DNA from: an uncultured Clostridia bacterium
GTDB taxonomy: Bacteria > Bacillota > Clostridia > Christensenellales > UBA1242
Assembly (NCBI GenBank): GCA_944372585.1
Contig: CALVZQ010000002.1
Coordinates: 31,425-95,424 of the forward strand
Length of the DNA stretch: 64,000 nucleotides
Direction: 5' to 3'
This document shows, one piece after another, positions 1 to 64,000 of this stretch. The position numbers and the translations under genes were made by a program. Numbering within the stretch: position 1 is the stretch's first letter; every line of letters starts with the position of its first letter. The notes beneath the pieces are model-generated. The model was not told where the DNA came from, did no database searches, and was given only the letters and a program-made list of their open reading frames with translations.

Positions 1-107
1 CAAACTTCCAAAACCATACTCTTAAACTCGTTCAAAAACAATTCACATTTTGTCTTTGGCATTTTTGTCTTTTTTGACATAAGACTCACAAACTCTGTTT
101 TATTCAT
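1..107 (-). CDS. hup: HU-family DNA-binding protein, N-terminal 35 codons only (gene runs off window start)
   Basis: Manual minus-strand translation from ATG 107-105 gives MNKTEFVSLMSKKTKMPKTKCELFLNEFKSMVLEV, a typical HU/IHF N-terminus. GGAGG (revcomp of 114-118) lies 6 nt upstream. Not in the ORF track because it is truncated. Confidence 0.55.
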   Translation of the reverse strand, partial: MNKTEFVSLMSKKTKMPKTKCELFLNEFKSMVLEV

Positions 108-147
108 AACAAACCTCCAAAAAAATGATGAACAAAAAAGAGAATAA

Positions 148-1698
148 TTAAACATTTTTTTTGGCTCCGACTTTAACTTTTGTTGTTTTGAATCTTAAAA
201 TGAAAGGAATTGTCAAAACAAAATAAACAAACACCCCAAGAGCAATCGCAAAGATGATGTTCAAGACTATGTGAAAATAGTTGCAATTTATAAATGTGTA
301 AACCGTCAAAAACATTGCTAACGTGGCAAAAATCAGCATAAACAGTTCGTTGAAAGACAGAGAAAAATTTACAATTCTTTTAAGTTTCCATAACGCCAGC
401 AAACACACGATTGCGGATAATGCAATATTTCCAAGCACAAGCGCAAAAATGTTTATTGATGGAACAGCCGACAAGAAAAATGACAGGTTTGCTTTGGCAA
501 CACCACCCAAAGCCGTGATTGCCAATATAAATTTAAACTCTCCGTTTGCCTGAAGCAACATTGTGAGATATTGCATAATGGCGGTGAAAATGATGGAGAA
601 CGCACCATACAACATCAATTCAAAAGCCGTATTCAAAATTGCCCCTGTCATGTCTTTGTAAACCAACATAAATGCCTGCTTTGAAATTGCAACAACGCCA
701 AAAGTTGTCGGCAAAATCAAAAACAACAGCAATTTCAACCCTTTTTCAATTGTTTTCTTTCCCCCTGTCCCCCTTGAAATCAAATATGAAATGTTTGGAA
801 GCAAGGTTGTTGTGACAGCCATTGAAATGATCAATGGGAAATTTAAGATTGCCCCAACAATGCCCGACTGTAACCCAAAAAGTTTTGTTGCCAATCCATT
901 TGTGAAACCTGCTTTTATGAGTCTTGGAACAATAACCAAACCATCAAACGCATTGACAAGTGGCAAAATGGACGCAGAAAACATAAGCGGAAAGTTTGCT
1001 TTGTCAAACTCTTTTCTTGCAAACTTAATTTCTTGCAAATTTTGAAGTTTTAGGGCGTTTTTGTTTTTATATATCTGAAGAATGAAAAGGTATGATAATG
1101 ACACAACTTCACTCAATGTAATGCCCAAAAATGCGCCAAAGACACCTTCAGTCACACCAAATTTTCCAAAATAAAAAGAAAACAACAACCCTAAAACAAA
1201 TTTGAAAACCTGTTCAATGACTTGACTGACAGCAGTTGGCACCATGTTTTCATAACCTTGAAAGTAACCTCTCAACGCACTAAGTCCAGCGCCCAGTGGC
1301 AAAAGCACGATAAAAAGATAATAACTTTTGTTGTTTGCAATTCCTTGAAATGTGGAGATATATTTCCCGAGAACAAGAAAAACGAGCCCCAGCAACAATC
1401 CAATTCCGACACCAACAAACAAAGCTCTCTTCAAATAGGTGGCAATCTTGGCATTTTCGCCCCTTGCTCTTGCCCCACTGATTAATTTGGATAAAGAATT
1501 TGTTATTCCTCCGCTTGTAAGGACCAATGCAAAAGCATAAAGAGACATAATAAGTTGGAAAATTCCAATCCCTTCAATGCCGATAAGGTTTGTAAGTGGC
1601 AACCTAAACAAAGCCCCAAGTGATTTGCAAACAACCCCGCTGATAAGCAAAATCAGTGCACTCACACCCAAACGATTTTGACTTCTTTCAATTTTCAT
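148..1698 (-). CDS. MOP-superfamily flippase, SpoVB/MurJ-like polysaccharide biosynthesis protein (516 aa)
   Basis: Polytopic membrane protein. The N-terminal LPLTNLIGIEGIGIFQLIMSLYAFALVLTSGGI resembles SpoVB/MurJ-family proteins. Start trimmed from GTG 1713 to ATG 1698, which has GAGGTG just upstream. Confidence 0.8.
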   Translation of the reverse strand: MKIERSQNRLGVSALILLISGVVCKSLGALFRLPLTNLIGIEGIGIFQLIMSLYAFALVLTSGGITNSLSKLISGARARGENAKIATYLKRALFVGVGIGLLLGLVFLVLGKYISTFQGIANNKSYYLFIVLLPLGAGLSALRGYFQGYENMVPTAVSQVIEQVFKFVLGLLFSFYFGKFGVTEGVFGAFLGITLSEVVSLSYLFILQIYKNKNALKLQNLQEIKFARKEFDKANFPLMFSASILPLVNAFDGLVIVPRLIKAGFTNGLATKLFGLQSGIVGAILNFPLIISMAVTTTLLPNISYLISRGTGGKKTIEKGLKLLLFLILPTTFGVVAISKQAFMLVYKDMTGAILNTAFELMLYGAFSIIFTAIMQYLTMLLQANGEFKFILAITALGGVAKANLSFFLSAVPSINIFALVLGNIALSAIVCLLALWKLKRIVNFSLSFNELFMLIFATLAMFLTVYTFINCNYFHIVLNIIFAIALGVFVYFVLTIPFILRFKTTKVKVGAKKNV

Positions 1699-1838
1699 AA
1701 ACACCTCAAACACAATAAGAATTTGAATTTATGGTGCTAAATACAAAAAGAAATATTCAAAAAAATTAAAAAAGGGTATTTACAAATCAAACTTAACATG
1801 ATATAATTGCTTTGAATAAAAAGTATAAGGAGATTGAT

Positions 1839-2330
1839 ATGGGATACCTTATTGAAAAGTCTAATGCTCGTCATCCAGGAATTTGCAAAATGCAAGATGG
1901 AAAATCTGCAAAAGAGATTATGCCAATCGTGGAATTTATTGACAATTGCAATCAATCGGGAGATTTGCTTGATACTGCGTTGCCATTCTTGTCTTTCATT
2001 GCAAATGCTTTTCCAACAAAAGAGGCTTTCAACAAATATTTGATCACAGTTTCAAGACTCAATGTCCAATTTGGTGATTTCTTCTTGCAAATGAAACAAA
2101 GAGGGCTTCCTGTGACAATTCCAGACGCAGAATATTGGAATAATGAATTTGACAGAATAACAAAAGAAATAGACTCAGGAAGAAAAGACAGAATCCTTGG
2201 AAGCAGAGAACTTGCAAATAAATTTGGAAACACAATGTTGACTTGTATCGATGAAAATATCAAAACTGCAAAACCTTACGGACTTGTTCCTCCTGTATCT
2301 TCGTTGGAAGAAAAAGCAAAAAACAAATAA
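1839..2330 (+). CDS. hypothetical protein (163 aa)
   Basis: ORF 1812-2330 trimmed to ATG 1839, preceded by AAGGAG (1827-1832) at 6-nt spacing. No family recognised. Confidence 0.6.
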   Translation: MGYLIEKSNARHPGICKMQDGKSAKEIMPIVEFIDNCNQSGDLLDTALPFLSFIANAFPTKEAFNKYLITVSRLNVQFGDFFLQMKQRGLPVTIPDAEYWNNEFDRITKEIDSGRKDRILGSRELANKFGNTMLTCIDENIKTAKPYGLVPPVSSLEEKAKNK

Positions 2331-2333
2331 GAC

Positions 2334-2364
2334 AAAAAAGAAGTCAAACTTGACTTCTTTTTTT
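2334..2364. terminator. bidirectional intrinsic terminator between convergent genes
   Basis: Stem AAGAAGTCA (2338-2346) / TGACTTCTT (2351-2359), 4-nt loop, A-run on the left and T-run on the right. Confidence 0.8.
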
Positions 2365-2380
2365 GCGATATTTCAACAAT

Positions 2381-3664
2381 CTATTCAAGACCTTTGTTCA
2401 ATTCATTAGTTTCAAGCACCTTGCTGCTTGGTTTTTCATTGCTCAAAACTTCACTACTTACAGTGCTTTTGCTGTTTGTGGAAATCTCAAGTTTTTTCTG
2501 CCTCTGCTCAAATCTCTTCAAAAATTCTTGAATTTTTTCCTCTTCAGTCTTTGATGCTGGAGTGGACATTGGAGCAGTTACTTGTTCTGAAATGACTGGT
2601 TCTGGTGTTGGAATCTTCGACGTATTTGCCGTTGAAGATGCCTTTGGAAGTGCAGTGCCAAAACTTGGAACTGTCGCTCCGCCAGGCAATTCAGATTTGA
2701 AGTTTTTAAAGTCATAAACAAATGGTTTAAATTTGGCTCCGCCACCACCTTTGGCTTTTCCCTTGCTTTTTGTTGGCGCAGCTTTTTTTTCCTCTTTCTT
2801 TTCCTGTTTTTTAGGCAATTCTGCAACTTCTGTGACACGAGGAGTTGTCGCTTTGTCTCTGATTCTTTGAATCGGAGTGCTGTAACCCAAAAAGATGGTT
2901 TTTGCTTCTTCGATTTTCAAAAGTTCTGGCAATGCTTTGATCTTTGAAATAACATAGTCCAAAACGATTTTGAGCCTTGTGTTGTCTTGATTTATGCTGG
3001 AATCTGTCTGCATAATTTTTTCTATCATCAATTTGTATTGAAGTTTAAGTTTTTCGCCCAATTCTCCACAACCGTCTAGGAATTTCAACATTCTGACAAG
3101 ATATAATTGTGAAAGAATTTCTGTCAATTCTCTATTGAAGACAAACTCATTCTTTTGACGCAATAAATAATTTTTGATGTATTCATCTTTTTCATAAACT
3201 TCTTCGTCGAAATAAACTTTCCAACGTGAATAGACATTTTCTTTAAATTTTGGAGAATAAACATCAACAAAACTATCCAAATTGGTCACATGTTTGACAT
3301 CTTCTTCAACACCATTTTCAATCTCAATTATGGAAAGATTTGCATTGCAATATGTTTCAGATATGTCAAATTCAATCCTGAAGTTCAAAACCACATCATC
3401 AATTTTGGTCGAAGCATAGACAATATTGTTGTTTTTGTCATCAAACTTTTTTGGAAGAACAATCAATGCCTCCAAAATTTTTGTGTTTGAAATTTTGTAT
3501 GAACCATCAGGAAAAAACTCCCCAAGCAAATTGTTGCGCTGTTTTCGCTGGTATAACAACACATTCAAATATTCATTTTTCACTTTATCCGCATCAATAT
3601 TGCTTGCAACGGTTTTTTGCCCTTCAACGATGCCAAACATTGTTTCTTTTGTCTTCTTTCTCAT
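2381..3664 (-). CDS. hypothetical protein (427 aa): globular N-terminal ~290 aa plus K/E/P/S/T-rich low-complexity C-terminal third
   Basis: Long ORF with no family recognised. The C-terminal region contains PKKQEKKEEKKAAPTKSKGKAKGGGGAKFKP and S/T/P-rich stretches. No Shine-Dalgarno before ATG 3664 (see promoter 3671-3699). Confidence 0.7.
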   Translation of the reverse strand: MRKKTKETMFGIVEGQKTVASNIDADKVKNEYLNVLLYQRKQRNNLLGEFFPDGSYKISNTKILEALIVLPKKFDDKNNNIVYASTKIDDVVLNFRIEFDISETYCNANLSIIEIENGVEEDVKHVTNLDSFVDVYSPKFKENVYSRWKVYFDEEVYEKDEYIKNYLLRQKNEFVFNRELTEILSQLYLVRMLKFLDGCGELGEKLKLQYKLMIEKIMQTDSSINQDNTRLKIVLDYVISKIKALPELLKIEEAKTIFLGYSTPIQRIRDKATTPRVTEVAELPKKQEKKEEKKAAPTKSKGKAKGGGGAKFKPFVYDFKNFKSELPGGATVPSFGTALPKASSTANTSKIPTPEPVISEQVTAPMSTPASKTEEEKIQEFLKRFEQRQKKLEISTNSKSTVSSEVLSNEKPSSKVLETNELNKGLE

Positions 3665-3670
3665 GCTTTT

Positions 3671-3699
3671 ATTATACTATATAAATCCAATGTTTGCAA
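3671..3699 (-). promoter_or_regulatory. sigma-A-type promoter TTGCAA-17 nt-TATAAT, ending 6 nt upstream of ATG 3664
   Basis: Revcomp of 3694-3699 is TTGCAA and revcomp of 3671-3676 is TATAAT, with an exact 17-nt spacer. Only GCTTTT (plus strand 3665-3670) separates the -10 from the start codon. Confidence 0.5.
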
Positions 3700-3732
3700 G
3701 ACATTTTCAAAATTCTTCTTTCAGACATTATC

Positions 3733-4044
3733 CTACTTCCTTAAAAAAGTTACGCACAAAGGTTTGTTCTCAATGTCGTTCAAAGTTATCCCATTTGCCA
3801 CACATTTTCCATTATCATTAAACAAACAATGTGCATTGCACCCAATTCCTATCGTTGCAGAATCTCTTTGTGGTGCATAGACTGGTGGGTTGTCAGAAAA
3901 AAGCCATTTTGTTTTGTCAACTGCAGGTTTATTTCCTTTCTCAAATTTTGCACACTCCACATTTTTCTTTATCAAAATTTCCTTTGCCTTGCATGTGTAT
4001 TTGTCATTATATTTGCAACTTGTTTTTCTGCATCTGATATCCAT
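3733..4044 (-). CDS. small Cys-rich protein with two DUF1540-like repeats (103 aa)
   Basis: Two C-x-x-x-C-x-Y/F-N...C-x-A...I motifs (CRKTSCKYNDKYTCKAKEILI and CNAHCLFNDNGKCVANGITL). Start trimmed from TTG 4056 to ATG 4044, which has GGAGG (4050-4054 revcomp) 5 nt upstream. Confidence 0.7.
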   Translation of the reverse strand: MDIRCRKTSCKYNDKYTCKAKEILIKKNVECAKFEKGNKPAVDKTKWLFSDNPPVYAPQRDSATIGIGCNAHCLFNDNGKCVANGITLNDIENKPLCVTFLRK

Positions 4045-4124
4045 AACTTCCTCCAATTGTTAGTATTTCCATTTGTTGACAAAACAAACCGCAATATAGT
4101 AAACTTAAAGCAAAGAGGTGAAAT

Positions 4125-4571
4125 ATGAAAGTTGTACTACTTAAAGATGTCAGAGGCACAGGCAAAAAAGGTGAAATCAAAGAAGTCGCTGATGGATATG
4201 CAAAAAACTTTTTGTTTAAGAACAATCTTGCAAAAATTGCAGACAGAAGTGCATTGAACGAAAATCAAAATCAAAATGAAGCAGCAAAATTTCATAAAGC
4301 TCAAGAAATTGCTGCAGCAAAAGAACTTGCAAAAAAGATTGAAGGAAAAACCATTAATCTCAAAATCAAATGTGGTAGCAATGGAAAAACCTTTGGCTCC
4401 ATCACCAGCAAAGAAATTTCTGATGAACTTGCAAAACTTTCAATCCAAATTGACAAGAAAAAAATTGATTTGAAAGAGCCAATCAAAATGACTGGAAGAT
4501 ATAGTGTTGTCGCAAAAGTTTATCCTGAAATTTCCGCGAAGTTTACTGTCAGTGTTGAGGCAGAGCAATAA
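4125..4571 (+). CDS. rplI: 50S ribosomal protein L9
   Basis: [36 protein letters not shown] is a canonical L9 N-terminus. AGAGGTG RBS upstream. Confidence 0.95.
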
Positions 4572-4577
4572 AAAACA

Positions 4578-4607
4578 ACCAACTGGAAACAGTTGGTCAT
4601 TTTTTTC
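4578..4607. terminator. intrinsic terminator after rplI (shared with convergent small ORF)
   Basis: Stem ACCAACTG (4578-4585) / CAGTTGGT (4590-4597), loop GAAA, then a T-run at 4600-4606. Confidence 0.8.
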
Positions 4608-4770
4608 TTTTCAACAAACCATATTTGCTGTTGATAAGTGTGGTCAATGAGCAAGAAACCTGATTTACCAAATTTCTCAGATCTTCCAACTCTTCAAGTT
4701 CAAGTCCGCGAGCAAGTTCCATCGCAATTGATGTCGCAAGCAAAATAAGCTCTTCTTCTTTACGCGCCAT
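4597..4770 (-). CDS. unannotated small helical protein (57 aa), below the ORF-track cutoff
   Basis: Manual translation: MARKEEELILLATSIAMELARGLELEELEDLRNLVNQVSCSLTTLINSKYGLLKRKK. The pattern S-I-A-x-x-L-A-x-G-x-x-x-E-E-L...L-x-x-x-V...L-x-T-L-I resembles, from memory, a family of small clostridial proteins. The stretch is locally GC-richer than the flanks. No clear SD. Confidence 0.45.
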   Translation of the reverse strand: MARKEEELILLATSIAMELARGLELEELEDLRNLVNQVSCSLTTLINSKYGLLKRKK

Positions 4771-4809
4771 ATAATTTTATATTAATTGAGACAAATATTT
4801 GTGAGTTTA

Positions 4810-5595
4810 TTAGAGTTGCTGACAATTTTTGAAAAGTTCAACAAATTCGTTCAGCGAAAATTGCTCTGGCCGTTTTCCTAAAACTTCTTCAGAAAATTTC
4901 TCTTTGAGTTTGTTTTTGTCATAAACTGATGAAAGATTGTTTAAGATTGTCTTTCTTCGCATTGAAAAGCATGCCTTGATGAATTTCAAAAATTCTTTTT
5001 TGTCAATATCTTCAAATTTTTCTCTGTCAATTTCAATATGCAAAAGAGCGGAATCGACATTTGGCTCGGGATAAAACATTTGTCGTCCAATGATCCTTGT
5101 AATTTTCGGTGTTCCGTAAAGCCATGTCATCACCGTCAAAATTCCATAGTCTTTTCCTCCAAAATCGGCACATATCCTTTCTGCAACTTCTTTTTGAACC
5201 ATGATTGTCAAAGAAGAAACTTTTTTTCCCTCTTCCAGCAATTTGAAAATTATCGGTGTGGTGATGTAATAAGGCAAATTCGCAACAACTTTGTAATTTC
5301 CCGCAAACTTTTTCTCCACATCTTTCATGTCAATTTTCATGAAATCTTCAAACACAAAGTCAACATTTTCTAGATTCAACCCTAAGAGATGTTGTTGCAA
5401 ATCTTTGTCTATTTCATATGCCACCACTTTCTTTGCTCTCTCTGACAAAATCTGTGTCAAACTCCCTGCTCCTGGACCTATTTCCAAAACCTCGTCATTC
5501 GCAGAGATGTTTGCATCTGATGCAATCGCATTTAGCAAATTTTTGTCACTTATAAAGTTCTGTCCAAACTTCTTTTTGAAAACAAAATCTCTCAT
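4810..5595 (-). CDS. rsmA: 16S rRNA (adenine1518/1519-N6)-dimethyltransferase RsmA/KsgA
   Basis: KKFGQNFI and LEIGPGAGSLT motifs. 4-nt overlap with the upstream TatD-family gene. Confidence 0.93.
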   Translation of the reverse strand: MRDFVFKKKFGQNFISDKNLLNAIASDANISANDEVLEIGPGAGSLTQILSERAKKVVAYEIDKDLQQHLLGLNLENVDFVFEDFMKIDMKDVEKKFAGNYKVVANLPYYITTPIIFKLLEEGKKVSSLTIMVQKEVAERICADFGGKDYGILTVMTWLYGTPKITRIIGRQMFYPEPNVDSALLHIEIDREKFEDIDKKEFLKFIKACFSMRRKTILNNLSSVYDKNKLKEKFSEEVLGKRPEQFSLNEFVELFKNCQQL

Positions 5596-6359
5596 ATACC
5601 AAACACCCTTCTTGCATTTTCCGTTGTGATCCTTGCCACTTCTTCAATGCTTATCCCTTTAATTCTTGCAATTTGGTCGGCAACATAAACGACATTTTTT
5701 GGTTCGTTTCTTTGTCCTCTGAAAGGAACAGGAGTCATGTATGGACAATCGGTTTCAAGCAAAATTTTTTCCATTGGCAAGTTTTTCACAACTTCAACAA
5801 CATTTTTTGCATTTTTGAAAGTCACAACCCCACCAAATGAAAAAGAAAAACCAAGATTCATCAAAATTTTTGCACTTTCAAAACTTCCACTGTAACAATG
5901 CATCAAACTTTCTTTTTTTACCTTTGTTTTTTTCAAAATCTCAATGGTGTCACCCATCGCATCACGACAGTGCACAACAATCGGCAACCCCACTTCATTT
6001 GCTAGTTCAATCTGCTTTTCAAAAATCAGTTTTTGAAGATTTTTATTCTCAACAGTGAAGTGATAATCAAGTCCAATTTCCCCAATTCCAACAACCTTTT
6101 TCTCTTTTACAAGTTTGATAAGCAGTTGTTTCTCCTGTTCAAAATCAACATCGTCAACATTTTCTGGATGAAGCCCAATTGTCGCAAACACATTTGCAAA
6201 TTTATGTGCAAGATCAACTGCATCTATTGACGATTGCATGTCATATGCAGAACAGATGATTTTGGTTACCCCTTTTTCATCTGCTCTTTTGACAACTTCT
6301 TCAACATCTTCTTTGAAACATTCGTCCAAGATATGAGCATGTACATCAACAAATTTCAT
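5592..6359 (-). CDS. TatD-family metal-dependent hydrolase (YabD-like)
   Basis: MKFVDVHAHILDE N-terminus, EIGLDYH and LLETDCPYMTP motifs. Confidence 0.9.
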   Translation of the reverse strand: MKFVDVHAHILDECFKEDVEEVVKRADEKGVTKIICSAYDMQSSIDAVDLAHKFANVFATIGLHPENVDDVDFEQEKQLLIKLVKEKKVVGIGEIGLDYHFTVENKNLQKLIFEKQIELANEVGLPIVVHCRDAMGDTIEILKKTKVKKESLMHCYSGSFESAKILMNLGFSFSFGGVVTFKNAKNVVEVVKNLPMEKILLETDCPYMTPVPFRGQRNEPKNVVYVADQIARIKGISIEEVARITTENARRVFGI

Positions 6360-6495
6360 AGAAAAAGTCTATCAAAATCACAAAAATAAGTCAAGTGCTG
6401 CCATGTTTTTCCTTAAAACTGCTGATTAACCATTGCTCTTAATAAAATATTTGATTTTTATTCTTTTTTCGAGAAATTTCGCATAGATTTCTTAT

Positions 6496-7074
6496 ATGAA
6501 TATTTTTTGGTATGTCATGATGTTTTTAAGCATTCTAGTGCTTCTCATAACAAACCCAAGTGCCGTGTTGTCAGAAATGATTGACGCTTCGGCCGATGCA
6601 CTGTCTCTATGCATCGAACTCTGCGCCATCTATGCAGTCTGGCTGGGACTTTTGGAAATGGTTGAAGCAAGCGGACTCGGAGAAAAACTCGCCAAATTAC
6701 TCCGTCCCCTCATCAAAAAAATTTTCAAGGTTGACAATGCCGAAACACAGAAAATCATTGCTCTGAATGTTTCTGCAAATATGCTTGGACTTGGAAATGC
6801 TGCAACACCCATGGGCATAAAGGCCATGCAATCTCTTGATGACAAGAGCGGAAGGGCAAATTTTGCCATGATTATGCTTGTCGTGATCAATGCCACATCA
6901 ATTCAACTTCTTCCAACAACCGTGATTGGTTTGCGTGCAAGTGCTGGCTCAGAAAACCCATCTGACATCATTCTTCCAACACTGATTGTGACTTTTTGCA
7001 CAACACTTCTTGGGATAATCTTAGTTCACACAATTGACAAATTCAAACGACAAAAGGCTAGGGCAAAATCATGA
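6496..7074 (+). CDS. spmA: spore maturation protein A (nucleoside-recognition-domain membrane protein)
   Basis: SpmA-like membrane protein. 4-nt overlap (ATGA) with the following spmB-like gene. Confidence 0.85.
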   Translation: MNIFWYVMMFLSILVLLITNPSAVLSEMIDASADALSLCIELCAIYAVWLGLLEMVEASGLGEKLAKLLRPLIKKIFKVDNAETQKIIALNVSANMLGLGNAATPMGIKAMQSLDDKSGRANFAMIMLVVINATSIQLLPTTVIGLRASAGSENPSDIILPTLIVTFCTTLLGIILVHTIDKFKRQKARAKS

Positions 7075-7577
7075 GCAACTACATTTTGCCAATCTTGTTT
7101 TTGCTCCTTTTTGCCTACTGCCTCTATAAACGAATAAACACTTATGACACCTTTGTCAAGGGTGCAAAAGGTGCAATCAAATTGGTTGTTGACATCTTTC
7201 CGTTCATTGCCTCAATCTTAATTGCTGTCGCTCTTTTGAGAGTGAGTGGAATAACAAATTTCCTGGCACAAATGTTGGCACCAATTTTTAATGCTCTTGG
7301 AATTCCGACAGAACTTTGTGAACTCGTGCTGTTGCGACCATTTACCGGAAGTGGAAGTTACGGAATTTTGGAAAACATCTTCACAACTTATGGTGCTGAC
7401 AGTTATATCTCCCGCTGTGCTTGTGTAATCATGGGTTGCAGCGAAACAATCTTCTATGTTGCCACGGTTTACATCTCCCAAACCAAAGTCAAAAAATTGT
7501 TGTATGCCATACCTGTCGCACTGATATGCTCACTTATCGGCACAATTTTGGCATGTTTAATATGCAAAGTGATGTGA
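7071..7577 (+). CDS. spmB: spore maturation protein B
   Basis: SpmB-like membrane protein, translationally coupled to spmA. Confidence 0.85.
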   Translation: MSNYILPILFLLLFAYCLYKRINTYDTFVKGAKGAIKLVVDIFPFIASILIAVALLRVSGITNFLAQMLAPIFNALGIPTELCELVLLRPFTGSGSYGILENIFTTYGADSYISRCACVIMGCSETIFYVATVYISQTKVKKLLYAIPVALICSLIGTILACLICKVM

Positions 7578-7613
7578 ATAAGAAAAGCGCAGTTAATAAT
7601 TTTTCAAACTTAA

Positions 7614-7651
7614 ACAAAAAAATAGTGGTACCTTTCCCACTATATTTTTTT
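7614..7651. terminator. bidirectional intrinsic terminator (spmB / convergent SHOCT gene)
   Basis: Stem ATAGTGG (7622-7628) / CCACTAT (7637-7643), flanked by an A-run and a T-run. Confidence 0.6.
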
Positions 7652-7680
7652 CAAAGACAAAAATTTTGTTTTCTTTCTTT

Positions 7681-8334
7681 TTAGAATTCATATTTGTCAA
7701 TCAATTTTTCTTTGAGTTTTTTGTATTCTTCATCAGTGATGATTTCGGCTTCTTTCATTTCTTTGAGTTCTGACAAGGTTTGATAGAGTTTTGACATTGT
7801 AACGCCAGTTTTGTTTTGAACCGGATTTGATTGTGTCTTTTTGACGTCCTCGGCCTTTTCCTCCACTTTTTCCATTTTAGCAACTTCCTTGTTTTGTTCG
7901 GACACAGGATTTTTCAATGCCTTTTTATTCGCACATAGATCTATCATGATAAATATTGCACACATTACATAAACAAGCAACACAATTATTGAGAAATAGT
8001 TACCGCTTATAGCATTAAATAATGAGCCAATCACAGCGATACAATCAAACACAAACAAAGTAATAATAAGACCGGAATATTTGTTAAATCTGTCAATTGG
8101 TAAAGAACTTTTTGCCAATAAAATGCTCGACAAAATTATTATCACAGTTGCAAAAACAAATTCGAAAATACATGTCACAGTCAAGACTGTAAGATATGTT
8201 GTGTCAAGACCAACCTGCGAATTATATTCAATCATGGCAAACAAAACAATAAGCGTTGCAAGAATATCTAAAGAAGCAAACACAACATTAACAATTCCAC
8301 CAGTCAAAGTAAAAGGTCTACGTTTCTTTTCCAT
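7681..8334 (-). CDS. multi-pass membrane protein with C-terminal SHOCT-like domain (217 aa)
   Basis: About 4 TM helices. The C-terminus LSELKEMKEAEIITDEEYKKLKEKLIDKYEF matches the SHOCT pattern. Start trimmed from TTG 8349 to ATG 8334 (GGGAGA 7 nt upstream). Confidence 0.7.
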   Translation of the reverse strand: MEKKRRPFTLTGGIVNVVFASLDILATLIVLFAMIEYNSQVGLDTTYLTVLTVTCIFEFVFATVIIILSSILLAKSSLPIDRFNKYSGLIITLFVFDCIAVIGSLFNAISGNYFSIIVLLVYVMCAIFIMIDLCANKKALKNPVSEQNKEVAKMEKVEEKAEDVKKTQSNPVQNKTGVTMSKLYQTLSELKEMKEAEIITDEEYKKLKEKLIDKYEF

Positions 8335-8420
8335 AAAAACATCTCCCAATAGATTTATTATATCACTTCACCATTCAAAAATCAATAGATATTGAAAAAA
8401 CAAGATGTCGAAAAACTTTT

Positions 8421-9140
8421 TTACATGTTTTTTGTTTGTAGAATCTCAAGATATTTTCCGTCTTTGTCATTTGTAACAAGATTCTTTCTCACTTTGACAC
8501 CCTGCTTTCCACCTTTAACCGCTCTCAAAACTGCAAGTTTGACATCTCCTTTGCCATTTTCTGTGAAAAACAATTCTTTGACAGCCAAATTTTTATTCTG
8601 ACACGTTGTAATAAGTTCACAAACCCTTTCTGCACTGTAACAACAATAAAACGTTCCACCAAAACGCAACATACTGCCAGCAACTTCCACCAATGTCCCA
8701 AGTGGCAAAGTGGCATCTTCTTTTGCAATTTTTTTTACTTTTGATTGTTCAAAGTTTGTCGGTTTGAAATATGGCGGATTTGAAAAAACAATATCAACAC
8801 TCTCTTTTTTGATGTATTTTTCAAAATTTTTGACATCATCACAAATGAGTGCAATTTTGTCGCTTAGATTGTTTAATTTCAAATTTTTCTTGCATAATTG
8901 CTGCAATTCTTGCTGCAATTCAAAAGCATAGATTTTTTTTATTTTGTTTTTTGCTTGAACAAGAATGGAAATCACTCCACAACCTGCACCAATTTCAACA
9001 GCAATATCTTTTGCTTTCGCTTTAATGAAATTTGCCAAAATCACACTGTCAGACGTGAAAGTGTATAAGTCTTTGTTTTGAATGATTTTCAATCCATGAC
9101 ACTGCAAATCTTCCAGTCTTTCACCCTTATCTAAATTCAT
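8421..9140 (-). CDS. SAM-dependent N6-adenine methyltransferase, YabB/TrmN6-like
   Basis: VEIGAGCGVISIL (SAM motif) and FSNPPYF (NPPY motif IV). 4-nt overlap with the yaaT-like gene, as in the Bacillus holB-yaaT-...-yabB region. Confidence 0.8.
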   Translation of the reverse strand: MNLDKGERLEDLQCHGLKIIQNKDLYTFTSDSVILANFIKAKAKDIAVEIGAGCGVISILVQAKNKIKKIYAFELQQELQQLCKKNLKLNNLSDKIALICDDVKNFEKYIKKESVDIVFSNPPYFKPTNFEQSKVKKIAKEDATLPLGTLVEVAGSMLRFGGTFYCCYSAERVCELITTCQNKNLAVKELFFTENGKGDVKLAVLRAVKGGKQGVKVRKNLVTNDKDGKYLEILQTKNM

Positions 9141-9958
9141 TTTTCTTCCTTTTTGAACTTCACTTCTTCAAGAGGATAAGTTTTATATTCAAAGTCATCA
9201 CCATTGACAAACTTTATTTCAACCTCTCGTTTCAACAAATCATTGAAAACAACCGTTCCGCGTCCATCTTTTGTGGAAACATTTGTTCCAACTTTTGGCA
9301 TGAGCTTGATAGATTCTTGATAAATTGGATTTTCATAAGCAATGCAACACATAAGTTTTCCACACAGCCCACTTATACTCGCAGGATTTAAAGATAAGTT
9401 TTGATTTTTTGCCATTTTCATTGAAACATGGTCAAATTCTCCCATGTTTTGAACACAACAACAAATTTTCCCGCATGGACCAAAACCTCCAAGCATTCTG
9501 ACTTCATCACGACTGCCAATTTGTCTAAGTTCCACTCTTTTTTTCAAGGTTTCTGCAAGTTTTTTGACAAGCTCTCTGAAATCCACACGATTTTCTGCAG
9601 TAAAGTTGATGATATACCTGCTGTTGTCATAACTCGCTTCGACCAAAACAATTTTCATCTCAAGCCCAAATTCTTTGACAATCTTTTTCACAGTTGGATA
9701 AAGTTTCCCTGCTTCTTTGTCAAATTTTTCCGCTTTTTCAACCACATCTTTCGTTGCAATCTTGAGAACTTTTTTCAACGGAGAAAGCAGTCTCGCAGGG
9801 TCAATGCTCTCCTCCTCTTTCACAATGACACCAAGATCTGTTCCTTTTTCGGTGTCCACCAAAACATAGTCACCATTCTTCAAATGAAGTCCATTTGGGT
9901 CGAACGAATAAACATGGTTGCCATTCTTAAATTTTACTCCCACAACCTCTATTTGCAT
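9137..9958 (-). CDS. yaaT: PSP1-domain protein YaaT/RicT
   Basis: PSP1-like N-terminal region and Cys cluster GPCGKICCC...GLCGKLMCC typical of YaaT/RicT. Overlaps holB by 10 nt. Confidence 0.85.
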   Translation of the reverse strand: MQIEVVGVKFKNGNHVYSFDPNGLHLKNGDYVLVDTEKGTDLGVIVKEEESIDPARLLSPLKKVLKIATKDVVEKAEKFDKEAGKLYPTVKKIVKEFGLEMKIVLVEASYDNSRYIINFTAENRVDFRELVKKLAETLKKRVELRQIGSRDEVRMLGGFGPCGKICCCVQNMGEFDHVSMKMAKNQNLSLNPASISGLCGKLMCCIAYENPIYQESIKLMPKVGTNVSTKDGRGTVVFNDLLKREVEIKFVNGDDFEYKTYPLEEVKFKKEEK

Positions 9959-10905
9959 AAATATTTAACCTCCAGCATTTTTAACAAAAAATTATCAACA
10001 GAAACCGTCAAATTTGCATTAAATTCCAATTTCTCTCTCAATGAAGAAATCAATTTTGAAATTTCGCAGAGAGCTTCAACAGAAAATTCTGGCTCGACAT
10101 CTTTCAAGTCGTCATAATAAGGTTTGAGTTTGCAAAGATTTTCACTTTCGCATTTGATTTTGATTATGTCTTCAATGCATATTGACATAACTTGCAAAAT
10201 CAAGGTCAAGTCATCTTTAAATTCCAAAAATCGTTTTGAAAACAAAATGACTTGCTTGCTGTTTTTGAGCTCTGTAAACAAACTTACAGCAAACTTTACA
10301 ATCACTTTCAAATTTTCATTGTGAGCAAGAATCTGCGTTTTCCCAATATATCCCTCACCCAAAATGTTTGCCAAAGTATTGTCAGAATATTTTTCAATTG
10401 CTTTCTCATCAAGTGGAGAAATTTTGATTTTTTCACAACGACTTTTTATTGTCGGCAAAACTCTGTCTTCACTTTTTGTGTGTAAAAGAAAATAAACATT
10501 TTTTGGAGGCTCTTCCAAAATTTTCAAAAGTTTGTTTTGGGCCTCCTCCGTGGAAACATCAAAATTTTTGATTATGAAAATTTTATTTGGCAAATTGACA
10601 GGTTTGACATATGCCTCTGCAACAATCTCATTGGAATCTGCAACCAACAATTTTTCATTGTTCTTTGGGTATACCTTGACATCTAAATCAACGTTTTTTT
10701 CAATCTTGACAAACTCCGAACTATTTTCATTGAACATCTCAAACGCTGGATATTCCAAAAGTGTCGCAGTCAAAATAAGCACCTTGGAAGCAGTGATGTC
10801 ATCTTCACAAACAAAGAGCAATGCACTGCTCAGAGTGTTTTTTTCTTTCTGAGCAATCAAATTTTTGAAAAAGTCTTGATTTTCTATAATTTCAGTCAAA
10901 TCCAT
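9949..10905 (-). CDS. holB: DNA polymerase III delta-prime subunit
   Basis: LLKILEEPPKNVYFLLHT...LPTIKSRC signature. Degenerate Walker A, as is common for delta-prime. Confidence 0.8.
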   Translation of the reverse strand: MDLTEIIENQDFFKNLIAQKEKNTLSSALLFVCEDDITASKVLILTATLLEYPAFEMFNENSSEFVKIEKNVDLDVKVYPKNNEKLLVADSNEIVAEAYVKPVNLPNKIFIIKNFDVSTEEAQNKLLKILEEPPKNVYFLLHTKSEDRVLPTIKSRCEKIKISPLDEKAIEKYSDNTLANILGEGYIGKTQILAHNENLKVIVKFAVSLFTELKNSKQVILFSKRFLEFKDDLTLILQVMSICIEDIIKIKCESENLCKLKPYYDDLKDVEPEFSVEALCEISKLISSLREKLEFNANLTVSVDNFLLKMLEVKYLCK

Positions 10906-10960
10906 GAAACAATTTTAACACAATTTCTCCCAAAATGCAAAAATAAAATTGCATTATTTT

Positions 10961-13633
10961 CTAATGCAATTTTTTCTTTCTGATTCTGTTTTCAACCCAT
11001 TTATAAAGTTCTCCAATAAAAATGATTGACACAGAGCACAAAACGACAACAATCCAACAAGATAAATTAAGATTTTCAAGTTGCAAAATTTGTCCAAATC
11101 CCGTGCAAGCTATCAAAATCAAAAGACCAAATCCAAGCAGAAGTGACAGTGTGAAAAATTTGTTTTTGAATGGATTACTTTTGAAACAACTCTCTTTTGT
11201 TCTTGCCGTAAACATAAAAAACAACTGAATAAGGTTGAGCGTGTAGAAAGCCATTGTGATGGCAATTGATTCGTTGTGCATGAAAAGTCCAAAAAGATAT
11301 GCCACCATTGTCAAAATTGTCTGAATTGCTCCCAAAATCACAATGCTTGCTCCAGCTCCACCAGAAAACAAACTTTCATTTTTCTTTCTCGGTTTTTCAA
11401 ACATGATTTCTTTTTCAACGGGCTCAACCCCAAGAGCAATTGCCGGCAAAGAGTCAGTGATTATGTTGACAAACAAAATTTGAACAGGCAGAAGAAAAGT
11501 CATTCCAGGGAACAAGATTGTGATAAAGAAAAGTGCCAAAATTTCTGCCATATTTGCAGAGAAGAGATATTTGACGGTCTTTTGAATATTGCTATATATC
11601 TTTCTTCCCTCCTCAACAGCAATGATGATCGTTGCAAAATTGTCATCAGTGATGATTATGTCCGCAACATCTTTTGTGACATCTGTTCCAGTTTTTCCCA
11701 TTCCAATTCCAATGTCTGCTTTCTTCAGACTTGGTGCGTCATTGACTCCATCTCCTGTCATTGCAACAATATGCCCATTTCTTTTGAGTGCCTGCACAAT
11801 TCTGACCTTGTGTGTTGGACTGACACGAGCAAAGACACATTTTTTCTCGGCAACTTTGGAAAGTTCTTCATCACTCAACAGTTCGATTTCTTCACCAGAT
11901 ATGACATCATCAAGTTTTTTTGCAATTCCAACTCTTTTCGCAATTGCAAAAGCGGTATCTTTATAGTCTCCAGTTATCATGACTGGACGCATACCGGCTT
12001 TTCTACACCTTTTGACCGCTCCCTCAATCTCTGGTCTTGGTGGATCTTGAAGTCCGCAAATTCCAAGAAAGACAAAATGTTCTTCGTCAATTTGATTGTC
12101 AAAATTTTGTTTAAATGCAAAACTTATGACACGTAAAGCATTGTCACACATATTTTTGTTTTGATATAGAATATTTTTTCTGACAGTTTCATCAAGTGGC
12201 AAAACTTTTCCATCTTTCAAATAATTGTCACAACATTTCAAAACCCTGTCAAGAGCACCCTTCATGAAGCAAACTTTTTCACCATTGACAGAATTGAGAG
12301 TTGTCATTTTTTTTCGTTCGGAGTTGAAAGAAATCTCGTTGATTCTCGGATATTTCTTTTCTGCAATTTCTTTTTCCACTCCATGTTTCTTTGCAAAATT
12401 CAAAAGTGCAACTTCAGTCGATCCACCAACATAACCTTTTTCTCCAATTGATGCGTCGTTACACAACACCATTGAATTTAAAAAAATGTCAAAATTTTCA
12501 CTTTTCTCATCAAAAAAAACAAAAAAATCCTCAACATTCATCTTATTTTGAGTGATTGTTCCCGTTTTGTCCGAACAAATCACATCGCATGCACCCAAAG
12601 TCTCCACCGCGTGCATTCTTTTGACTATCGCTTTTTGTCTGGAAAGTTTTGCAATACCCAAACTCATTATGATTGTGATAACGGCTGGCATACTTTCAGG
12701 AATTGCAGCAACTGAAATCGCAACTGCAGTCAAAAATGCTTGCAAGATTTCAGACGGATTTGCAATGGACTCCAAAATGAATGTGACAGTTGCAACAAGC
12801 AAAATGAGGTATGTCAAAACCTTTCCAACTCCCTGTATGCTTTTTTGCAGTGGAGTGAGTTCTTTTTTTGTTTCTTTCAAACTTTCGGCAATCTTTCCAA
12901 GCTCGCTTTCTGTCCCAAGAGTGACAACAATTCCTTTTGCATGTCCATTTTCAACCACACTTCCAGCAAACACCATATTTTTTCTTTCAGCAAGTGGCAT
13001 ATCTTTGTTGTAAACAACATCAGCAAATTTTTCAACCGCTTCGCTTTCTCCAGTCAAAGATGACTCGTTGACTTTTATGTTGGAAGTTTCAATAAGTCGC
13101 AGGTCTGCAGGAACAATGCTTCCCGCCTCCAAGCAAACAATATCTCCAAAAACAAGTTCTATAGTTTTGATTTTGACAACTTTCCCATTTCTCAAAACAT
13201 TGGTTTCAGGTCGAGTTAAATCTTTCAAACTTTCAATAGCCTTCTCACTTTTCCGTTCTTGATAAACACCAAAAAGAGCATTTATAACGACAATTCCAAG
13301 AATGATTGCCCCATCGATAATTTCACTAGTCGAATTTTCAACCGCACCAATAACAATGGAAATAATTCCCGAAATCAAAAGCACCAAAACCATAAGTTCT
13401 TTGATTTGTGCAAAAAACTTTGAAACGAAAGACTGTTTTTTTTCACTTTTAATGAGATATTTCTGACTCTGCAAAATTCTTTCCTTTGCTTGCAATTCAC
13501 TAAGTCCATTCATGTTCGTTTCAAATTCTGACAAACATTGGTTGATATTTTTTTTGTAATATGATCTATCTTCCACAAACGACTCCTGCGATATCTTACG
13601 ATTGCAGAAATTCCAACTATTACTATTCGACAT
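10961..13633 (-). CDS. P-type cation-transporting ATPase, Ca2+-ATPase (P2A/YloB-like), 890 aa
   Basis: CSDKTGTITQN phosphorylation motif, MITGDYKDTA, MTGDGVNDAPSLKKADIGIGMG hinge, 10-TM architecture. Confidence 0.92.
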   Translation of the reverse strand: MSNSNSWNFCNRKISQESFVEDRSYYKKNINQCLSEFETNMNGLSELQAKERILQSQKYLIKSEKKQSFVSKFFAQIKELMVLVLLISGIISIVIGAVENSTSEIIDGAIILGIVVINALFGVYQERKSEKAIESLKDLTRPETNVLRNGKVVKIKTIELVFGDIVCLEAGSIVPADLRLIETSNIKVNESSLTGESEAVEKFADVVYNKDMPLAERKNMVFAGSVVENGHAKGIVVTLGTESELGKIAESLKETKKELTPLQKSIQGVGKVLTYLILLVATVTFILESIANPSEILQAFLTAVAISVAAIPESMPAVITIIMSLGIAKLSRQKAIVKRMHAVETLGACDVICSDKTGTITQNKMNVEDFFVFFDEKSENFDIFLNSMVLCNDASIGEKGYVGGSTEVALLNFAKKHGVEKEIAEKKYPRINEISFNSERKKMTTLNSVNGEKVCFMKGALDRVLKCCDNYLKDGKVLPLDETVRKNILYQNKNMCDNALRVISFAFKQNFDNQIDEEHFVFLGICGLQDPPRPEIEGAVKRCRKAGMRPVMITGDYKDTAFAIAKRVGIAKKLDDVISGEEIELLSDEELSKVAEKKCVFARVSPTHKVRIVQALKRNGHIVAMTGDGVNDAPSLKKADIGIGMGKTGTDVTKDVADIIITDDNFATIIIAVEEGRKIYSNIQKTVKYLFSANMAEILALFFITILFPGMTFLLPVQILFVNIITDSLPAIALGVEPVEKEIMFEKPRKKNESLFSGGAGASIVILGAIQTILTMVAYLFGLFMHNESIAITMAFYTLNLIQLFFMFTARTKESCFKSNPFKNKFFTLSLLLGFGLLILIACTGFGQILQLENLNLSCWIVVVLCSVSIIFIGELYKWVENRIRKKKLH

Positions 13634-13648
13634 TTTTTTCTTTCAAAT

Positions 13649-14410
13649 TCACAAAATAAAGGCAGAAGCAACGGCAATGGCCAAAAGATAAACAGAAAAC
13701 CATTTCAGATTTGATTTCACTGTGAGTTTTATCATCAGTTTGATTGAAATGATTCCAATCAAAAAAGCAGTTATGAAAGATATGATTGTCGGAAAAATTT
13801 GAATTTCCAATGCAACTTCTCCCACAACAATTTCATAGATTTCCATAAGCAAAGAAAGAAAAACAATTGGCACACTCATCAAAAAGGAAAACTTGGCAAT
13901 GTCTTCTTTTTTTCCACCGCTCATAAGTCCAGCACCTATCGTTGTGCCAGAACGAGAGATTCCTGGAAAAACCGCAAATCCTTGTGCAACCCCCATGAAA
14001 AATGCAGTTCGATAATTCATTTCAGTGCAAACATTCTTCTTTGACAATTTCTCAGAAATAAACAACAAAATTGCAGAAATCAAAAAACAAATCGGCAAAA
14101 ATCCACCGGTAAATGATTGTTTGATTATTGGCATAATCACAAGAACAATCAAGCAAGTCGGAATTGTTGCAACAACCAACATCATCGTTTGTTTTGAAAG
14201 CGGGTGTCTTATCATCTGCCACAGATCTTTGTAAAACACAACAACAATGGAAAGCAATGTTGCAACGTGAAGCAAAATGCTTATGAACAAGCTCTCCTGA
14301 ACTCCAAAAATTTGACTGAAAAGAACAAGATGTCCAGAAGATGAAACAGGCAAAAATTCTGTCAATCCTTGAATTAGACCAAGAAAAAATAAAGCAAGGA
14401 AATATTGCAT
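13649..14410 (-). CDS. uppP: undecaprenyl-diphosphate phosphatase
   Basis: LTEFLPVSSSGHL and PGISRSGTTI motifs of UppP/BacA. Confidence 0.93.
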   Translation of the reverse strand: MQYFLALFFLGLIQGLTEFLPVSSSGHLVLFSQIFGVQESLFISILLHVATLLSIVVVFYKDLWQMIRHPLSKQTMMLVVATIPTCLIVLVIMPIIKQSFTGGFLPICFLISAILLFISEKLSKKNVCTEMNYRTAFFMGVAQGFAVFPGISRSGTTIGAGLMSGGKKEDIAKFSFLMSVPIVFLSLLMEIYEIVVGEVALEIQIFPTIISFITAFLIGIISIKLMIKLTVKSNLKWFSVYLLAIAVASAFIL

Positions 14411-14465
14411 AATCGTCTCCTTGCTTTATTATATTGATTTGTTGCTGAAAATATTTGAATGTATA

Positions 14466-17400
14466 TTACCTTTTGGAAAGTTCTTCTCTTTGTCTCTTGC
14501 GTTTTCTACTGAGCAAAATCAAAATTATGAGAATTATGATCAACAGCAAAAGCAAACCAATGATCAGATAAATATACCAAATAGATTCAGTTTTTTCGAC
14601 AATTTGGGCATTAAATCCAAGAACTCCAAAAAGTCCATTATAGTGAACTGGATCGTAGAAATAAGCCGTGTAAATTCCGTTGATCTTGTGATTGTTGAAA
14701 TTAAAATGCCCGTTGAATGAATTTTCTTCGGTTCCGATAGGTGTCCAGAATTTTGATGTCAACTGCAAATCTTCCATCAAAATGAAATAGCAGTCTTTAT
14801 ATCTGATTCCTTCTGAATTTAAGTTTCCACCATTGACATACGTCATCATCAAGATCAAATCCTCGACAGACCAAATTTGGTAAGGGTCGCCTGATGTTCC
14901 TCGACCTTCAAACGAATTGACTGCCAGCAACTCCTCTTCCCAAAGTTCACGTCTGTATTCAATTTGAATTTGAACATTTCCGACAATATTATTTTGTTCC
15001 ATGAAATCAGTTGTCAGAATGATTATTCCATCTTCAGAATAGAACTCATTCATGTTTTCATATGCTCTGTCATAGTTCCTGATTATGATATTGTCAATCT
15101 CATATCTTGCATTTGTCACAGTGACAATTCTGATTTCTTGTCCTTCGTCACAACTCACAAAATCCACTCTTTGTCCATTGAAGGTCGTATATCCTGCCAG
15201 ATTTATGTTGTTATAGTCAATTGCAATATCAGAAATATCAGTCTCAATAAAGTCTCTAGAAATATAAACCGCCAAAATTTCATCTTGGAATGTTGGGATT
15301 ATCTCCAATGTCTGTCCTGCACAATCAGAAGGAACCGACATCGCAAAATAATACATATTTCCAGTGTATTCAACAAAGGAGATTTCTGCTCTGTTCCACA
15401 CAACTGCAAATCCAAAATCAACACTAAGCACAAATGTCAGTTTGTCGCCAACTCTGACATCAACTTGAGTAAGAGTTTTCAAGAATTCATCACCACTGTA
15501 TCCTCCAAGCCTGTAAGTGTTGTAACTGTTGTCCAAAGATTGCACCCTCAGGTTTGTGATCTGACCAAATGTTGTGTCGTAAGCTTCAAAATTCAATGTC
15601 ACTGTCACACCTTGCAAACTCATAACCAAATTTGTTTTTTGTGTTATTGTCATTTTCAATGTTTTGTCAAAAGAGAATGATCCATCATCAGAATTTTCCC
15701 AACGCAAAAACTCATATCCTTCACCAGCAACAGCCTCAATATTGAATTCTTTTGTCGTGTCAACATATCCTTCATTCAACAACAATATTGCTTGATTGTC
15801 ACTTGATTCTTGATAGAGATTGAATGATCCCTCTCCACCAAAAATGGTCACTTCAACTTTCGCAAAATATATCACTTGAATCCTACACTCAACAATTCGA
15901 TCATATTCGTTTGTTGACCAAGGAATGTCATTTGAGAACGACGTCACGTCTGTGAGCCAAATTCCATTTGCGTTCTTTTGACTGATGACAAACTTATAGA
16001 ATCTGTATCCTTCAATTTCTGGCGCTGTTATGTGAATGTCTGTGTTGAATGAAACTTCAATGTAAAGCGGAGCGGTTTCATAGAACCAAGAATTTGAAAA
16101 ATCTATACCACTTATCATGTCTTGCGCAGTATAACCAGTTCTGACATCAGGAACAAACTCAAAACTGATTCTTGTTTTGAGATATGACCAATAGAGATAC
16201 AATTTGATTGTTATAACACCAGTTTCAGGATCAATGCTTGCATTTTCACTGAGTTCGTATTTTGATGTGAGCAAGTTCAAGACATATCCACTTTCTTGCC
16301 ATGCGTTGACGGCATTTCCTTGAGAATCAATATATTGCACACCCGCACCATTTTGATATGTGAAATATCCCTCAAAATTGTGTTGATCCTTCTGCAAATC
16401 AACTTTCAATTTTCCATTCAAGAAATAAATTCTTTCGTCAAAAATTGTGATGTTGTCAGCATTATATTGCGTCAGATTTAAAACAGAGTTAAAGTTTACA
16501 TTGTCAATTGTTGCAAGCAAATTTGTGTCTTCCATAAGTGCAACAGAATAAGACAAAGGGTTGACTTCAATCACAATGCTTGAAACTCCCAAATAATTTG
16601 CAACTCGGAAGGTTATCTTTCCAGTGTATCCAGATTCTGCAACATTAAGAGATTGATATGTGACACTGTTTGGCACAATGATGTTTCCACTGTCAACAAT
16701 TTGCAGATTGTCACCATCAACAATATATCCGGCACGAATCAAGGCATTGACTTCAAAATAGCTGTCAGTATATGCAGAAACGACAACAGCCGAATATTCC
16801 CTTCCAGATGTCCAAACTTTATTTCGATTTTCTTCTGTAATGTTGAAAGTGAATGCTCCACCTTCTACTTGAATGTCGTCATCGGTGAATAACAAGTTGA
16901 TAACATTTACTGTCGGTTTGAACAACACTTCAAAATACAATTCTTCGGTGCCTCCAACCAAACCGCTGATTTCAAAGAACAAATAGTCTTCCGTCTCTTG
17001 CAATTTTGAAATCAAAACATCTTGTCTGTTTGCCACTATGTTTGAGAACCTGTATCCTTCTTTCAATGTCATAACTTTGAGATAGATGATATCACCAGTG
17101 TATGCCATAACTTCAAAATTTTTGTTGCTGACAACTTGACCATCAACAAATGAATTTTCCATGTAGTGAATTCTTGTTCCCTCAACATAGCCATATCTGT
17201 TTACATCATTTCCGTTTGAATCTTGAAGAGCAATATATCCCACATCAACATCTTCCTCTCTTGCTCCATCAATATCTATTTTTGTTTCAAATTCAATGCT
17301 TAGACTATATGCCTTAACAACAATATATAGCTTGAAATCAACAATATTTTCATCAAGCAACAAACTTGAGATCTCAACTTCAACTTCTTCTTCATTGCTT

Positions 17401-20400
17401 TCTTGAATTTCTATATACTCAAATCTTTCACCATTTCTGAATCCATAACCATAGTACATATATCCAGTTGGAACTCTGAAGGTAATTGTTTTGTTGGATC
17501 CATAATAAAGTTCAATTCCTGCAATCTCTCTTCCTGTGTCCGAATCAAAATATCTTCCTCCTGAGATTTCTGTGTAAACAATTTCCGTCCTGTTTGGATC
17601 ATTGTATTCGTCATAGATTGTGTAATAGTTGTAAGTTGCAAATTGAATGTCAAATTTCAATGTGGAGAATATTGCATAGATGGTTTCATCTTGTGTGACT
17701 GTGTATTCCAGTGTCGCTTCAGTGCTGAAAAGATTTGTTCCGTCCTTGCTCCAACCTGCAAAATTGTAAAGTTCTTCTGCTTGATATGTCAATGTGACAA
17801 CAGAATTATATTCAACCTCTGCCTGAGTCTCCCCTTCAACAAAAGCAACATTTCCTGGAATGTCAACCATTTCTTGATTTTCGTTGAATGACACAACCTG
17901 CATATTGATGGTAAATCTTGCCAAGGTGTGACTAATCACAATTTCTCCGCTTGAATTGATTGCAGACAACTCAAAGAGGTAATTGTCAATGTATGCCCCA
18001 GTTTCGATCAATTGATATTCCACGTCAAAATCATCACATTCGTATGAGCCAAATGCATAGCCATGATCAAACTTGACATAAAAACTGAAAGTCGAACCAG
18101 TTTTTGCTGTAAACATTGGCAATTCGTTGATTGTGTTATATGTCCTTCCAGCAACTTCAATAGATTCAACCACCGAAGGATCTTCAAATGAGATTGCAAT
18201 CTGATTTTCGTTTTCTGTCACTGACACATATGCCGTCAAATCATTGCTAATTCCTTCAACTGTTGCTGTCAAAATGCCATTTTCTACATTTTTGTCAACT
18301 CTCAAAACAGAATCGCCTTCAAATGTTATGTCAGCAACAGCATATCCTGTTTCTGCAGAAATAATAAGTCTGAAAGTTCTTCCTGTTTCAACTCTGAACT
18401 GATTGTTTGTTATGTCAATTTCTGTTTCCTCTTCTGTCACATCATACGCAACCACAGAAGCCAAGTGTTCTCCTTGAATTGTCACAGTGTTTCTGACTGC
18501 AACAACTGGCAATTGATAACTTACATTCTCTGCTGGCATTGTGAATTTTACGTTTGCAGTCTTGTCAGCATTTATGACAACATCAAATCCTTGTGACCAA
18601 GCGGAAGAAATTTCATATCCATTGATTGGTGTAACTTTGAAAGTGATTTCTATGTTGTATGGCACATCATTTGCTATATATGATGAATTTGATTTGACAA
18701 AAGTGATGTTTGCTTCACTTATTGTTGCATATGGTGAAATCAATTCGAGAACATAATTGTCAATTGACCAATGAGCCGTCAAAGTGTGTGGTTCGGTGGA
18801 AGTCAGGACATCTCCACCATACACTCTTTGCTCAGAAGAATCAAACCAACCATCAAAGATGTGACCTTCTCTCATTGGATTTTCAACCCAACCAACTGCT
18901 GTCTGATAAGCCTGACCAAATGGAACTGAAATTTGTTGAGTGATTCCATCAAAGCCATAGTCAAGTGTGACAACAACTCCGATTTCTTCCAAATTTGGCT
19001 TCAAGGTCAATGTCATGCTTTCGTCATCAGAATTTGGCAAAAGTGTCGTAATGTTTGTAGATTCAAAAGCAGATTTCTCAACCGTTTCAGTTGAAGTGCT
19101 GTAACTTACGATTTCAAAGCCAGTTTTCAAAATGTTTGGCAAATCCGACAAATACATATCCTGCAAAGTCAAATAGTCTGTTTCCCATTGATATTGAGAA
19201 TTTCCAATATCCTCAAAGTCACTTGATTCAATAATCGCATCAGCATGCTCTTGAAGATCCAAAATGACGTTAACTTTTTGAATTGCAAATCTCACAACCA
19301 AATTGTAGGTTTGTCTAACATTCGTGATTGTAAACACTTCAGTTTCGCCATCACTGACGATTGATATAAAAGGCTCTGTCCCTGTGTATCTTCTTCCTTC
19401 CGAATCATAGAATCCTGCAAAATAGCAATGTTCATTTGGAATTGCTCTCAATGTGAGTGTGCTGTCGTAATCAAAATCTCCCAAGAAGTTTGTTGTTACA
19501 ACAGAATTTTCTGTGCTTGGATCTCCATCATCAATCACAACACTTCCATAACTTGCATTATTTCCATTTTCATCAGCAAGAACAATGGTGATTCTGTATT
19601 GATTTGTGTTCCAGTTTGCATTGAAAACAAAATTCAAATCAGAATGGTTTTTGTAATAATACCCCAACAAGTCATTCTCATCTGTAAGCAGAGCATTCAA
19701 AAATCTAACAGTGTTTTCGTCATTGCCAACAACAACTGAATATGTTGATCCGTCATAATCTTTGACAAGGGCATATGTTTGAACAAGATCTTCAAGATAG
19801 ACAAGTTCATCAGAGCCATTGACAATATTTTCAAACTTCAAGGTCCAATTGAGAAAAGCAAAACCGGTTTTTCCTGTCAAGGACGTTGGAAAGTTTTTGA
19901 CTGAATTGGTCGAACTTGATGCTGAATTTGCTGTCAAATATGATGTTGACATAAATGGGAATGCAAGTTGAGACAATGTTGGAAGTTGATTGTCATCAAC
20001 ATTTGATGTGACATCTTCACCGTCAGCATGATAATCAAATTCAATGCCAACCATAATTGCTTTGATGACACCATACATCCAAGGAGAAATGACATAGTTG
20101 TCACTATCTTCTCCTGTCAATTCAAAATTTATCTGAATCGCCTGCCCAACATATTCGTTCACATAACGGGCTGACAAAACCTGAACCGAATCAACATCTC
20201 CCTCTTCGCTTTGATTGATTCCCGAAACATCAAAAAGCAAACCGCCCTGTTCATCAGTGATTTTCACTTCATTTGTTTCGTCGTAGGTTTTTGTAAAGAT
20301 ATCTTGCAAACTAACATCTTTCTCAACAAGTTGAAGTTCCTTTGGTGTGATGATAAGTTTTGCGGTCAATTCATCTTGTTCGACATTATCAATGATGTAT

Positions 20401-23400
20401 CCACCAATCTTAAAGTCCTGAGCACTGAAAATCAATATCATGTCATATTCCCCAACCTTCAAGGCATTGCTTGTGGAATAATATGAGGAAATGTCTGGAG
20501 CGACCAGTTGAATTCCCAGTCTTGAAACATCATAACCTGTCAAATCAACTTCTGTTTGATATTTATATTTCAATTCAAAATCGTCACCGTATGTGTATGA
20601 TTGAGAGTTTATGATGAAACTCATGTCTGCACGCTCTATGCTTGCAGAAACAACCGTGCCGTCTTCACTGGACATGTTCAAATTATAGTTTGAAATTGTT
20701 TCACCAACAATTTCCGCTTCAACCGTGTAGCCAGTTCCGACATATTTGACAATTTCTCCGTTCTGTTTGAAACTGATGTTCAAACTCATTTCTTCGTTTT
20801 CAACAATACCTGTCAACACTTCGTTTGCATCTGCATATTCAAAAACAGCATCTTTATTATCAAAAATTTTGCTAAGCTGAGCATTTGTGAAATATAATTC
20901 TCTTTTTGCAATAGTCAAATAGAAGCAATAGATTTCCCCTTCTTTTCCCATTTTGACTTCATAGCTTTCAGATGTTGTGCCACTTGAATAAATTTGATAA
21001 GTTCCCACGTTTCTGACTGTGGTTGGATACAAGAATTGAATTGTTGATGTCAATCCCTCAACTGTCACATCTGCAAAGTTGTATGTCAAGGTTGAAGAAT
21101 CATAAGTGTAGAAGTTCAAATCAAACTGTTGTCTCACACTTGTGTTTTCTGAATTTGTGAACACAAGCCTGTAAACACCTGAATTTTCTGCTCTTTCCTC
21201 AATCAGAATTGTGTCATAGAGGTTTCCATCATAGGTTATTGTCGCAATATCTCCACCAGATGAAGCCGAAACGGACACTTCTTCACTTAAAAGCAAGTAC
21301 AATCTCTCTCTTACTGGAGTTATCCTAAATGCACCCAATAGACTGTTGTCCACAACTGAAACAACATTATAATTTGTATCTTTTGACTCTCCACTCAAGA
21401 CTTTGTAATAACCGACGCTTGTTCCACCTGTTCTTGTCATCTCTACTTGAATAGTTTCATAAAGTTCGGTCATGTAATTGCATGTGAATTTCGATGAAAG
21501 AGCTTCCGGAGAATTAAATTCGGCAGAAAACTCTCCGTTGACACTTAGCACAATTGATATATCCCGTTTGTTCACAATGAGTTCAACAGGATTGAAAACC
21601 AAGGTGTAATTTGTTGACGACTGAGAAGTCATAATGACATTATAGGTCCCAACGTTCAAATAATCTGCACTGCTGTATTGAGCATTTTCAATATCAAGCA
21701 TCAAACTATATTGTGATGACAACAAATTTGCACCATCAACTTTGACAGTGTATGCAAGTGGCTGAGTGAGAGAAACTTCACCATATTCAACTTCTGTTGA
21801 AACAAGTTCAACAACAGCGGTTGCCTTGTTGATTGTTCCCACACCTGTTGAAGCTGAAAGTTCATAATTGTTCATATCCATTCCAGAAAGATATAATGCC
21901 ACCGTTTTTCCCGTATCTGCCGCAGCAGAATCAAACTGTACCAAAATAGAAACTGTATCTCCCGAAATTTTTTCATTAAACTCTGAGATAGTGTAAATAG
22001 TTGTTCCATCATACTCTTTTTCAAATGTAAATTGAGAAATATTGACGGTCACAGGATCAATAGAAAGATAATAATCTTCTGCAAAAACAACATTTGTGTA
22101 TTCCGCGCAAGTTGCAAAAATGTTCAATTTATAGCTTCCCGCATCAGAAATTTGTGCATTTCCTTCTTCAAAAACAATTGTAAGTTCAGAGAAGTTGACG
22201 TTTTCAGAGGCAATTGAGTTTTCAACAATTTCACCACTTTCATTTGCTTCTTTCAAGAAGAAAGAAAGAGTGCTTGATTTGCTTGTTGTTTCATTTGAAA
22301 CACGGATTGTCTTTGAAACATCTCCTTGAACAAAATAGTTTTGACCGTTGTAAGTGTTGTTTGTCAAAATTGTTTCGTCATCAATTCTCACATAAACTGT
22401 TGTTTCTGCATTCAAAACTTGGAGACCATTGTTTTCTTCATTAACTGAAACAACAATGCTTCCGTCTAGGAATGTCTCTGAGCCAGAAACAATCAAAAGA
22501 TCATAATTCCCCATGCTTGCAGTCTGTCCAACCACCAAGTTTTCAGCAAAAAGTTTCAAAGTTATCACGTCTCCCGTTGATTGAATTGTGACAACATCTT
22601 CATAATATTCTTGAATTTTGTCCAGAACCGTGATTTGTATGTAGTTCGGTGAAATTTGCCTTGTATATTGCAATGCTTCAATTTCAAAACTTGGATTGTT
22701 TATTGTCATATCAAAATCCTGAAATTCTGCATTGACATTGATTGTGTAATTTCCTTTATACAAAAATCCTTTTTCATTTGTTTTGACATCATCTGGCAAA
22801 CTGTATGAGATTGTGAAATATCCACTGACAAGCAAATCGGTGATCCCTTCATTTTGAGAGTTTGTAACTGTGTAACTGCCAATCAAATTTGAGACATTGT
22901 TGACTGAAACTTCGCCATAAGTGTAAGTATCTTTGTTTAGAGCAAAGGTCATTGTCGCAGAAAGTTTGTTGATTGTTCCAAAAACAAAGTTTGAAGACAA
23001 TGAATAGTTCGTCAAATTGACATCTGAATTTTTTCTTTGCAAAGACAAATCTACCCTGATATCTTCTCCAGCATGAGCTGTCGAATACACAGCCGTGATG
23101 TATGCACCACTATATGTGTCCAAATCAATTTCCGCTCCAGTTGTGTCGACATAGACTGTTGTTTCTCCATCATATGTCTTTTCAAAAACAAAATTTGAAA
23201 TATCAATTATTATAGAGTTGATAGTGAAGCTGTACCCTGAAACAAACTCTACGTTTGTGAAATATTTTGAAATTTCCTCTCCCATAACAAAATTGTAGGT
23301 ATAAGTCATGCTGTCATAAGCTGTTTCGTAGTTTTCAGAATTAAACAATCTTGGTTGAAGGTCTAAGATTTTTGTTTTCAGAATATTCAAAACTTCGCTC

Positions 23401-26400
23401 GAACTTATGTTTGCTCCAGAAGAAACATCAAACAAGTTCAAAGCAAATTCTTTGAATAATTCAGTTCCACAGTAAATTTGCAATTTGAAATCTTCCGTAA
23501 GTTTCAACGAATATCCTTCATCACTGTATTCAGCACTTACAGTTGCAGGATTTTGCTCTGTGATTTGATAAGACAATCTCAATGTTCCACTGCTGGTGAT
23601 GGTAAACAACCCAATTGATGTTGTGCTTGCGTCGTCTGTCAATGTTCCATTCTCAAAAATCACTGTGTCTCCAAATGTGAAGGTGTAGTTGGATTTGTAG
23701 GTTTGAATGATATCTTCAAAGTAGAGATAATATTCTCCCACATCTTCTCCAGCATCTCTTCTCAATTGAATTGTGACATTTTCATTTGACAGATGAATTT
23801 CTCTTCTCAAAGACGGCTCAACTGAGTTGAATTGTTTTGATTCTGAAAAATCAAACTCGCTCAAGTCAACACTTGCTGCATTGATTGTGTAGATAAATTC
23901 CAGATTTGATGAATCCACCCCTGATGTGTCAAAAATGCCCTCATCAAAGCAAACCATGATTCGATATTCTCCAGCATTTCTCATTGAAGACACTTCTCCA
24001 CCATTGAAGAAGATTTTGAAATACACAGAACCAGTTGTGACATAATACAGCTGTTCTGTTGTCACTTCATCTTCATAGTCGTCACTATATCTGTTGAAAA
24101 CGAAGTAATCAATTTCCACTGACCAATCAGTCAAATGTTCCATTCCGTCATAAGTCTTGACAGTGGTTTCTGCATCTGGCAATGTGACGCTGTCCAAAAG
24201 ATGTCTAACAAACTGCAAAGAGAATGTTAATTCAATTTGTGTTGAGGTCTTGCTCGCATCTTCAAGTGAAACATAATATTCTGGGTTTAAGGTTGCTGTG
24301 ATCACAAGCCTGTAATTTCCACTTTCTTCATAACTTCCTTGCCCTTCAAGTCTCATGACTTGATCTGTTGAAATCTGTTGATCATTGAAATACCAAACGT
24401 AACTGTAATCATACACCCCGTTATTTTCATTGTAAATCAAAACTATATCTGTCACCGCCAATGACGAGAAAGAATTTACCGCAGTCTTATATTCCTGCAA
24501 TATCTGAGCATATTCAATTTGACTGACTTCCCACTTGACATCAATTGTGACCACTGCATGTTTGGTTTCTTCTGTTATCCCCACATAAGTTCTTCCATTG
24601 CCCAAATCTTCGCCAAGGAAAATTTCTGTGTAATCCAAAATTTCTCCAGTTGGAGATTTGACTGTCAGGCTTGAGGCATTCAAACCATTCACATGAGGTA
24701 TCGCCAAATCATTGGCTGTGGCTTCGCCAAGTTTCATTATTGAAGTGTCTTCCACATCTTCACCGTAACCACTTGGGAAATTCAAATTGTAATTAACAAG
24801 AACCAAATCAGTGAAAATGGCATAATATGAAAGTTCGTTAAGTCCATCTTCCGTGGATTCCACCAGACTCATATCCAAAGTCATGCTGTTTGAAGACTCC
24901 ATGGTTCCGTCAACATAATATTGTTCTATGTCTGTCCATTTGTATAAACTTATGTATTCTGAAATATCCAAGGACTCGACAGCAAAAACAACTTTCGTAA
25001 CATTTGGTCCCAGCATAATTGAAACTTCATTTGCATTATTCTCTCTGATTTCATAAATCATTACACCATTTGATGAATATGCACCAATTTCAAGACCTTC
25101 TGCTTCGTAAACACTTTCTTCTGTTCCGTCAACATTAAAGTAAACCCTAGTTATTCTCAAAATTTCTGTTGCAAGAGTCTCGTCAACCAACTCAAATGAA
25201 GTCATGTTGTTTTCAGTGGTCAAATAATATGCAGAAACGACAACATTTGCAATGCCATCTGTGTTCAATATTGTGAAAATGTCATTTTCTTCAAGAATAA
25301 GTTTGAAATATGTGGAAATATCTGTGTAAGACATCGTCGCACCATCAACAGTTTCCATAACAATGGAAACATTATCAAAATATAAATAATTTTGATCATT
25401 GGTGAATGAAAACACTGTGTCTGTATAATAGTCTCCACCAGTAGATGTAAATAGATCTGCAGAGACGTATATTCCATTTTCAATCAAATACAAAGTTTCG
25501 CCATTATATTGAATATTTTCTCTGTTTCCAGCCCATTCAACCTCTCTGTTTTCAATCCCTTCTTGATAATATGCTGACTTGGTTTCTTCCAAATTGGCAA
25601 TTTGCAAAGGTTGAGGCAAAACATATGCAACCTCGGTTGAAATGTATGCATCTCCGTCAGAGTCAAACTGAACATCATAATTTTCAATATTGTTTGTGTT
25701 TGCAACAACATCTGTCAAATAAACTCTCATTTGATACATGTTTTTCGGTCTCACAAGTGAAACCGTTCCTGACAGAATGACAACTCTGTCAATTGCAATT
25801 TCCAAAGATACGTTTTGAACATGATCTGAAACCAAACGTAAATCATCATATCCATCTATTTCTACCACATTCTCTGTGTTTGCATAATCATAAAATGCGA
25901 AATAATTGAGATTTGAAACAGTGTTTGCAACATTTTCAGAATTGGTTTCATCTGACATAAATTCCAAATAATCCGCAAACGTCCATTCTTTATATAACTT
26001 ATGGTTTGCCCCATTGTTTGAATCAAGAAGCATGAAATACTTAAACATGGTGTATTGATAAATTTGCATATTTAATTCGTCATTAACTTCACCTGTTATT
26101 GTAGCATCTTTTGTTTTCATCAAACTTGTGAAGCTGTCAAGTGAAACACAACTTGCCAACTCCAAGTTGAATTCATCGTTAATAAATGGAGCCATAATTC
26201 GTTTGATGTTTTGCAAGTAGACCAAGTTTGTGATTTCCGTTCTGATGTTTGCCTCTTGAACAGAAATGGAAAACTCGTAGTTTGTTTCAAATACATTCCC
26301 CAAGTTTAAATAATTTGCATCATCAGAAACAATAATGTTTAAGTTAACAACATAATTTCCAACATTTCTCACACCAAACGACAAACCTCCAAGACTGTCA

Positions 26401-29400
26401 ACATTTGCGGTGTTTGATGTAAGTGTCAACGAAATTGATGAGTTCATGTCTTGCGAAAGTCCAATTGACATATCTTGACCATTTTCATCAAGCGTGATGA
26501 CATATCCATTCTCAGAATGTCCATTTTTGAAATATTCTGCCAAATAAACTGTGTGTTGTTGACCATTGTAAGTCAAACTCGGCAATGTGTTATCTTCCAA
26601 TTCCAAAGAAAGATATGAGATGTCGAAAATCCAGCTTACATACAAGGTCAACACGATGTCCTCTGACATTGTTTGAGAGCATGACAACACATTTGTCGAG
26701 AACACCGATGAATCAGTGATCGCTTCCCTTCTTGATTGTCCAACAGCAAAAATGCCCGCAAAGGTGTATCCCTCTCTTTCCGGAACAAGTTCGCTGATTT
26801 TTATCTTCTGCGCTTCATTATCTCCGATAAACAAGTTTTCAAAAGTTGCACCATATCTAATGTTGAATTCCAAACCAAATTCTTTTTGACTTTCAGTTGG
26901 TATGTCGTTTTCTTGTCCTTGAAGAGCATAACTGTTTGCACTGTTCAACATGATCTTAATCGTATATGGACTTTCCACCCACACTGCATAGACAACAGAG
27001 TTTCCTGCAAAGATATAGTTGCCTTCTTCATCAAACAAAGAATATGTCTCTCCAACAATCAATCCCAAACTGTTGTCAAAAACAATTCTTCCTTCTGTGT
27101 TGTTATCCCCGTCCAAACTCCAGCCAACATCTTGATAACCAAGTTTTGTTATGTTTGTGATGTCTGTCAGACTGCCGAGGTTTGCAGAGTTCAACTCTTG
27201 CGAACCATAAATCAAAACATTGGAATCATAGGTTGTTGAAAGTATTATCGTGTCTGTGCCAACAAAAACTCCGCCATTTGGTTCAAATGTGATCATATAT
27301 GTGTTTGGTTGCCACAATCTGTAGAAATGAATTTCTTCGAAAGTGTCAACATTATCAAAATAAATTGTTGACAATTCCAACAGAGAACCATTGAGCAATT
27401 CCCCTCCTGTTGACTGCCAATAACCATTTGAAAGACGCGTATAACCCGTTCTGTTATAGAACAATTCATCAACAACGACATTCTGCAAAGAGTCCTCGTC
27501 ATTTATATATCCTGACAGACTATAATTCAAATACAGCATGCTTCCATAATATATTTCAGTTGTTGTGAAATATGTCTCTGTGGTCTCTGTTTCATTAATG
27601 TCAAACACTTGTCCATTCTTCATGTCTCCATATTCGCTGGTTCCTGTTCCAGAATGGAATGTCACTGTGGCTGTCTTTTGTCTGACAATTGGAGTGATTG
27701 AAAATTCATATATCAAATCAGTTTGTCCATCTTCCATCAATGCTTTTATCTTTGCGTATAAATCAATGCTGTATTCACTGTCTGCAGAAAGGTCAACACC
27801 CTTGTTTGAAACCGATTCAATGCTTTCTCCAAAAACATCATTTGCAATTGTTCCGTCCTGTCTATAGAGCCTAAATCCTGACAAATAATAACCATTTGCA
27901 TTGCTTCCTGCCATGATAAACTTAAAGTTTGTCAGTTGTGTGATTTCTCCAGATGATTGATCAGTTGAAAGATATTTGTATGACAACTGATTAGTCAAAC
28001 TTGAACCATTCTCAGCGAATGTTGAATCCATTTGAATTTGGAAACCGAGTCCCAAACTTGCAGCATTATAACTGCCTTCGGTCATAGAGCCATCTTCTTC
28101 ATAAACAATGACTTGGTTTGACAAAGTTACCATGGTTTGTTTTTTCTGATAGATTGCCGTAATAGTGATGTTATATGGATTGACTTCTTGGTAGTTTTCA
28201 TTATAATTTGTCATTCCGTCTGTAACAAAATATTGGCTGAAATATTCAAAATTCCAAGTTGCAACATTGCTTTCTGTTGGTGAGGAAGGGAGATAGCCAT
28301 TTTTCTGAATGTAACTTGAATAGTTTGATCCTTGAACAAACCACCCCCAAAATTCATATGCAAGATTGTCTGTCATGTGAGTCTCAATGGCGATTTCGTC
28401 TTCATATTTGATTGTTGGTTGATTTGCACTATAAGCAGTGTTGTTGACTGAAATAGATGTAACAATACCAGAAGCCTCTTCATCAACAAGCTCTTTGAGT
28501 CCATCAACATTGTTTCCATTGTTGTCAAGATCTTCGACATCAACATCAGCATCAACAAATTTTGTTGAAGATGCCATGTCATAAAGAACATCAGTGCAGA
28601 CAATTGTCATCTCATAATAACCTGGTTGAAGACCAGCAACATTTTCTGAACTTGAATATGAGAAAGTCAATGTGTAGACATCATCTTGATATTCCAAATG
28701 ATTAAGTTCGTTATAAATCCAATTGCCTTTTTCCACTGACACACTTGTTTCAAAATAACGTCCATTGAATGTGTTGAACTCATTTTCATATTCTCTGTTT
28801 AATTGATCGGCAAGTTCTTCATCTTCAATATCAGGAACCGTGTTGGCATTTGACACATTGATTTGAACGTTGAAAGAATCCGTTGTTTCTTGAACTGTGG
28901 TTGATCCTGGATAATTTTCTGCATTATACAATATGATGCTGCCATTATCTTCATTTCCAGTCACACTCGAACTTCCACGATTTGCAAAAAATCTGTAATA
29001 TCTTGATGAGGTCACACTAACTTCAAATGATGAGTCAGTTGTGACAGCATAGATTTCACTTGTAATTGAAAGAATTGGTTTTTGCGTCACTGGTGGTGCA
29101 CCATCAGAACCAAATTCCACAACTTCTCCAGCTGAATTGAGATACATTGTTCTGAATGCAAACAAAGCTTGAGTGTAGATTGTTGAAATTTCAATTGGTT
29201 CAATCGCTCTATTGTAGATATCCACAAGGTAAAGCAAATCTTCAAAAGTCATCAAAATTTTTGTCAAATGATTGGATTCAGGATTTCTCTTTATTTCTCT
29301 CGTGTAAGAACTGCCGGTCGCAGAGTTCAGATTGTTTAACATGGTCACATCATCAAATTCAGTTGTCGTTGTATCTGTGGAGAATATGAAGGCAAAAGTT

Positions 29401-32400
29401 GAATATGAATAATGTCTAAGAATGTATTGATAGCTGTTTTTGTAAACAATGCTGACCAATTCATCTGTTTTGGAATAGGCGCCCGAACTTTGAAAGTCAA
29501 TTTCATACAAATAAACAACATTTCTCTCAATCATCTGTCCATCTTCTTCAATTTCTTCAACTTGTTCTTCATATAGATAATATCTTGAAGAATTGTTGTT
29601 AAAGTCATATCTAAAGATTGCTCTTCCAGAATTGATATATTGCCCTTCCGCCACCTCAAAAGAGTCGTATATAGAATTTGAAGTCATAACCCTTTTTTTG
29701 AAATAATCAAATCCAATGTATTGATTCTCGGCATTTGTGTTTACTGATGAAATGTAACTGTTGCGTATGGTGTTTCCTTCTTCATCTTTTTGTTGGTCAT
29801 CAACCATTGATTGCAAAGAAACAAAGGAATTCGATTGAAAGTTAAGCATTGAAACATTGCTCCAACCTGAAACCATTGGCGACAAGCCAAAATAAACACC
29901 TTCACCAACATTTATACTGTTGTTGACTCTTGCTCTTTGAATTATTATATTGATTGAAAAGTCATAACATAAATTGAAGAATTGAACAGTTCTCTGATTT
30001 GTATAAGCAACTTCATTATATACATAGTAGGAACTGTTTGAAGAGCGTTTGAGATTTCCAAAGTTTGTGTCAATATTGTTCAGATATTCTTCTTCATCAA
30101 ATGTCAGTTCTCCGGAGAATGTGTAACCCGTCTTTAATTTTATGCCAAGTTGTATGTAATTATCTACTCTGTCACTATACATTGTGTCAAAGTAGAAGTT
30201 TGCCACATTATTTTCAACAATTGCATATGTTGTTTCGTCATTAACAGCATTTCCTCCAAATGAGAGTGACAAAGTCTCAACAACACTTGCAACGTCCAGT
30301 TTTCCTGCAAAGGTATTTTGGTCTGTGGAAAAATTGAGAGTAAGTTTGAATTTGTCCTCATCATCTTTTTCCAAACCTTCCCATTCGGCATAAAGATTCA
30401 CAAGATAAACGCCTTGATCTGTCAGTTCTGCATCTGCAAATGTGCTGTTGACAAGAATTTCAGACGCGAGCAGCACATCATCATTTCCGCTTACATCTGC
30501 TGAATTTATGATCTGTTCAGAAAATCTTGAATTTTTGTAACTTTGATAAATCCCTTTTATGTCAAAACTGCCATCTCTCAATGGCGCCACTTCCCCATTT
30601 TCATCAACATAATCTGGCACAACAAAGATTTCAGGGTAATCTGAAAGAAAAGAATCATATTTCAAATAGAAAATTTTGTAAACATCGCCATTTGAATCAA
30701 TCTTCACATCAGATGTACTGTGATAATCAATTGACGAGATATCAAAATTGTCTTGCTCATATCTGTTGTAAATCACTTTAACTCGAAAAGCACTGTTTAT
30801 ATCCACCCCATCAGGGTCGTTTGGATCAAATCCATAATTTCTCCAAATAACATCAAAACCAAGCAACGGTTTATAAGAAAAATTTACGTTTAATGTTTTA
30901 ACCTCTTCTGCATCATCTTGCAATGTGTGCAAATTGTATGGATCCTGGCTTGGATTGGAATATGCCGCTCCAGATGTGTCAGAAGAATATTTATAATAAG
31001 ATGCTTTAAATCCCCCATCTTTGATTATCACATCACTTTTTCCGAAAAGGTGAGAAAGTTGAGGCAAAGACAATCCAAAAGTGCTGTCAATGTCGGAAAT
31101 GTCAAGGATGTCACAATTCACAATTCCTGAAACTATTGGTTCACTTCTGTCTAATTCATTTCTAGGCAACAACAAAATTTGATGAACTCCCTTATATGTA
31201 GTCTTGGAAGCATCATAGAATGTTCCCCCATTTCCATTAAGTTCGATGTCATATCCATAATATATTGTCGCTTGATTGCTGGCTGAAGTTGATCTTGTCC
31301 CCGAAAGATCGATGTATCCATAAAATCCATCATTGACAATCAACTGTCCTGTGTAATCAATTGAGTTGGAGCCATAAAAAACATAGATTTTCGCATTTCT
31401 GGCAACTCTTCCAACAGCATACACTTTGCTTCCATCACCCAATGTTCCGCTTGCTTGTCCATAGAGATTGTCAGTGCAGTTGATCAAATATGTATCTCCA
31501 GAGGCATATGCAACAAAAGTTCCAACATAACCTGTGCCAACCTGTCCTTGATTTATGTATCTAACATTTTGAATATTCAAATTTTTGATGACTGCATTGC
31601 TTGTGTTTCCAAACAGACCATGATAACTAAACTGTTCTTGCAAAGAACATGTCATGTTGTAAATTGTGTATCCATTTCCATCAAAAACACCACTGAATGG
31701 ATTTCCCACTCCACCAATTGGTTGCCACGTTCTTCCGATCAGATCAATGTTGTTTTGGAGTGCATAATAAGCCCCTCTTTTGTGATTGAAGGAAACATAT
31801 CCCAAATCTCCAGCCGTTCTGATTAAATATGGTGATTCTGCAGTTCCTTGTCCTTCAAGAACAGAATCATTGCTATATTCATTGTCATTGTTGGCACTTC
31901 CCAATCTGTTGTTTTGGACTAAGTAAGGATATCCTCCATTAACGCTTGATGAGATGCCCCAAATAAGCGATTCAGAAGAAAAGTCCCAACTGTTTGTCGA
32001 TGTCCAATATCTCTCACTGCCATAAAATCCCTCTGTCCTCGCAAGTTGATCCAGATTCACAATCTGGCTTGAGATATCAGAAGAACCAGCAATTTTTTGA
32101 TTTACATCATAATACAAACATGTCGCCGTCGGTGTTCTTGACTCGCTCAAATTGGAATCAAGATAATAAAGATATCTGGCAACACCATTTCCATATGTCT
32201 CATTTGTACTGCAAACATAACTTCCAAATTTAAGACTTCCAATATGAAAACTGTCCGTAAGAGTGGTGTTTGTGGAGCTTGCAGAATTGAAGTATGCAAC
32301 AATTCCACCTAGATATTTCCCATATCCATCGCCGGAACTTCCCCCATCAATATCTCCAACATGGTAAAAGTTATTCACGGAAAAATATTCATTATTGACT

Positions 32401-33386
32401 CTTCCAACAAGTCCTCCCAGTTCACTTCTGGTGCTTCCTGTGTTTGGAGCATTTGATATGTTTGCAACGGTATATGAATTTGCAATGGTGGTTTTTCTGT
32501 TTCTACTTTCACCTGCAGCATATCCCATCAATCCACCAATATATCTGTTGGCAGAAGTTGAACGAATTGTCAAATCACCATCATAATTGAATTTATCAAG
32601 TGAAGAAGCATTAACGGTCCCTGCAAAACCACCAACTCTTATTGCACTTGCTCTTATTGAACTGATATTTATGTCGACCTCACTTTTGCAAGTTTCAATA
32701 TTTACTCTTTCAGCATCACCAACAAATCCTCCAATATGAAAAACAGAAGATGTTGATCCCGAACCAGAAATAGTCAGACTTCCTTCGGCCGAGCAATTGT
32801 AAAAATATGAATATTCAAAATTTTTATCTGAAACCCCAGTGTTGTTGAAATAGCCCACCATGCTGCCGATATAATAGTTGCTTAGTGAAGAGGAAATTCC
32901 AATGTTGATGTTGACATCTTTAAGATGAAGATTGCTTATTCTTGAATAATCGGTCAAACTACCAAAAAAACCAACATATCCAGAATTGTCATTTTTGATT
33001 GACATATTGAAGATTGAATAACCCTGTCCATAAAACAAACCTTGAAATTTGCTTGTGGAATTGCCAATAGGAGTCCACTCTTTATTGTCCAAATCAATGT
33101 CAGTCTCAAGATAAACAGTCTTATCCCTATAACTTGTGCCATTATTGACACTATATGCAAAATAAGAGAGTCCACGAGCACTTCTTATGTAAAAAGTATT
33201 TTCGTTCAAATTGTACCAATCACTATCTTCCAATTGGTTTTCATCTGTGACAGTTTGTCCCGTCCAAACACTTGCATCATGACTGACAGCATCTGCAGTG
33301 TCCGATACAGAATTAAAACAACAAAGAGTCGAACCAAACCCAAAAAGCAAAACAAACAAACTAAACAAAATTGATTTCCTTTTCAT
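14466..33386 (-). CDS. giant secreted cell-surface protein (6,306 aa) with C-terminal TM anchor. A mosaic of GLUG-like beta-helix, MBG/YDG-like and Listeria-Bacteroides-repeat-like modules
   Basis: Uninterrupted 18.9-kb ORF. Start trimmed from TTG 33458 to ATG 33386, which has GGGAG 6 nt upstream and begins a signal peptide (MKRKSILFSLFVLLFGFGSTLCC). The TTG extension overlaps the predicted promoter. Confidence 0.9.
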   Translation of the reverse strand: MKRKSILFSLFVLLFGFGSTLCCFNSVSDTADAVSHDASVWTGQTVTDENQLEDSDWYNLNENTFYIRSARGLSYFAYSVNNGTSYRDKTVYLETDIDLDNKEWTPIGNSTSKFQGLFYGQGYSIFNMSIKNDNSGYVGFFGSLTDYSRISNLHLKDVNINIGISSSLSNYYIGSMVGYFNNTGVSDKNFEYSYFYNCSAEGSLTISGSGSTSSVFHIGGFVGDAERVNIETCKSEVDINISSIRASAIRVGGFAGTVNASSLDKFNYDGDLTIRSTSANRYIGGLMGYAAGESRNRKTTIANSYTVANISNAPNTGSTRSELGGLVGRVNNEYFSVNNFYHVGDIDGGSSGDGYGKYLGGIVAYFNSASSTNTTLTDSFHIGSLKFGSYVCSTNETYGNGVARYLYYLDSNLSESRTPTATCLYYDVNQKIAGSSDISSQIVNLDQLARTEGFYGSERYWTSTNSWDFSSESLIWGISSSVNGGYPYLVQNNRLGSANNDNEYSNDSVLEGQGTAESPYLIRTAGDLGYVSFNHKRGAYYALQNNIDLIGRTWQPIGGVGNPFSGVFDGNGYTIYNMTCSLQEQFSYHGLFGNTSNAVIKNLNIQNVRYINQGQVGTGYVGTFVAYASGDTYLINCTDNLYGQASGTLGDGSKVYAVGRVARNAKIYVFYGSNSIDYTGQLIVNDGFYGYIDLSGTRSTSASNQATIYYGYDIELNGNGGTFYDASKTTYKGVHQILLLPRNELDRSEPIVSGIVNCDILDISDIDSTFGLSLPQLSHLFGKSDVIIKDGGFKASYYKYSSDTSGAAYSNPSQDPYNLHTLQDDAEEVKTLNVNFSYKPLLGFDVIWRNYGFDPNDPDGVDINSAFRVKVIYNRYEQDNFDISSIDYHSTSDVKIDSNGDVYKIFYLKYDSFLSDYPEIFVVPDYVDENGEVAPLRDGSFDIKGIYQSYKNSRFSEQIINSADVSGNDDVLLASEILVNSTFADAELTDQGVYLVNLYAEWEGLEKDDEDKFKLTLNFSTDQNTFAGKLDVASVVETLSLSFGGNAVNDETTYAIVENNVANFYFDTMYSDRVDNYIQLGIKLKTGYTFSGELTFDEEEYLNNIDTNFGNLKRSSNSSYYVYNEVAYTNQRTVQFFNLCYDFSINIIIQRARVNNSINVGEGVYFGLSPMVSGWSNVSMLNFQSNSFVSLQSMVDDQQKDEEGNTIRNSYISSVNTNAENQYIGFDYFKKRVMTSNSIYDSFEVAEGQYINSGRAIFRYDFNNNSSRYYLYEEQVEEIEEDGQMIERNVVYLYEIDFQSSGAYSKTDELVSIVYKNSYQYILRHYSYSTFAFIFSTDTTTTEFDDVTMLNNLNSATGSSYTREIKRNPESNHLTKILMTFEDLLYLVDIYNRAIEPIEISTIYTQALFAFRTMYLNSAGEVVEFGSDGAPPVTQKPILSITSEIYAVTTDSSFEVSVTSSRYYRFFANRGSSSVTGNEDNGSIILYNAENYPGSTTVQETTDSFNVQINVSNANTVPDIEDEELADQLNREYENEFNTFNGRYFETSVSVEKGNWIYNELNHLEYQDDVYTLTFSYSSSENVAGLQPGYYEMTIVCTDVLYDMASSTKFVDADVDVEDLDNNGNNVDGLKELVDEEASGIVTSISVNNTAYSANQPTIKYEDEIAIETHMTDNLAYEFWGWFVQGSNYSSYIQKNGYLPSSPTESNVATWNFEYFSQYFVTDGMTNYNENYQEVNPYNITITAIYQKKQTMVTLSNQVIVYEEDGSMTEGSYNAASLGLGFQIQMDSTFAENGSSLTNQLSYKYLSTDQSSGEITQLTNFKFIMAGSNANGYYLSGFRLYRQDGTIANDVFGESIESVSNKGVDLSADSEYSIDLYAKIKALMEDGQTDLIYEFSITPIVRQKTATVTFHSGTGTSEYGDMKNGQVFDINETETTETYFTTTEIYYGSMLYLNYSLSGYINDEDSLQNVVVDELFYNRTGYTRLSNGYWQSTGGELLNGSLLELSTIYFDNVDTFEEIHFYRLWQPNTYMITFEPNGGVFVGTDTIILSTTYDSNVLIYGSQELNSANLGSLTDITNITKLGYQDVGWSLDGDNNTEGRIVFDNSLGLIVGETYSLFDEEGNYIFAGNSVVYAVWVESPYTIKIMLNSANSYALQGQENDIPTESQKEFGLEFNIRYGATFENLFIGDNEAQKIKISELVPEREGYTFAGIFAVGQSRREAITDSSVFSTNVLSCSQTMSEDIVLTLYVSWIFDISYLSLELEDNTLPSLTYNGQQHTVYLAEYFKNGHSENGYVITLDENGQDMSIGLSQDMNSSISLTLTSNTANVDSLGGLSFGVRNVGNYVVNLNIIVSDDANYLNLGNVFETNYEFSISVQEANIRTEITNLVYLQNIKRIMAPFINDEFNLELASCVSLDSFTSLMKTKDATITGEVNDELNMQIYQYTMFKYFMLLDSNNGANHKLYKEWTFADYLEFMSDETNSENVANTVSNLNYFAFYDYANTENVVEIDGYDDLRLVSDHVQNVSLEIAIDRVVILSGTVSLVRPKNMYQMRVYLTDVVANTNNIENYDVQFDSDGDAYISTEVAYVLPQPLQIANLEETKSAYYQEGIENREVEWAGNRENIQYNGETLYLIENGIYVSADLFTSTGGDYYTDTVFSFTNDQNYLYFDNVSIVMETVDGATMSYTDISTYFKLILEENDIFTILNTDGIANVVVSAYYLTTENNMTSFELVDETLATEILRITRVYFNVDGTEESVYEAEGLEIGAYSSNGVMIYEIRENNANEVSIMLGPNVTKVVFAVESLDISEYISLYKWTDIEQYYVDGTMESSNSMTLDMSLVESTEDGLNELSYYAIFTDLVLVNYNLNFPSGYGEDVEDTSIMKLGEATANDLAIPHVNGLNASSLTVKSPTGEILDYTEIFLGEDLGNGRTYVGITEETKHAVVTIDVKWEVSQIEYAQILQEYKTAVNSFSSLAVTDIVLIYNENNGVYDYSYVWYFNDQQISTDQVMRLEGQGSYEESGNYRLVITATLNPEYYVSLEDASKTSTQIELTFSLQFVRHLLDSVTLPDAETTVKTYDGMEHLTDWSVEIDYFVFNRYSDDYEDEVTTEQLYYVTTGSVYFKIFFNGGEVSSMRNAGEYRIMVCFDEGIFDTSGVDSSNLEFIYTINAASVDLSEFDFSESKQFNSVEPSLRREIHLSNENVTIQLRRDAGEDVGEYYLYFEDIIQTYKSNYTFTFGDTVIFENGTLTDDASTTSIGLFTITSSGTLRLSYQITEQNPATVSAEYSDEGYSLKLTEDFKLQIYCGTELFKEFALNLFDVSSGANISSSEVLNILKTKILDLQPRLFNSENYETAYDSMTYTYNFVMGEEISKYFTNVEFVSGYSFTINSIIIDISNFVFEKTYDGETTVYVDTTGAEIDLDTYSGAYITAVYSTAHAGEDIRVDLSLQRKNSDVNLTNYSLSSNFVFGTINKLSATMTFALNKDTYTYGEVSVNNVSNLIGSYTVTNSQNEGITDLLVSGYFTISYSLPDDVKTNEKGFLYKGNYTINVNAEFQDFDMTINNPSFEIEALQYTRQISPNYIQITVLDKIQEYYEDVVTIQSTGDVITLKLFAENLVVGQTASMGNYDLLIVSGSETFLDGSIVVSVNEENNGLQVLNAETTVYVRIDDETILTNNTYNGQNYFVQGDVSKTIRVSNETTSKSSTLSFFLKEANESGEIVENSIASENVNFSELTIVFEEGNAQISDAGSYKLNIFATCAEYTNVVFAEDYYLSIDPVTVNISQFTFEKEYDGTTIYTISEFNEKISGDTVSILVQFDSAAADTGKTVALYLSGMDMNNYELSASTGVGTINKATAVVELVSTEVEYGEVSLTQPLAYTVKVDGANLLSSQYSLMLDIENAQYSSADYLNVGTYNVIMTSQSSTNYTLVFNPVELIVNKRDISIVLSVNGEFSAEFNSPEALSSKFTCNYMTELYETIQVEMTRTGGTSVGYYKVLSGESKDTNYNVVSVVDNSLLGAFRITPVRERLYLLLSEEVSVSASSGGDIATITYDGNLYDTILIEERAENSGVYRLVFTNSENTSVRQQFDLNFYTYDSSTLTYNFADVTVEGLTSTIQFLYPTTVRNVGTYQIYSSGTTSESYEVKMGKEGEIYCFYLTIAKRELYFTNAQLSKIFDNKDAVFEYADANEVLTGIVENEEMSLNISFKQNGEIVKYVGTGYTVEAEIVGETISNYNLNMSSEDGTVVSASIERADMSFIINSQSYTYGDDFELKYKYQTEVDLTGYDVSRLGIQLVAPDISSYYSTSNALKVGEYDMILIFSAQDFKIGGYIIDNVEQDELTAKLIITPKELQLVEKDVSLQDIFTKTYDETNEVKITDEQGGLLFDVSGINQSEEGDVDSVQVLSARYVNEYVGQAIQINFELTGEDSDNYVISPWMYGVIKAIMVGIEFDYHADGEDVTSNVDDNQLPTLSQLAFPFMSTSYLTANSASSSTNSVKNFPTSLTGKTGFAFLNWTLKFENIVNGSDELVYLEDLVQTYALVKDYDGSTYSVVVGNDENTVRFLNALLTDENDLLGYYYKNHSDLNFVFNANWNTNQYRITIVLADENGNNASYGSVVIDDGDPSTENSVVTTNFLGDFDYDSTLTLRAIPNEHCYFAGFYDSEGRRYTGTEPFISIVSDGETEVFTITNVRQTYNLVVRFAIQKVNVILDLQEHADAIIESSDFEDIGNSQYQWETDYLTLQDMYLSDLPNILKTGFEIVSYSTSTETVEKSAFESTNITTLLPNSDDESMTLTLKPNLEEIGVVVTLDYGFDGITQQISVPFGQAYQTAVGWVENPMREGHIFDGWFDSSEQRVYGGDVLTSTEPHTLTAHWSIDNYVLELISPYATISEANITFVKSNSSYIANDVPYNIEITFKVTPINGYEISSAWSQGFDVVINADKTANVKFTMPAENVSYQLPVVAVRNTVTIQGEHLASVVAYDVTEEETEIDITNNQFRVETGRTFRLIISAETGYAVADITFEGDSVLRVDKNVENGILTATVEGISNDLTAYVSVTENENQIAISFEDPSVVESIEVAGRTYNTINELPMFTAKTGSTFSFYVKFDHGYAFGSYECDDFDVEYQLIETGAYIDNYLFELSAINSSGEIVISHTLARFTINMQVVSFNENQEMVDIPGNVAFVEGETQAEVEYNSVVTLTYQAEELYNFAGWSKDGTNLFSTEATLEYTVTQDETIYAIFSTLKFDIQFATYNYYTIYDEYNDPNRTEIVYTEISGGRYFDSDTGREIAGIELYYGSNKTITFRVPTGYMYYGYGFRNGERFEYIEIQESNEEEVEVEISSLLLDENIVDFKLYIVVKAYSLSIEFETKIDIDGAREEDVDVGYIALQDSNGNDVNRYGYVEGTRIHYMENSFVDGQVVSNKNFEVMAYTGDIIYLKVMTLKEGYRFSNIVANRQDVLISKLQETEDYLFFEISGLVGGTEELYFEVLFKPTVNVINLLFTDDDIQVEGGAFTFNITEENRNKVWTSGREYSAVVVSAYTDSYFEVNALIRAGYIVDGDNLQIVDSGNIIVPNSVTYQSLNVAESGYTGKITFRVANYLGVSSIVIEVNPLSYSVALMEDTNLLATIDNVNFNSVLNLTQYNADNITIFDERIYFLNGKLKVDLQKDQHNFEGYFTYQNGAGVQYIDSQGNAVNAWQESGYVLNLLTSKYELSENASIDPETGVITIKLYLYWSYLKTRISFEFVPDVRTGYTAQDMISGIDFSNSWFYETAPLYIEVSFNTDIHITAPEIEGYRFYKFVISQKNANGIWLTDVTSFSNDIPWSTNEYDRIVECRIQVIYFAKVEVTIFGGEGSFNLYQESSDNQAILLLNEGYVDTTKEFNIEAVAGEGYEFLRWENSDDGSFSFDKTLKMTITQKTNLVMSLQGVTVTLNFEAYDTTFGQITNLRVQSLDNSYNTYRLGGYSGDEFLKTLTQVDVRVGDKLTFVLSVDFGFAVVWNRAEISFVEYTGNMYYFAMSVPSDCAGQTLEIIPTFQDEILAVYISRDFIETDISDIAIDYNNINLAGYTTFNGQRVDFVSCDEGQEIRIVTVTNARYEIDNIIIRNYDRAYENMNEFYSEDGIIILTTDFMEQNNIVGNVQIQIEYRRELWEEELLAVNSFEGRGTSGDPYQIWSVEDLILMMTYVNGGNLNSEGIRYKDCYFILMEDLQLTSKFWTPIGTEENSFNGHFNFNNHKINGIYTAYFYDPVHYNGLFGVLGFNAQIVEKTESIWYIYLIIGLLLLLIIILIILILLSRKRKRQREELSKR
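14469..14585 (-). other. C-terminal TM helix plus polybasic tail (membrane anchor) of giant protein 1
   Basis: IWYIYLIIGLLLLLIIILIILILL followed by SRKRKRQREELSKR and a stop. No LPXTG-like motif precedes it. Confidence 0.8.
15650..19650 (-). other. region rich in Listeria-Bacteroides (Flg_new/InlB B-repeat)-like modules
   Basis: Signatures G-[YHF]-x-F-x-G-W/F such as REGHIFDGWFDSSEQRVYGG (about 18845-18876), NFAGWSKDGTNLF (about 17739-17766), YEFLRWENSDDG (about 15690-15720), HCYFAGFYDSEGRRY. An additional copy YMITFEPNGG...GYQDVGWSLDG lies near 27290. Boundaries approximate. Confidence 0.5.
20050..26600 (-). other. central array of at least 8 divergent MBG/YDG-like modules
   Basis: Recurrent (T/K)-Y-(D/N)-G...N-Y-x-L...G-T-I-N-K patterns. 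Examples: FEKTYDGETTVY...NYSLSSNFVFGTINKLSATM (about 22944-22979), FEKEYDGTTIY...NYELSASTGVGTINKATAVV (about 21810-21839), LTYNGQQHTV (about 26546-26580). Boundaries approximate. Confidence 0.5.
31360..33200 (-). other. N-terminal head: two W-x-P-I-G...F-x-G-x-F-x-G-x-G-Y-x-I-x-N-M modules with about 7 GG[FLI][VAM]G (GLUG-like) repeats
   Basis: WTPIGNSTSKFQGLFYGQGYSIFNM, then IGGFVGDA, VGGFAGTV, IGGLMGYA, LGGLVGRV, LGGIVAYF. Second module GQGTAESPYLIRTAGDL...WQPIGGVGNPFSGVFDGNGYTIYNM (the EGQGTAESPY coding sequence is at about 31830-31860). Boundaries approximate. Confidence 0.6.
33288..33386 (-). other. Sec-type signal peptide of giant protein 1
   Basis: MKRKSILFSLFVLLFGFGSTLCCFNSVSDTADA: basic n-region, hydrophobic core, A-x-A-like end. 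STLC is not a good lipobox. Confidence 0.7.
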
Positions 33387-33429
33387 ATCATTCTCCCTTG
33401 ATTTTATGCAACCAAACAAATTCAAAAAT

Positions 33430-33458
33430 ATTATACTAAATTTTCTAGGAGTAAGCAA
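33430..33458 (-). promoter_or_regulatory. sigma-A-type promoter of giant gene 1: TTGCTT-17 nt-TATAAT
   Basis: Revcomp of 33453-33458 is TTGCTT and revcomp of 33430-33435 is TATAAT, with an exact 17-nt spacer. Predicted leader of about 37 nt to ATG 33386. Confidence 0.6.
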
Positions 33459-33609
33459 ATATTTTTTCTGGAATTATATTATTTAATATATATAATTACC
33501 GCAAGTTTTAAACATCATTTGAATCAATCAAAAGACAAAAATCAAATTCAAAAACATGTGCAAAATACAAATTTTTTGTTTTTTCAGAAACACAAATTAT
33601 AAAAATATG

Positions 33610-33677
33610 AAAAAATGCAAAAAAATACGTATTTTTTCAATTTTTAACGAATTTTTACGTATTTTTTTGCATTTTTT
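33610..33677. repeat. perfect 21-bp AT-rich inverted repeat (26-nt spacer) overlapping the trpS stop codon; probable trpS terminator or insulator hairpin
   Basis: 33610-33630 AAAAAATGCAAAAAAATACGT is the exact reverse complement of 33657-33677 ACGTATTTTTTTGCATTTTTT. On the minus strand a U-rich tract follows. Confidence 0.8.
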
Positions 33678-34734
33678 ATTTTTTTAAAAATTTTGAATAA
33701 TCAATACCCATTGCTTCTTTCATTCTGTTCAAAGTTTCAGATGCAACTTCTCTTGCCTTTTTGCCATTTTCAAAAAGCATTTCATAAATAGAATCAATGT
33801 CATTTTCAAGTTCTTTTCTTTTCATTCTTATTGGTTCCAGCAACTCTTGCAAAATGTTGTTTAAAAACATTTTGATTTTCACGTCACCCAAACCACCTTT
33901 TCTGTAATGTGCCTTCAATTCTTCCAAATTTTTATATTCTGGCAAAAACTTTTTGAATGATTCATCAGTGGAGAAAGCATCAAGATAAGAAAACACAACA
34001 TTTCCTTCAACTTTGCCAGGATCAGAAATTTTTATGTGTCCTGGATCTGTGTATGCATTCATGACTTTCTGTTTTATCACATCTGGCTCATCTTTCAGAT
34101 AAATACAATTCCCGGCCGATTTGCTCATTTTCAAGTTTCCATCTGTCCCAGACAATCTCCTGCAAACTTTGTTGTCAGGAATCAATGGTTCTGGCATTGT
34201 GAAGATTTCTTTTCCATAAGTGTTGTGAAAACTTCTCACAATTTCTCTGGTTTGTTCAATCATAGGCAACTGGTCTTCTCCAACAGGAACAATGTTTGTG
34301 TTGAATGCCAAAATATCTGACGCTTGACTGATCGGGTAACACAAAAATCCGACAGGCATTGAGTTTTGAAATCCTCTTTGCTTGATTTCGTCCTTGATTG
34401 TCGGATTTCTCCCCAATCTTGCGACCGTAACCAAATTCATGAAATACATAGTCATTTCTGCAAGTTCAGGGACCTGTGATTGTATGAAAATATTGACTTT
34501 TTTTGGATCTATTCCTGCAGACAGATAATCTATTGCAACTTGAATTATATTATTTTTCACCTTATCGACATTCTCCGCATTATCAGTCAAGGCTTGAGTG
34601 TCGGCAATCATGATATAAAACTTATCAAATTCACCTTCATTTTGCAATTTCAATCTGTTTGCAACAGATCCCACATAATGCCCAATGTGCAAATTCCCAG
34701 TCGGTCTGTCACCTGTTAAAATTATTTTTTTCAT
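33676..34734 (-). CDS. trpS: tryptophan--tRNA ligase (352 aa)
   Basis: TGDRPTGNLHIGHYVG (HIGH) and KMSKS motifs. Start trimmed from TTG 34746 to ATG 34734 (GGAGAG upstream). Confidence 0.95.
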   Translation of the reverse strand: MKKIILTGDRPTGNLHIGHYVGSVANRLKLQNEGEFDKFYIMIADTQALTDNAENVDKVKNNIIQVAIDYLSAGIDPKKVNIFIQSQVPELAEMTMYFMNLVTVARLGRNPTIKDEIKQRGFQNSMPVGFLCYPISQASDILAFNTNIVPVGEDQLPMIEQTREIVRSFHNTYGKEIFTMPEPLIPDNKVCRRLSGTDGNLKMSKSAGNCIYLKDEPDVIKQKVMNAYTDPGHIKISDPGKVEGNVVFSYLDAFSTDESFKKFLPEYKNLEELKAHYRKGGLGDVKIKMFLNNILQELLEPIRMKRKELENDIDSIYEMLFENGKKAREVASETLNRMKEAMGIDYSKFLKK

Positions 34735-34933
34735 TTTTCTCTCCAATTAACAAAAAATATATCAAAAAAATTAGACTTTTAATAAAAAATATTAAAGAAT
34801 TTAATAATTTTCATTATTTAATGCATTTTTTCCTTTGAAAAATCAATATATTTAAGCATTTTTATTTATTTTTTGCAAAAAACTCTATATAAAAATTTTC
34901 AAAAAATAAGAAAAAATATTATTTTTATCAATT

Positions 34934-36565
34934 TTAAGCAAATTCTGCCATTCTTGCAAGGACCTGTTTCTCTCCAAGCAAAGTCATAATTTCAAACAAA
35001 TCAGGCGAATTTTTATGTCCAGTGATTGCCACCCTTATATATTCACAAACTGTTGCAACATTGCCCTTAAACTTTTCTGGATTTTCTTTGAATTCTTTGT
35101 TGTCAATTGCATACCCCAATTTTTCCGCCATTTTTTTGATATTATCAAACCAAATTTCTTTTGATGTCAAATTTAGATATTTTTTATATTCTCTCAACAC
35201 TTGTTCAAAGTCCTTTCGATGTTCTTCATCAATCTCAAATTTTTTAGGCGCACTAAACATATAATCAAACAATTCAAAGAACATGCTCCATTTGTAGATA
35301 TCTTTTCTCGGTTTAGGTTTTTCTCTGTCGATGTTTAAAACTTTTGTCACATATTCTCTGTCCTTGACCAAATAATCAACATTCTCCAACGAATATTCTC
35401 TCGCCCATGCAAGCAATTGCGAATAACATTCTTCAGCAGTATAATGCGAAATTATTTCTTTTGACACGTCATTAAGTTTGACAAAATCAAAAATAGGTGT
35501 GTTTGCCGTGATGTTGAAGCCATCAAACGGAAATTCAGAAATGCTTGCATCTTTATGTTTTGCCCGCCAAATCTCAAAATTGGAGTTTATCAAATTCATT
35601 AAATATTCAATGATTGCTTGCTTGTCATAACCCTCTTTATCAAAATATCTCATGTCTGCTTCAGGATGTTTTCTTTTGGATATCTTGATTTTGTTTCCTT
35701 TGTCGTTAAATTTATAGATCAATGGCGTGTGGATATACTTTAGCTGTTTAAATCCCAATGCATCAAAAATTTCTTTATGCAAAGGATATGACGGCAACCA
35801 TTCCTCTCCACGAACAACAACGGTGGTTCCCATAAGTGTGTCATCAATTGCATGTGCAAAGTGATATGTTGGCATCAAATCATTCTTCAGCAAAATGGCA
35901 TCAGAAGCATTTTCGATGATTTCCACATCTCCTTTGGAACCATCATGAAACTTGATTTTTTTGGTTCCATCACCTTGCGTTTTCAATCGAATCGCAAACT
36001 TTTTCCCGTCTTTTAAATATTGTTCAATCTGTTCAAAGGTCAAATTTCTGCAAGGATCTTTGTCTTCGTTTATTCCGACTGCAAACTTCTTCTCTCTCTT
36101 TTCTTTGACATCATTCAACCCTTCTGTTTTTCGACAAAAGCAAGGAAAAGCCTTGCCTTCGGCAACCAATTTTTTTGCATATGCCTTATAAATTTCCTGA
36201 CGTTCGCTTTGATAATAAGGACCATAATCACCAACAGTAACTCCACCTTTCAATTGATATTCATCAGGTGTGAGACCATATTCGTTCAAAATATTCATGA
36301 TTATAGAACTTGCACCAGTGATTTCTCTTTTGTTGTCAGTATCTTCAATTCTTAGATAAAACACACCTTTGCTACGCTTTGCAATGTTAAAATCAATCAA
36401 TGCCTGAAAAAATCCACCCAGATGCATATATCCTGTTGGACTTGGAGCAAATCTCGTCACAAAAGCTCCTTCTGGCAGTTGCCTTTTTGGATATTTTTTT
36501 TCAATTTCTTCAACTCTCATTTTGTTGTCTGGAAACAACAACTCTGCCAACTTTTTATTATCCAT
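34934..36565 (-). CDS. gltX: glutamate--tRNA ligase (long 543-aa form)
   Basis: RFAPSPTGYMHLGG (HIGH-type), LRIEDTD, VVRGEEW and KISKRK (KMSKS-type) motifs. AAAGGAGAA RBS. Confidence 0.88.
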   Translation of the reverse strand: MDNKKLAELLFPDNKMRVEEIEKKYPKRQLPEGAFVTRFAPSPTGYMHLGGFFQALIDFNIAKRSKGVFYLRIEDTDNKREITGASSIIMNILNEYGLTPDEYQLKGGVTVGDYGPYYQSERQEIYKAYAKKLVAEGKAFPCFCRKTEGLNDVKEKREKKFAVGINEDKDPCRNLTFEQIEQYLKDGKKFAIRLKTQGDGTKKIKFHDGSKGDVEIIENASDAILLKNDLMPTYHFAHAIDDTLMGTTVVVRGEEWLPSYPLHKEIFDALGFKQLKYIHTPLIYKFNDKGNKIKISKRKHPEADMRYFDKEGYDKQAIIEYLMNLINSNFEIWRAKHKDASISEFPFDGFNITANTPIFDFVKLNDVSKEIISHYTAEECYSQLLAWAREYSLENVDYLVKDREYVTKVLNIDREKPKPRKDIYKWSMFFELFDYMFSAPKKFEIDEEHRKDFEQVLREYKKYLNLTSKEIWFDNIKKMAEKLGYAIDNKEFKENPEKFKGNVATVCEYIRVAITGHKNSPDLFEIMTLLGEKQVLARMAEFA

Positions 36566-36589
36566 ATTTTTTCTCCTTTCTTATAACAA

Positions 36590-36615
36590 TTAAACTCACG
36601 AAAAAGTGAGTTTAA
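36590..36615 (-). terminator. 10-bp hairpin immediately downstream of the lipoprotein gene and 25 nt upstream of gltX ATG
   Basis: TTAAACTCAC (36590-36599) / GTGAGTTTAA (36606-36615), 6-nt loop. On the minus strand it is followed by UUGUUAU, a weak U-tract. Confidence 0.45.
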
Positions 36616-36625
36616 TCTGAATTTA

Positions 36626-37708
36626 TCAGTATATTATGCCAACAACCTCGTCCATAAAATCGGATAATGTTGTTTCTATAAATTGTTCCATTTTTTCAAG
36701 ATATGTTTCCGCCAAAGGATTTATTTTCCTATAGTCTTCCATGTTATTATCATAATCAACTGCCAAAGAACTGATATTAAGTCCTTTCAAAGCTTGCAAA
36801 TATGAATCAGTTTCACTTAAAAAGTTTTCTATATAATCAAACAAAGTATTCATTTCTTCAGAACTTAATGTTTTGACATTTTCGTAATCCCCGACAAATC
36901 TGGATTTATAAATAGAAAATTTTCCTTCCAAAGCAACCAACAAATTGTCAATTCTTGTTTTTGTTTCTGTTTTTTCTTGAGCGTCCCAATTTAGATTGTT
37001 TTCAAGTTCTGTTATTTTGAATTCACTGAAAATAGGCAACATTTTGGCTCTTATATATTCCTTGACAATTCTAGTGTCATTTTGAGTTGGCGTAGTTTTT
37101 TTCAACAACTCAAATATCTCAGTTGTTTCAATTGTGTTTGCCATATCCATTGAAAGCTCAATGTTTTTGCTTACAAGTTCTCCATATGTTTTCTTGAATC
37201 TGCGCAAATAAGAATTGCTAGATTCTTCGGATAATTGACCCTGAAATTCTTCAAAATAGTCAACAAAATTTTTTCTTGCTCTGACAAAGTTTGAAATGGT
37301 GTCGGTGTACTCCAACAAACTTTCATTCAGTTGTTTGAGCATTTCTTTTGACTCGCTTGATAAATTATTTTGATCCAAATTCTTGATGTATTCTTTGTTG
37401 TTGTCAATGTAGTCACTTGAAATCACCAAGGCAGAATTATAAATTTCCAACAATTCAATATATCCTGGCATATTTTCTGTCACATAACCGTCAACAATTG
37501 AACCATATTTGATCAAATAATCTGTATCCATTCCGTCAACAGTTCCTTGTGTGAAAACCTGATTATATTCTTGATATGTCGCATCTAACTTGTCAAAATT
37601 TTCTTGCAATGTTGAAACCGTAACTTCTCCGCAACCCACAAGTCCAAAAATTGCAAACACTGAACAAAAACACAATGTCAAACCTGCAATAAGATTTCTC
37701 AATTTCAT
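36626..37708 (-). CDS. predicted lipoprotein, helical, unknown function (360 aa)
   Basis: Start trimmed to ATG 37708 (AGGAGGAG 4 nt upstream). MKLRNLIAGLTLCFCSVFAIFGLVGCGE carries the lipobox LVGC. No family recognised. Confidence 0.75.
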   Translation of the reverse strand: MKLRNLIAGLTLCFCSVFAIFGLVGCGEVTVSTLQENFDKLDATYQEYNQVFTQGTVDGMDTDYLIKYGSIVDGYVTENMPGYIELLEIYNSALVISSDYIDNNKEYIKNLDQNNLSSESKEMLKQLNESLLEYTDTISNFVRARKNFVDYFEEFQGQLSEESSNSYLRRFKKTYGELVSKNIELSMDMANTIETTEIFELLKKTTPTQNDTRIVKEYIRAKMLPIFSEFKITELENNLNWDAQEKTETKTRIDNLLVALEGKFSIYKSRFVGDYENVKTLSSEEMNTLFDYIENFLSETDSYLQALKGLNISSLAVDYDNNMEDYRKINPLAETYLEKMEQFIETTLSDFMDEVVGIIY

Positions 37709-37716
37709 ATCTCCTC

Positions 37717-38529
37717 CTAGCCAATATTCCCTTGAAGGAACAAATTGTATACAGCCTCCCAACCGCTGCTTTTTTCAAGAATCATCTTGACATTTGCCTG
37801 TTGCGTTGCATTGTAATTAAAGTTCAATATGATACTTTCCTTGCTTTTTTCAAGATAAAGATTGACAAAATCATACAATTTTTGTCCACAACTTGAGTCT
37901 TGCGTCAAATTTTCTTCTATGTCATTTGAAAATTCTTCAGCGGTTTGAAAGATGAGTGTCGTAAGATCATTATTCATCAATGGTGATGTGACTGAAGCAG
38001 TATAAACTTCTGCAATTCGATTGAAGGCATCAGAGGTGTATGAAAACAAGTCACTCACATATCCTCTACAATTTGCCCAGGTGTTTGCCTGCCAATAGTC
38101 ACTTCCACCTGTTAAATCTTTGTTTTCAACAATATATGTTGTCAGCTGTTCTGCAACTTCTTGACCTCTTTTCAAATCTGATTCAATTCTATTACGTTGA
38201 TTTTTGTATGTTTCGGTGTATTCCGAAAAAACAATTTGTCTGTCAATAAAGTCTCCATAAACAACATATGCTCTGTAAGAATCTTGATAGTTTTTTATCT
38301 CTGCTTTTTCTGTCGTTGAAGAAACTTTTGAATATATTGTTTGCAAATATTCATTTATTGTTGCATATTCTTCACTGTTTTCTGACAAATACCCCTCAGA
38401 AACTGTTTCGTTGATGTTTCGTGCCAGTTTTTGTGTGTCTCTCTCTTTGAACAAATTGATAAACACAATTGCCAAAACAACGGCAACAATCACCAAAATC
38501 AATACAATTATAAGACCTTTTTTCTTCAT
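37717..38529 (-). CDS. N-terminally membrane-anchored extracytoplasmic protein, unknown function (270 aa)
   Basis: MKKKGLIIVLILVIVAVVLAIVFINLF signal-anchor. GAGGA RBS 11 nt after the dnaB stop. No family recognised. Confidence 0.75.
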   Translation of the reverse strand: MKKKGLIIVLILVIVAVVLAIVFINLFKERDTQKLARNINETVSEGYLSENSEEYATINEYLQTIYSKVSSTTEKAEIKNYQDSYRAYVVYGDFIDRQIVFSEYTETYKNQRNRIESDLKRGQEVAEQLTTYIVENKDLTGGSDYWQANTWANCRGYVSDLFSYTSDAFNRIAEVYTASVTSPLMNNDLTTLIFQTAEEFSNDIEENLTQDSSCGQKLYDFVNLYLEKSKESIILNFNYNATQQANVKMILEKSSGWEAVYNLFLQGNIG

Positions 38530-38540
38530 ATCTATGTCCT

Positions 38541-39902
38541 CTATTCTTCCACCTGAATTTTTTCATCATGATTGAGATATGTTGTATATTCTCCAACCCA
38601 TTTAAGTTTGACCTCACCAGGACTTCCGCTTCTATGTTTTGCAATCAAAAGGTAGACCGTGCCTGGTTCATCTTCTGTGACAACATCGTTATATTTTTCT
38701 GGATTATACAAAAACAACACAATGTCAGCATCTTGTTCAATAGAACCTGACTCTCGCAAATCGGAAAGAACAGGTTTGTGTCCTTCAAACCCTGGACGAA
38801 GTTCGACCGCACGAGAAAGTTGTGAAAGAACTATGATTGGAACATTCAATTCCTTTGCCGCAATTTTTAGCGTTCTTGTCAAATCGCTGACTTCTTGCGT
38901 TCTTGACTCTCTGTTTGATTTCCCCATGGTCATCAATTGCAAATAGTCAATAACAACCAAGTCCAAACCTTCCGTCATTTTCAATTTTCTACATTTTGAA
39001 ATGATTTCAAATGGGGTTATCATTGATGAATCATCGGCAAAGATGCCACTTTGGGCAAGTTTTTTCTCTGCTGTCCAAATTCTTTTCCACTCTTCCGAAT
39101 CCATATTTCCTCTAAGAACATGAGAAAGATTGACCCTTGCAAGTGATGACAGTGCTCTTTGCATAAGTTGTTCTTTTGACATTTCAAGAGAAAAAATTGC
39201 CACTTTTTTGCCTTCATTGACAGCTGCATCAACAGCAATATTCATTGCAAAAGAAGTTTTTCCAACTCCAGGGCGTGCAGCAAGCAAAATTAAATCACTT
39301 TTTTGAAGTCCGTTTGTTATTGCATCAAAATCTTTATATCCTGTTGGAATACCTCTCATCTTTCCCTTGTTTTCTGCAAGTTCTGACATCTGTTTCAAAA
39401 CTGTGGTCAACGTTCCTCCTGGTTTTCCAACAAGCTCAAGGTCAGACGAGGTTTCTTTTTGAGACAAGTCAAAAATTCTTTTTTCCGCCTCACTCATTGC
39501 CTTGTCTCCATCTTCACTGTCAAAAGCAGATTTGATGATTTCTTGAGCTTCTGAAATCAAATGACGTCTCACAGAACAGTTTTTGATGATGTTGAGATAG
39601 TGTTGAAAATTTGCAGCAGACGGAACGACATTAGTAAGGTATGTGATGTAATCAATTCCACCAATGGTTTCCAATCTTTTTTCGACCTCCAGTTGATTTG
39701 TGAGTGTGACAAAGTCAACTGGTATGCTCTTGTTGTAGACCTTCATCATGCTGTCAAAAATGTTTCGGTGCGACTCAGAATAGAAATCTTCAACGTTCAA
39801 TTTGGAAAAAATGTCCGCCTGAGCCTCACTATCCAACAAAATACAACCAAGCAATGCTTGTTCCGCTTCCAAACTGTTGGGTAAAATTTTGTAATCAGCC
39901 AT
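38541..39902 (-). CDS. dnaB: replicative DNA helicase DnaB (DnaC in Bacillus nomenclature)
   Basis: PNSLEAEQALLGCILLD N-terminus, Walker A ARPGVGKTSF, VVIDYLQLM, SQLSRAVE motifs. Confidence 0.95.
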   Translation of the reverse strand: MADYKILPNSLEAEQALLGCILLDSEAQADIFSKLNVEDFYSESHRNIFDSMMKVYNKSIPVDFVTLTNQLEVEKRLETIGGIDYITYLTNVVPSAANFQHYLNIIKNCSVRRHLISEAQEIIKSAFDSEDGDKAMSEAEKRIFDLSQKETSSDLELVGKPGGTLTTVLKQMSELAENKGKMRGIPTGYKDFDAITNGLQKSDLILLAARPGVGKTSFAMNIAVDAAVNEGKKVAIFSLEMSKEQLMQRALSSLARVNLSHVLRGNMDSEEWKRIWTAEKKLAQSGIFADDSSMITPFEIISKCRKLKMTEGLDLVVIDYLQLMTMGKSNRESRTQEVSDLTRTLKIAAKELNVPIIVLSQLSRAVELRPGFEGHKPVLSDLRESGSIEQDADIVLFLYNPEKYNDVVTEDEPGTVYLLIAKHRSGSPGEVKLKWVGEYTTYLNHDEKIQVEE

Positions 39903-39914
39903 AAAATCCCTCCA

Positions 39915-40166
39915 TCAATCAGAAAATGGGTCTTTTTTTCTGCTTATGCGTTCTTCTTTTTTCTTATCAAGTTTTGTGCAAAGCCAAGCATAAAAAAAAT
40001 ACAAAATAAAAAGAAGAAGAACCAGCACCAAAATATTCAACCATTGAGGCACTTTTCCCCAAAGCATGAGAATACAAACTATCAAAATTGGCAAAAAGAC
40101 TATGAGCATAAAAAGTCCCAATCTTTTCAATTTTCGCTTAAGTTCTTGTTTTTCTGTGCTTCTCAT
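39915..40166 (-). CDS. small two-TM membrane protein (83 aa), first gene of the dnaB operon
   Basis: Two hydrophobic helices flanked by K/R-rich segments. Its stop lies 12 nt before the dnaB ATG, which has a GGAGGG RBS. Confidence 0.6.
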   Translation of the reverse strand: MRSTEKQELKRKLKRLGLFMLIVFLPILIVCILMLWGKVPQWLNILVLVLLLFILYFFYAWLCTKLDKKKEERISRKKDPFSD

Positions 40167-40186
40167 TTTTCCCTTTTAATGTTTTA

Positions 40187-40215
40187 AGTATATCAAGATT
40201 GCAATCTTTTGTCAA
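40187..40215 (-). promoter_or_regulatory. consensus sigma-A promoter TTGACA-17 nt-TATACT whose spacer holds a perfect 14-bp palindrome
   Basis: Revcomp of 40210-40215 is TTGACA and revcomp of 40187-40192 is TATACT. The palindrome AAGATTGCAATCTT occupies 40195-40208. Confidence 0.65.
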
Positions 40216-40242
40216 TTTATAAAGTTAAACTACAAAAGAATT

Positions 40243-40272
40243 AAAATAAAAAAAGAGACTTGTCGTCTCTTT
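40243..40272 (-). terminator. intrinsic terminator of typA
   Basis: Stem AAAGAGAC (40252-40259) / GTCTCTTT (40265-40272), 5-nt loop. On the minus strand it is followed by UUUUUUUAUUUU. Confidence 0.75.
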
Positions 40273-42104
40273 TAAATTTCTCCTCTCAACATTTTCCCTC
40301 TCTCTCGAAGCCTCAAGTTGTGATCAAGAATGATTTTTCGGATTCTGATTGACTTTGGTGTGACTTCCAAATATTCATCGTCACCCAAAAATTCAATGCA
40401 ATCTTCCAAACTCATTATTCTTGGTGGTGTAAGTCTCAACGCATCGTCAGATCCTGAAGCACGACAGTTTGAAAGATGTTTGGTTTTGCAGACATTGACA
40501 ACAATATCTCCACCTTTTGGGTTTGAACCAACAACCATTCCGGCATATACTGGAACTCCAGGACCGATGAACAGTTCTCCTCTTTCTTGTGCATTGTAAA
40601 GACCATAAACAATAGATTTTCCTTCTTCGTGTGCAATCAAAGAGCCGTAGTCTCTGCGATTGATTTCTCCCTTGTATGGTTCATAATCATAGAAAATTGA
40701 ATTGATAATTCCCTCTCCTCGTGTGTCGGTCAAAAATTCAGACTTAAATCCAAAAAGTCCCCTTGAAGGAATCAAAAATTCCATTTTCATACGACTTCCA
40801 TGTGGAGTCATATTTTGAAGATCACCTTTTCTTATCCCCATTTTGTTCATCACAGTTCCGACACAATCTTCTGGAACGTCAAGATATAGCCTGTCAACTG
40901 GCTCACATTTGACTCCATCAATTTCTTTGATCAAAACCTTTGGCTGACTAACCTGAAATTCATAGCCGTCTCTACGCATATTTTCAATCAAAATTGAAAG
41001 ATGCATTTCTCCTCTGCCACGCACCTTAAACTTTTCGGCCGTATCTCCATCTTCAACTCTGAGCGAAAGATCTTTGACCGCTTCCTTATACAGTCTGTCT
41101 CTCAAATGTCTTGATGTCACAAACTTTCCTTCTCTGCCAGCAAAAGGACTGTCGTTGACCATGAAAGTCATTTCAACACTTGGCTCTGCAATCTTGACAA
41201 ACTCAATTGGTTCAATTTCTTTTTCGTCACAAATTGTGTCACCAATTGTCACATCTTCAAGACCAGCAACACAGACAATCTCTCCAAAACTTGCCTTTTC
41301 AACAGGAACTCTTTTCAGTCCTTCATAGACATACAAACTTACTATTTTTGACTTCACCTTTTTTGTCTGGTCATGATAGTTGCAAACAACAACACTTTGC
41401 CCAACTCTGATCTCTCCACGATCAATTTTTCCAACCGCCAATTTTCCAACATAGTCATTGTGTTCTGCAGAAGAAACCAACATTTTCAAAGGTTTGTCAA
41501 TATCTCCTTGTGGGGCAGGAATGTGCTTTATGATTGTTTCAAACAAAGGTTTCATATCCGTTCCCTGCACATCTGGAGAGGTTGAAGCTATTCCCTGTCT
41601 TGCTGAAGCAAATACAAATGGAGAATTCAATTGATCCTCATCTGCATCAAGTTCCAAGAAAAGTTCCAAGACCTCATCAATCACTTCTTTGATTCTTGCA
41701 TCAGGTCTGTCAATTTTGTTGATAACAACGACCACTTTAAGTTTCAGTGCCAATGCCTTCTCAAGAACAAATCTTGTTTGAGGCATTGGTCCTTCAAATG
41801 CATCAACAACCAAAAGCACACCATCAACCATTTTCAGAACTCTTTCAACCTCACCACCAAAATCGGCGTGCCCAGGTGTGTCAATGACATTAATTTTTAT
41901 GCCGTTATAAAAGCAAGAGGTGTTTTTTGACAAAATTGTGATACCTCTTTCCTTTTCAAGTGCATTGCTGTCCATTACTCTGTCTTCAACAACTTGGTTT
42001 TCTCTGAACACATGTCCCTGCTTAAGCAATTCGTTGACCAATGAAGTTTTGCCATGATCGACATGGGCAATTATTGCAACATTTCTAATTCCTTCGTTTA
42101 CCAT
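40272..42104 (-). CDS. typA: translational GTPase TypA/BipA (610 aa)
   Basis: [35 protein letters not shown]-motifs. Start trimmed from 42233 to ATG 42104 ([12 protein letters not shown]), preceded by GAAGGAAG. Confidence 0.93.
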
Positions 42105-42158
42105 TTTCTTCTTCCTTCTCTTTAATTTCTGTAGTTCGTTAGGTTTTATAACTTGTTT

Positions 42159-42187
42159 AGTATAACACTTTTTCTCACAAAACTCAA
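42159..42187 (-). promoter_or_regulatory. candidate typA promoter TTGAGT-17 nt-(TGT)TATACT
   Basis: Revcomp of 42182-42187 is TTGAGT and revcomp of 42159-42164 is TATACT, with a TGn extended -10. It lies inside the rejected N-terminal ORF extension. Confidence 0.5.
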
Positions 42188-42276
42188 TATTTGTAATAAT
42201 TTTTTTAGATGTTTTTGCAAAAATGATTGACATAAAGCAACAACATTATGTTAAAATTAACTCAAAAGAGGTTATT

Positions 42277-42594
42277 ATGAGAAATTATACCGATAAAGAG
42301 TTGGAAAAAATTGCAAATGAAATTTCAACACGAATTTCCAGAGAAGCAACTGAATATTCTGCTGACAGTTCTGGCATGGGATACATTATTGATCCTCAAA
42401 AGGCAGAAAAAATCATTAATGAATGTTTGAAAGGAAAAATCTTGACCAATGAAGATCAAGATGTTTTGTCTTCCTTGCTAAAATCAAAGACCCAAAGAAA
42501 AACAAGTCTGTCCATGACCGGCTCTGCTCTTTGGAAGATTTTGGGAATATTTGGTTTGTTGGTTCTGATTGTTGCCATTGCAACTGCTTTTTGA
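42277..42594 (+). CDS. small tail-anchored membrane protein (105 aa)
   Basis: Start trimmed to ATG 42277 (AGAGG 5 nt upstream). Soluble N-terminal part, then a single C-terminal TM WKILGIFGLLVLIVAIATAF. Confidence 0.55.
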   Translation: MRNYTDKELEKIANEISTRISREATEYSADSSGMGYIIDPQKAEKIINECLKGKILTNEDQDVLSSLLKSKTQRKTSLSMTGSALWKILGIFGLLVLIVAIATAF

Positions 42595-42597
42595 TTG

Positions 42598-43452
42598 TCA
42601 TTTGGATCTTTTTTTCTTTTTAATTCGCGATATTGCAAGACTCGCCCCAACCCCAAATAAAACTAATAATAATGCAAAAGCATACCAAACTGGACGATTG
42701 GCATAAGTCACCCAAAAAATAATTTGATTATCTTGTTCAATTTCTCTCAGAGTTTTGATGAAAACATTGTGATAAAAATAATCATCTTGATACATGAGTT
42801 GCGATTGCAACCCTTTTTCTTGCGTTGCAAAGTCATAGATGTAAACCGTTTCGTCCAAATTTTTCAAAATTTCTTCTTCTCGAGTGTCAGAAATGTTGTC
42901 ATTATTGCACCAAGAAGAAATTGCCATAACGCAAATCATTTTCAAATCGCCTGCAGATTTTGAAGAAGAAACGGGAAAAGTTGTGGATATTTCCAATTTT
43001 TTGATGAAAAATCCGCTTATCTTTTGTTTTGATGACACACTTTCCTGTTCATCATCTTCTACACCAAAAAATCTTTTCTGCGCTTCCAAATTTTCAAAAT
43101 TGATGGAAAAGCCAATTCCGTCAATGTCAGCAAAATATGCACAAGTTCCAACAGTTGTTCCCTCTGTTTCTCTTTCCCTGTTGCTTTGAGCCAAAGCATT
43201 GACATATGTCGCCAGATAAAATCTGTATGTTTTCACCTCTTCTTCATCAAAACCGAGTGTGGACAAATATGCGGAATTTAGTGGAAAAATATATGACAAA
43301 CCTATTTGTCCAAGGCTGTTTGCTTGTCGCATTATTCTGAACGCATTAGTTTCATAGATTGCCGATTTATCAATCTCAGATGAATTTTTGCAACCACAAA
43401 AACTGAGAAGACTTAAGATCAACAAAAAAAGAGTACAAATTGATTTTTTCAC
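42598..43452 (-). CDS. predicted lipoprotein that also has a C-terminal TM helix and basic tail (284 aa)
   Basis: MKKSICTLFLLILSLLSFCGC lipobox. C-terminus VWYAFALLLVLFGVGASLAISRIKKKKRSK. GTG start with a weak RBS, so the start is uncertain. Lies 50 nt downstream of giant gene 2 with no hairpin between. Confidence 0.7.
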   Translation of the reverse strand: MKKSICTLFLLILSLLSFCGCKNSSEIDKSAIYETNAFRIMRQANSLGQIGLSYIFPLNSAYLSTLGFDEEEVKTYRFYLATYVNALAQSNRERETEGTTVGTCAYFADIDGIGFSINFENLEAQKRFFGVEDDEQESVSSKQKISGFFIKKLEISTTFPVSSSKSAGDLKMICVMAISSWCNNDNISDTREEEILKNLDETVYIYDFATQEKGLQSQLMYQDDYFYHNVFIKTLREIEQDNQIIFWVTYANRPVWYAFALLLVLFGVGASLAISRIKKKKRSK

Positions 43453-43502
43453 ATTCTATTTATACTCTTTTTTGTTTTTTATTATTCTTGTTCTTTTTTT
43501 GA

Positions 43503-46500
43503 TTAACTGATGATAGTATCTCCTTGATGCAAATTGCCAGCGCTTATGTTCAATGTTGTTATTGATCCATAGTTGAACACATTGTCGACTTCGCCTTTGC
43601 CATAGTCAGCCACACCGGCAACATAAACAGAAACTTGGTTTTGCGTTTGAGCACATTCGACAGTTATATCAAAATAGTTCGAACAATTTCGAAGTGTCGC
43701 AGAAGAAGAATTTGTGATCACAACTCCTGCAACTTGAATTGTGTTGGTGATTGTGCTTGAAGAATCTATTCTTTGACAAGTGATTTCTATTGAATAATTT
43801 TCATTTGCATCACCGCCAACTTCACAATTTTCAATAGTTGCAAAATTCATGAATGCAATTCCGCTCGCCATGATAACTTGAGATTGGTTTCCGTCATTCA
43901 AAATCATAGATGTTTCAACACTGCTGTTTGAGATATTTGCAACCACACCTTCATTTTTTGAAACCAAACCACTATAGATCATCATAATTCTGATATTCGG
44001 AGCACTGTAACCAACAAAACTGTTGTTGAAGCCTACCAATGTAACATTCTCAATCCTTCCGCTGTTTGTGATTGCAAGTCCAGCCATCAATGAGTGATTT
44101 GGAATGATCACATTGCCAATTCCATATGTGACATCAATGTTCAAATTTCTGACAGATGATTTGTCAGATAATGTTTCAAATAATGCTGTTCCATAATTGA
44201 AAGTTGTTGAGGTTTCTGTGCCAGGTCCAAGAACAAAGCCTTCTGAAACCAAAATTCCTTGACTGAGTCTTGCAACACCACTTGAAATATAGGAAATTGT
44301 GTTTTCGTTGCCTTCAATAATTCCATCAAAATTACCAGAAAAATAAGTGCCTGAAATATAACTTGACTCATCTCCATTTTCGCTTAGAACAATGTTTGTC
44401 TGCAAAGAGAAATAATATTGTTCTTCTTCCACAACCTCAATGCCATTTTCTGTGTAATTGATAAGATTTTCATCTTTAGACATACGTTTTTCCAAATTTC
44501 TGAATTGTTCATTATTGACAATTACGTATGGAGATTCGGCTGTTCCGCTTCCACTTTCAAACAAATCAAAAGAAACAAAATCAGTCAAATCATCATTTGT
44601 GAAAACAAGTTCTTTTGATTGAATGTTTGAATTTCCAAGCTTTATGCTGACCTTCAACCTCACTTGATCTGAAATTATTGTTGGAGTGAAAGTTGCCTCT
44701 GTTGTCACATAAGTTCTTTCAATTTGATTCGGTTCAGAACCATATGTCACTTCAACAATGTAAACGGGCTCAACTATTGCTGAGGTGTCAACAAGATATA
44801 AAGCAACATTCCCTATTTGAATTAGAGTTTTTTCTCCTTCATTTGAAATTATCCTAAACAGAGTGCTCATTCCAAATGTTTCCTCTTCTTCAACAACTCT
44901 CTGAGTCTGATAACTGTCCAAACTTATATAATATGTTTCACCTTGATAGAAAATCTGGGCACTCTCCTCTGTCACCGATTCAACAACAATCTCGTCACCG
45001 CCTCTCAATGTGATGTCAGAGGATTCTTGAAGAGAAGAATCAACATAGAGAATTGTGTTAGCAACCAAAACATCAACTTCTCTGACTTTTTCTGCCACAG
45101 TTGTGCTCTTAAATGAATATTGTCCTGTGTATTGCCAAGAGAATGTTTGAGTTTCTTCATTCCAAACAATCTCACTGTCTTCACCCCAATTTGAACGTTG
45201 AAGAACAAACTCCTCGCTCAAATCGCTGTAAAGGACATTTGTGCTTGAAAAATTCTTGACTTCAAACAAAAGTTGTGCAGTTTGATCTTCGGATATGACT
45301 ATATATTCTGTGACATATTCTTCTGGATATGATGCAATCAAATCAACATCTTCTGCATCTCTGAGAACATACAATCGATATTGCTCTCGTGTGAAAGTTA
45401 TTGTTTTTTCGTCTATGACATCACTTCCACTCAAAACTTTGATTTCTGCAACTATGTTGTTGGAATTTTGATCCAAGAAATAATTCTCAAAATCCAGTGT
45501 CTCAAGGTTTCCATCTGAAGTTATTATGAAATCATCGGAGGTTACTGTGCCAAGTTTCAAGATTTCAACTGTCCTTCCAAACGATTTAATCATCAAATCA
45601 TCGTTGTTGGATCCTTGTGTCACATAAACATGCAACACATGCTGTCCCTCTGGCAAAGCGCCTGGATCTTCTGTGAATTTGATTCTAAACACACTTGTTG
45701 ACGTTTCAGCATCAACACTGAATGTGTCAATTGCAAAAGAACCAGAAACTTCCTTTCCATTGCTGTCTGTCACAACGAATGAATATTGCTCAAAGAATGT
45801 TGTGTCTGTAACACTTGAATTTGTTGTATATGACCAATAGAGAGAACCATCGACAATTTCAAACGATTCTGTGTCAATTGGTTCAAATCGATCAATACTT
45901 CTTAAAATTGCGCCATTACCCATCAAAACATAAGTGTCCGTTCCTTCGTATTGAACATTTCCATATGCATATCCACCTTCAACCAGTGAAACATATTGTC
46001 CTGATGGCAAACGATCTGTGACGACAAGCGCCAAGGCTTGAACTGTGGCTTTGAGATATGTTTTTTCATCTGTCGCAACAATTTGATCTTCATTTATTAT
46101 TGCAAAATCAAATGAATTGTTTGTTGTGTAATAATAATATTCACTGCCAACATTGGTTTCCGTTTCTCCATCTTCATCGGTGTTTGAAATCCTGTATTGA
46201 ACCACAGTAATTTTGTAAACCACGTCAACATTTCCAGTTTCAGGTACAGCAAGAGCAAAATCTCCAGACTTTCCTGTCACTTCATTCCACTTCAAAACAC
46301 TGTTCTCAATTGTCACATTTTGCACCGAGTCAAGCATTGAAGCATTGATATTTGCCACTCCACTTCTCAAAGCGATGCTTTTGCTGGTAGATTCTCCAGT
46401 TGAAACATCTTTGCAATATATGTGATTCAAATAATACAAGCTTAAATCGGCTTCAATATTGAGCCCTGCGGTCGAACCCAGACTTGCAACATGAAATTCT

Positions 46501-49500
46501 CTTGCAGCTTCTTCAGTGTTCTTGTAAAAATAATCTGGATTTGTTAGGTCAATTCCTGTTATTCCTGCCTCATAATACAAAAGTTGCGTTGCACTGTTTG
46601 CATCTGAGAATTTGATATTGACGGTCTCGTCTGTGTTGTAAAGAATGTAGTTGTACAGATTTCCATCTGAATAACAATTTCGTAGTGATTGATCTGTTGA
46701 ACTGTCAACTCCCAACATTCCAATATTGGCAGAATCATCAATGGCAATGTAACCTAACGTATTGGACAAAGTTGGTGTTGCAAGCTTATAGACATTGGAA
46801 ACTTGATAAATCTCGCTGTCAACAAAAATTGAGTTTGTTCTGACTTCTCCAAATAATACGAATTTGATATAGTCATAAAGTCCATAACCAAGACCATCAA
46901 GTGAAAATTTTGAATTTACCATATTTCCGTCAATTTCTTCAATTTCTGGTTCTGAACTTGTGTTTTTCTTGTAGATCACAGTTGTTTTTCTGTTGTTTAC
47001 AGAACCCCAAACAAATTCGCCTTCAACAAGCGAGAAGGTGTCATTAAATCCAAGTAATGTCAGGCTGAAAAACTCTGACTTGCTTGATGTTGAAAAATTT
47101 GTTCCAACTGCATATATTTGCATTTTGTATGTCTTTCCCGAACCAATCTCATCTCCAAAGCGCCCCATGATTGAGTCTCCGTTGTTTTGGTTGAGATAAA
47201 CCATCAAATAATCTCCACCAGAAATCAATTGTCCGGAAGAATCGGTTTCATAAACACTGACAGAACCTGGAACATCGCCTCCAACATAAGTCAAATTCCA
47301 ATTTGAAATCCCTTTTGAAATTGCAAAGACGTATTTGTTGTCGGCATCGTCATAGATCTTCAAATTGTAACTTTCTGCTTCCTTTGAAACATAGGCATTT
47401 TCCAAATAATCATGTATTTGACTTTTCTTAATCAGAAGTTGATATGAGTTTATTGAAATATCGTTGACATTTTCAACCTTAAAAGCTTTTACTATCGGTT
47501 CGCCATTGACATACAAAACGTTTTCTCCGTTGTCATTTGCAAATGTGTACCAAGAAGAATTCAATGTCTTAACATTTCCCAACAGACAATACTCCACTTT
47601 ATAACTTCCCATTTGCACAGATTCAAACAAATCATCAAAAAGTGTCTGTGAGTTTGCTATTCCAAAACTTCCATTTTCAACAACCAATTCTCTAAATCTT
47701 GAAATGACGTCTTGCACTGCGGACGAACCTGCATTTGCATATATGTCGTCCAATCTGGTTAAAACATCAAATCCTTGATCTTGCTCTGCAGCAAAATCAA
47801 TCAAACTTGACAGCAAGTAAATTGCATTGATATCAAAAGATTTTCTGATTCCTTCCGTACCACTTTCCAAAGAAGTAAACCTTATCCTCAGATAAATATT
47901 ATTGTTAACCAAATCTTGCACTGTGAATGTGAATGGACTTGTAAACACAGTGTTCATGAATCCTTCAACAATTTGGGAGTAATCTCCATCTCCTGTGAGA
48001 AGTTTGTAGAAATCTCCTTCAGCATTCCAATCAAAATAAAGTTTTCCATCTTTCAATTTTAGAGGCGTATTTATTTGGTTTTTATAAACCAAAACTGGCT
48101 CATAACTCTGTTCATCAACAATGAATGACCTTATTGATGACAACAAAAATGGATCTTCCGCAATGCCTTGCACTGCCAAATAATATGAATTTTCCGTTCC
48201 AACAAACTCTGATGCATTGAAATATGTATTGGTGGTGGCAAAATAATTGTATTTTTCTCCAAGTTGATCTCCATTCAAATCTTGAATGAAATAAACATAA
48301 TATTTTGTTGTTTTTTCTCCGTTGGCAGACCAATACAAATCTCCTGCCGACAAGTTTAAAAATCTAACCGCTGGCAATCTTTCAAATTCAAAAACCTTGT
48401 CATTGCTTGCAGACAACCAATCGGAAAGCACAAATTTGTGCAAATTATTCTCACCAGAAGCGGAAATTTCCACTTGTAGCTTTGCAAATTCCACAAGGAA
48501 GATTCCTGTTAAGTTTTTCAAATCTTCTTGTTCAAAAATTTCTGTCAAGTTTACAGAGAAAACCTTTTCATTATAAAAATAATCATGTCCTGTTATTTGT
48601 TCTTTTGTCAAAAATTTGATAGTTGAAAAAGATTCTCCGATGTCATTTTCTTCTCCTTCCTCTGTTTGCAATTGAGTGACTCTGACGAAAAATCCCAACG
48701 TTTGCAAACTTCCTTCAACATCAGTGTCATTGAATATTGCAAATGTGTTTACATAATCCTCAGGGAATACTGAATCTTCACCAAGATCGCCAACTTTTTT
48801 GACTTCAACAAATTGAGTTTCTGTGACATAACTGAACGTGAAAGTATAAGGTTTTGAAACAACATAACTTCCAGATATGTTTGTTGTCTCTCTGTATGAC
48901 CAAAAATAAATGTTGAAATTTGAATTGATATTCAAATCATATCCAGCTTCTTCAAATAAGCCGATCAAATTAATAAAAGAATATGCATAGACAACTCTCA
49001 TATCTTCATCAGCTGTCGTCGCTTGGGTAGGCACAAAACTTACCACATCTTCGGTCAAAATTGCGTCTTCAGTTAAACCTGCGAAAAGACTGGTGAAACT
49101 GTTTGGAGTCATTGTGAAAGCCAAACTTGAAGGCAACAATTCATGATATCCAACTTCATATATTTCATCATTAACAACGAATGTCAAATCATTTCCAACT
49201 GTCGTTGTTGCCACTGAATCCAAAACAAAAATGTAATCCGCCGAAGAAGCTGGCTCTTCAATTGCACTGCCCACAGCAATGATCTCAACATTAAACAAAG
49301 TCCCAGTTGCGACTATGCTTGAAGAATCCAACCTTGTTGTGCCTGCAGTTGCCTCAACAACTTTCCAAGTTTGCAATTCTGATGATCCTGAAGCATCAAC
49401 AAATCTATAAATATATGTAGTTCCAACTTGACTTGCAAAAACAATGCTGCCAAAAGTATCAACCATTATGTCCGTTGTTTGAATCCCATTTCCCTTGATT

Positions 49501-52500
49501 GTTCCATTAAATTCAAAAGCAAGAGAATTGTTGAGCCCACTTCCTCCAACTGTGACTATTTCAAAAACCACATTAATGTCGGACAGTAAGTCAAATGCCG
49601 TCAATTTTCCATAAGCAAGCAAATCTTGATATCCTTCTCCAAAAATTTCTGACACAGAATATGAAATTTTCCCATCAACTGGTGTCATCTGAGATCCTGC
49701 AGACGCATGATATGCAACAGAGTCAAAACTGTAAAGCAAATTTGTTCTGTCAACATCTGATTGTGCATAGACATTCAAGATATATCCAGTGGCATTTGAA
49801 ACTTCGTCCCAAGACAAAATGACTTTTGACATGTCGTCAACATCTCTTTCCATTGTCACAGTCTTTATGCTGTCGATTCTGTTAAGACCAAAATTTATGA
49901 CGTTTGCAACAGAATTGACATAGCCATTTTCAGTTGCATAGATTGTTAAGTCATAATTTCCATTGGTCCAACTATTTGGAAACACAAAATAAAATTTCCC
50001 ATTTTCTGCAGACACTTCAAATCTTGAATCACCATACTCTACGACATAAATTGTTGACAAATTATTAATAGAAGAGTCAATTGTGAAACCTCCAGATTCT
50101 TTTGTCACGGTCTCCACTTGATTTAGAACATTGTAGGTGTTTCCCTCAAAAATGATTGGAGGCGCAAGATAATAAAGTTTATTTGTGTCGTCAGCATAAT
50201 TGTTGATGAAACCAGAAACCTTAATAGATCCGCCATTTGCAAGATTTTGACTGAAGAAATCAGACATATCGTATGTCACTTGTGCTGAAATTTCCCCGAC
50301 AGGAACTTGCAAATATTCAGTCTTGATTTCTCCACCATTCTCTTGATATGTCACTTGCAAAACAACTCCGCCTGCCGTCCTATCGAGAAACTCTGGATCA
50401 AATTTGATTATCAAATTTTGATTATGTTTTTCTCCCACAGCTTCAAAATCCAAACCTTGAAGATCAACTGTTCTTTGAATGTCCACACTTCCTTCAGATG
50501 ATGGAATGTCAATTGAGCTCAGTGCCATGATTTTGACGGTCATTTCCCCACCCAAAGCAATGCTGTTGTTATAATTTTCTCTAGTCAAAGTGAAGGTATA
50601 TTTTTCATCAATCAATGATATATTACTTGTCAAAACTGGAGTGTCGTTGTCGTTTATGTAGATGCTAAATGTTCCTGAATTCCCATAATTCCCAACAAAA
50701 GAGATTTGAATGTTTGGAAATTGTGCATTTGCCAATTCGTCATAAACAAATTCCACACCAACAACTTCTGGCGTTGTAAGTTTTTTTATTGTTCCGTCAG
50801 TTGAATACAACCAGTGATTGTTTTCAATCTCTCCATTAAGCAGTTCGACATCAAGAGCATAATAAATTGTTCCACCCGCATAAACCGTATAACTATCCAA
50901 ATAAGCCGACACTTCAACTTCAATGTCTCCAGCCCTTAAACTTGAAATGCTTTCATACAGATTTGTATTCGTTGTCAAATTAACACTTGTGTCTTGCGTT
51001 TTGTGAATCACATTTTTTCCATCAAGATCCTTGAAAATGACGATATAATTTAGACTTTCAATTCCTGTGTTCTGTCCAAACCTTTCCCATGAGAAAACAT
51101 TGTTTGCGAATGTCACAGCTATGTTTGTTGGTTTGATAGTTTCCATTTCTGCCAACGTCCAAGTTGCAGAAGGACTGTCGATATAGAAAATTGTCGAATT
51201 TTGATTTTGAACTTTTTTCCCAACAACTTTCAAAGTGTAGTCACCACTTCCAGAAATAGCAATTTCTCCAGTCGTATTTTCTGTGGTTGAAGACGATGTT
51301 TTGACTTCCACATAATCACAAAAATCTCTTTCTGAAGTGCTGATTTCATAACTTAAATTTGCTTCTGTCGTCAAAGTTAATTGTGACAAGGCTTTCAATT
51401 TGTAAATTGATATTATGTTTGAGTTGTCAGATTCCAAATAATAGGGATTTGAAACTTTAACATAAAAATTGTAATATGTCGAATCCTCAAAACTTGAACT
51501 TGACATACTGTAAGAGAATGTCCCGACCAATTCAGATCCATATTCAACGTCGTCCATATAAATTTGATAAGCCGTTTCAGAAGCCACCAATGCATTTGTG
51601 TCTATCTCTTCCCAAGATAAAGTATAATCTGTTGCAGAATATGAAAATGACAGTTGTGTTGCCAGCATTTTCTCCACAACCAATTCCGTCTTTCCAGCGT
51701 CTCCATATATGGTTGCGTTTGGAGAAGACAATATCATTCCAGAACCATCTATCAAAGTTTGGTATGCATAAAGCGAAAACGTTATATCTGTAACCTGATT
51801 GTAAATTCCTGAAATTTGTTCGTTTGTTTTTATGATGTCTATAAGTGCACTCAATTTGATTTCAAAATTGTTGCCAGAATTTGAAATAAAATTTGCTTTA
51901 GGACCAAGTTGAACACTTATATTATTATAAACAACAGAAACCGTTTGATCAAATTTCACACTAATTAGAATGTCACCAATTGGGGTTGAACAACCCAGAT
52001 CCAAAACATAGTATTTTGACCCAGATGATGCCACATGTTCAAAAGTGAAACTTCCATCATAATATCTCAGATTGTTTGGCGCTTGAAGACGAGAAAAATT
52101 AAGAGTCGTTTCTGTGCTGTCCAAATAAACCTTTCCATTTACATCATGATAAATTCCTTCATTGTCCTCATCAGTGCCATACAATTTCATAACAAGAGCA
52201 AAATTGTTTAGATCTGAAATATTCAACACTGGGTATTCTCCATTTGTTTTGTCACTAAATTTGTTGTCGCTCTCCCAAATTCTGCCCCCTGTGGCCCCTT
52301 CTCTTTCTTTGATAGTCACAGTTGTTGTCAATTCATCAACAACCAAATCTTCATAGGCAACAGTTGCCAATCTTTCAATAGATAAGATTGTAGGATTGCT
52401 TTCAACATAGATCGTTTCATCTTGAGCATGTCCGACAATTGAAAGTTCCACAGCAGTTCCCCCAAGTGAAAAATCTTCAGAAAGCAAGTATATGTTGAAA

Positions 52501-54767
52501 TCTCCGTCAGAGATTTCAAAGAAATCACTGTGAGAGCTTCCAACTGTCAATTCATAACTGTCAATATTTTCAGCATTTGCAACTTTAACAAAATAACCAG
52601 AACTTGCTGTGAAACCGCTATGATTCAAATAATCAGCATCATAACCAAACTGAACTGTTCCATTGACAAGTTGTTCTGCAATGTAAAAAACTTCTTCCAA
52701 ACAGTCTATTGAGGAGATGAATTCGTTTGCATTATTTGAGACTGCAAACACTTTCACATAATAATATCCCACTTTTGAAAAAGTGTAACTTGCATCAACT
52801 GTGTTTTCTTCTTGTTTAGAAAGCCCTTCAACATCAATTGATATTTCTTCTTGATTGGATTCATATGTATCTTTGTCAATTTCATAAATTTCCAATCTGT
52901 AACCGTCCGCATTATCTACAGAATTCCAAGTGTAAGTTTTAACTGTCGAATTTCCACTGTCAGCAGAAGTTGGAGCAGAAAGAAGCGTCAATGTCTTCGT
53001 CAAAGAAGAGTTGATTGCCAGTTTGTCATCGTCAGTTTTTGCAACAACTTTAAATTGATAAACTTCAATGCCCTCATATGCACTTGCTTCAAACAAAGAT
53101 TCAATTTTGTCAACAAATTTGAAAGAAACACTGCTTTCCACTGTCTCCAGCAAATATTTTTCTGCATCAACAATTTCAAAGTCAACACCATTGTAAAGAT
53201 ATAAATCATAGTTTGTGGCATTTTCAACTGCTTCAAATGTCAAAACTGATTTTTCTTCCACATAACTGTGTGTTATTCCCGATTCAACATCAAAAGCAGA
53301 AACTTTAACAACATTCAACTGAGTGCTTGCATCAGAATTGATCACATACACATCTTCTCCAGCAATTTGATTGCTGTCAGATCTTGCGGCGTTATAAGCC
53401 GACAGATCATATTTCCCTGATTGAAGGATCTCAACTGAAATGTTCTTGGAAACTTCATCAACAGACAGTCCTTCAACAACAACATTGTTTCCAAGTCCGA
53501 GAATCAAAACATTGCTTTCAATCAAACTTTGAGTCGTTGTAACTTGAGCTTTGAATGTTGTTCCATCGATTTCATTATCTCCAATACCTACAAAAGCCAA
53601 TGCCGGCATCTTGTAAATTTTTCCAAGTGCAAAAGCATCACTCGCATAAAACAAACCACTTTCATTAATTGCCGAAACACCAACCTCATAAACACCAGAA
53701 GCAAGTCCATTCAAATTTGTTTTGATGTCCGTTCCAGAATTTTCAAAACTTATTGTCGAACTGTCATCTGTTTCAACACTTTTCAAAACAATTTGATATT
53801 TTTGAACCTGAGAGTCCGATTTTATTTCAAGAAGTCCACCTTCATTTGCTGAAAAAACATAGTTTGCAGTTGGAACATCAAGCTTGACAATTTCCAACTC
53901 TTCGCTTTCCATAGCAATTTTTTGTTCTGCATCATCATAAACCAAAACAGAAACTGAATGTAAACCTGCATTTGCAGAATAAAAATAATCTGACAAATCT
54001 TTTGTTGTCGATGTTTGAAAATCGTCAAGAAGAATGTTGTCCATCTTAACTTTATATTTCGCACCAGCAATTGCACTCCAAGACAGAGTCCCTTCGACAG
54101 AATTCCAGTTCAAATTTTCTTCGGTCAACTTGTCCATATATCCATAATACAAAGTTTGCACTTGTGAGTCCATGCTGTCGTCAAAATAGCCAGTCCCTTG
54201 AGCAGAAACAGTCAGACTGTAAACCCCATATTCAGTCAACTGAAAACTGTTTGTCGAAACAGTTTCGTTGATTGACACAATCTTATCGACAGTTTCTGGC
54301 TCATTTGCCAAGTACGTAGTGCGAGTTCCTTCCACAACATAACTTTGAGCAATGGTTGGTGTCTCTTCATTCTCAAAATATCCAAAAACACTTCCCCACG
54401 ACAATAGTCCCGTCTCGCTTAACGAAAAATCTGTGGGTGCAGAAAATTTTTTCTTAACAACAATCTGCATTGAAGCCAAATTGTTGTTTTGATATGTAGC
54501 ATAGACAAAAGTCTTTCCAGAATTTTGAGCAGTTGCCACCCTTCCATTCAACTCGACAATTGACGGATTTGAGAATCTGTATGAAATTTCATTTGTGTCC
54601 ACGCCAACAACATTCAAATAGTTATCCAAAGAAATATCATCTCCCAATAAAACAACGATTTCATTTTGGGAAAATGAAGCCTCTGCTTTTTTTAATGAGC
54701 ATGCCATAAGAACACTACTCAACAAAATAGTCATAATTGACATCAACACAATGCTAAATTTTTTCAT
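43503..54767 (-). CDS. giant predicted lipoprotein (3,754 aa): Big_2-like, many FN3-like modules, C-terminal GLUG-like beta-helix head
   Basis: Uninterrupted 11.3-kb ORF. ATG 54767 has GAGAGG 8 nt upstream. MKKFSIVLMSIMTILLSSVLMACS carries the lipobox LMAC. No C-terminal anchor. Confidence 0.9.
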   Translation of the reverse strand: MKKFSIVLMSIMTILLSSVLMACSLKKAEASFSQNEIVVLLGDDISLDNYLNVVGVDTNEISYRFSNPSIVELNGRVATAQNSGKTFVYATYQNNNLASMQIVVKKKFSAPTDFSLSETGLLSWGSVFGYFENEETPTIAQSYVVEGTRTTYLANEPETVDKIVSINETVSTNSFQLTEYGVYSLTVSAQGTGYFDDSMDSQVQTLYYGYMDKLTEENLNWNSVEGTLSWSAIAGAKYKVKMDNILLDDFQTSTTKDLSDYFYSANAGLHSVSVLVYDDAEQKIAMESEELEIVKLDVPTANYVFSANEGGLLEIKSDSQVQKYQIVLKSVETDDSSTISFENSGTDIKTNLNGLASGVYEVGVSAINESGLFYASDAFALGKIYKMPALAFVGIGDNEIDGTTFKAQVTTTQSLIESNVLILGLGNNVVVEGLSVDEVSKNISVEILQSGKYDLSAYNAARSDSNQIAGEDVYVINSDASTQLNVVKVSAFDVESGITHSYVEEKSVLTFEAVENATNYDLYLYNGVDFEIVDAEKYLLETVESSVSFKFVDKIESLFEASAYEGIEVYQFKVVAKTDDDKLAINSSLTKTLTLLSAPTSADSGNSTVKTYTWNSVDNADGYRLEIYEIDKDTYESNQEEISIDVEGLSKQEENTVDASYTFSKVGYYYVKVFAVSNNANEFISSIDCLEEVFYIAEQLVNGTVQFGYDADYLNHSGFTASSGYFVKVANAENIDSYELTVGSSHSDFFEISDGDFNIYLLSEDFSLGGTAVELSIVGHAQDETIYVESNPTILSIERLATVAYEDLVVDELTTTVTIKEREGATGGRIWESDNKFSDKTNGEYPVLNISDLNNFALVMKLYGTDEDNEGIYHDVNGKVYLDSTETTLNFSRLQAPNNLRYYDGSFTFEHVASSGSKYYVLDLGCSTPIGDILISVKFDQTVSVVYNNISVQLGPKANFISNSGNNFEIKLSALIDIIKTNEQISGIYNQVTDITFSLYAYQTLIDGSGMILSSPNATIYGDAGKTELVVEKMLATQLSFSYSATDYTLSWEEIDTNALVASETAYQIYMDDVEYGSELVGTFSYSMSSSSFEDSTYYNFYVKVSNPYYLESDNSNIISIYKLKALSQLTLTTEANLSYEISTSERDFCDYVEVKTSSSTTENTTGEIAISGSGDYTLKVVGKKVQNQNSTIFYIDSPSATWTLAEMETIKPTNIAVTFANNVFSWERFGQNTGIESLNYIVIFKDLDGKNVIHKTQDTSVNLTTNTNLYESISSLRAGDIEVEVSAYLDSYTVYAGGTIYYALDVELLNGEIENNHWLYSTDGTIKKLTTPEVVGVEFVYDELANAQFPNIQISFVGNYGNSGTFSIYINDNDTPVLTSNISLIDEKYTFTLTRENYNNSIALGGEMTVKIMALSSIDIPSSEGSVDIQRTVDLQGLDFEAVGEKHNQNLIIKFDPEFLDRTAGGVVLQVTYQENGGEIKTEYLQVPVGEISAQVTYDMSDFFSQNLANGGSIKVSGFINNYADDTNKLYYLAPPIIFEGNTYNVLNQVETVTKESGGFTIDSSINNLSTIYVVEYGDSRFEVSAENGKFYFVFPNSWTNGNYDLTIYATENGYVNSVANVINFGLNRIDSIKTVTMERDVDDMSKVILSWDEVSNATGYILNVYAQSDVDRTNLLYSFDSVAYHASAGSQMTPVDGKISYSVSEIFGEGYQDLLAYGKLTAFDLLSDINVVFEIVTVGGSGLNNSLAFEFNGTIKGNGIQTTDIMVDTFGSIVFASQVGTTYIYRFVDASGSSELQTWKVVEATAGTTRLDSSSIVATGTLFNVEIIAVGSAIEEPASSADYIFVLDSVATTTVGNDLTFVVNDEIYEVGYHELLPSSLAFTMTPNSFTSLFAGLTEDAILTEDVVSFVPTQATTADEDMRVVYAYSFINLIGLFEEAGYDLNINSNFNIYFWSYRETTNISGSYVVSKPYTFTFSYVTETQFVEVKKVGDLGEDSVFPEDYVNTFAIFNDTDVEGSLQTLGFFVRVTQLQTEEGEENDIGESFSTIKFLTKEQITGHDYFYNEKVFSVNLTEIFEQEDLKNLTGIFLVEFAKLQVEISASGENNLHKFVLSDWLSASNDKVFEFERLPAVRFLNLSAGDLYWSANGEKTTKYYVYFIQDLNGDQLGEKYNYFATTNTYFNASEFVGTENSYYLAVQGIAEDPFLLSSIRSFIVDEQSYEPVLVYKNQINTPLKLKDGKLYFDWNAEGDFYKLLTGDGDYSQIVEGFMNTVFTSPFTFTVQDLVNNNIYLRIRFTSLESGTEGIRKSFDINAIYLLSSLIDFAAEQDQGFDVLTRLDDIYANAGSSAVQDVISRFRELVVENGSFGIANSQTLFDDLFESVQMGSYKVEYCLLGNVKTLNSSWYTFANDNGENVLYVNGEPIVKAFKVENVNDISINSYQLLIKKSQIHDYLENAYVSKEAESYNLKIYDDADNKYVFAISKGISNWNLTYVGGDVPGSVSVYETDSSGQLISGGDYLMVYLNQNNGDSIMGRFGDEIGSGKTYKMQIYAVGTNFSTSSKSEFFSLTLLGFNDTFSLVEGEFVWGSVNNRKTTVIYKKNTSSEPEIEEIDGNMVNSKFSLDGLGYGLYDYIKFVLFGEVRTNSIFVDSEIYQVSNVYKLATPTLSNTLGYIAIDDSANIGMLGVDSSTDQSLRNCYSDGNLYNYILYNTDETVNIKFSDANSATQLLYYEAGITGIDLTNPDYFYKNTEEAAREFHVASLGSTAGLNIEADLSLYYLNHIYCKDVSTGESTSKSIALRSGVANINASMLDSVQNVTIENSVLKWNEVTGKSGDFALAVPETGNVDVVYKITVVQYRISNTDEDGETETNVGSEYYYYTTNNSFDFAIINEDQIVATDEKTYLKATVQALALVVTDRLPSGQYVSLVEGGYAYGNVQYEGTDTYVLMGNGAILRSIDRFEPIDTESFEIVDGSLYWSYTTNSSVTDTTFFEQYSFVVTDSNGKEVSGSFAIDTFSVDAETSTSVFRIKFTEDPGALPEGQHVLHVYVTQGSNNDDLMIKSFGRTVEILKLGTVTSDDFIITSDGNLETLDFENYFLDQNSNNIVAEIKVLSGSDVIDEKTITFTREQYRLYVLRDAEDVDLIASYPEEYVTEYIVISEDQTAQLLFEVKNFSSTNVLYSDLSEEFVLQRSNWGEDSEIVWNEETQTFSWQYTGQYSFKSTTVAEKVREVDVLVANTILYVDSSLQESSDITLRGGDEIVVESVTEESAQIFYQGETYYISLDSYQTQRVVEEEETFGMSTLFRIISNEGEKTLIQIGNVALYLVDTSAIVEPVYIVEVTYGSEPNQIERTYVTTEATFTPTIISDQVRLKVSIKLGNSNIQSKELVFTNDDLTDFVSFDLFESGSGTAESPYVIVNNEQFRNLEKRMSKDENLINYTENGIEVVEEEQYYFSLQTNIVLSENGDESSYISGTYFSGNFDGIIEGNENTISYISSGVARLSQGILVSEGFVLGPGTETSTTFNYGTALFETLSDKSSVRNLNIDVTYGIGNVIIPNHSLMAGLAITNSGRIENVTLVGFNNSFVGYSAPNIRIMMIYSGLVSKNEGVVANISNSSVETSMILNDGNQSQVIMASGIAFMNFATIENCEVGGDANENYSIEITCQRIDSSSTITNTIQVAGVVITNSSSATLRNCSNYFDITVECAQTQNQVSVYVAGVADYGKGEVDNVFNYGSITTLNISAGNLHQGDTIIS
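43506..44560 (-). other. C-terminal head of giant protein 2: G-S-G-T-A-E-S-P-Y module plus about 5 GLUG-like beta-helix turns
   Basis: GSGTAESPYVIVNNEQFRNL...YFSGNFDGIIEGNENTISYI, then MAGLAITNSGRIENV, YSGLVSKNEGVVANI, ASGIAFMNFATIENC, VAGVVITNSSSATLRNC, VAGVADYGKGEVDNV. Confidence 0.6.
45100..54440 (-). other. stalk of at least 10 divergent FN3-like modules
   Basis: Recurrent L-x-W-x-x-V/I...A-x-x-Y-x-V signature: GLLSWGSV, GTLSWSAIAGAKYKVKM, YTWNSVDNADGYRLEIY, YTLSWEEID...AYQIYM, NVFSWERFG, VILSWDEVSNATGYILNVY, GDLYWSANG...YYVYF, GEFVWGSV, SVLKWNEVTG, QTFSWQYTG. Boundaries approximate. Confidence 0.5.
54453..54680 (-). other. Big_2-like (bacterial Ig-like group 2) module of giant protein 2
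   Basis: FSQNEIVVLLGDDISLDNYLNVVGVDTNEISYRFSNPSIVELNGRVATAQNSGKTFVYATYQNN fits the Big_2 pattern (x-V-x-x-G...S-S-N-x-x-V-A-x-V-x-x-x-G-x-V-T-A-x-x-x-G-x-A-x-I-x-A). Confidence 0.55.
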
Positions 54768-54820
54768 ATAGAAAACCTCTCTAAAATTTTCTCTGCCGTT
54801 AGTCTATCTAAATCAAAATT

Positions 54821-54850
54821 ATTTTACCACTTATCAACAAAATTTATCAA
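54821..54850 (-). promoter_or_regulatory. candidate promoter of giant gene 2: TTGATA-18 nt-(TGG)TAAAAT
   Basis: Revcomp of 54845-54850 is TTGATA and revcomp of 54821-54826 is TAAAAT, with a TGn extended -10. Predicted leader of about 46 nt. Confidence 0.5.
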
Positions 54851-55032
54851 ATAAAAAACAAAGAAAAAATGAATTTATATAAATAAATATTTATATAATA
54901 AAAAGGCCATTTTGATTTAAAATTATTTTTATTTAATTTTTAAATTTAGCAAATTTCAAAAATAGACCCAAACATCATTATTTTGCGCATAATAAAAATA
55001 GCTAAAAAAACATAATAAAAATCAAAAATATC

Positions 55033-55094
55033 AAAAAATGCATCAAAAATTCAATATTTTTTATTTTTTTAATTATTTTTTTGCATTTTTTATT
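55033..55094. repeat. imperfect AT-rich inverted repeat. Its right arm (55074-55094) is identical over 21 nt to 33660-33680 and likewise straddles a stop codon
   Basis: 55074-55094 TATTTTTTTGCATTTTTTATT equals 33660-33680. The left arm AAAAAATGCATCAAAAAT (55033-55050) pairs with it at 2 mismatches. Confidence 0.65.
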
Positions 55095-55560
55095 CTATTA
55101 AATTATTTTTGAAATAATTTTCTTTCAAAATTCTCAAGCTCACTTTTTTATTTTCCAAAACAATTTTAAGTTTCTCTCTGATGATTTTGTTTTCAATTTT
55201 GGCAATCATGCTTTTGACTTCAATCACATTGATTTCCAACAGTTCAATATCATACAAGAAGATTTTGTCAAAATTTTTGACATAGTCAACATTATATCCT
55301 GACAAAAATTTTCTGGAACTGGAATAAAATTTGTTATCACCACCCATTCTCAACAAAAGTTCACAAAGAATGGTGCAGTTTTCCAGTTCGTTCTCGTACA
55401 ACGTTTTGAAACATTCACTGTATTGATTTGCAAAAATCACACTCTGATTAAATTGATAAAAAAAGTGCATAAAGGCAGAAAAACAACCTTTTGCACCAGC
55501 ATAGAAATTCTGAATCAGCCCTTCATAATATGAGTTTACTTTCAAAAAAGGTTCTTTCAT
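55090..55560 (-). CDS. hypothetical all-helical protein (156 aa), possibly a degenerate ferritin-like four-helix bundle
   Basis: LIQNFYAGAKGCFSAFMHFFYQ and YENELENCTILCELLLRMGG loosely resemble ferritin-like/CotJC-type helices. The E-x-x-H metal motifs are absent (only one His in the protein), so the product call is weak. Confidence 0.55.
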   Translation of the reverse strand: MKEPFLKVNSYYEGLIQNFYAGAKGCFSAFMHFFYQFNQSVIFANQYSECFKTLYENELENCTILCELLLRMGGDNKFYSSSRKFLSGYNVDYVKNFDKIFLYDIELLEINVIEVKSMIAKIENKIIREKLKIVLENKKVSLRILKENYFKNNLIE

Positions 55561-55595
55561 ACTCTTTAATATGATAAAAACTCAAATTATGACAA

Positions 55596-56414
55596 TCAAT
55601 ATTCTGCCCATTTTGGTTTTTTTACAAATTCTTTGAAATTTAACCCTTTCACGTCTATGAAATCAAATTTTAACCTAAAACATGCCAATTTTTGTCTGTT
55701 TTGCTTAAATTTTTTGTTAATCTCATTTTTCCCATATTTTCCATCACCCACAATTGCGTGACCTAAAAAAGCCAAATGTGCACGAATTTGATGAGTTTTT
55801 CCTGTGATAAGTTCCACCTCAACCAAACTACTTTCTGCTCCAGATTTAATTGTGTTCACCTTAGTTTCAACCGGAACTGAATTCTTGACCTTTTGATCAT
55901 AAATCTTCACACTGGAATTTTCACTATCTTTAACCAAAAAATCTTTAAAAATCTGTTTCTCAACATCAAATTTTCCAACAACTTCTGCAATATAAAATTT
56001 GTGAATCTGGTGATTTTTGAATGCCTCAACAAGTTTTTTCTCCGCTATTTGATTTTTTGCAAAAACCATAAGCCCTTCCGTGTTTCTGTCCAATCTGTGA
56101 ACCGCAATAGCGTTTTTCAGCACACTTTCCAGCCCCTTTTGTCCTTCAACCTCTATGCCTGCAGACTTATAGATGACGTAAACATCTTCATCTTCAAATA
56201 AAATCTCATATTTTTTCTCCAACATATCGGCAGAATAATAAAATGTCACAATTTCACCCATATGAACCGCGACATTATCTCTGGTTGCTTTGCCATTGAT
56301 TTTCACATCTTTGTTTCTCAACATTTTGTTGACGTCAGCAAAAGAAAAACCATAGTCTTGCAAGAGATTGACCAATTTTTTATCTTTTTCGACTATTATA
56401 TCTTTTTTAAGCAT
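55596..56414 (-). CDS. RluA-family pseudouridine synthase with N-terminal S4-like domain
   Basis: HRLDRNTEGLMVFAKN catalytic-Asp motif and GKTHQIRAHLAFLGHAIVGDGKYG motif. Confidence 0.88.
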   Translation of the reverse strand: MLKKDIIVEKDKKLVNLLQDYGFSFADVNKMLRNKDVKINGKATRDNVAVHMGEIVTFYYSADMLEKKYEILFEDEDVYVIYKSAGIEVEGQKGLESVLKNAIAVHRLDRNTEGLMVFAKNQIAEKKLVEAFKNHQIHKFYIAEVVGKFDVEKQIFKDFLVKDSENSSVKIYDQKVKNSVPVETKVNTIKSGAESSLVEVELITGKTHQIRAHLAFLGHAIVGDGKYGKNEINKKFKQNRQKLACFRLKFDFIDVKGLNFKEFVKKPKWAEY

Positions 56415-56464
56415 ATCTTATTATACAAAAAACATCACAGCAAGACAAACAAAAAGGAGATTGT

Positions 56465-56713
56465 ATGGAAAATATTTGCATAGAGGACAGAAAAAAGATA
56501 ACAATAAATGGCGCAACAAAAGTTTTGTCATCAACCAGCACTCAAGCTGTTGTTGAAGTTGGAGATTGCAATATTGTCATCTCTGGAACAAATATAGAAG
56601 TCACAAAGCTTGACTTAGACAACAAAGAAGTGATATTTTCTGGAAACATAAACTCAATTAAATACACGACCAAACAAGAAAAAACAAATTTGATTAAAAG
56701 GTTGTTCAAATAA
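56465..56713 (+). CDS. yabP: sporulation protein YabP
   Basis: 82-aa protein with the YabP-like pattern ITINGATKVLSSTSTQAVVEV...ISGTNIEVTKLDLDNKEV. AAGGAGA RBS. Followed by yabQ with a 1-nt overlap. Confidence 0.8.
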   Translation: MENICIEDRKKITINGATKVLSSTSTQAVVEVGDCNIVISGTNIEVTKLDLDNKEVIFSGNINSIKYTTKQEKTNLIKRLFK

Positions 56714-57072
56714 TGTTATACGAATCTTTGTCACAACCAATAATATTTTTATTTCTTTGTTTAAGTGGGTTTTTCAGCGGATTTTTGTTTGATTTAAAAA
56801 ATATTTTATCCATTTATTTTAAGCAAAATAAAATAGTTTCACAAATTTTATTATTTTTTGCAGTTTTTTTGACATTTTTTATGTATTTTTTCACAAATTT
56901 AAAAATTAATTATGGAGAATTTAGATTTTTTTCAATAATCGCTTTTGCAATTTCTTTGCTTTTGCAAAGATTTATAGTCAAAAATTTTCTTGCCAAACCA
57001 TTGATAAAGTGTTACAATAAATTCAAGGAAAAACACAATGGAAGAAAAACAAAAATGGTGGAAAAAACTTAG
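56713..57072 (+). CDS. yabQ: spore cortex biosynthesis protein YabQ-like membrane protein
   Basis: Three hydrophobic helices, size and position directly after yabP (ATG overlaps the yabP stop, TAATG). Confidence 0.7.
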   Translation: MLYESLSQPIIFLFLCLSGFFSGFLFDLKNILSIYFKQNKIVSQILLFFAVFLTFFMYFFTNLKINYGEFRFFSIIAFAISLLLQRFIVKNFLAKPLIKCYNKFKEKHNGRKTKMVEKT

Positions 57073-57295
57073 CATATTTCAAATAACTTGCATCGTTTTG
57101 ATTGCAATCTTAATCATTGTTGTGATTGTTCAAATTGGCATAATGATTGATCTCAAAAACAAAACTGATGACACTAACGATAAAAATGACGATATCGTTT
57201 CTCAACTTCCTGAAGAAGAACAACCAGAAACTGAAGAAACAACTGTGCTATGCAATTATTCAAAAATTATTGAAAATCATAATAATTCAAAATGA
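57038..57295 (+). CDS. small bitopic membrane protein with acidic C-terminal tail (85 aa), at the position divIC occupies in Bacillus
   Basis: A single TM, IFQITCIVLIAILIIVVIVQIGIMI. AAGGA is 9 nt upstream. Overlaps the yabQ end by 35 nt. No clear coiled coil, so not called DivIC/FtsB. Confidence 0.5.
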   Translation: MEEKQKWWKKLSIFQITCIVLIAILIIVVIVQIGIMIDLKNKTDDTNDKNDDIVSQLPEEEQPETEETTVLCNYSKIIENHNNSK

Positions 57296-57300
57296 TCAAT

Positions 57301-57966
57301 CTAATAAAACAGATTGATTATTTTTATTATAAAATTTTCGTACAAAAATTGAGAAACGGTTCCACTTTGCACAAAATTCAACAATGTCTCATTTAACATA
57401 AAATTTGAAATTGCAACAAGAATGACATACACAACTCCAAACACAATCAACCCCTTTATTGCACCAACAAACCCTCCCAAAATTTTGTTCCCACTTTGAA
57501 AACCAAGCATTTTTATCGTTTTATTCAATAAAAATTTCAAAATTTTAAGCAAAAATGTCAAAATCAAAAATATAAACAAAAAAGATAAAGCTTTGATCAC
57601 CAATTCAGAAAGAGAGGGAGCAAGGATTTGTCCAGCGGTCAGACTTCCATCAAAAGAAACATTTCCAATCAAATTCATTAAAAACAATCCAAAAAGCGAT
57701 CCATAACTTGTTTGCATAAGAGCAGTCCTAAACTCTTCCATCGAAGAAAATTTCCCTGCCAGAATTTCATCAATCCCCGTTTTTAACATTCCGTAAATGC
57801 CATCGCCAAACCAACCTTGAACATAGGTTGAAAAAAATGCTGTAAGTTTCCATGCAATGACCAAAATTGCAAATGTCCCCAACAATGAAAAAACCATAGA
57901 GATAAATCCCTTGAAATATCCTTTTATGAAATAAAAACCGCAAAAAGCAAACAATATCCAGTCCAT
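57301..57966 (-). CDS. cvpA: CvpA-family membrane protein (221 aa)
   Basis: MDWILFAFCGFYFIKGYFKGFISMVFSLLG matches the CvpA N-terminal pattern (M-x-W-x-D/L...G-x-x-x-G-F). Start uncertain (ATG 57966 versus TTG 57984, neither with a clear SD). Confidence 0.65.
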   Translation of the reverse strand: MDWILFAFCGFYFIKGYFKGFISMVFSLLGTFAILVIAWKLTAFFSTYVQGWFGDGIYGMLKTGIDEILAGKFSSMEEFRTALMQTSYGSLFGLFLMNLIGNVSFDGSLTAGQILAPSLSELVIKALSFLFIFLILTFLLKILKFLLNKTIKMLGFQSGNKILGGFVGAIKGLIVFGVVYVILVAISNFMLNETLLNFVQSGTVSQFLYENFIIKIINLFY

Positions 57967-58001
57967 CAGGAAAATTTTTGTCAATTCATATCTTTTTCAA
58001 A

Positions 58002-58028
58002 CAAAAAAGACTTGCTTTTGCAAGTCTT
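58002..58028 (-). terminator. intrinsic terminator of pflA
   Basis: Stem AAGACTTGC (58007-58015) / GCAAGTCTT (58020-58028), 4-nt loop. On the minus strand it is followed by UUUUUUGUUU. The stem overlaps the pflA stop codon. Confidence 0.75.
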
Positions 58029-58734
58029 AATTCAAATATTTCTCCAAATCTTTACATTTCTTTTTGTCCATTGCTGGCACTTCAGAAAGCCTGTAAGGTA
58101 TGCCCAATTCTTTATATTTTTTTATTGCCATAGTATGATAAGGCAGAAGCTCAATTTTTTCAACATTTGAAAATTTCTTAGCAAATTCTTTCAATGCCAA
58201 AACACTCTCTTTTGTGTCATTATATCCTGGAACAATAACCTGTCTAAACCACATTTTTTTGTTTTTTTCTTGACAAACTTTCAGAAATTTTGAAAATTTG
58301 TCCATCTCTTTTCCAACCAATTTCCTGTATTTGTCAGGATTCAGTTCTTTGACATCAAGAATAACCAAATCACAATAATCCAAAAGTTCATCATAATCAT
58401 CGCCATAGCCAGAAGTATCCAAACAAGTGTGGATCCCCTCTTGTTTGCACAATCTGAAAACTTCAGTGACAAATTTCGCTTGCTGAAGAGGCTCTCCGCC
58501 AGAAACTGTCACTCCACCACCATCTTTGAAATAGACTCTGTATCTCTTGATTTTTTTTACAAGTTCTTCTGGTGTCATTTGAATTTTTGCTTCTTTTGTA
58601 TTCCACATTTCTGGATTATGGCAGTAAGCACACCTAAGTGGACACCCCTGCAAAAAAACCACAAATCTCACACCAGGGCCGTCAACTAGCCCCATGGTTT
58701 CAAAACTTGCAATATTTCCCACAATTTGAAACAT
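58027..58734 (-). CDS. pflA: pyruvate formate-lyase activating enzyme (radical SAM), 235 aa
   Basis: GPGVRFVVFLQGCPLRCAYCHNPE (CxxxCxxC). Start trimmed from 58848 to ATG 58734, which overlaps the pflB stop as TAATG. Confidence 0.9.
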   Translation of the reverse strand: MFQIVGNIASFETMGLVDGPGVRFVVFLQGCPLRCAYCHNPEMWNTKEAKIQMTPEELVKKIKRYRVYFKDGGGVTVSGGEPLQQAKFVTEVFRLCKQEGIHTCLDTSGYGDDYDELLDYCDLVILDVKELNPDKYRKLVGKEMDKFSKFLKVCQEKNKKMWFRQVIVPGYNDTKESVLALKEFAKKFSNVEKIELLPYHTMAIKKYKELGIPYRLSEVPAMDKKKCKDLEKYLN

Positions 58735-60971
58735 TATCTTGCCTCGTGGAATGTTCTTGAGATAACTTCTTGCTGATGTGCTTTTGACAATCTGTTGAAA
58801 TTCACAGCATATCCAGAAACTCTGATTGTCAAATTTGGATATTTCCAAGGATTGTTCATCGCATCAATCAAAAGTTCTCTGTTCAAAACATTCACATTCA
58901 AATGTTGTGCTTTTTGAACAAAATAACCGTCAAGAATGCTAACCAAGTTGTTGATTCTTGATTTTTCATCATGACCAAGAGCGTCTGGAACAATAGAGAA
59001 TGTGTTTGAGATTCCATCTTGACAACAATCACAATAAGGAATCTTTGCAACAGAATTCAAGGACGCCAAAGCACCTGAACAATCTCTTTCATGCATTGGA
59101 TTTGCTCCTGGTGCAAAAGGTTCTCCTGCCTTTCTTCCATCTGGAGTTGCCCCGGTCTTTTTGCCATACATAACATTTGATGTGATTGTCAAAAGCGAAA
59201 GCGTATGTTTTGCATTTCTGTACAATTTGTGTTTTTTCAAACAACCAAAGAAATATTCAACCACTTGAACTCCAAGTTCGTCAACTCTGTCATCATCATT
59301 CCCAAACTTTGGAAAGTCGCCTTCAACTTCAAAATCCACGATTAAACCGTCTTCATTTTTGACAGGTTTAACTTTTGCAAATTTGATTGCAGACAAAGAA
59401 TCAACAACAACAGAAAAACCAGCGGCACCAAATGCCATAAGTCTTTCCACCAAAGTGTCATGAAGTGCCATTTGTCCTCTTTCGTATGCATATTTGTCAT
59501 GCATATAGTGAATGATGTTCATTGCATCAACATATGTCTTTGCAACTTTATCCAATGTTTTTTGATAATTTTTGAAAACTTTGTCAAAAGTTAAAACTTT
59601 TTCTGTGTTTTTGGAAAGTCCTTCAACAACCAATGCTCCAGACTTCTCATCATACCCGCCATTGAGAGAATAGAGCAATGCCTTTGCCAAGTTGCATCTA
59701 GCGCCAAAAAATTGCATCTGCTTGCCAACTTTCATCGCTGAAACGCAGCAGGCAATTGCATAATCGTTGCCATAGATTTCTCTCATGACATCATCACCTT
59801 CATATTGAATTGCATCAGTCAAAATTGAAATCTTTGCACAGAATTTCTTGAAATTATTAGGCAATTTTTCTGACCAAAGAACAGTCAAATTAGGTTCTGG
59901 TGAAGGATTGAGATTTATCAATGTTTGCAAATATCTGAAAGAATTTTTTGTGACCAAACTCTTTTCATCATCGGCCATGCCACCAACACTTTCTGTGACC
60001 CATGTTGGATCTCCAGCAAAGATTTCATCATATTCTGGTGTTCTTAAATGTCTGACAAGACGAAGTTTGATGATGAATTGATCAATCAGTTCCTGTGCCT
60101 GTTGTTCTGTTAAAATCCCTTTCTTCATATCTCTTTCAATGAAAATATCAAGAAATGTAGACGTTCTTCCCAAACTCATTGCGGCACCATTGTTTTCTTT
60201 GACACTCGCAAGATAACCGAAATACAACCATTGAACAGCCTCTTGTGCTGTTGTCGCAGGTTTGCTAATGTCAAAGCCATAGCCCAATGCCATTTTCTTG
60301 ATTTCCTCAAGTGCCTTGATTTGTTCTGCAACTTCTTCTCTCAAACGAATGTTTTCTTCACTTGAAACATCAATTTTTTCCTTGTCTTTTTTCTTTTCTT
60401 CAATCAAAAAGTCGATTCCGTAGAGAGCAACACGACGATAATCTCCGATGATTCTTCCTCTTCCGTAAGCGTCTGGAAGTCCAGTGATCAAACCTGCTTT
60501 TCTCGCTTTTCTGATTTCTGGAGTGTACGCATCAAAAACCCCATCATTGTGAGTTTTTCTATATTCCCAGAAGTGTTTTTTGATTGTTGGATCAAGTTCT
60601 CTGTGATATGCAGCAAGCGCCTTTTCTGCCATTCTTGTGCCACCATAAAGATTGACAATTCTCTTCAAAGGTTTGTCTGTCTGAAGCCCAACAACAACCT
60701 CATTTCTTCTGTCAATATATCCTGGTTCGAATGTGTTAATTCCTGAAACAGCTTTTGTTTCCACATCAAGCAAACCGAGTTTTGCTTCTTTTGCAAGCAA
60801 TTTTTCGCATTTGTCCCAAACTTTTTTCGTTTTGCTGGAAATCCCACACAAAAAACTGTCGTCACCTCTATATTCCTTGTAGTTGTTCAAAATAAAATCC
60901 GAAACATCAATTGTTTCCTTCCATTTGTCACCCTTAAATCCTTTCCATGCTTCAAATTCCACTTTTTCCAT
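58734..60971 (-). CDS. pflB: formate C-acetyltransferase (pyruvate formate-lyase), 745 aa
   Basis: Glycyl-radical motif [11 protein letters not shown], active-site IACCVSAM, length typical of PflB. AAAGGAGAG RBS. Confidence 0.95.
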
Positions 60972-61018
60972 AACTTTTTCTCTCCTTTGTCTATATATTG
61001 TAAAGCTTCTTTCAAAAA

Positions 61019-61032
61019 CACAATATATTGTG
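61019..61032. promoter_or_regulatory. perfect 14-bp palindrome CACAATATATTGTG in the pflB 5-prime leader/promoter region
   Basis: Read directly from the sequence. The 9-mer ATATATTGT (plus strand) recurs at 60993-61001 and 61023-61031, and ATATTGT recurs at 61056-61062 (the -10). Confidence 0.4.
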
Positions 61033-61057
61033 CTTTCCTCTTTTATTGTTCCTAAAT

Positions 61058-61098
61058 ATTGTATTACATTAACTTCTTCCTTGTCAATTATTTTGACA
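61058..61098 (-). promoter_or_regulatory. candidate pflB promoter TTGACA-18 nt-TACAAT. The -35 is the proximal half of the palindrome TGTCAA-N5-TTGACA
   Basis: Revcomp of 61082-61087 is TTGACA and revcomp of 61058-61063 is TACAAT. The 17-bp inverted repeat TGTCAATTATTTTGACA spans 61082-61098. Confidence 0.55.
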
Positions 61099-61100
61099 TG

Positions 61101-61137
61101 ATAAATAAAAAGATTTCAAATTGCAAATTTTGAAACC
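61101..61137 (-). terminator. intrinsic terminator after the 61182-61760 gene
   Basis: On the minus strand, GGUUUCAAA / UUUGAAAUC stem (one G-U pair), 8-nt loop, followed by UUUUUAUUUAU. Confidence 0.6.
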
Positions 61138-61181
61138 TTTTTTGTCTGAGTTAATAATTATATGGTTATTTTGTTATAACA

Positions 61182-61760
61182 TTATTTTCTGTCTGTTGCA
61201 TTATCTACAACGACTTCATTCTTGTTGTCATCTGAAAAATCTTCAGTTGGAATTTGCTCTGCTTCATCTGAAATATCTTCAACTGGTTCGTCAATTGATA
61301 TGTTTTTGACGCTTTCCAAATTGTCGATATACTCAAATATGTTTGTCATATTGTGGTCTTGCAAGTCGATATAAATACAACGTCCTTGAAAAATTCCGTT
61401 CATGCCCCGCATAAGATTAAAACCTTGAAAATCCTTATCCACTTTAAACACCAATTCATCAAAAGGCAAATCGTTAATTTGAATTGGACAGTCAAATTTC
61501 AAAGAAACAAAATAACCATTTTTGACATCTTCTTGATACATGTCATTAGAAACCACACCAAATGCCGGCATGGTGCGAGAACCTTCAAAAAGGCTGACAA
61601 CTTGCTCTTGCAAGCCCTGCATTTCCGTTTCGGACAATTCAACAACTTTTCCATCAACCATAAGGTTGTAATTTGTTACATATGGCAACACGTCAATTGC
61701 CTCAAAAAAAGACATAATCATCATCGGCACTCCCATAAAAAAGAAAAGAATTCTCATCAT
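61182..61760 (-). CDS. hypothetical exported or membrane-associated protein with acidic C-terminal tail (192 aa)
   Basis: Hydrophobic N-terminus MMRILFFFMGVPMMIMSFF. GGAGG RBS. D/E-rich C-terminus. No family recognised. Confidence 0.6.
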   Translation of the reverse strand: MMRILFFFMGVPMMIMSFFEAIDVLPYVTNYNLMVDGKVVELSETEMQGLQEQVVSLFEGSRTMPAFGVVSNDMYQEDVKNGYFVSLKFDCPIQINDLPFDELVFKVDKDFQGFNLMRGMNGIFQGRCIYIDLQDHNMTNIFEYIDNLESVKNISIDEPVEDISDEAEQIPTEDFSDDNKNEVVVDNATDRK

Positions 61761-61820
61761 AAAACAACCTCCAATTTCGTTTGTATTATGCGAAAATCTT
61801 TTCTATTTATTCTTCAAAAA

Positions 61821-63620
61821 TCAAACTTCTTCAAACTGGCTGTTGTAAAGGTCAGCATAGAAACCACCTTTCTGCAACAATTCTTCATGGTTACCTTTTT
61901 CTATGATATCTCCATCTTTCAACACCAAAATCAAATCGGCATTTTTGATTGTTGACAATCTGTGAGCAATGATAAATGAAGTTCGCCCTTCCATTGCTTT
62001 ATCCATGGCTTGTTGAAGCAAAACTTCCGTTCTTGTGTCGACCGAACTTGTCGCTTCATCAAGAATAATCATTGGTTTGTTTGCAATCATGGTTCTTGCA
62101 ATTGTAAGAAGTTGCTTTTGACCTGCTGAAAGGTTGACAGAATCGTCAATAACCGTGTCATACCCCTTTGACAAAGTCTGAATGAAGTGGTCAACGCCAA
62201 CGTGTTTGCATGCTTCCACAACTTGTTCATCAGTGACATTTGGATTGTTATATCTCAAATTTTCCTTGATTGCGCCTTCAAACAACCAAGTGTCTTGAAG
62301 AACCATTCCAAACAAGTCATGAACATTTTCTCTTGTGATATCCTTGGTGGACACGCCATCAATTTTGATATCTCCAGAGTTGATTTCATAAAACCTCATC
62401 AGCAGATTGACTAGAGTTGTTTTCCCTGCACCTGTTGGTCCAACAATGGCTATCTTTTGACCAGCATAGACATTTGCAGAAAAATCTTTGATGATGATTT
62501 TGTTTGGATTGTAGCCAAATTTAACATGTTCAAACTGCACATCACCCTTGACATTTTCCAAAACCAATGTCTTGCCACTTTCATCTGAAAGCTCTTTTTC
62601 TTCCAAAAATTCAAACACTCTTCCACATGCAGCAGAAGCAGATTGCAAACTTGTCAAACTTTGAGCGATTTGAGAAAGTGGATTTGTGAATAATCTGACA
62701 TATATCATAAACTCAACGATTGTTCCATAATATTCTATTCCTCTGTTTGCTGCCAAAACTGCACCAACAACGCAAACAGCAACATATCCAAGATTTCCAA
62801 CAAAATTCATTATTGGCATCATAACCCCAGAAATGAATTGTGATTTCCAACCGGTGCTGAAAAGTTTTTTGTTGACTTTTGCAAATTCTTTTCCTGTGCT
62901 TTCTTTTGCGTTGAAAAGTTGAACAACATTATGTCCCGAATAAGTTTCTTCAATGTGAGCATTGAGATCTCCCAAATTCTTTTGATTTTGATTGAAATAT
63001 TTTTGAGATTTTGTCATGAAAATCAAAGAAACCCCAAAACCAAGAATTGTTGTTCCAACAACAGTAAATGCCATTATCCAGTCGATTACAAACATCACAA
63101 TCAAAACACCAACAAACATAATTGTGTTTGAAACCAATCCGCCAATGCTTTGATTCAAATTCTGTCCAATGGTGTCCACATCATTTGTGACTCGGCTAAG
63201 GATATCTCCATGAAGATGTGTGTCAAAATAGTTTAATGGCAATTTGTTTATTTTCTTAGAAATGTTTTGTCTGAGTCTTTTGACAGTATTCTGCGTCACT
63301 GTGGCTGTTATATATTGTTGAAAATATGACAAAATTGCACCTGCAACATAAATACAAACCAAAAATACCGCAATTTCTGTGACCGCCCCGACATCAATCC
63401 CAGTTGCAAAACTTCCAGTGATGATGTTTGCAATGTCTCCAATTTTGTCTGGACCGATGATTTGGAAAACGACTGCAATTGCTCCAAATATCATTGAAAG
63501 AATAATCCAACCCCAATATCTCTTGCAAAACTTAAAAAGTTTTCCCAATGACTTTAAAAAAGTTCCTTTTTCTGCTTTTTCGGCAGACTTGCCTCTATTC
63601 ATATTCATCATTCCTGGCAT
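61821..63620 (-). CDS. ABC exporter, fused permease/ATPase subunit (type I exporter, heterodimer partner B), 599 aa
   Basis: 6-TM N-terminal domain, Walker A GPTGAGKTT, signature LSAGQKQ, Walker B IILDEATS. Start trimmed to ATG 63620 (GAGGAGG upstream, 1 nt after the partner stop). Confidence 0.9.
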   Translation of the reverse strand: MPGMMNMNRGKSAEKAEKGTFLKSLGKLFKFCKRYWGWIILSMIFGAIAVVFQIIGPDKIGDIANIITGSFATGIDVGAVTEIAVFLVCIYVAGAILSYFQQYITATVTQNTVKRLRQNISKKINKLPLNYFDTHLHGDILSRVTNDVDTIGQNLNQSIGGLVSNTIMFVGVLIVMFVIDWIMAFTVVGTTILGFGVSLIFMTKSQKYFNQNQKNLGDLNAHIEETYSGHNVVQLFNAKESTGKEFAKVNKKLFSTGWKSQFISGVMMPIMNFVGNLGYVAVCVVGAVLAANRGIEYYGTIVEFMIYVRLFTNPLSQIAQSLTSLQSASAACGRVFEFLEEKELSDESGKTLVLENVKGDVQFEHVKFGYNPNKIIIKDFSANVYAGQKIAIVGPTGAGKTTLVNLLMRFYEINSGDIKIDGVSTKDITRENVHDLFGMVLQDTWLFEGAIKENLRYNNPNVTDEQVVEACKHVGVDHFIQTLSKGYDTVIDDSVNLSAGQKQLLTIARTMIANKPMIILDEATSSVDTRTEVLLQQAMDKAMEGRTSFIIAHRLSTIKNADLILVLKDGDIIEKGNHEELLQKGGFYADLYNSQFEEV

Positions 63621-63621
63621 A

Positions 63622-64000
63622 TTACAATTCCTCCTCTGACAATTGCGACAAAGCAATTTCCTTGTAGACAGCGCATTTTTTCAAAAGCTCTTCATGAGTT
63701 CCCATTCCGACCATGTTTCCACTGTCCAAAACTATGATTTTGTCCGCATCTTTGATTGTTCCGATTCTCTGTGCAACAATAAATTTTGTAACATTTCCAG
63801 TATGTTTCTTTAGTGCTTCCCTAAGCTTTTTGTCAGTTTTGTAATCCAACGCTGAAAAACTGTCATCAAAAATGAATATTTCAGGTTTTCTCGCTATTGC
63901 ACGAGCAATTGATAATCTTTGTTTCTGTCCACCAGACACATTGGTCCCACCTTGTGCAATTCGACTGTCAACACCATTTTCCATTCTGGAAACGAAGTTT
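63622..64000 (-). CDS. ABC exporter, fused permease/ATPase subunit (partner A), C-terminal part only (continues beyond window end)
   Basis: VSGGQKQRLSIARA signature and IFIFDDSFSALD Walker B. The reading frame stays open upstream of the track's first Met to nt 64000. Confidence 0.85.
   Translation of the reverse strand, partial: NFVSRMENGVDSRIAQGGTNVSGGQKQRLSIARAIARKPEIFIFDDSFSALDYKTDKKLREALKKHTGNVTKFIVAQRIGTIKDADKIIVLDSGNMVGMGTHEELLKKCAVYKEIALSQLSEEEL

What the first reader, a model, noticed from the sequence alone, without database searches (positions are those of the whole stretch)
14466..33386. 6,306-aa giant secreted, tail-anchored surface protein embedded between trpS and uppP
This is one uninterrupted 18,921-nt ORF, 30 percent of the window, with an RBS-supported ATG and a Sec signal peptide. 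From N- to C-terminus I recognise the following.
- Two head modules (W-x-P-I-G...F-x-G-x-F-x-G-x-G-Y-x-I-x-N-M) with about 7 GLUG-like GG[FLI][VAM]G turns.
- About 4.5 kb (roughly 26,900-31,350) in which I recognise no family.
- At least 8 MBG/YDG-like modules.
- Listeria-Bacteroides-type repeats.
- A third G-R-G-T-S-G-D-P-Y module, then a TM helix and a polybasic tail.
The modules are highly diverged from one another, and I saw no long DNA-level repeats, so this does not look like a recent tandem amplification. The gene sits inside a co-directional housekeeping array with no integrase, transposase or tRNA nearby. ORFs of this size are rare in bacteria and the function is unknown.
Basis: partly seen in the sequence, partly recalled or inferred. 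Interest (0 to 1): 0.8.

Follow-up and report, generated by a model that had tools for sequence, protein, structure and literature searches.

The report
Giant membrane-anchored bacterial surface fibre protein
This is a real, conserved 6,306-residue gene from an uncultured gut-type Clostridia bacterium that most likely encodes a very long surface fibre used for attachment; it belongs to a known class of protein, but nearly half of its sequence matches no described family.

Summary
The ORF is real. It lies on the minus strand at 14466..33386 (6,306 aa, 708 kDa, pI 4.15). It has an RBS-supported ATG and its own conserved sigma-70-type promoter. It sits between trpS and uppP.

Independent assemblies reproduce it. 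Colinear orthologues occur in at least six lineages, and the two complete ones are 6,208 and 6,235 aa. dN/dS against an orthologue is 0.10-0.33 in every 300-codon window. It is therefore neither an artefact nor a pseudogene.

The only hydrophobic segments are an N-terminal signal peptide and a C-terminal helix followed by a polybasic tail. There is no LPXTG and no HExxH.

Recognisable parts:
- one full GLUG head, a shorter second head and a membrane-proximal third head-start;
- three robust YDG modules and one probable one, not the eight or more claimed;
- four Listeria-Bacteroides repeats.

Residues 681-3375 match no family. An exhaustive search of 1.84 billion representative proteins with aa 701-1899 found only this family. 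There are no DNA repeats and almost no internal protein repeats.

Best reading: a Sec-exported, type-I membrane-anchored fibrillar adhesin-like protein. It is a new member of a known kind and of moderate interest. Structure prediction of the unknown region failed.

The parts
33430..33458 (-). Sigma-70-type promoter TTGCTT-17 nt-TATAAT, about 45 nt upstream of the ATG
   Evidence: Read directly from the sequence. The TTGC..-17-TATAAT core is conserved in the upstream regions of L005 and the distant L008.
33391..33399 (-). Ribosome-binding site AAGGGAGAA, 4 nt before the ATG
   Evidence: Sequence. The GGAG core is conserved in L005 and L008.
14466..33386 (-). Giant CDS: 6,306 codons plus stop; 708.5 kDa, pI 4.15
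   Evidence: Orthologue colinearity. dN/dS 0.10-0.33. Identical in L009/L010 and 99.2-100% identical in L001.
33282..33386 (-). Signal peptide region (aa 1 to about 35): MKRK, a hydrophobic core at aa 4-28, and a possible A-x-A site (A-D-A, aa 31-33). No lipobox.
   Evidence: Hydropathy. The conserved ...ASVW start of the mature part is seen in the orthologues. The cleavage site itself is inferred.
32187..33269 (-). Head 1 (aa 40-400): cap with WTPIG at aa 104, then GLUG rungs (GG[FL]xG at aa 219, 252, 284, 324, 360)
   Evidence: phmmer hits to GLUG/M26_N proteins down to E = 3e-26. The L005 orthologue scores 36.9 bits on Pfam GLUG against a cutoff of 20.5. AF2 gave pLDDT 80-95 and all-beta rungs for aa 40-380. 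Motifs.
31347..31865 (-). Head 2 (aa 508-680): GQGTAESPY cap, WQPIG at aa 554, and a few rungs
   Evidence: hhsearch against head 1 gave 99.4% probability. 220 GLUG-type proteins match only this part of aa 500-1700. There is a weak Peptidase_M26_N hit, E = 0.008.
23262..31346 (-). Family-specific region (aa 681-3375) with no family above any cutoff. It holds two weak Listeria-Bacteroides-like modules (aa about 2030-2097 and 2202-2270). The most variable part is aa 600-1800.
   Evidence: Pfam and NCBIfam gave nothing. PDB sequence search gave nothing. An exhaustive HMMER search with aa 701-1899 found only 3 family members. Conservation profile. The AF2 model was unusable, pLDDT 38.
20067..23261 (-). 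YDG/MBG region (aa 3376-4440). Robust YDG modules at aa 3394-3465, 3781-3845 and 4357-4435; a probable one at 4157-4236; a super-repeat 3376-3580 ~ 3763-3950.
   Evidence: Pfam YDG scored 50.2 bits against a cutoff of 25; MBG_2 scored 17.5 bits, below cutoff. Self-comparisons.
15567..19889 (-). Listeria-Bacteroides (InlB B-repeat) region (aa 4500-5940). Modules at aa 4821-4874, 4897-4958, 5180-5241 and 5869-5925. The G[YHF]xFxxW signature occurs at aa 4508, 4841 and 5890.
   Evidence: Flg_new_2 scored 59.7 bits (cutoff 23.6) and Flg_new 40.1 bits (cutoff 27). Module positions. The signature occurs 3 times against 0.005 expected.
14592..14918 (-). Head 3 (aa 6157-6265): GRGTSGDPY cap plus WTPIG at aa 6214, directly before the TM helix. 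It lies in one of the most conserved stretches (72% identity to both P0022 and P0023).
   Evidence: hhsearch against heads 1 and 2 gave 96-98% probability. Motifs. Conservation.
14511..14582 (-). C-terminal transmembrane helix IWYIYLIIGLLLLLIIILIILILL (aa 6269-6292)
   Evidence: Kyte-Doolittle maximum of 3.87. Conserved in P0022, P0023, L011 and L012.
14469..14510 (-). Polybasic cytoplasmic tail SRKRKRQREELSKR (aa 6293-6306)
   Evidence: Sequence. The tail is conserved in the orthologues. Its cytoplasmic location is inferred from the positive-inside rule.
33619..33667 (-). Terminator-like hairpin (AAAAAATACG...CGTATTTTTTT) just after trpS, upstream of the giant gene's promoter
   Evidence: Sequence. 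Conserved in L005. The consensus terminator scan did not call it, so it is tentative.
33676..34734 (-). trpS (upstream neighbour)
   Evidence: Pfam tRNA-synt_1b, E = 2.7e-55. It occupies the same position in L005, L009 and L010.
13649..14410 (-). uppP/bacA (downstream neighbour), 55 nt after the giant gene's stop codon
   Evidence: Pfam BacA, E = 1.1e-60. It occupies the same position in L001-L004, L011 and L012. No terminator-like site lies between the two genes.

Best explanation
The gene encodes a 708-kDa type I membrane-anchored surface fibre, a fibrillar-adhesin-like protein, in an uncultured low-GC Clostridia bacterium.

**Shown**
- The gene is real, has a conserved promoter-like element of its own (expression itself is untested), and is under purifying selection.
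- It has an N-terminal signal-peptide-like segment and a single C-terminal hydrophobic helix followed by a polybasic tail.
- It has no sortase motif and no metallopeptidase motif.
- Its N-terminus carries GLUG-type heads.
- Its C-terminal 45% contains YDG and Listeria-Bacteroides (InlB B-repeat) modules.
- The distal part, next to the heads, is the fastest-evolving. The membrane-proximal part is the most conserved.

**Inferred**
- The protein is exported N-terminus-first through Sec.
- The C-terminal helix acts as a stop-transfer anchor, leaving the KRKR tail in the cytoplasm.
- The acidic, beta-rich ectodomain of about 6,240 aa passes through the wall as a chain of many small modules. If extended, it would be of the order of 0.2-0.3 micrometre.
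- This chain presents the two N-terminal GLUG heads, and the variable region behind them, far from the cell. There they bind a ligand on host mucus or glycans or on another microbe.
- The ligand is unknown.
For: **The gene is real**
- One ORF with an RBS.
- Identical in L009 and L010, and 99.2-100% identical in L001 from another sample.
- Colinear orthologues of 6,208 and 6,235 aa, plus partial ones.
- dN/dS 0.10-0.33 throughout.
- Within-species differences are 55 synonymous and 16 non-synonymous.

**Topology**
- Only two hydrophobic segments, at the two ends; polybasic tail; no LPXTG.

**Heads**
- GLUG/M26_N homologues at E = 3e-26.
- The orthologue passes the Pfam GLUG cutoff.
- AF2 gave confident all-beta rungs for aa 40-380.

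**Stalk modules**
- YDG, Flg_new and Flg_new_2 score above their cutoffs.
- The InlB B-repeat is described as a beta-grasp spacer or 'periscope' domain (bioRxiv 10.1101/2024.12.31.630911).

**Fit to the class**
- The N-terminal adhesive end, stalk and C-terminal anchor layout matches the definition of Firmicutes fibrillar adhesins (PMC8286594).
- Ebh is a precedent for a megadalton protein anchored at its C terminus in the membrane (PMC4856396).

**Evolutionary gradient**
- The giant protein is 62% identical between genomes whose flanking proteins are 90-97% identical.
- It is most variable at aa 600-1800 and most conserved at aa 5200-6306.
Against: - No binding activity, ligand or expression data exist.
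- 43% of the protein (aa 681-3375) has no recognisable domain and could not be modelled, so an enzymatic or other module could be hidden there.
- The head model was lost before it could be compared with solved structures. The beta-solenoid fold of the heads is therefore not confirmed against the PDB.
- GLUG domains have no experimentally defined function to my knowledge.
- Unlike most fibrillar adhesins, the stalk is not made of recognisably repeated domains.
- Signal-peptide cleavage and membrane topology are inferred from sequence rules only.
Confidence: 0.6

Rival explanations
1. A non-adhesive surface spacer, shield or envelope-integrity protein. The giant fibre would act mainly through its size. 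It could sterically mask the cell surface against antibody, phage or other cells, or influence cell size and envelope properties, as proposed for S. aureus Ebh. The GLUG heads would then have no specific ligand.
For: - The topology matches Ebh: signal peptide, megadalton ectodomain and C-terminal membrane anchor. Ebh is described as being of unknown function and as interfering with clumping by steric hindrance (PMC4856396).
- Length is conserved among the complete proteins (6,208, 6,235 and 6,306 aa), and the partial orthologues are colinear. This suggests that length itself is selected.
- The protein is very acidic, pI 4.15.
Against: - The N-terminal heads are homologous to domains found at the ends of many adhesin-like proteins.
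- The distal region evolves fastest, as expected for a ligand- or immune-exposed tip.
- There is no sequence similarity to Ebh's repeat domains; Pfam found none.
Confidence: 0.2
2. A surface-anchored enzyme carrier. The unrecognised 2,700 aa would contain one or more catalytic modules, such as a protease, glycosidase or other cell-surface-degrading activity, displayed on a stalk. IgA proteases of the M26 family and the giant proteins of Omnitrophota are examples of such carriers.
For: - GLUG heads are shared with M26 metallopeptidases. P0025 is named 'M26 family metallopeptidase', and there is a weak Peptidase_M26_N hit.
- Giant bacterial proteins often carry hidden enzymatic domains that are seen only by structure prediction (bioRxiv 10.1101/2023.11.21.568195).
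- The region could not be modelled here.
Against: - There is no HExxH motif anywhere.
- No catalytic Pfam or NCBIfam family appears even at permissive E-values.
- There is no PDB sequence relative.
- Composition and propensity are beta-rich throughout, with no distinct island.
- The matches to M26 proteins cover only the head (6-16% of the query).
Confidence: 0.12
3. An assembly artefact or a decaying pseudogene. The long ORF would be a chimeric or collapsed metagenomic assembly, or a no-longer-functional remnant.
For: - Contigs from several samples break, or carry N gaps, inside the gene (L001-L004 and L010).
- The most distant relative (L008) has one in-frame TAA.
Against: - There are no DNA repeats that could cause collapse.
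- The sequence is identical in two other assembled contigs, one an ENA scaffold and one a Logan contig, and 99% identical in another sample.
- Orthologues are colinear and uninterrupted in five other lineages, with conserved flanks.
- dN/dS is 0.10-0.33 in every window.
- The promoter and RBS are conserved.
Confidence: 0.02

Closest known systems
Fibrillar adhesins / FA-like proteins of Gram-positive bacteria (as defined by Monzon et al. 2021, PMC8286594)
   Same: - Extracellular, single-chain protein.
- Putative binding region at the N-terminus.
- Long stalk.
- Anchor at the C-terminus.
- Fast evolution.
   Different: - The anchor is a TM helix with a basic tail rather than LPXTG.
- The stalk is not a run of recognisably repeated domains, and 43% of it matches no family.
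- Size is about 6,300 aa.
- Length is conserved between lineages.
GLUG motif-containing surface proteins, including the N-terminal region of M26 IgA1-specific metallopeptidases (PF07581, PF05342)
   Same: The head modules (G-x-G-T-x-x-x-P-Y cap, W-x-P-I-G...F-x-G-x-F-D-G-x-G, then GG[LF]xG rungs) are homologous, E down to 3e-26.
   Different: - There is no M26 catalytic domain and no HExxH.
- The best-matching GLUG proteins listed are about 600-3,000 aa long, and nothing matches beyond the heads.
- Here there are three head-starts, one of them directly next to the membrane anchor.
Ebh / giant staphylococcal surface protein (about 1.1 MDa)
   Same: A secretion signal, a megadalton ectodomain, and anchoring at the C terminus in the cytoplasmic membrane rather than by sortase (PMC4856396).
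   Different: - There is no sequence relationship.
- Ebh is built from many near-identical helical repeats (own knowledge).
- This protein is beta-rich by propensity and essentially non-repetitive.
Giant Clostridia proteins from mammalian gut metagenomes with Listeria-Bacteroides repeats (noted in West-Roberts et al., bioRxiv 10.1101/2023.11.21.568195)
   Same: Gut-type Clostridia, very large predicted surface proteins, Listeria-Bacteroides repeat domains, and a proposed role in binding.
   Different: - Those are reported as 10,000-30,000 aa, with dockerin, LRR and other domains.
- This family is 6,200-6,300 aa with GLUG heads.
- It was not retrieved as a relative of anything beyond its own six lineages.
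Periscope proteins (length-variable repeat stalks; Whelan et al. 2021, own knowledge; concept cited in bioRxiv 10.1101/2024.12.31.630911)
   Same: Small beta-grasp or Ig-like modules that project a functional end away from the cell.
   Different: - Periscope proteins vary in length through near-identical DNA repeats.
- Here there are no DNA repeats.
- Length is held within about 1.5% among the three complete proteins, which share only 48-57% identity.

Membership tests
Fibrillar adhesin-like proteins (PMC8286594 criteria) | Extracellular (secretion signal) | tested here: met
   The N-terminus has MKRK, a hydrophobic core at aa 4-28 and a possible A-x-A site (A-D-A, aa 31-33). This is sequence-rule level only.
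Fibrillar adhesin-like proteins (PMC8286594 criteria) | Adhesive region at a protein terminus | tested here: inconclusive
   GLUG-type heads sit at the N-terminus. Binding function is untested, and GLUG has no defined ligand.
Fibrillar adhesin-like proteins (PMC8286594 criteria) | Stalk of repeated domains forming a rod | tested here: inconclusive
   YDG x3-4 and Flg_new x4 are recognised. The remaining 2,700 aa or more are unassigned, and the AF2 model was unusable.
Fibrillar adhesin-like proteins (PMC8286594 criteria) | Surface anchoring motif or domain | tested here: met
   A C-terminal TM helix with a polybasic tail, conserved in the orthologues.
GLUG motif-containing proteins (PF07581) | Significant similarity to PF07581-bearing proteins over the head | tested here: met
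   phmmer E = 3e-26 to a 'GLUG motif-containing protein'. 21 hits and 220 cover the heads.
GLUG motif-containing proteins (PF07581) | Pfam gathering score for the GLUG model | tested here: inconclusive
   The window protein scores 11.4 bits against a cutoff of 20.5. Its 62%-identical orthologue scores 36.9 bits.
M26 IgA1-specific metallopeptidases (ZmpA/B/C type) | Catalytic M26 domain with an HExxH zinc site | tested here: not met
   There is no HExxH in 6,306 aa and no catalytic-domain hit even at E <= 5. Only a weak N-terminal-region hit was seen (E = 0.008).
Listeria-Bacteroides repeat / InlB B-repeat-containing proteins (PF09479, PF18998) | Pfam gathering score | tested here: met
   Flg_new_2 scored 59.7 bits (cutoff 23.6) and Flg_new 40.1 bits (cutoff 27). 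TIGR02543 scored 19.4 bits, just below its cutoff of 20.95.
YDG / MBG domain proteins (PF18657, PF18676) | Pfam gathering score, and the number of modules | tested here: met
YDG scored 50.2 bits against a cutoff of 25. MBG_2 scored 17.5 bits, below its cutoff.
Sortase-anchored LPXTG surface proteins | LPXTG-type motif, hydrophobic segment and basic tail at the C-terminus | tested here: not met
   No LP.T[GAN] motif occurs anywhere. The hydrophobic segment and basic tail are present without the sorting motif.
Ebh-type giant staphylococcal proteins | Ebh-type repeat domains (FIVAR/GA/DUF1542; own knowledge of the family) | tested here: not met
   No such Pfam family was found at E <= 5 in any tile. 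Only the topology is analogous.
Periscope proteins | Near-identical tandem DNA repeats giving length variation | tested here: not met
   TRF found 0 arrays and the direct-repeat scan found 0 families. Complete proteins are 6,208-6,306 aa.

The most novel reading that the evidence does not exclude
The family is a length-constrained, non-repetitive 'molecular ruler' fibre. Its family-specific 2,700-aa segment would contain folds or activities not yet described. It would mediate a specific partner contact in an uncultured gut Clostridia clade. One possibility is co-aggregation with another microbe, as seen between Christensenella and Methanobrevibacter in flocs (PMC7002349). That link is pure speculation, and the Christensenellales placement rests only on one record title.
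Probability: 0.12. Interest if true: 0.6.

Novelty: new member of a known kind. Interest (0 to 1): 0.4.

Why it matters
Giant surface proteins are among the least understood gene products of gut anaerobes. They probably decide what a cell sticks to.

This one offers a clean case:
- It is a single-copy, syntenic gene conserved in at least six lineages.
- Its ends are well defined.
- It has an N-terminal head that could be expressed.
- It contains a 2,700-aa stretch that is invisible to all current family libraries.

It also runs against the usual picture of adhesin stalks as arrays of near-identical repeats whose number varies. Here there are no repeats, and length is held constant while the sequence diverges to below 50% identity.

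If the heads' ligand were found, it would give a function to the widespread but uncharacterised GLUG domain. The finding does not open a new class of system.

Tried and rejected
**Homology searches**
- The same search with aa 679-2162 found nothing.
- A profile of aa 500-1700 recovered only head-2 matches.
- PDB sequence searches of both halves gave only chance hits, E >= 0.2.
- NCBIfam gave nothing above its cutoffs.

**Structure prediction**
- The first AF2 run (aa 1-700, 16-sequence alignment) gave a good head model, but the model was lost on the server before Foldseek could run.
- Rerun with 4 sequences, it gave pLDDT 38, and its Foldseek hits were meaningless: none at E <= 0.001.

**Internal repeats**
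- BLAST, phmmer, HMM and hhsearch tile-versus-tile comparisons found no modules beyond those listed.
- Iterative HMM searches seeded on the YDG and Flg_new modules did not extend the lists either.

**Other checks**
- Giant ORF 1 and giant ORF 2 share no detectable similarity.
- Rfam and tRNA scans of the window were empty.
- A propensity scan found no clearly helical island.

**Readings rejected**
- Lipoprotein: there is no lipobox, and the Cys is not conserved in the orthologues.
- Sortase substrate: there is no LPXTG.
- M26 protease: there is no HExxH.
- Mobile or horizontally acquired island: GC is uniform and synteny is conserved.
Full report
**1.

The window contains one uninterrupted reading frame on the minus strand. 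It runs from a TTG at 33458 to the stop at 14466 (6,330 aa). The first ATG, at 33386, gives 6,306 aa and is preceded by AAGGGAGAA four bases upstream.

About 45 nt further upstream lies TTGCTT-17 nt-TATAAT (33458..33430). Its core is conserved in the upstream regions of two other lineages, L005 and the distant L008. Before the promoter, just after trpS, there is an A-tract/T-tract hairpin (33667..33619). It is also present in L005, but the consensus terminator scan did not call it. The gene therefore appears to have its own promoter; whether it is transcribed is untested.

trpS and a gltX-type synthetase lie upstream. uppP/BacA and a P-type ATPase lie downstream, all on the same strand. The other scanned genes of the window are housekeeping: dnaB, bipA, pflB and its activase, a pseudouridine synthase, holB, ksgA, tatD and L9. 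There is no tRNA and no Rfam match. GC is flat at 0.33-0.37 across the gene and its flanks.

**2. It is a real gene, not an artefact**

TRF and a direct-repeat scan find nothing in the 19 kb, so a collapsed-repeat assembly is not plausible.

Independent assemblies agree:
- An ENA scaffold of 176.5 kb (L009, on which the gene is called as exactly 6,306 aa) is 100% identical to the window over 23676-44734.
- A Logan contig from run ERR4096376 (L010) is 100% identical over 23676-39089.
- A scaffold from another sample (L001) covers window 3649-25113 at 99.2-100% identity.
- Together these cover the whole gene, apart from two short scaffold gaps of N in L001 (window 14655-15342 and 23078-23292).

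Between L001 and the window, the giant gene carries 55 synonymous and 16 non-synonymous differences. The 11 kb of flank are identical.

Orthologues exist in other lineages:
- L005, L006 and L012 belong to one species. They are 62-64% identical over aa 1-4500 and 70% over aa 2227-6306.
- L011 is 64% identical.
- P0023 is 6,235 aa and 57% identical.
- P0022 is 6,208 aa and 48% identical.
- L008/P0024 is 32-35% identical. It has a single in-frame TAA after codon 1747, and the frame then continues colinearly.

All are colinear from end to end where sequence is available. trpS lies upstream in L005, and uppP plus the ATPase lie downstream in L011 and L012. Nei-Gojobori dN/dS against L005 is 0.10-0.33 in each of sixteen 300-codon windows.

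**3. What is in the protein**

Hydropathy gives only two hydrophobic segments, aa 4-28 and aa 6269-6292. The second is followed by SRKRKRQREELSKR. There is no LPXTG. The protein is 708.5 kDa with pI 4.15. No lipobox is present, and the two N-terminal cysteines are not conserved in the orthologues.

*Heads.*
- The N-terminal 700 aa hit 21 proteins, mostly annotated or Pfam-tagged as GLUG (PF07581) or Peptidase_M26_N (PF05342), with E down to 3e-26.
- The window protein's own Pfam GLUG score is sub-threshold (11.4 bits), but its orthologue's is 36.9 bits against a cutoff of 20.5.
- AF2 with a 16-sequence alignment gave pLDDT 80-95 and short-strand rungs for aa 40-380 and 510-640. That model was lost before it could be compared with the PDB.
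- W-x-P-I-G...F-x-G-x-F head-starts occur at aa 104, 554 and 6214. GG[FLIV]xG turns occur at aa 219, 252, 284, 324 and, more loosely, 360. There is no HExxH.
- hhsearch links the three head-starts at 96-99% probability.
- Head 1 is a full module. Head 2 is shorter. Head 3 is a cap of about 100 aa directly before the TM helix and lies in one of the most conserved stretches.

*Stalk modules.*
- YDG scores 50.2 bits against a cutoff of 25. MBG_2 is below its cutoff.
- Three YDG modules are robust (aa 3394-3465, 3781-3845, 4357-4435) and one is probable (aa 4157-4236).
- Flg_new_2 (59.7 bits) and Flg_new (40.1 bits) are above their cutoffs. Four modules are clear: aa 4821-4874, 4897-4958, 5180-5241 and 5869-5925.
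- Two weaker Flg_new-like modules lie at aa about 2030-2097 and 2202-2270.

*Unassigned region.*
- Residues 681-3375 (about 8.1 kb) match nothing in Pfam, NCBIfam or PDB sequences.
- An exhaustive HMMER scan of 1.84 billion representative proteins with aa 701-1899 returned only P0022, P0023 and P0024.

*Internal repeats.* Beyond the pairs listed, BLAST, phmmer, HMM and profile-profile self-comparisons find no internal repeats.

**4. Evolutionary pattern**

Between the window genome and the L005 genome, BipA is 96.6% identical, DnaB 94%, GltX 90% and TrpS 89.6%. The giant protein is 62% identical.

Within the protein, aa 600-1800 are the most variable: 27-42% identity to P0022 and P0023, with indels. 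Residues 5200-6306 are the most conserved, at up to 82%.

The lengths of the three complete proteins differ by less than 1.6%.

The protein therefore evolves fast, under purifying selection, without gaining or losing modules. Change is concentrated at the end predicted to be farthest from the cell.

**5. Mechanism**

*Shown:* the features in sections 1-4.

*Inferred from established rules* (Sec signal peptides, stop-transfer anchors, the positive-inside rule):
- The protein is exported N-terminus-first.
- The C-terminal helix stays in the membrane with the basic tail in the cytoplasm. This makes it a type I membrane protein, not a 'tail-anchored' one.
- The acidic ectodomain of about 6,240 aa extends through and beyond the wall.

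This layout matches the definition of fibrillar adhesins in Gram-positive bacteria, with the adhesive end N-terminal and the anchor C-terminal (PMC8286594). InlB B-repeats are beta-grasp spacer or 'periscope' domains (bioRxiv 10.1101/2024.12.31.630911).

I therefore take the heads, plus the variable region behind them, to be the ligand-binding tip and the rest to be stalk (confidence 0.6). If the stalk is made of 70-100-aa modules of 3-4 nm each, its length would be of the order of 0.2-0.3 micrometre. This is an estimate, not a measurement.

The rivals are:
- a size-based shield or spacer as proposed for Ebh (PMC4856396);
- a hidden enzyme in the unassigned region;
- an artefact or pseudogene, which is essentially excluded.

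**6. Comparison and novelty**

The protein is a member of the GLUG-, YDG- and Listeria-Bacteroides-repeat-bearing surface proteins of Firmicutes by homology of those parts. It is analogous in topology to Ebh. It fails the tests for M26 peptidases, LPXTG proteins, Ebh-type repeat proteins and periscope proteins.

Giant Clostridia gut proteins with Listeria-Bacteroides repeats have already been noted in a survey (bioRxiv 10.1101/2023.11.21.568195).

What is unusual:
- the absence of repeats;
- the conserved length;
- the fixed trpS-giant-uppP position;
- the third head-start next to the membrane;
- 43% of the sequence having no detectable relatives outside six lineages.

P0022 and P0023 are each known from a single Logan contig, and none of the three relatives carries a name in the source collections.

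I class it as a new member of a known kind, with interest 0.4.

**7. Organism**

The closest genome records are titled 'uncultured Clostridia bacterium' and 'uncultured Catabacter sp.'. Catabacter is now treated as Christensenella, in Christensenellales. The window's 35% GC, and the fact that this rests on one record title, make any placement below class level tentative.

Noticed in passing
window 43503-54767 (-): A second giant ORF of 3,754 aa lies 10 kb upstream on the same strand. It has a lipoprotein-like signal (..VLMAC|S). No Pfam family scores above its cutoff, even in tiles, and it has no detectable similarity to the first giant. It is called as 3,746 aa on L009. Together the two genes take up 47% of the window.
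   Followed up: partly
L008 5422-5424 (GCA_054291705.1, JAZPIX010000019.1): In the most distant relative, the giant gene is interrupted by a single in-frame TAA after codon 1747. The same frame then continues for at least 1,701 aa, colinear with window aa 1832-3530. This could be a pseudogene, a sequencing error or a split gene; it is undecided.
   Followed up: partly
L001 1822-1921 and 9657-9756; ends of L002, L003, L004 and L010: Short-read contigs from five samples end, or have scaffold gaps, inside the giant gene although it has no DNA repeats. Between L001 and the window, all 71 differences fall in the giant gene, and the 11-kb flank is identical. All but one of the 16 non-synonymous changes cluster at aa 4379-4838. 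Strain-level polymorphism in this gene may be what breaks the assemblies.
   Followed up: partly
window 14411-14465: uppP starts 55 nt after the giant gene's stop codon, with no terminator-like site between them. A weak promoter-like site lies inside the giant's 3' end at 14599..14571. A cell-wall recycling gene may therefore depend on read-through from a 19-kb gene or on an internal promoter.
   Followed up: no
L005 19346-23692: Pfam scans of the orthologue's tiles returned no family even at E <= 1. Yet these tiles contain YDG modules nearly identical to those that score 50 bits in the window protein. I cannot explain this difference. Negative Pfam results on these tiles should not be trusted.
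   Followed up: partly
window 33676-36565 and the whole window: There is no T-box or any other Rfam family at gathering score anywhere in the 64 kb. This includes the regions upstream of the two aminoacyl-tRNA synthetase genes (gltX-type and trpS), where Firmicutes often have T-box leaders (the expectation is from my own knowledge).
   Followed up: no
window 2381-3664, 36626-37762, 37717-38529, 42598-43452, 55090-55560 (all -): Five ORFs of 156-427 aa have no Pfam match at E <= 0.001-0.01. The pair 36626-38529 is conserved next to dnaB in L005, L009 and L010.
   Followed up: no
window 14511-14582 (aa 6269-6292): The C-terminal TM region gives a sub-threshold NCBIfam match to NF041738, 'GGIII-like transmembrane region' (17.2 bits against a cutoff of 22). 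This may be only composition, or it may hint at a shared anchor type.
   Followed up: no

Follow-up and report, generated by a model that had tools for sequence, protein, structure and literature searches.

A family of giant, probably lipid-anchored proteins with FN3-like stalks and predicted beta-helix heads in uncultured gut Clostridia

The window analysed here, a single stretch of DNA of 64,000 nt from an uncultured chicken-gut Clostridia bacterium, carries on its minus strand a giant ORF (43503..54767) that starts with ATG and encodes a protein of 3,754 aa. The preliminary description had reported an uninterrupted ORF of 11,265 nt, and this was borne out: the 3,754 codons contain no internal stop. 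The mature protein has a mass of ~413 kDa and a pI of 4.1, as computed from the sequence. Together with the other giant ORF of the window (18,993 nt), it accounts for 47.3% of the 64,000 nt, which reproduces the 47% given earlier. Homology between the two giant ORFs was considered and rejected; they have only a beta-helix cap motif in common (E 0.11). The base composition of the giant gene equals that of its surroundings. An exact look-up of the protein returned no record, and neither Pfam on 10 tiles of the protein nor NCBIfam on the tiles gave any match above threshold.

The 5' flank of the gene encodes a 156-aa helical protein and an RluA-type pseudouridine synthase, and the 3' flank encodes a 284-aa membrane protein, TypA, and DnaB. 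The neighbouring ORFs thus confirm the housekeeping context described previously (typA and small membrane proteins downstream, a helical protein and an RluA-family gene upstream). A promoter-like site, TTGATA-18 nt-TAAAAT with a TG extension (54821..54850, minus strand; 10 of 12 positions, by consensus match only), is located ~55 nt 5' of the ATG inside a 320-nt AT-rich spacer, and a Shine-Dalgarno-like GAGAGG (54776..54781, minus) can be read from the sequence 8 nt 5' of the ATG. The gene for the 284-aa protein (42598..43452, minus) lies 50 nt downstream of the giant gene. Its product starts with a lipoprotein-type signal (LSFCGC), continues with an extracytoplasmic domain, and ends in a TM helix with a K-rich tail. 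A consensus search found no terminator-like site between the two genes and one terminator-like hairpin after the second (42439..42462, minus). The 284-aa partner gene adjoins the giant gene in six of six loci, likewise by NCBI locus tags. The two genes are probably carried on one transcript, and their products probably act together at the membrane. This co-conserved partner was absent from the preliminary account.

The integrity of the ORF was also checked in independent assemblies, where chicken-gut runs span the gene without a credible frameshift. A 10,016-nt contig from an independent chicken-gut run (X1) is identical in sequence. None of the runs listed for the gene is an RNA run. Contigs of two other studies (X5 and X7) differ from the giant gene by substitutions only, apart from one 1-nt insertion that is confined to a single contig at 2.9x depth. 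An apparent joint in run X4 that "skips 1025" was dismissed, as it consists of 20–27-nt matches and the contig comes from a different organism.

Intact syntenic orthologues are present in five other Clostridia MAG contigs, with lengths including 3,746 aa (L001), 3,746 aa (L003), 3,557 aa (L004), and 3,985 aa (L005). An exhaustive HMMER search identified ~40 full-length family representatives of 3.45–4.04 kaa, all with the same end-to-end architecture. The comparison of the typA–rluA locus suggested earlier showed that related Clostridia carry an intact giant gene there, and the gene occupies this housekeeping locus (rluA ... typA-dnaB) in orthologues that range in identity from 75% to 31%. Its constant position across this range suggests vertical inheritance throughout the family, unlike typical variable adhesin islands. 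Pfam gave nothing above threshold in 13 full-length relatives. The protein family is new and unannotated, and standard domain databases do not recognise it. A literature search on giant lipoprotein adhesins of Firmicutes/Christensenellales and on GLUG/beta-helix proteins found nothing relevant.

The protein begins with a predicted signal peptide (aa 1–22; 54702..54767, minus), delineated by hydrophobicity, in which an MKK n-region and a hydrophobic core, FSIVLMSIMTILLSSV, lead into the lipobox L20-M21-A22-C23 (54699..54710, minus). Met is uncommon at lipobox position −2. The layout has all the elements of the lipoprotein rule used here, namely a positive n-region, a hydrophobic h-region, [LVI]-[ASTVIM]-[GAS]-C, and a Cys within the first ~35 residues. 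The segment MKKFSIVLMSIMTILLSSVLMAC fits a PROSITE PS51257-type rule and the Gram-positive G+LPP lipobox pattern, both of which we coded as regular expressions. The syntenic orthologues have LMAC, LVAC, or LSAC and retain the Cys. Across the family, the residues around the Cys vary (L-[MSAVT]-[AGS]-C) while almost every full-length member retains the Cys itself, those lacking it having visibly mis-called starts; in the 13-sequence alignment, C23 is at least 90% conserved. Pattern matching and family-wide Cys conservation therefore uphold the lipoprotein signal with lipobox LMAC that had been noted before. After processing, the mature protein would start with a lipid-modified Cys23, and the sequence pattern indicates that the protein is most likely tethered to the membrane by its N-terminal lipid. 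Neither lgt nor lsp was among the ORFs of the 64-kb window scanned against Pfam. No LPXTG-like motif ([LIS]Px[TSA][GANS]) occurs anywhere in the protein, which ends in ...NLHQGDTIIS, and no TM-like hydrophobic stretch follows residue 40. With the signal peptide as the sole strongly hydrophobic stretch, the earlier statement that a C-terminal anchor is lacking also holds.

The signal is followed by a putative Big_2-like Ig domain (aa ~37–105; 54453..54659, minus), which is indicated by family-level profile evidence. Big_2 matches 13 of 31 orthologous N-termini at E<=1 (best E 1.3e-5), and the N-terminal family profile matches the Big_2-type segment of PDB 7quz (residues 37–107, E 8.5e-5). The window's own protein alone has no significant match to Big_2 in Pfam; the Big_2-like first module of the preliminary description is therefore retained at the family level and not for the single sequence. 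Downstream of it extends a stalk (aa 106–3329; 44781..54452, minus), defined by motifs and profiles and, for aa 1601–3329, by AlphaFold2 and Foldseek. By our estimate, it comprises about 30 beta-sandwich domains. At least 10 of its modules are mutually related and carry an FN3-like "LxW...A..Y.V" signature, although the stalk modules are highly divergent from one another. The conserved Trp residues of L-x-W are located at aa 124, 230, 614, 1052, 1227, and 1653 (first six) and at aa 2146, 2247, 2587, 2827, 2978, and 3211 (last six), and they are retained in a 31%-identical orthologue. Ten of the 12 L-x-W modules are interlinked with hhalign probabilities of 64–94%, in contrast to <=10% between the FN3-like modules and the internal negative controls (the head and the mid-protein alpha/beta domain). 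The best-supported FN3 module (aa 1636–1745, LSWDEVSNATGYILNVY; 49533..49862, minus) was recognised by its family profile, which aligns to a whole domain of human fibronectin (5m0a, E 7.5e-4) and also matches the Fn3 domain of HCF-1 (4go6, E 4.7e-3).

Structure prediction was performed with AlphaFold2 on trimmed family alignments (A3 and A5). Two models spanning aa 1601–3754 have pLDDT values of 91 and 84.5 and match FN3 chains by Foldseek, including the leptin receptor, gp130, fibronectin Fn7B89, and contactins (E 5.5e-13 to 1e-3). The TM-scores are low (0.1–0.2), as expected for bead-chains, so these matches identify the type of domain but do not define the shape of the whole protein. For aa 106–1600, the predicted domain assignment is drawn from profile links only. 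The Pfam fn3 profile (PF00041) had no match at E<=1 on 10 window tiles and none at E<=0.01 in 13 full-length relatives; on the best module, it matched two of 31 copies (E 0.044) and was never significant. The claim of at least 10 divergent FN3-like modules therefore stands for the motif, the profile links, and the fold, and fails at the Pfam fn3 threshold. The hhalign links, the fibronectin match, and the structure models provide the profile support for the module signatures, and at the level of fold and remote profiles the stalk modules are predicted to adopt the FN3 fold.

Two regions of the stalk are of a different character. Conservation and AlphaFold2 define an orphan alpha/beta domain (aa 2236–2425; 47493..48062, minus). 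Few stretches outside the head are as highly conserved, and its confident model contains 8–9 helices. Its conserved segments are PFTF..DL and LFD..FE.LQ.G.Y.LEYCLLG..TLNS.WY; Cys2394 of "EYCLLG" is a majority residue outside the invariant and >=90%-conserved columns. No relatives of the domain were found in PDB sequences or Pfam, and the preliminary description did not mention it. Near the end of the stalk, an alignment gap and an all-beta model mark an insert of small beta domains (aa ~3215–3330; 44778..45125, minus) that is missing from the distant orthologue L004 (91 gap columns). By our own reading, this insert may be SH3-like.

The C-terminal head module (aa 3330–3754; 43506..44780, minus) is defined by conservation, the model, and a homologue. 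It consists of a small conserved beta "neck" (aa 3330–3395), then the cap motif LFESGSGTAESPYVI...FSGNFDG, and then a predicted beta-helix of ~7 rungs that reaches the C-terminus. The pLDDT of the head is mostly 90–98, with dips to 78–86 in a few 10-residue blocks, and short strands repeat every ~35 aa in the model. The turn G-[LIV]-[AV]..N..G.[IV].N recurs at aa 3563, 3600, 3636, and 3681, with its G and N columns invariant across the family. One turn (aa 3678–3702, VAGVVITNSSSATLRNCSNYFDITV; 43662..43736, minus) aligns to the Pfam GLUG motif of P0052, a protein that is homologous to the head (pairwise E 2e-22) and whose GLUG motif scores 24.3 bits against a cut-off of 20.5. Pfam GLUG had no match at E<=1 on the head of the window's own protein. 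The model matches the IgA1 protease of S. pneumoniae (6xja_P; Foldseek E 5.2e-4, probability 1.00, 490 columns), and the cap motif G-x-G-T-x-x-x-P-Y-x-I matches PDB 3n6z, annotated as a "putative IgA1 protease" (E 0.048). On the model, the head is predicted to be a beta-helix; the earlier designation as GLUG-like is supported by the homology to P0052 and the 6xja_P fold match and is not supported by a Pfam GLUG match on the window sequence. Among the syntenic orthologues, the head is 71–78% identical compared with 63–86% elsewhere in the protein, i.e., it shows no extra divergence.

The N-terminal domain of IgA1 protease consists of a small subdomain and a beta-helix and is non-catalytic (PMC7695701). 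In the model, the head shows this layout too, a small subdomain ahead of a short beta-helix, and its sequence identity to solved structures is undetectable by phmmer (nothing was found among PDB sequences). Unlike IgA1 protease, the giant protein has neither an M26 protease domain nor an HExxH motif. HExxH is absent from the giant protein and from every full-length relative; Pfam and NCBIfam found no peptidase or other enzyme family in the giant protein, and Pfam found no peptidase family in 13 full-length relatives. A protease reading was rejected on the absence of HExxH. Since the beta-helix domain of IgA1 protease contacts the Fab of its substrate IgA1 (PMC7695701), that domain is a protein-binding module. 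As regards GLUG proteins (PF07581), the motif is present at the aligned turn in P0052 and is sub-significant on the window sequence itself.

We consider it fairly probable that the giant protein is an adhesin of an uncultured gut Clostridia bacterium (Christensenellales/Catabacter-like MAGs), forming a lipid-anchored cell-surface fibre with a beta-helix tip. The protein would be exported by Sec, Lgt would add diacylglycerol to the lipobox Cys23, and signal peptidase II would cut off the signal, after which the N-terminus would be held in the outer leaflet of the cytoplasmic membrane. The Big_2-like domain and the ~30 FN3/Ig-like beta-sandwich domains would form a stalk with a length of the order of 100 nm, based on ~3.5–4 nm per domain, long enough to span the wall and reach well beyond the cell. 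At the free C-terminal end, the neck and a short right-handed beta-helix of the GLUG / IgA1-protease-N-terminal-domain type would most probably serve as the ligand-binding tip, so that the protein would act as an adhesin on surfaces of host, dietary, or microbial origin. The 284-aa membrane protein, probably co-transcribed, would work with it at the membrane. The acidic pI of 4.1, the sole hydrophobic segment, and the always-adjacent partner are also counted in support of an adhesin fibre.

A structural role in the envelope or in cell–cell spacing, instead of host adhesion, is unlikely in our judgement. The giant lipoprotein and its bitopic partner would then constitute a fibrillar outer layer, a cell–cell tether, or a ruler, and the head would bind either a polymer made by the cell itself or copies of the giant protein on adjacent cells. 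The persistence of the gene at the rluA ... typA-dnaB locus from 75% to 31% identity, the invariable adjacency of the 284-aa partner, and a head without extra divergence (71–78% vs 63–86% identity elsewhere) all agree with such a role, whereas Pfam revealed no similarity to S-layer, SLH, or wall-binding modules. The architecture alone does not separate this role from that of an adhesin. It was also observed that a head that is not hypervariable and a vertically inherited core-locus gene suit a structural envelope role equally well. A related proposal, which we rate as rather unlikely, is a clade-defining two-gene envelope apparatus in which a ~100-nm fibre of inverted polarity is combined with the bitopic partner, the orphan domain is a second functional site, and the head is protein-binding as in IgA1 protease. 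In such an apparatus, the orphan domain would be, for instance, a hinge, a ligand pocket, or the place where the partner or an adjacent fibre docks, and the head could possibly be aimed at host immunoglobulin or mucus glycoproteins.

It is doubtful that the stalk carries an enzyme, i.e., a catalytic beta-helix (polysaccharide lyase/hydrolase or protease) that attacks polymers away from the cell. Pectate lyases, polygalacturonases, and phage depolymerases are built on right-handed beta-helices, which makes the scaffold suitable, and a viral fold library gave tail proteins and one "hydrolase" among weak matches. However, the predicted helix is short (~7 rungs), no Pfam/NCBIfam enzyme family was found in the window protein and no Pfam enzyme family in the 13 relatives, HExxH is lacking, and the best match among solved structures, 6xja_P, has a non-catalytic N-terminal beta-helix (PMC7695701). 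Release from the cell, through cleavage by signal peptidase I or shedding of the lipoprotein, to give a matrix or biofilm fibre appears very unlikely. The atypical Met at lipobox position −2 would fit, and biofilm matrices commonly contain large acidic proteins with repeats, but a +1 Cys conserved while its neighbours vary is hard to explain unless the Cys has a role. That the giant protein is what remains of a receptor-binding protein from a phage or mobile element, as FN3-bearing phage tail proteins among the weak structural matches might hint, is extremely improbable and was rejected on genomic context: housekeeping genes lie on both sides and integrase or phage genes are absent in the six loci, the base composition is that of the surroundings, and a lipoprotein signal is present. 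The matches from the viral fold library were set aside as generic FN3 tail-protein matches only.

Fibrillar or "periscope" adhesins of Gram-positive bacteria include SasG/Aap, Rib/alpha-like proteins, and Ebh. The giant protein resembles them as a very long, acidic, Cys-poor polypeptide with a Sec signal, in which many tandem Ig/FN3-like domains hold a functional domain off the cell. Periscope adhesins are anchored through their C-terminus (LPXTG-sortase or TM) and present the functional domain at the N-terminal end, whereas the polarity of the giant protein is reversed, with an N-terminal lipobox, a C-terminal head, and no LPXTG or TM. Moreover, the repeats of periscope adhesins are usually near-identical, whereas the modules of the giant protein are all highly divergent. 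The family probably represents a type already known, that of the fibrillar adhesins, among which its N-terminal lipid anchor is unusual. Eukaryotic FN3 chains (fibronectin, cytokine-receptor ectodomains, and contactins) share the domain fold and the bead-on-a-string arrangement, a likeness at the fold and remote-profile level only that implies no shared function. ECAM of E. coli is a bacterial alpha-2-macroglobulin and a lipoprotein. ECAM and complement C3/C5 have a similarly long run of FN3-like MG domains (Foldseek E ~1e-8), and ECAM also shares the lipoprotein signal. Unlike in alpha-2-macroglobulin, no CxEQ thioester motif, bait region, or receptor-binding domain was seen in the giant protein, and the TM-score is ~0.1. 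A thioester/alpha-2-macroglobulin reading was rejected on the lack of CxEQ, the conservation of Cys2394 below 90%, and the low TM-score, the matches being those of generic bead-chains.

Uncultured Clostridia of the Christensenellales-like type are frequent members of the gut community in animals and humans. In the present genome, 11 kb is spent on one gene, and the retention of the gene intact at one locus down to ~31% identity suggests that it is important to how the organism lives. Reversed anchoring, a small gene that always accompanies the giant one, and an orphan domain in mid-stalk set the family apart from a routine adhesin. In practical terms, the head (aa 3330–3754) is a well-delimited module that lends itself to expression and to screening for ligands. 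"Dark" protein space is also well illustrated by this family: ~3,700 residues carry no Pfam/NCBIfam domain, and FN3/Ig beads and a beta-helix emerge once a family alignment and structure prediction are applied. Each element of the giant protein needed more than a routine profile scan to be recognised.

The giant gene is an uninterrupted open reading frame of 3,754 codons plus a stop, running from an ATG at 54767 to 43503 on the reverse strand. A Shine-Dalgarno-like GAGAGG, read from the sequence, lies 8 nt before the ATG on the same strand, and a promoter-like TTGATA-18-TG-TAAAAT (54850-54821, reverse strand; a consensus match only) is found in the 320-nt AT-rich spacer. The G+C content of the gene is approximately 35-36%, and in the composition of the window both G+C and GC skew are the same as in the flanks. 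DNA of the giant gene is present in chicken-gut metagenomes from several studies. Run X1 contains a 10,016-nt contig identical to the window, and contigs from X5 and X7 (two other studies) tile the gene and differ by substitutions alone, apart from a 1-nt insertion in a single contig at 2.9x depth, which is regarded as an assembly error. The frame is thus intact in independent assemblies.

When one genome of each GTDB species was scanned for relatives, four were found in MAGs of uncultured Clostridia or Catabacter (75, 75, 66, and 31% identity). Wherever the contig permits, each of these four is one open frame, 3,557-3,746 aa in length, and their loci share the gene order rluA, 156-aa gene, giant gene, ~284-aa gene, typA, and dnaB, so that the typA-rluA position noted in the preliminary description is common to all of them. 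With aa 2801-3754 as query, 1.84 billion cluster representatives were searched exhaustively by HMMER; this matched 52 proteins, approximately 40 of which are 3,450-4,040 aa long and alignable to the very C-terminus; the named family members are all labelled 'hypothetical protein [Clostridia bacterium]'. The most distant full-length member, P0041 (3,985 aa), is encoded between rluA and a ~288-aa gene, which is followed by typA and dnaB. Given the independent contigs and the relatives with the same gene order, including P0041, the giant gene is a real, vertically inherited gene of the whole clade, not a product of assembly or a mobile island.

In the N-terminus, MKKFSIVLMSIMTILLSSVLMAC^SLKK, a hydrophobic core of 17 residues lies between a basic n-region and L-M-A-C. 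MKKFSIVLMSIMTILLSSVLMAC fits the PROSITE PS51257-type rule and the Gram-positive G+LPP pattern, both as coded in this analysis. The lipobox Cys is kept in the syntenic orthologues (LMAC, LVAC, or LSAC) and in essentially every full-length relative with a sensibly called start, while the adjoining residues are variable; this is the signature that selection on the Cys itself would leave in the sequences. The lipoprotein signal with lipobox LMAC, initially read by eye, was borne out by these patterns and by family-wide conservation, and Cys23 is probably lipidated. In the whole giant protein, no TM-like segment elsewhere, LPXTG-like motif, or C-terminal hydrophobic tail was found, in line with the proposed lack of a C-terminal anchor.

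Pfam searches of ten overlapping 500-aa tiles of the giant protein gave nothing above threshold, only faint Ig-like hints, and neither thirteen diverse full-length relatives in Pfam nor the giant protein in NCBIfam gave a match. A Big_2-like module had been proposed directly after the signal. It was absent from the Pfam tiles of the giant protein itself and was recovered at the family level: for this first module (aa ~37-105), 13 of 31 orthologous N-termini match Pfam Big_2 (best E 1.3e-5), and the family profile matches the Big_2-type segment of PDB 7quz (E 8.5e-5). Trp is rare in the giant protein (0.6%), and conserved 'LxW' tryptophans at aa 124, 230, 614, 1052, 1227, 1653, 2146, 2247, 2587, 2827, 2978, and 3211 are also present in the 31%-identical orthologue. 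In a profile-profile comparison of 108-aa segments around these tryptophans, ten were interlinked at 64-94% probability. The head and the mid-protein alpha/beta domain served as an internal control when the comparison was repeated with a sliding window, and they reached at most 10%. The profile of aa 1636-1745 (31 sequences) covers a complete domain of human fibronectin 5m0a (E 7.5e-4) and also matches the Fn3 domain of HCF-1 (E 4.7e-3).

AlphaFold2 models built with family alignments are nearly all beta, both for aa 1601-2800 (mean pLDDT 84.5, pTM 0.55) and for aa 2801-3754 (mean pLDDT 91.0, pTM 0.70). In Foldseek searches against the PDB, both models matched FN3-domain chains, including the leptin receptor (E 5.5e-13), fibronectin Fn7B89 (1.6e-9), gp130, IL-12/23 receptors, contactin FN1-FN3, and Tie2 FNIII. 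The TM-scores are low (~0.1-0.2), which is to be expected for flexible bead-chains superposed rigidly, and the matches establish the domain type rather than the overall shape. Together with the conserved Trp and the linked segments, these folds substantiate the description of at least 10 FN3-like modules with the L-x-W-x-x-V ... A-x-x-Y-x-V signature. Not all stalk domains are of the LxW type: aa 1284-1524 and 1674-2034 have no profile link to it, and the latter region is beta-sandwich-like in the model. From domain-boundary spacing and secondary-structure strings, with models covering aa 1601 onward, we estimate that the stalk may contain ~30 beta-sandwich domains.

At aa 2236-2425 (47493-48062, reverse strand), the otherwise all-beta stalk is interrupted by an alpha/beta domain, modelled with confidence, that has eight or nine helices. 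Few stretches of the family are as highly conserved (PFTF..DL and LFD..FE.LQ.G.Y.LEYCLLG..TLNS.WY), and searches of PDB sequences and Pfam with the profile of this domain found no relative. Just before the head lies an insert of small beta domains (aa ~3215-3330; 44778-45125, reverse strand). Orthologue L004, at 31% identity, does not have it, and the insert resembles SH3 only on inspection by eye.

The head comprises a neck, which is a small conserved beta element (aa 3330-3395), a cap motif (LFESGSGTAESPYVI ... YYFSLQTNIVL ... FSGNFDG), and approximately seven rungs in which G-[LIV]-[AV]-x-x-N-x-G-x-[IV]-x-N recurs. The GLUG-like turns assigned to it previously do not match Pfam GLUG directly in the giant protein and are supported through relatives and fold. 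P0052, a database protein with a pairwise E of 2e-22 to the head, carries a true GLUG motif at residues 486-510 (24.3 bits; cut-off 20.5) that aligns to aa 3678-3702. At the cap motif, the family profile touches PDB 3n6z, annotated 'putative IgA1 protease' (E 0.048), and the head-end model matches the Streptococcus pneumoniae IgA1 protease chain 6xja_P in Foldseek (E 5.2e-4, 490 columns). The N-terminal domain of IgA1 protease consists of a small subdomain and a short beta-helix, contacts the substrate Fab, and gates the active site (PMC7695701). HExxH is absent from the giant protein and all its relatives, and no recognisable enzyme family was found in them; considered with the IgA1 protease match, this makes the head, at the molecule's free end, a beta-helix that looks non-catalytic and of a protein-binding type. 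The last ~425 residues also occur in a small number of shorter proteins that are not members of the giant family, and since these share the head alone, it is a portable module used beyond that family. These proteins, P0048-P0053, are a handful of 500-1,000 aa with only the neck and beta-helix head in common; P0050 has an N-terminal HTH_3 hint, and P0052 the Pfam GLUG motif.

The gene directly downstream (42598-43452, reverse strand) encodes a 284-aa partner with a lipoprotein-type signal (LSFCGC, the Cys conserved in F-x-G-C). The partner further has an extracytoplasmic domain and, at its C-terminus, a TM helix followed by a Lys-rich tail. The gap is 50 nt in the window and 37-53 nt across six loci, the partner always being immediately downstream, and no terminator-like site was found between the two genes. 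The partner has no Pfam family. Its 98 relatives are all unnamed Clostridia (MAG) proteins, those with locus tags are numbered next to the giant gene, and most matches have 42-58% identity, making the partner more conserved than the giant protein. The two genes seem to form a single functional unit.

The best-supported reading is that the giant protein is a fibrillar surface protein of inverted polarity. After Sec export and Lgt/Lsp processing, Cys23 would be lipid-anchored in the membrane. FN3 domains are ~3.5-4 nm in size, and the Big_2 and FN3/Ig beads, assuming ~30 domains, would form a stalk on the order of 100 nm. Ligand binding would take place at the free C-terminus, through the neck and beta-helix, and the small bitopic partner probably acts at the membrane-proximal end. 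The analysis shows the architecture alone, from which we infer surface exposure, extension, and binding.

The main rival accepts the same architecture and assigns it a structural or cell-cell role; the core-locus position and vertical inheritance of the gene favour it, as does a head without extra divergence. An enzyme carried on the stalk is less likely, the head being non-catalytic-looking. A protein shed into a matrix is less likely again, and a remnant of a phage still less so. The fibrillar surface protein with a ligand-binding head resembles the fibrillar 'periscope' adhesins of Gram-positive bacteria, in which a stalk of beta-sandwich repeats also presents a tip domain. However, the defining anchor of those adhesins is LPXTG or a C-terminal TM; the giant protein has neither, and its orientation is opposite. 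Its head is of the GLUG/IgA1-protease N-terminal-domain kind but lacks the protease, and its beads are like FN3 domains by fold and remote profile, not by Pfam threshold. A literature search found no paper describing this family, and the only database name is 'hypothetical protein'; we therefore rate it as unannotated and clade-specific, a family of giant, probably lipid-anchored fibres that have an orphan domain in mid-stalk and whose gene comes with a conserved partner gene. The architecture alone would not greatly surprise a specialist; the probable lipid anchoring of a 413-kDa fibre is of moderate interest, as are the partner and the orphan domain.

Strain-level substitutions in X5 and X7 are concentrated at 52115-54447 (aa ~107-884, the membrane-proximal quarter), with up to 34 differences per 1,009 nt, and between 44.8 and 51.1 kb no difference is seen in the longest of the listed X5 and X7 contigs. 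This cluster may be a recombination tract or reflect diversifying selection in the membrane-proximal quarter.

A check of the window ORFs confirmed the housekeeping flanks. Downstream of the giant gene are the 284-aa protein, TypA/BipA, DnaB, and then housekeeping genes (gltX-like and trpS-like synthetases); upstream are the 156-aa helical protein, an RluA-type pseudouridine synthase, YabQ, CvpA, and pyruvate formate-lyase with its activase. The 156-aa all-helical protein (55090-55560, reverse strand), between rluA and the giant gene, has no Pfam match; its gene is kept in the syntenic loci L001, L003, and L004 and is missing at that position in the distant locus L005. YabQ (56713-57072, forward strand) is sporulation-associated, as are YabQ and YabP at 4247-4848 of L005, so the uncultured clade may form endospores or have endospore-forming ancestry.

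The two giant genes occupy 47.3% of the window, matching the earlier figure of 47%. Instead of a lipobox, giant ORF 1 (14466-33458, reverse strand; 6,330 codons) carries a TM anchor at its C-terminus, together with a basic tail. It shares with the present protein the beta-helix cap motif only, with otherwise no detectable homology; one copy, GQGTAESPYLI...FSGVFDG, is at its aa 536, and another, GRGTSGDPYQI...FNGHFNF, lies close to its C-terminus.
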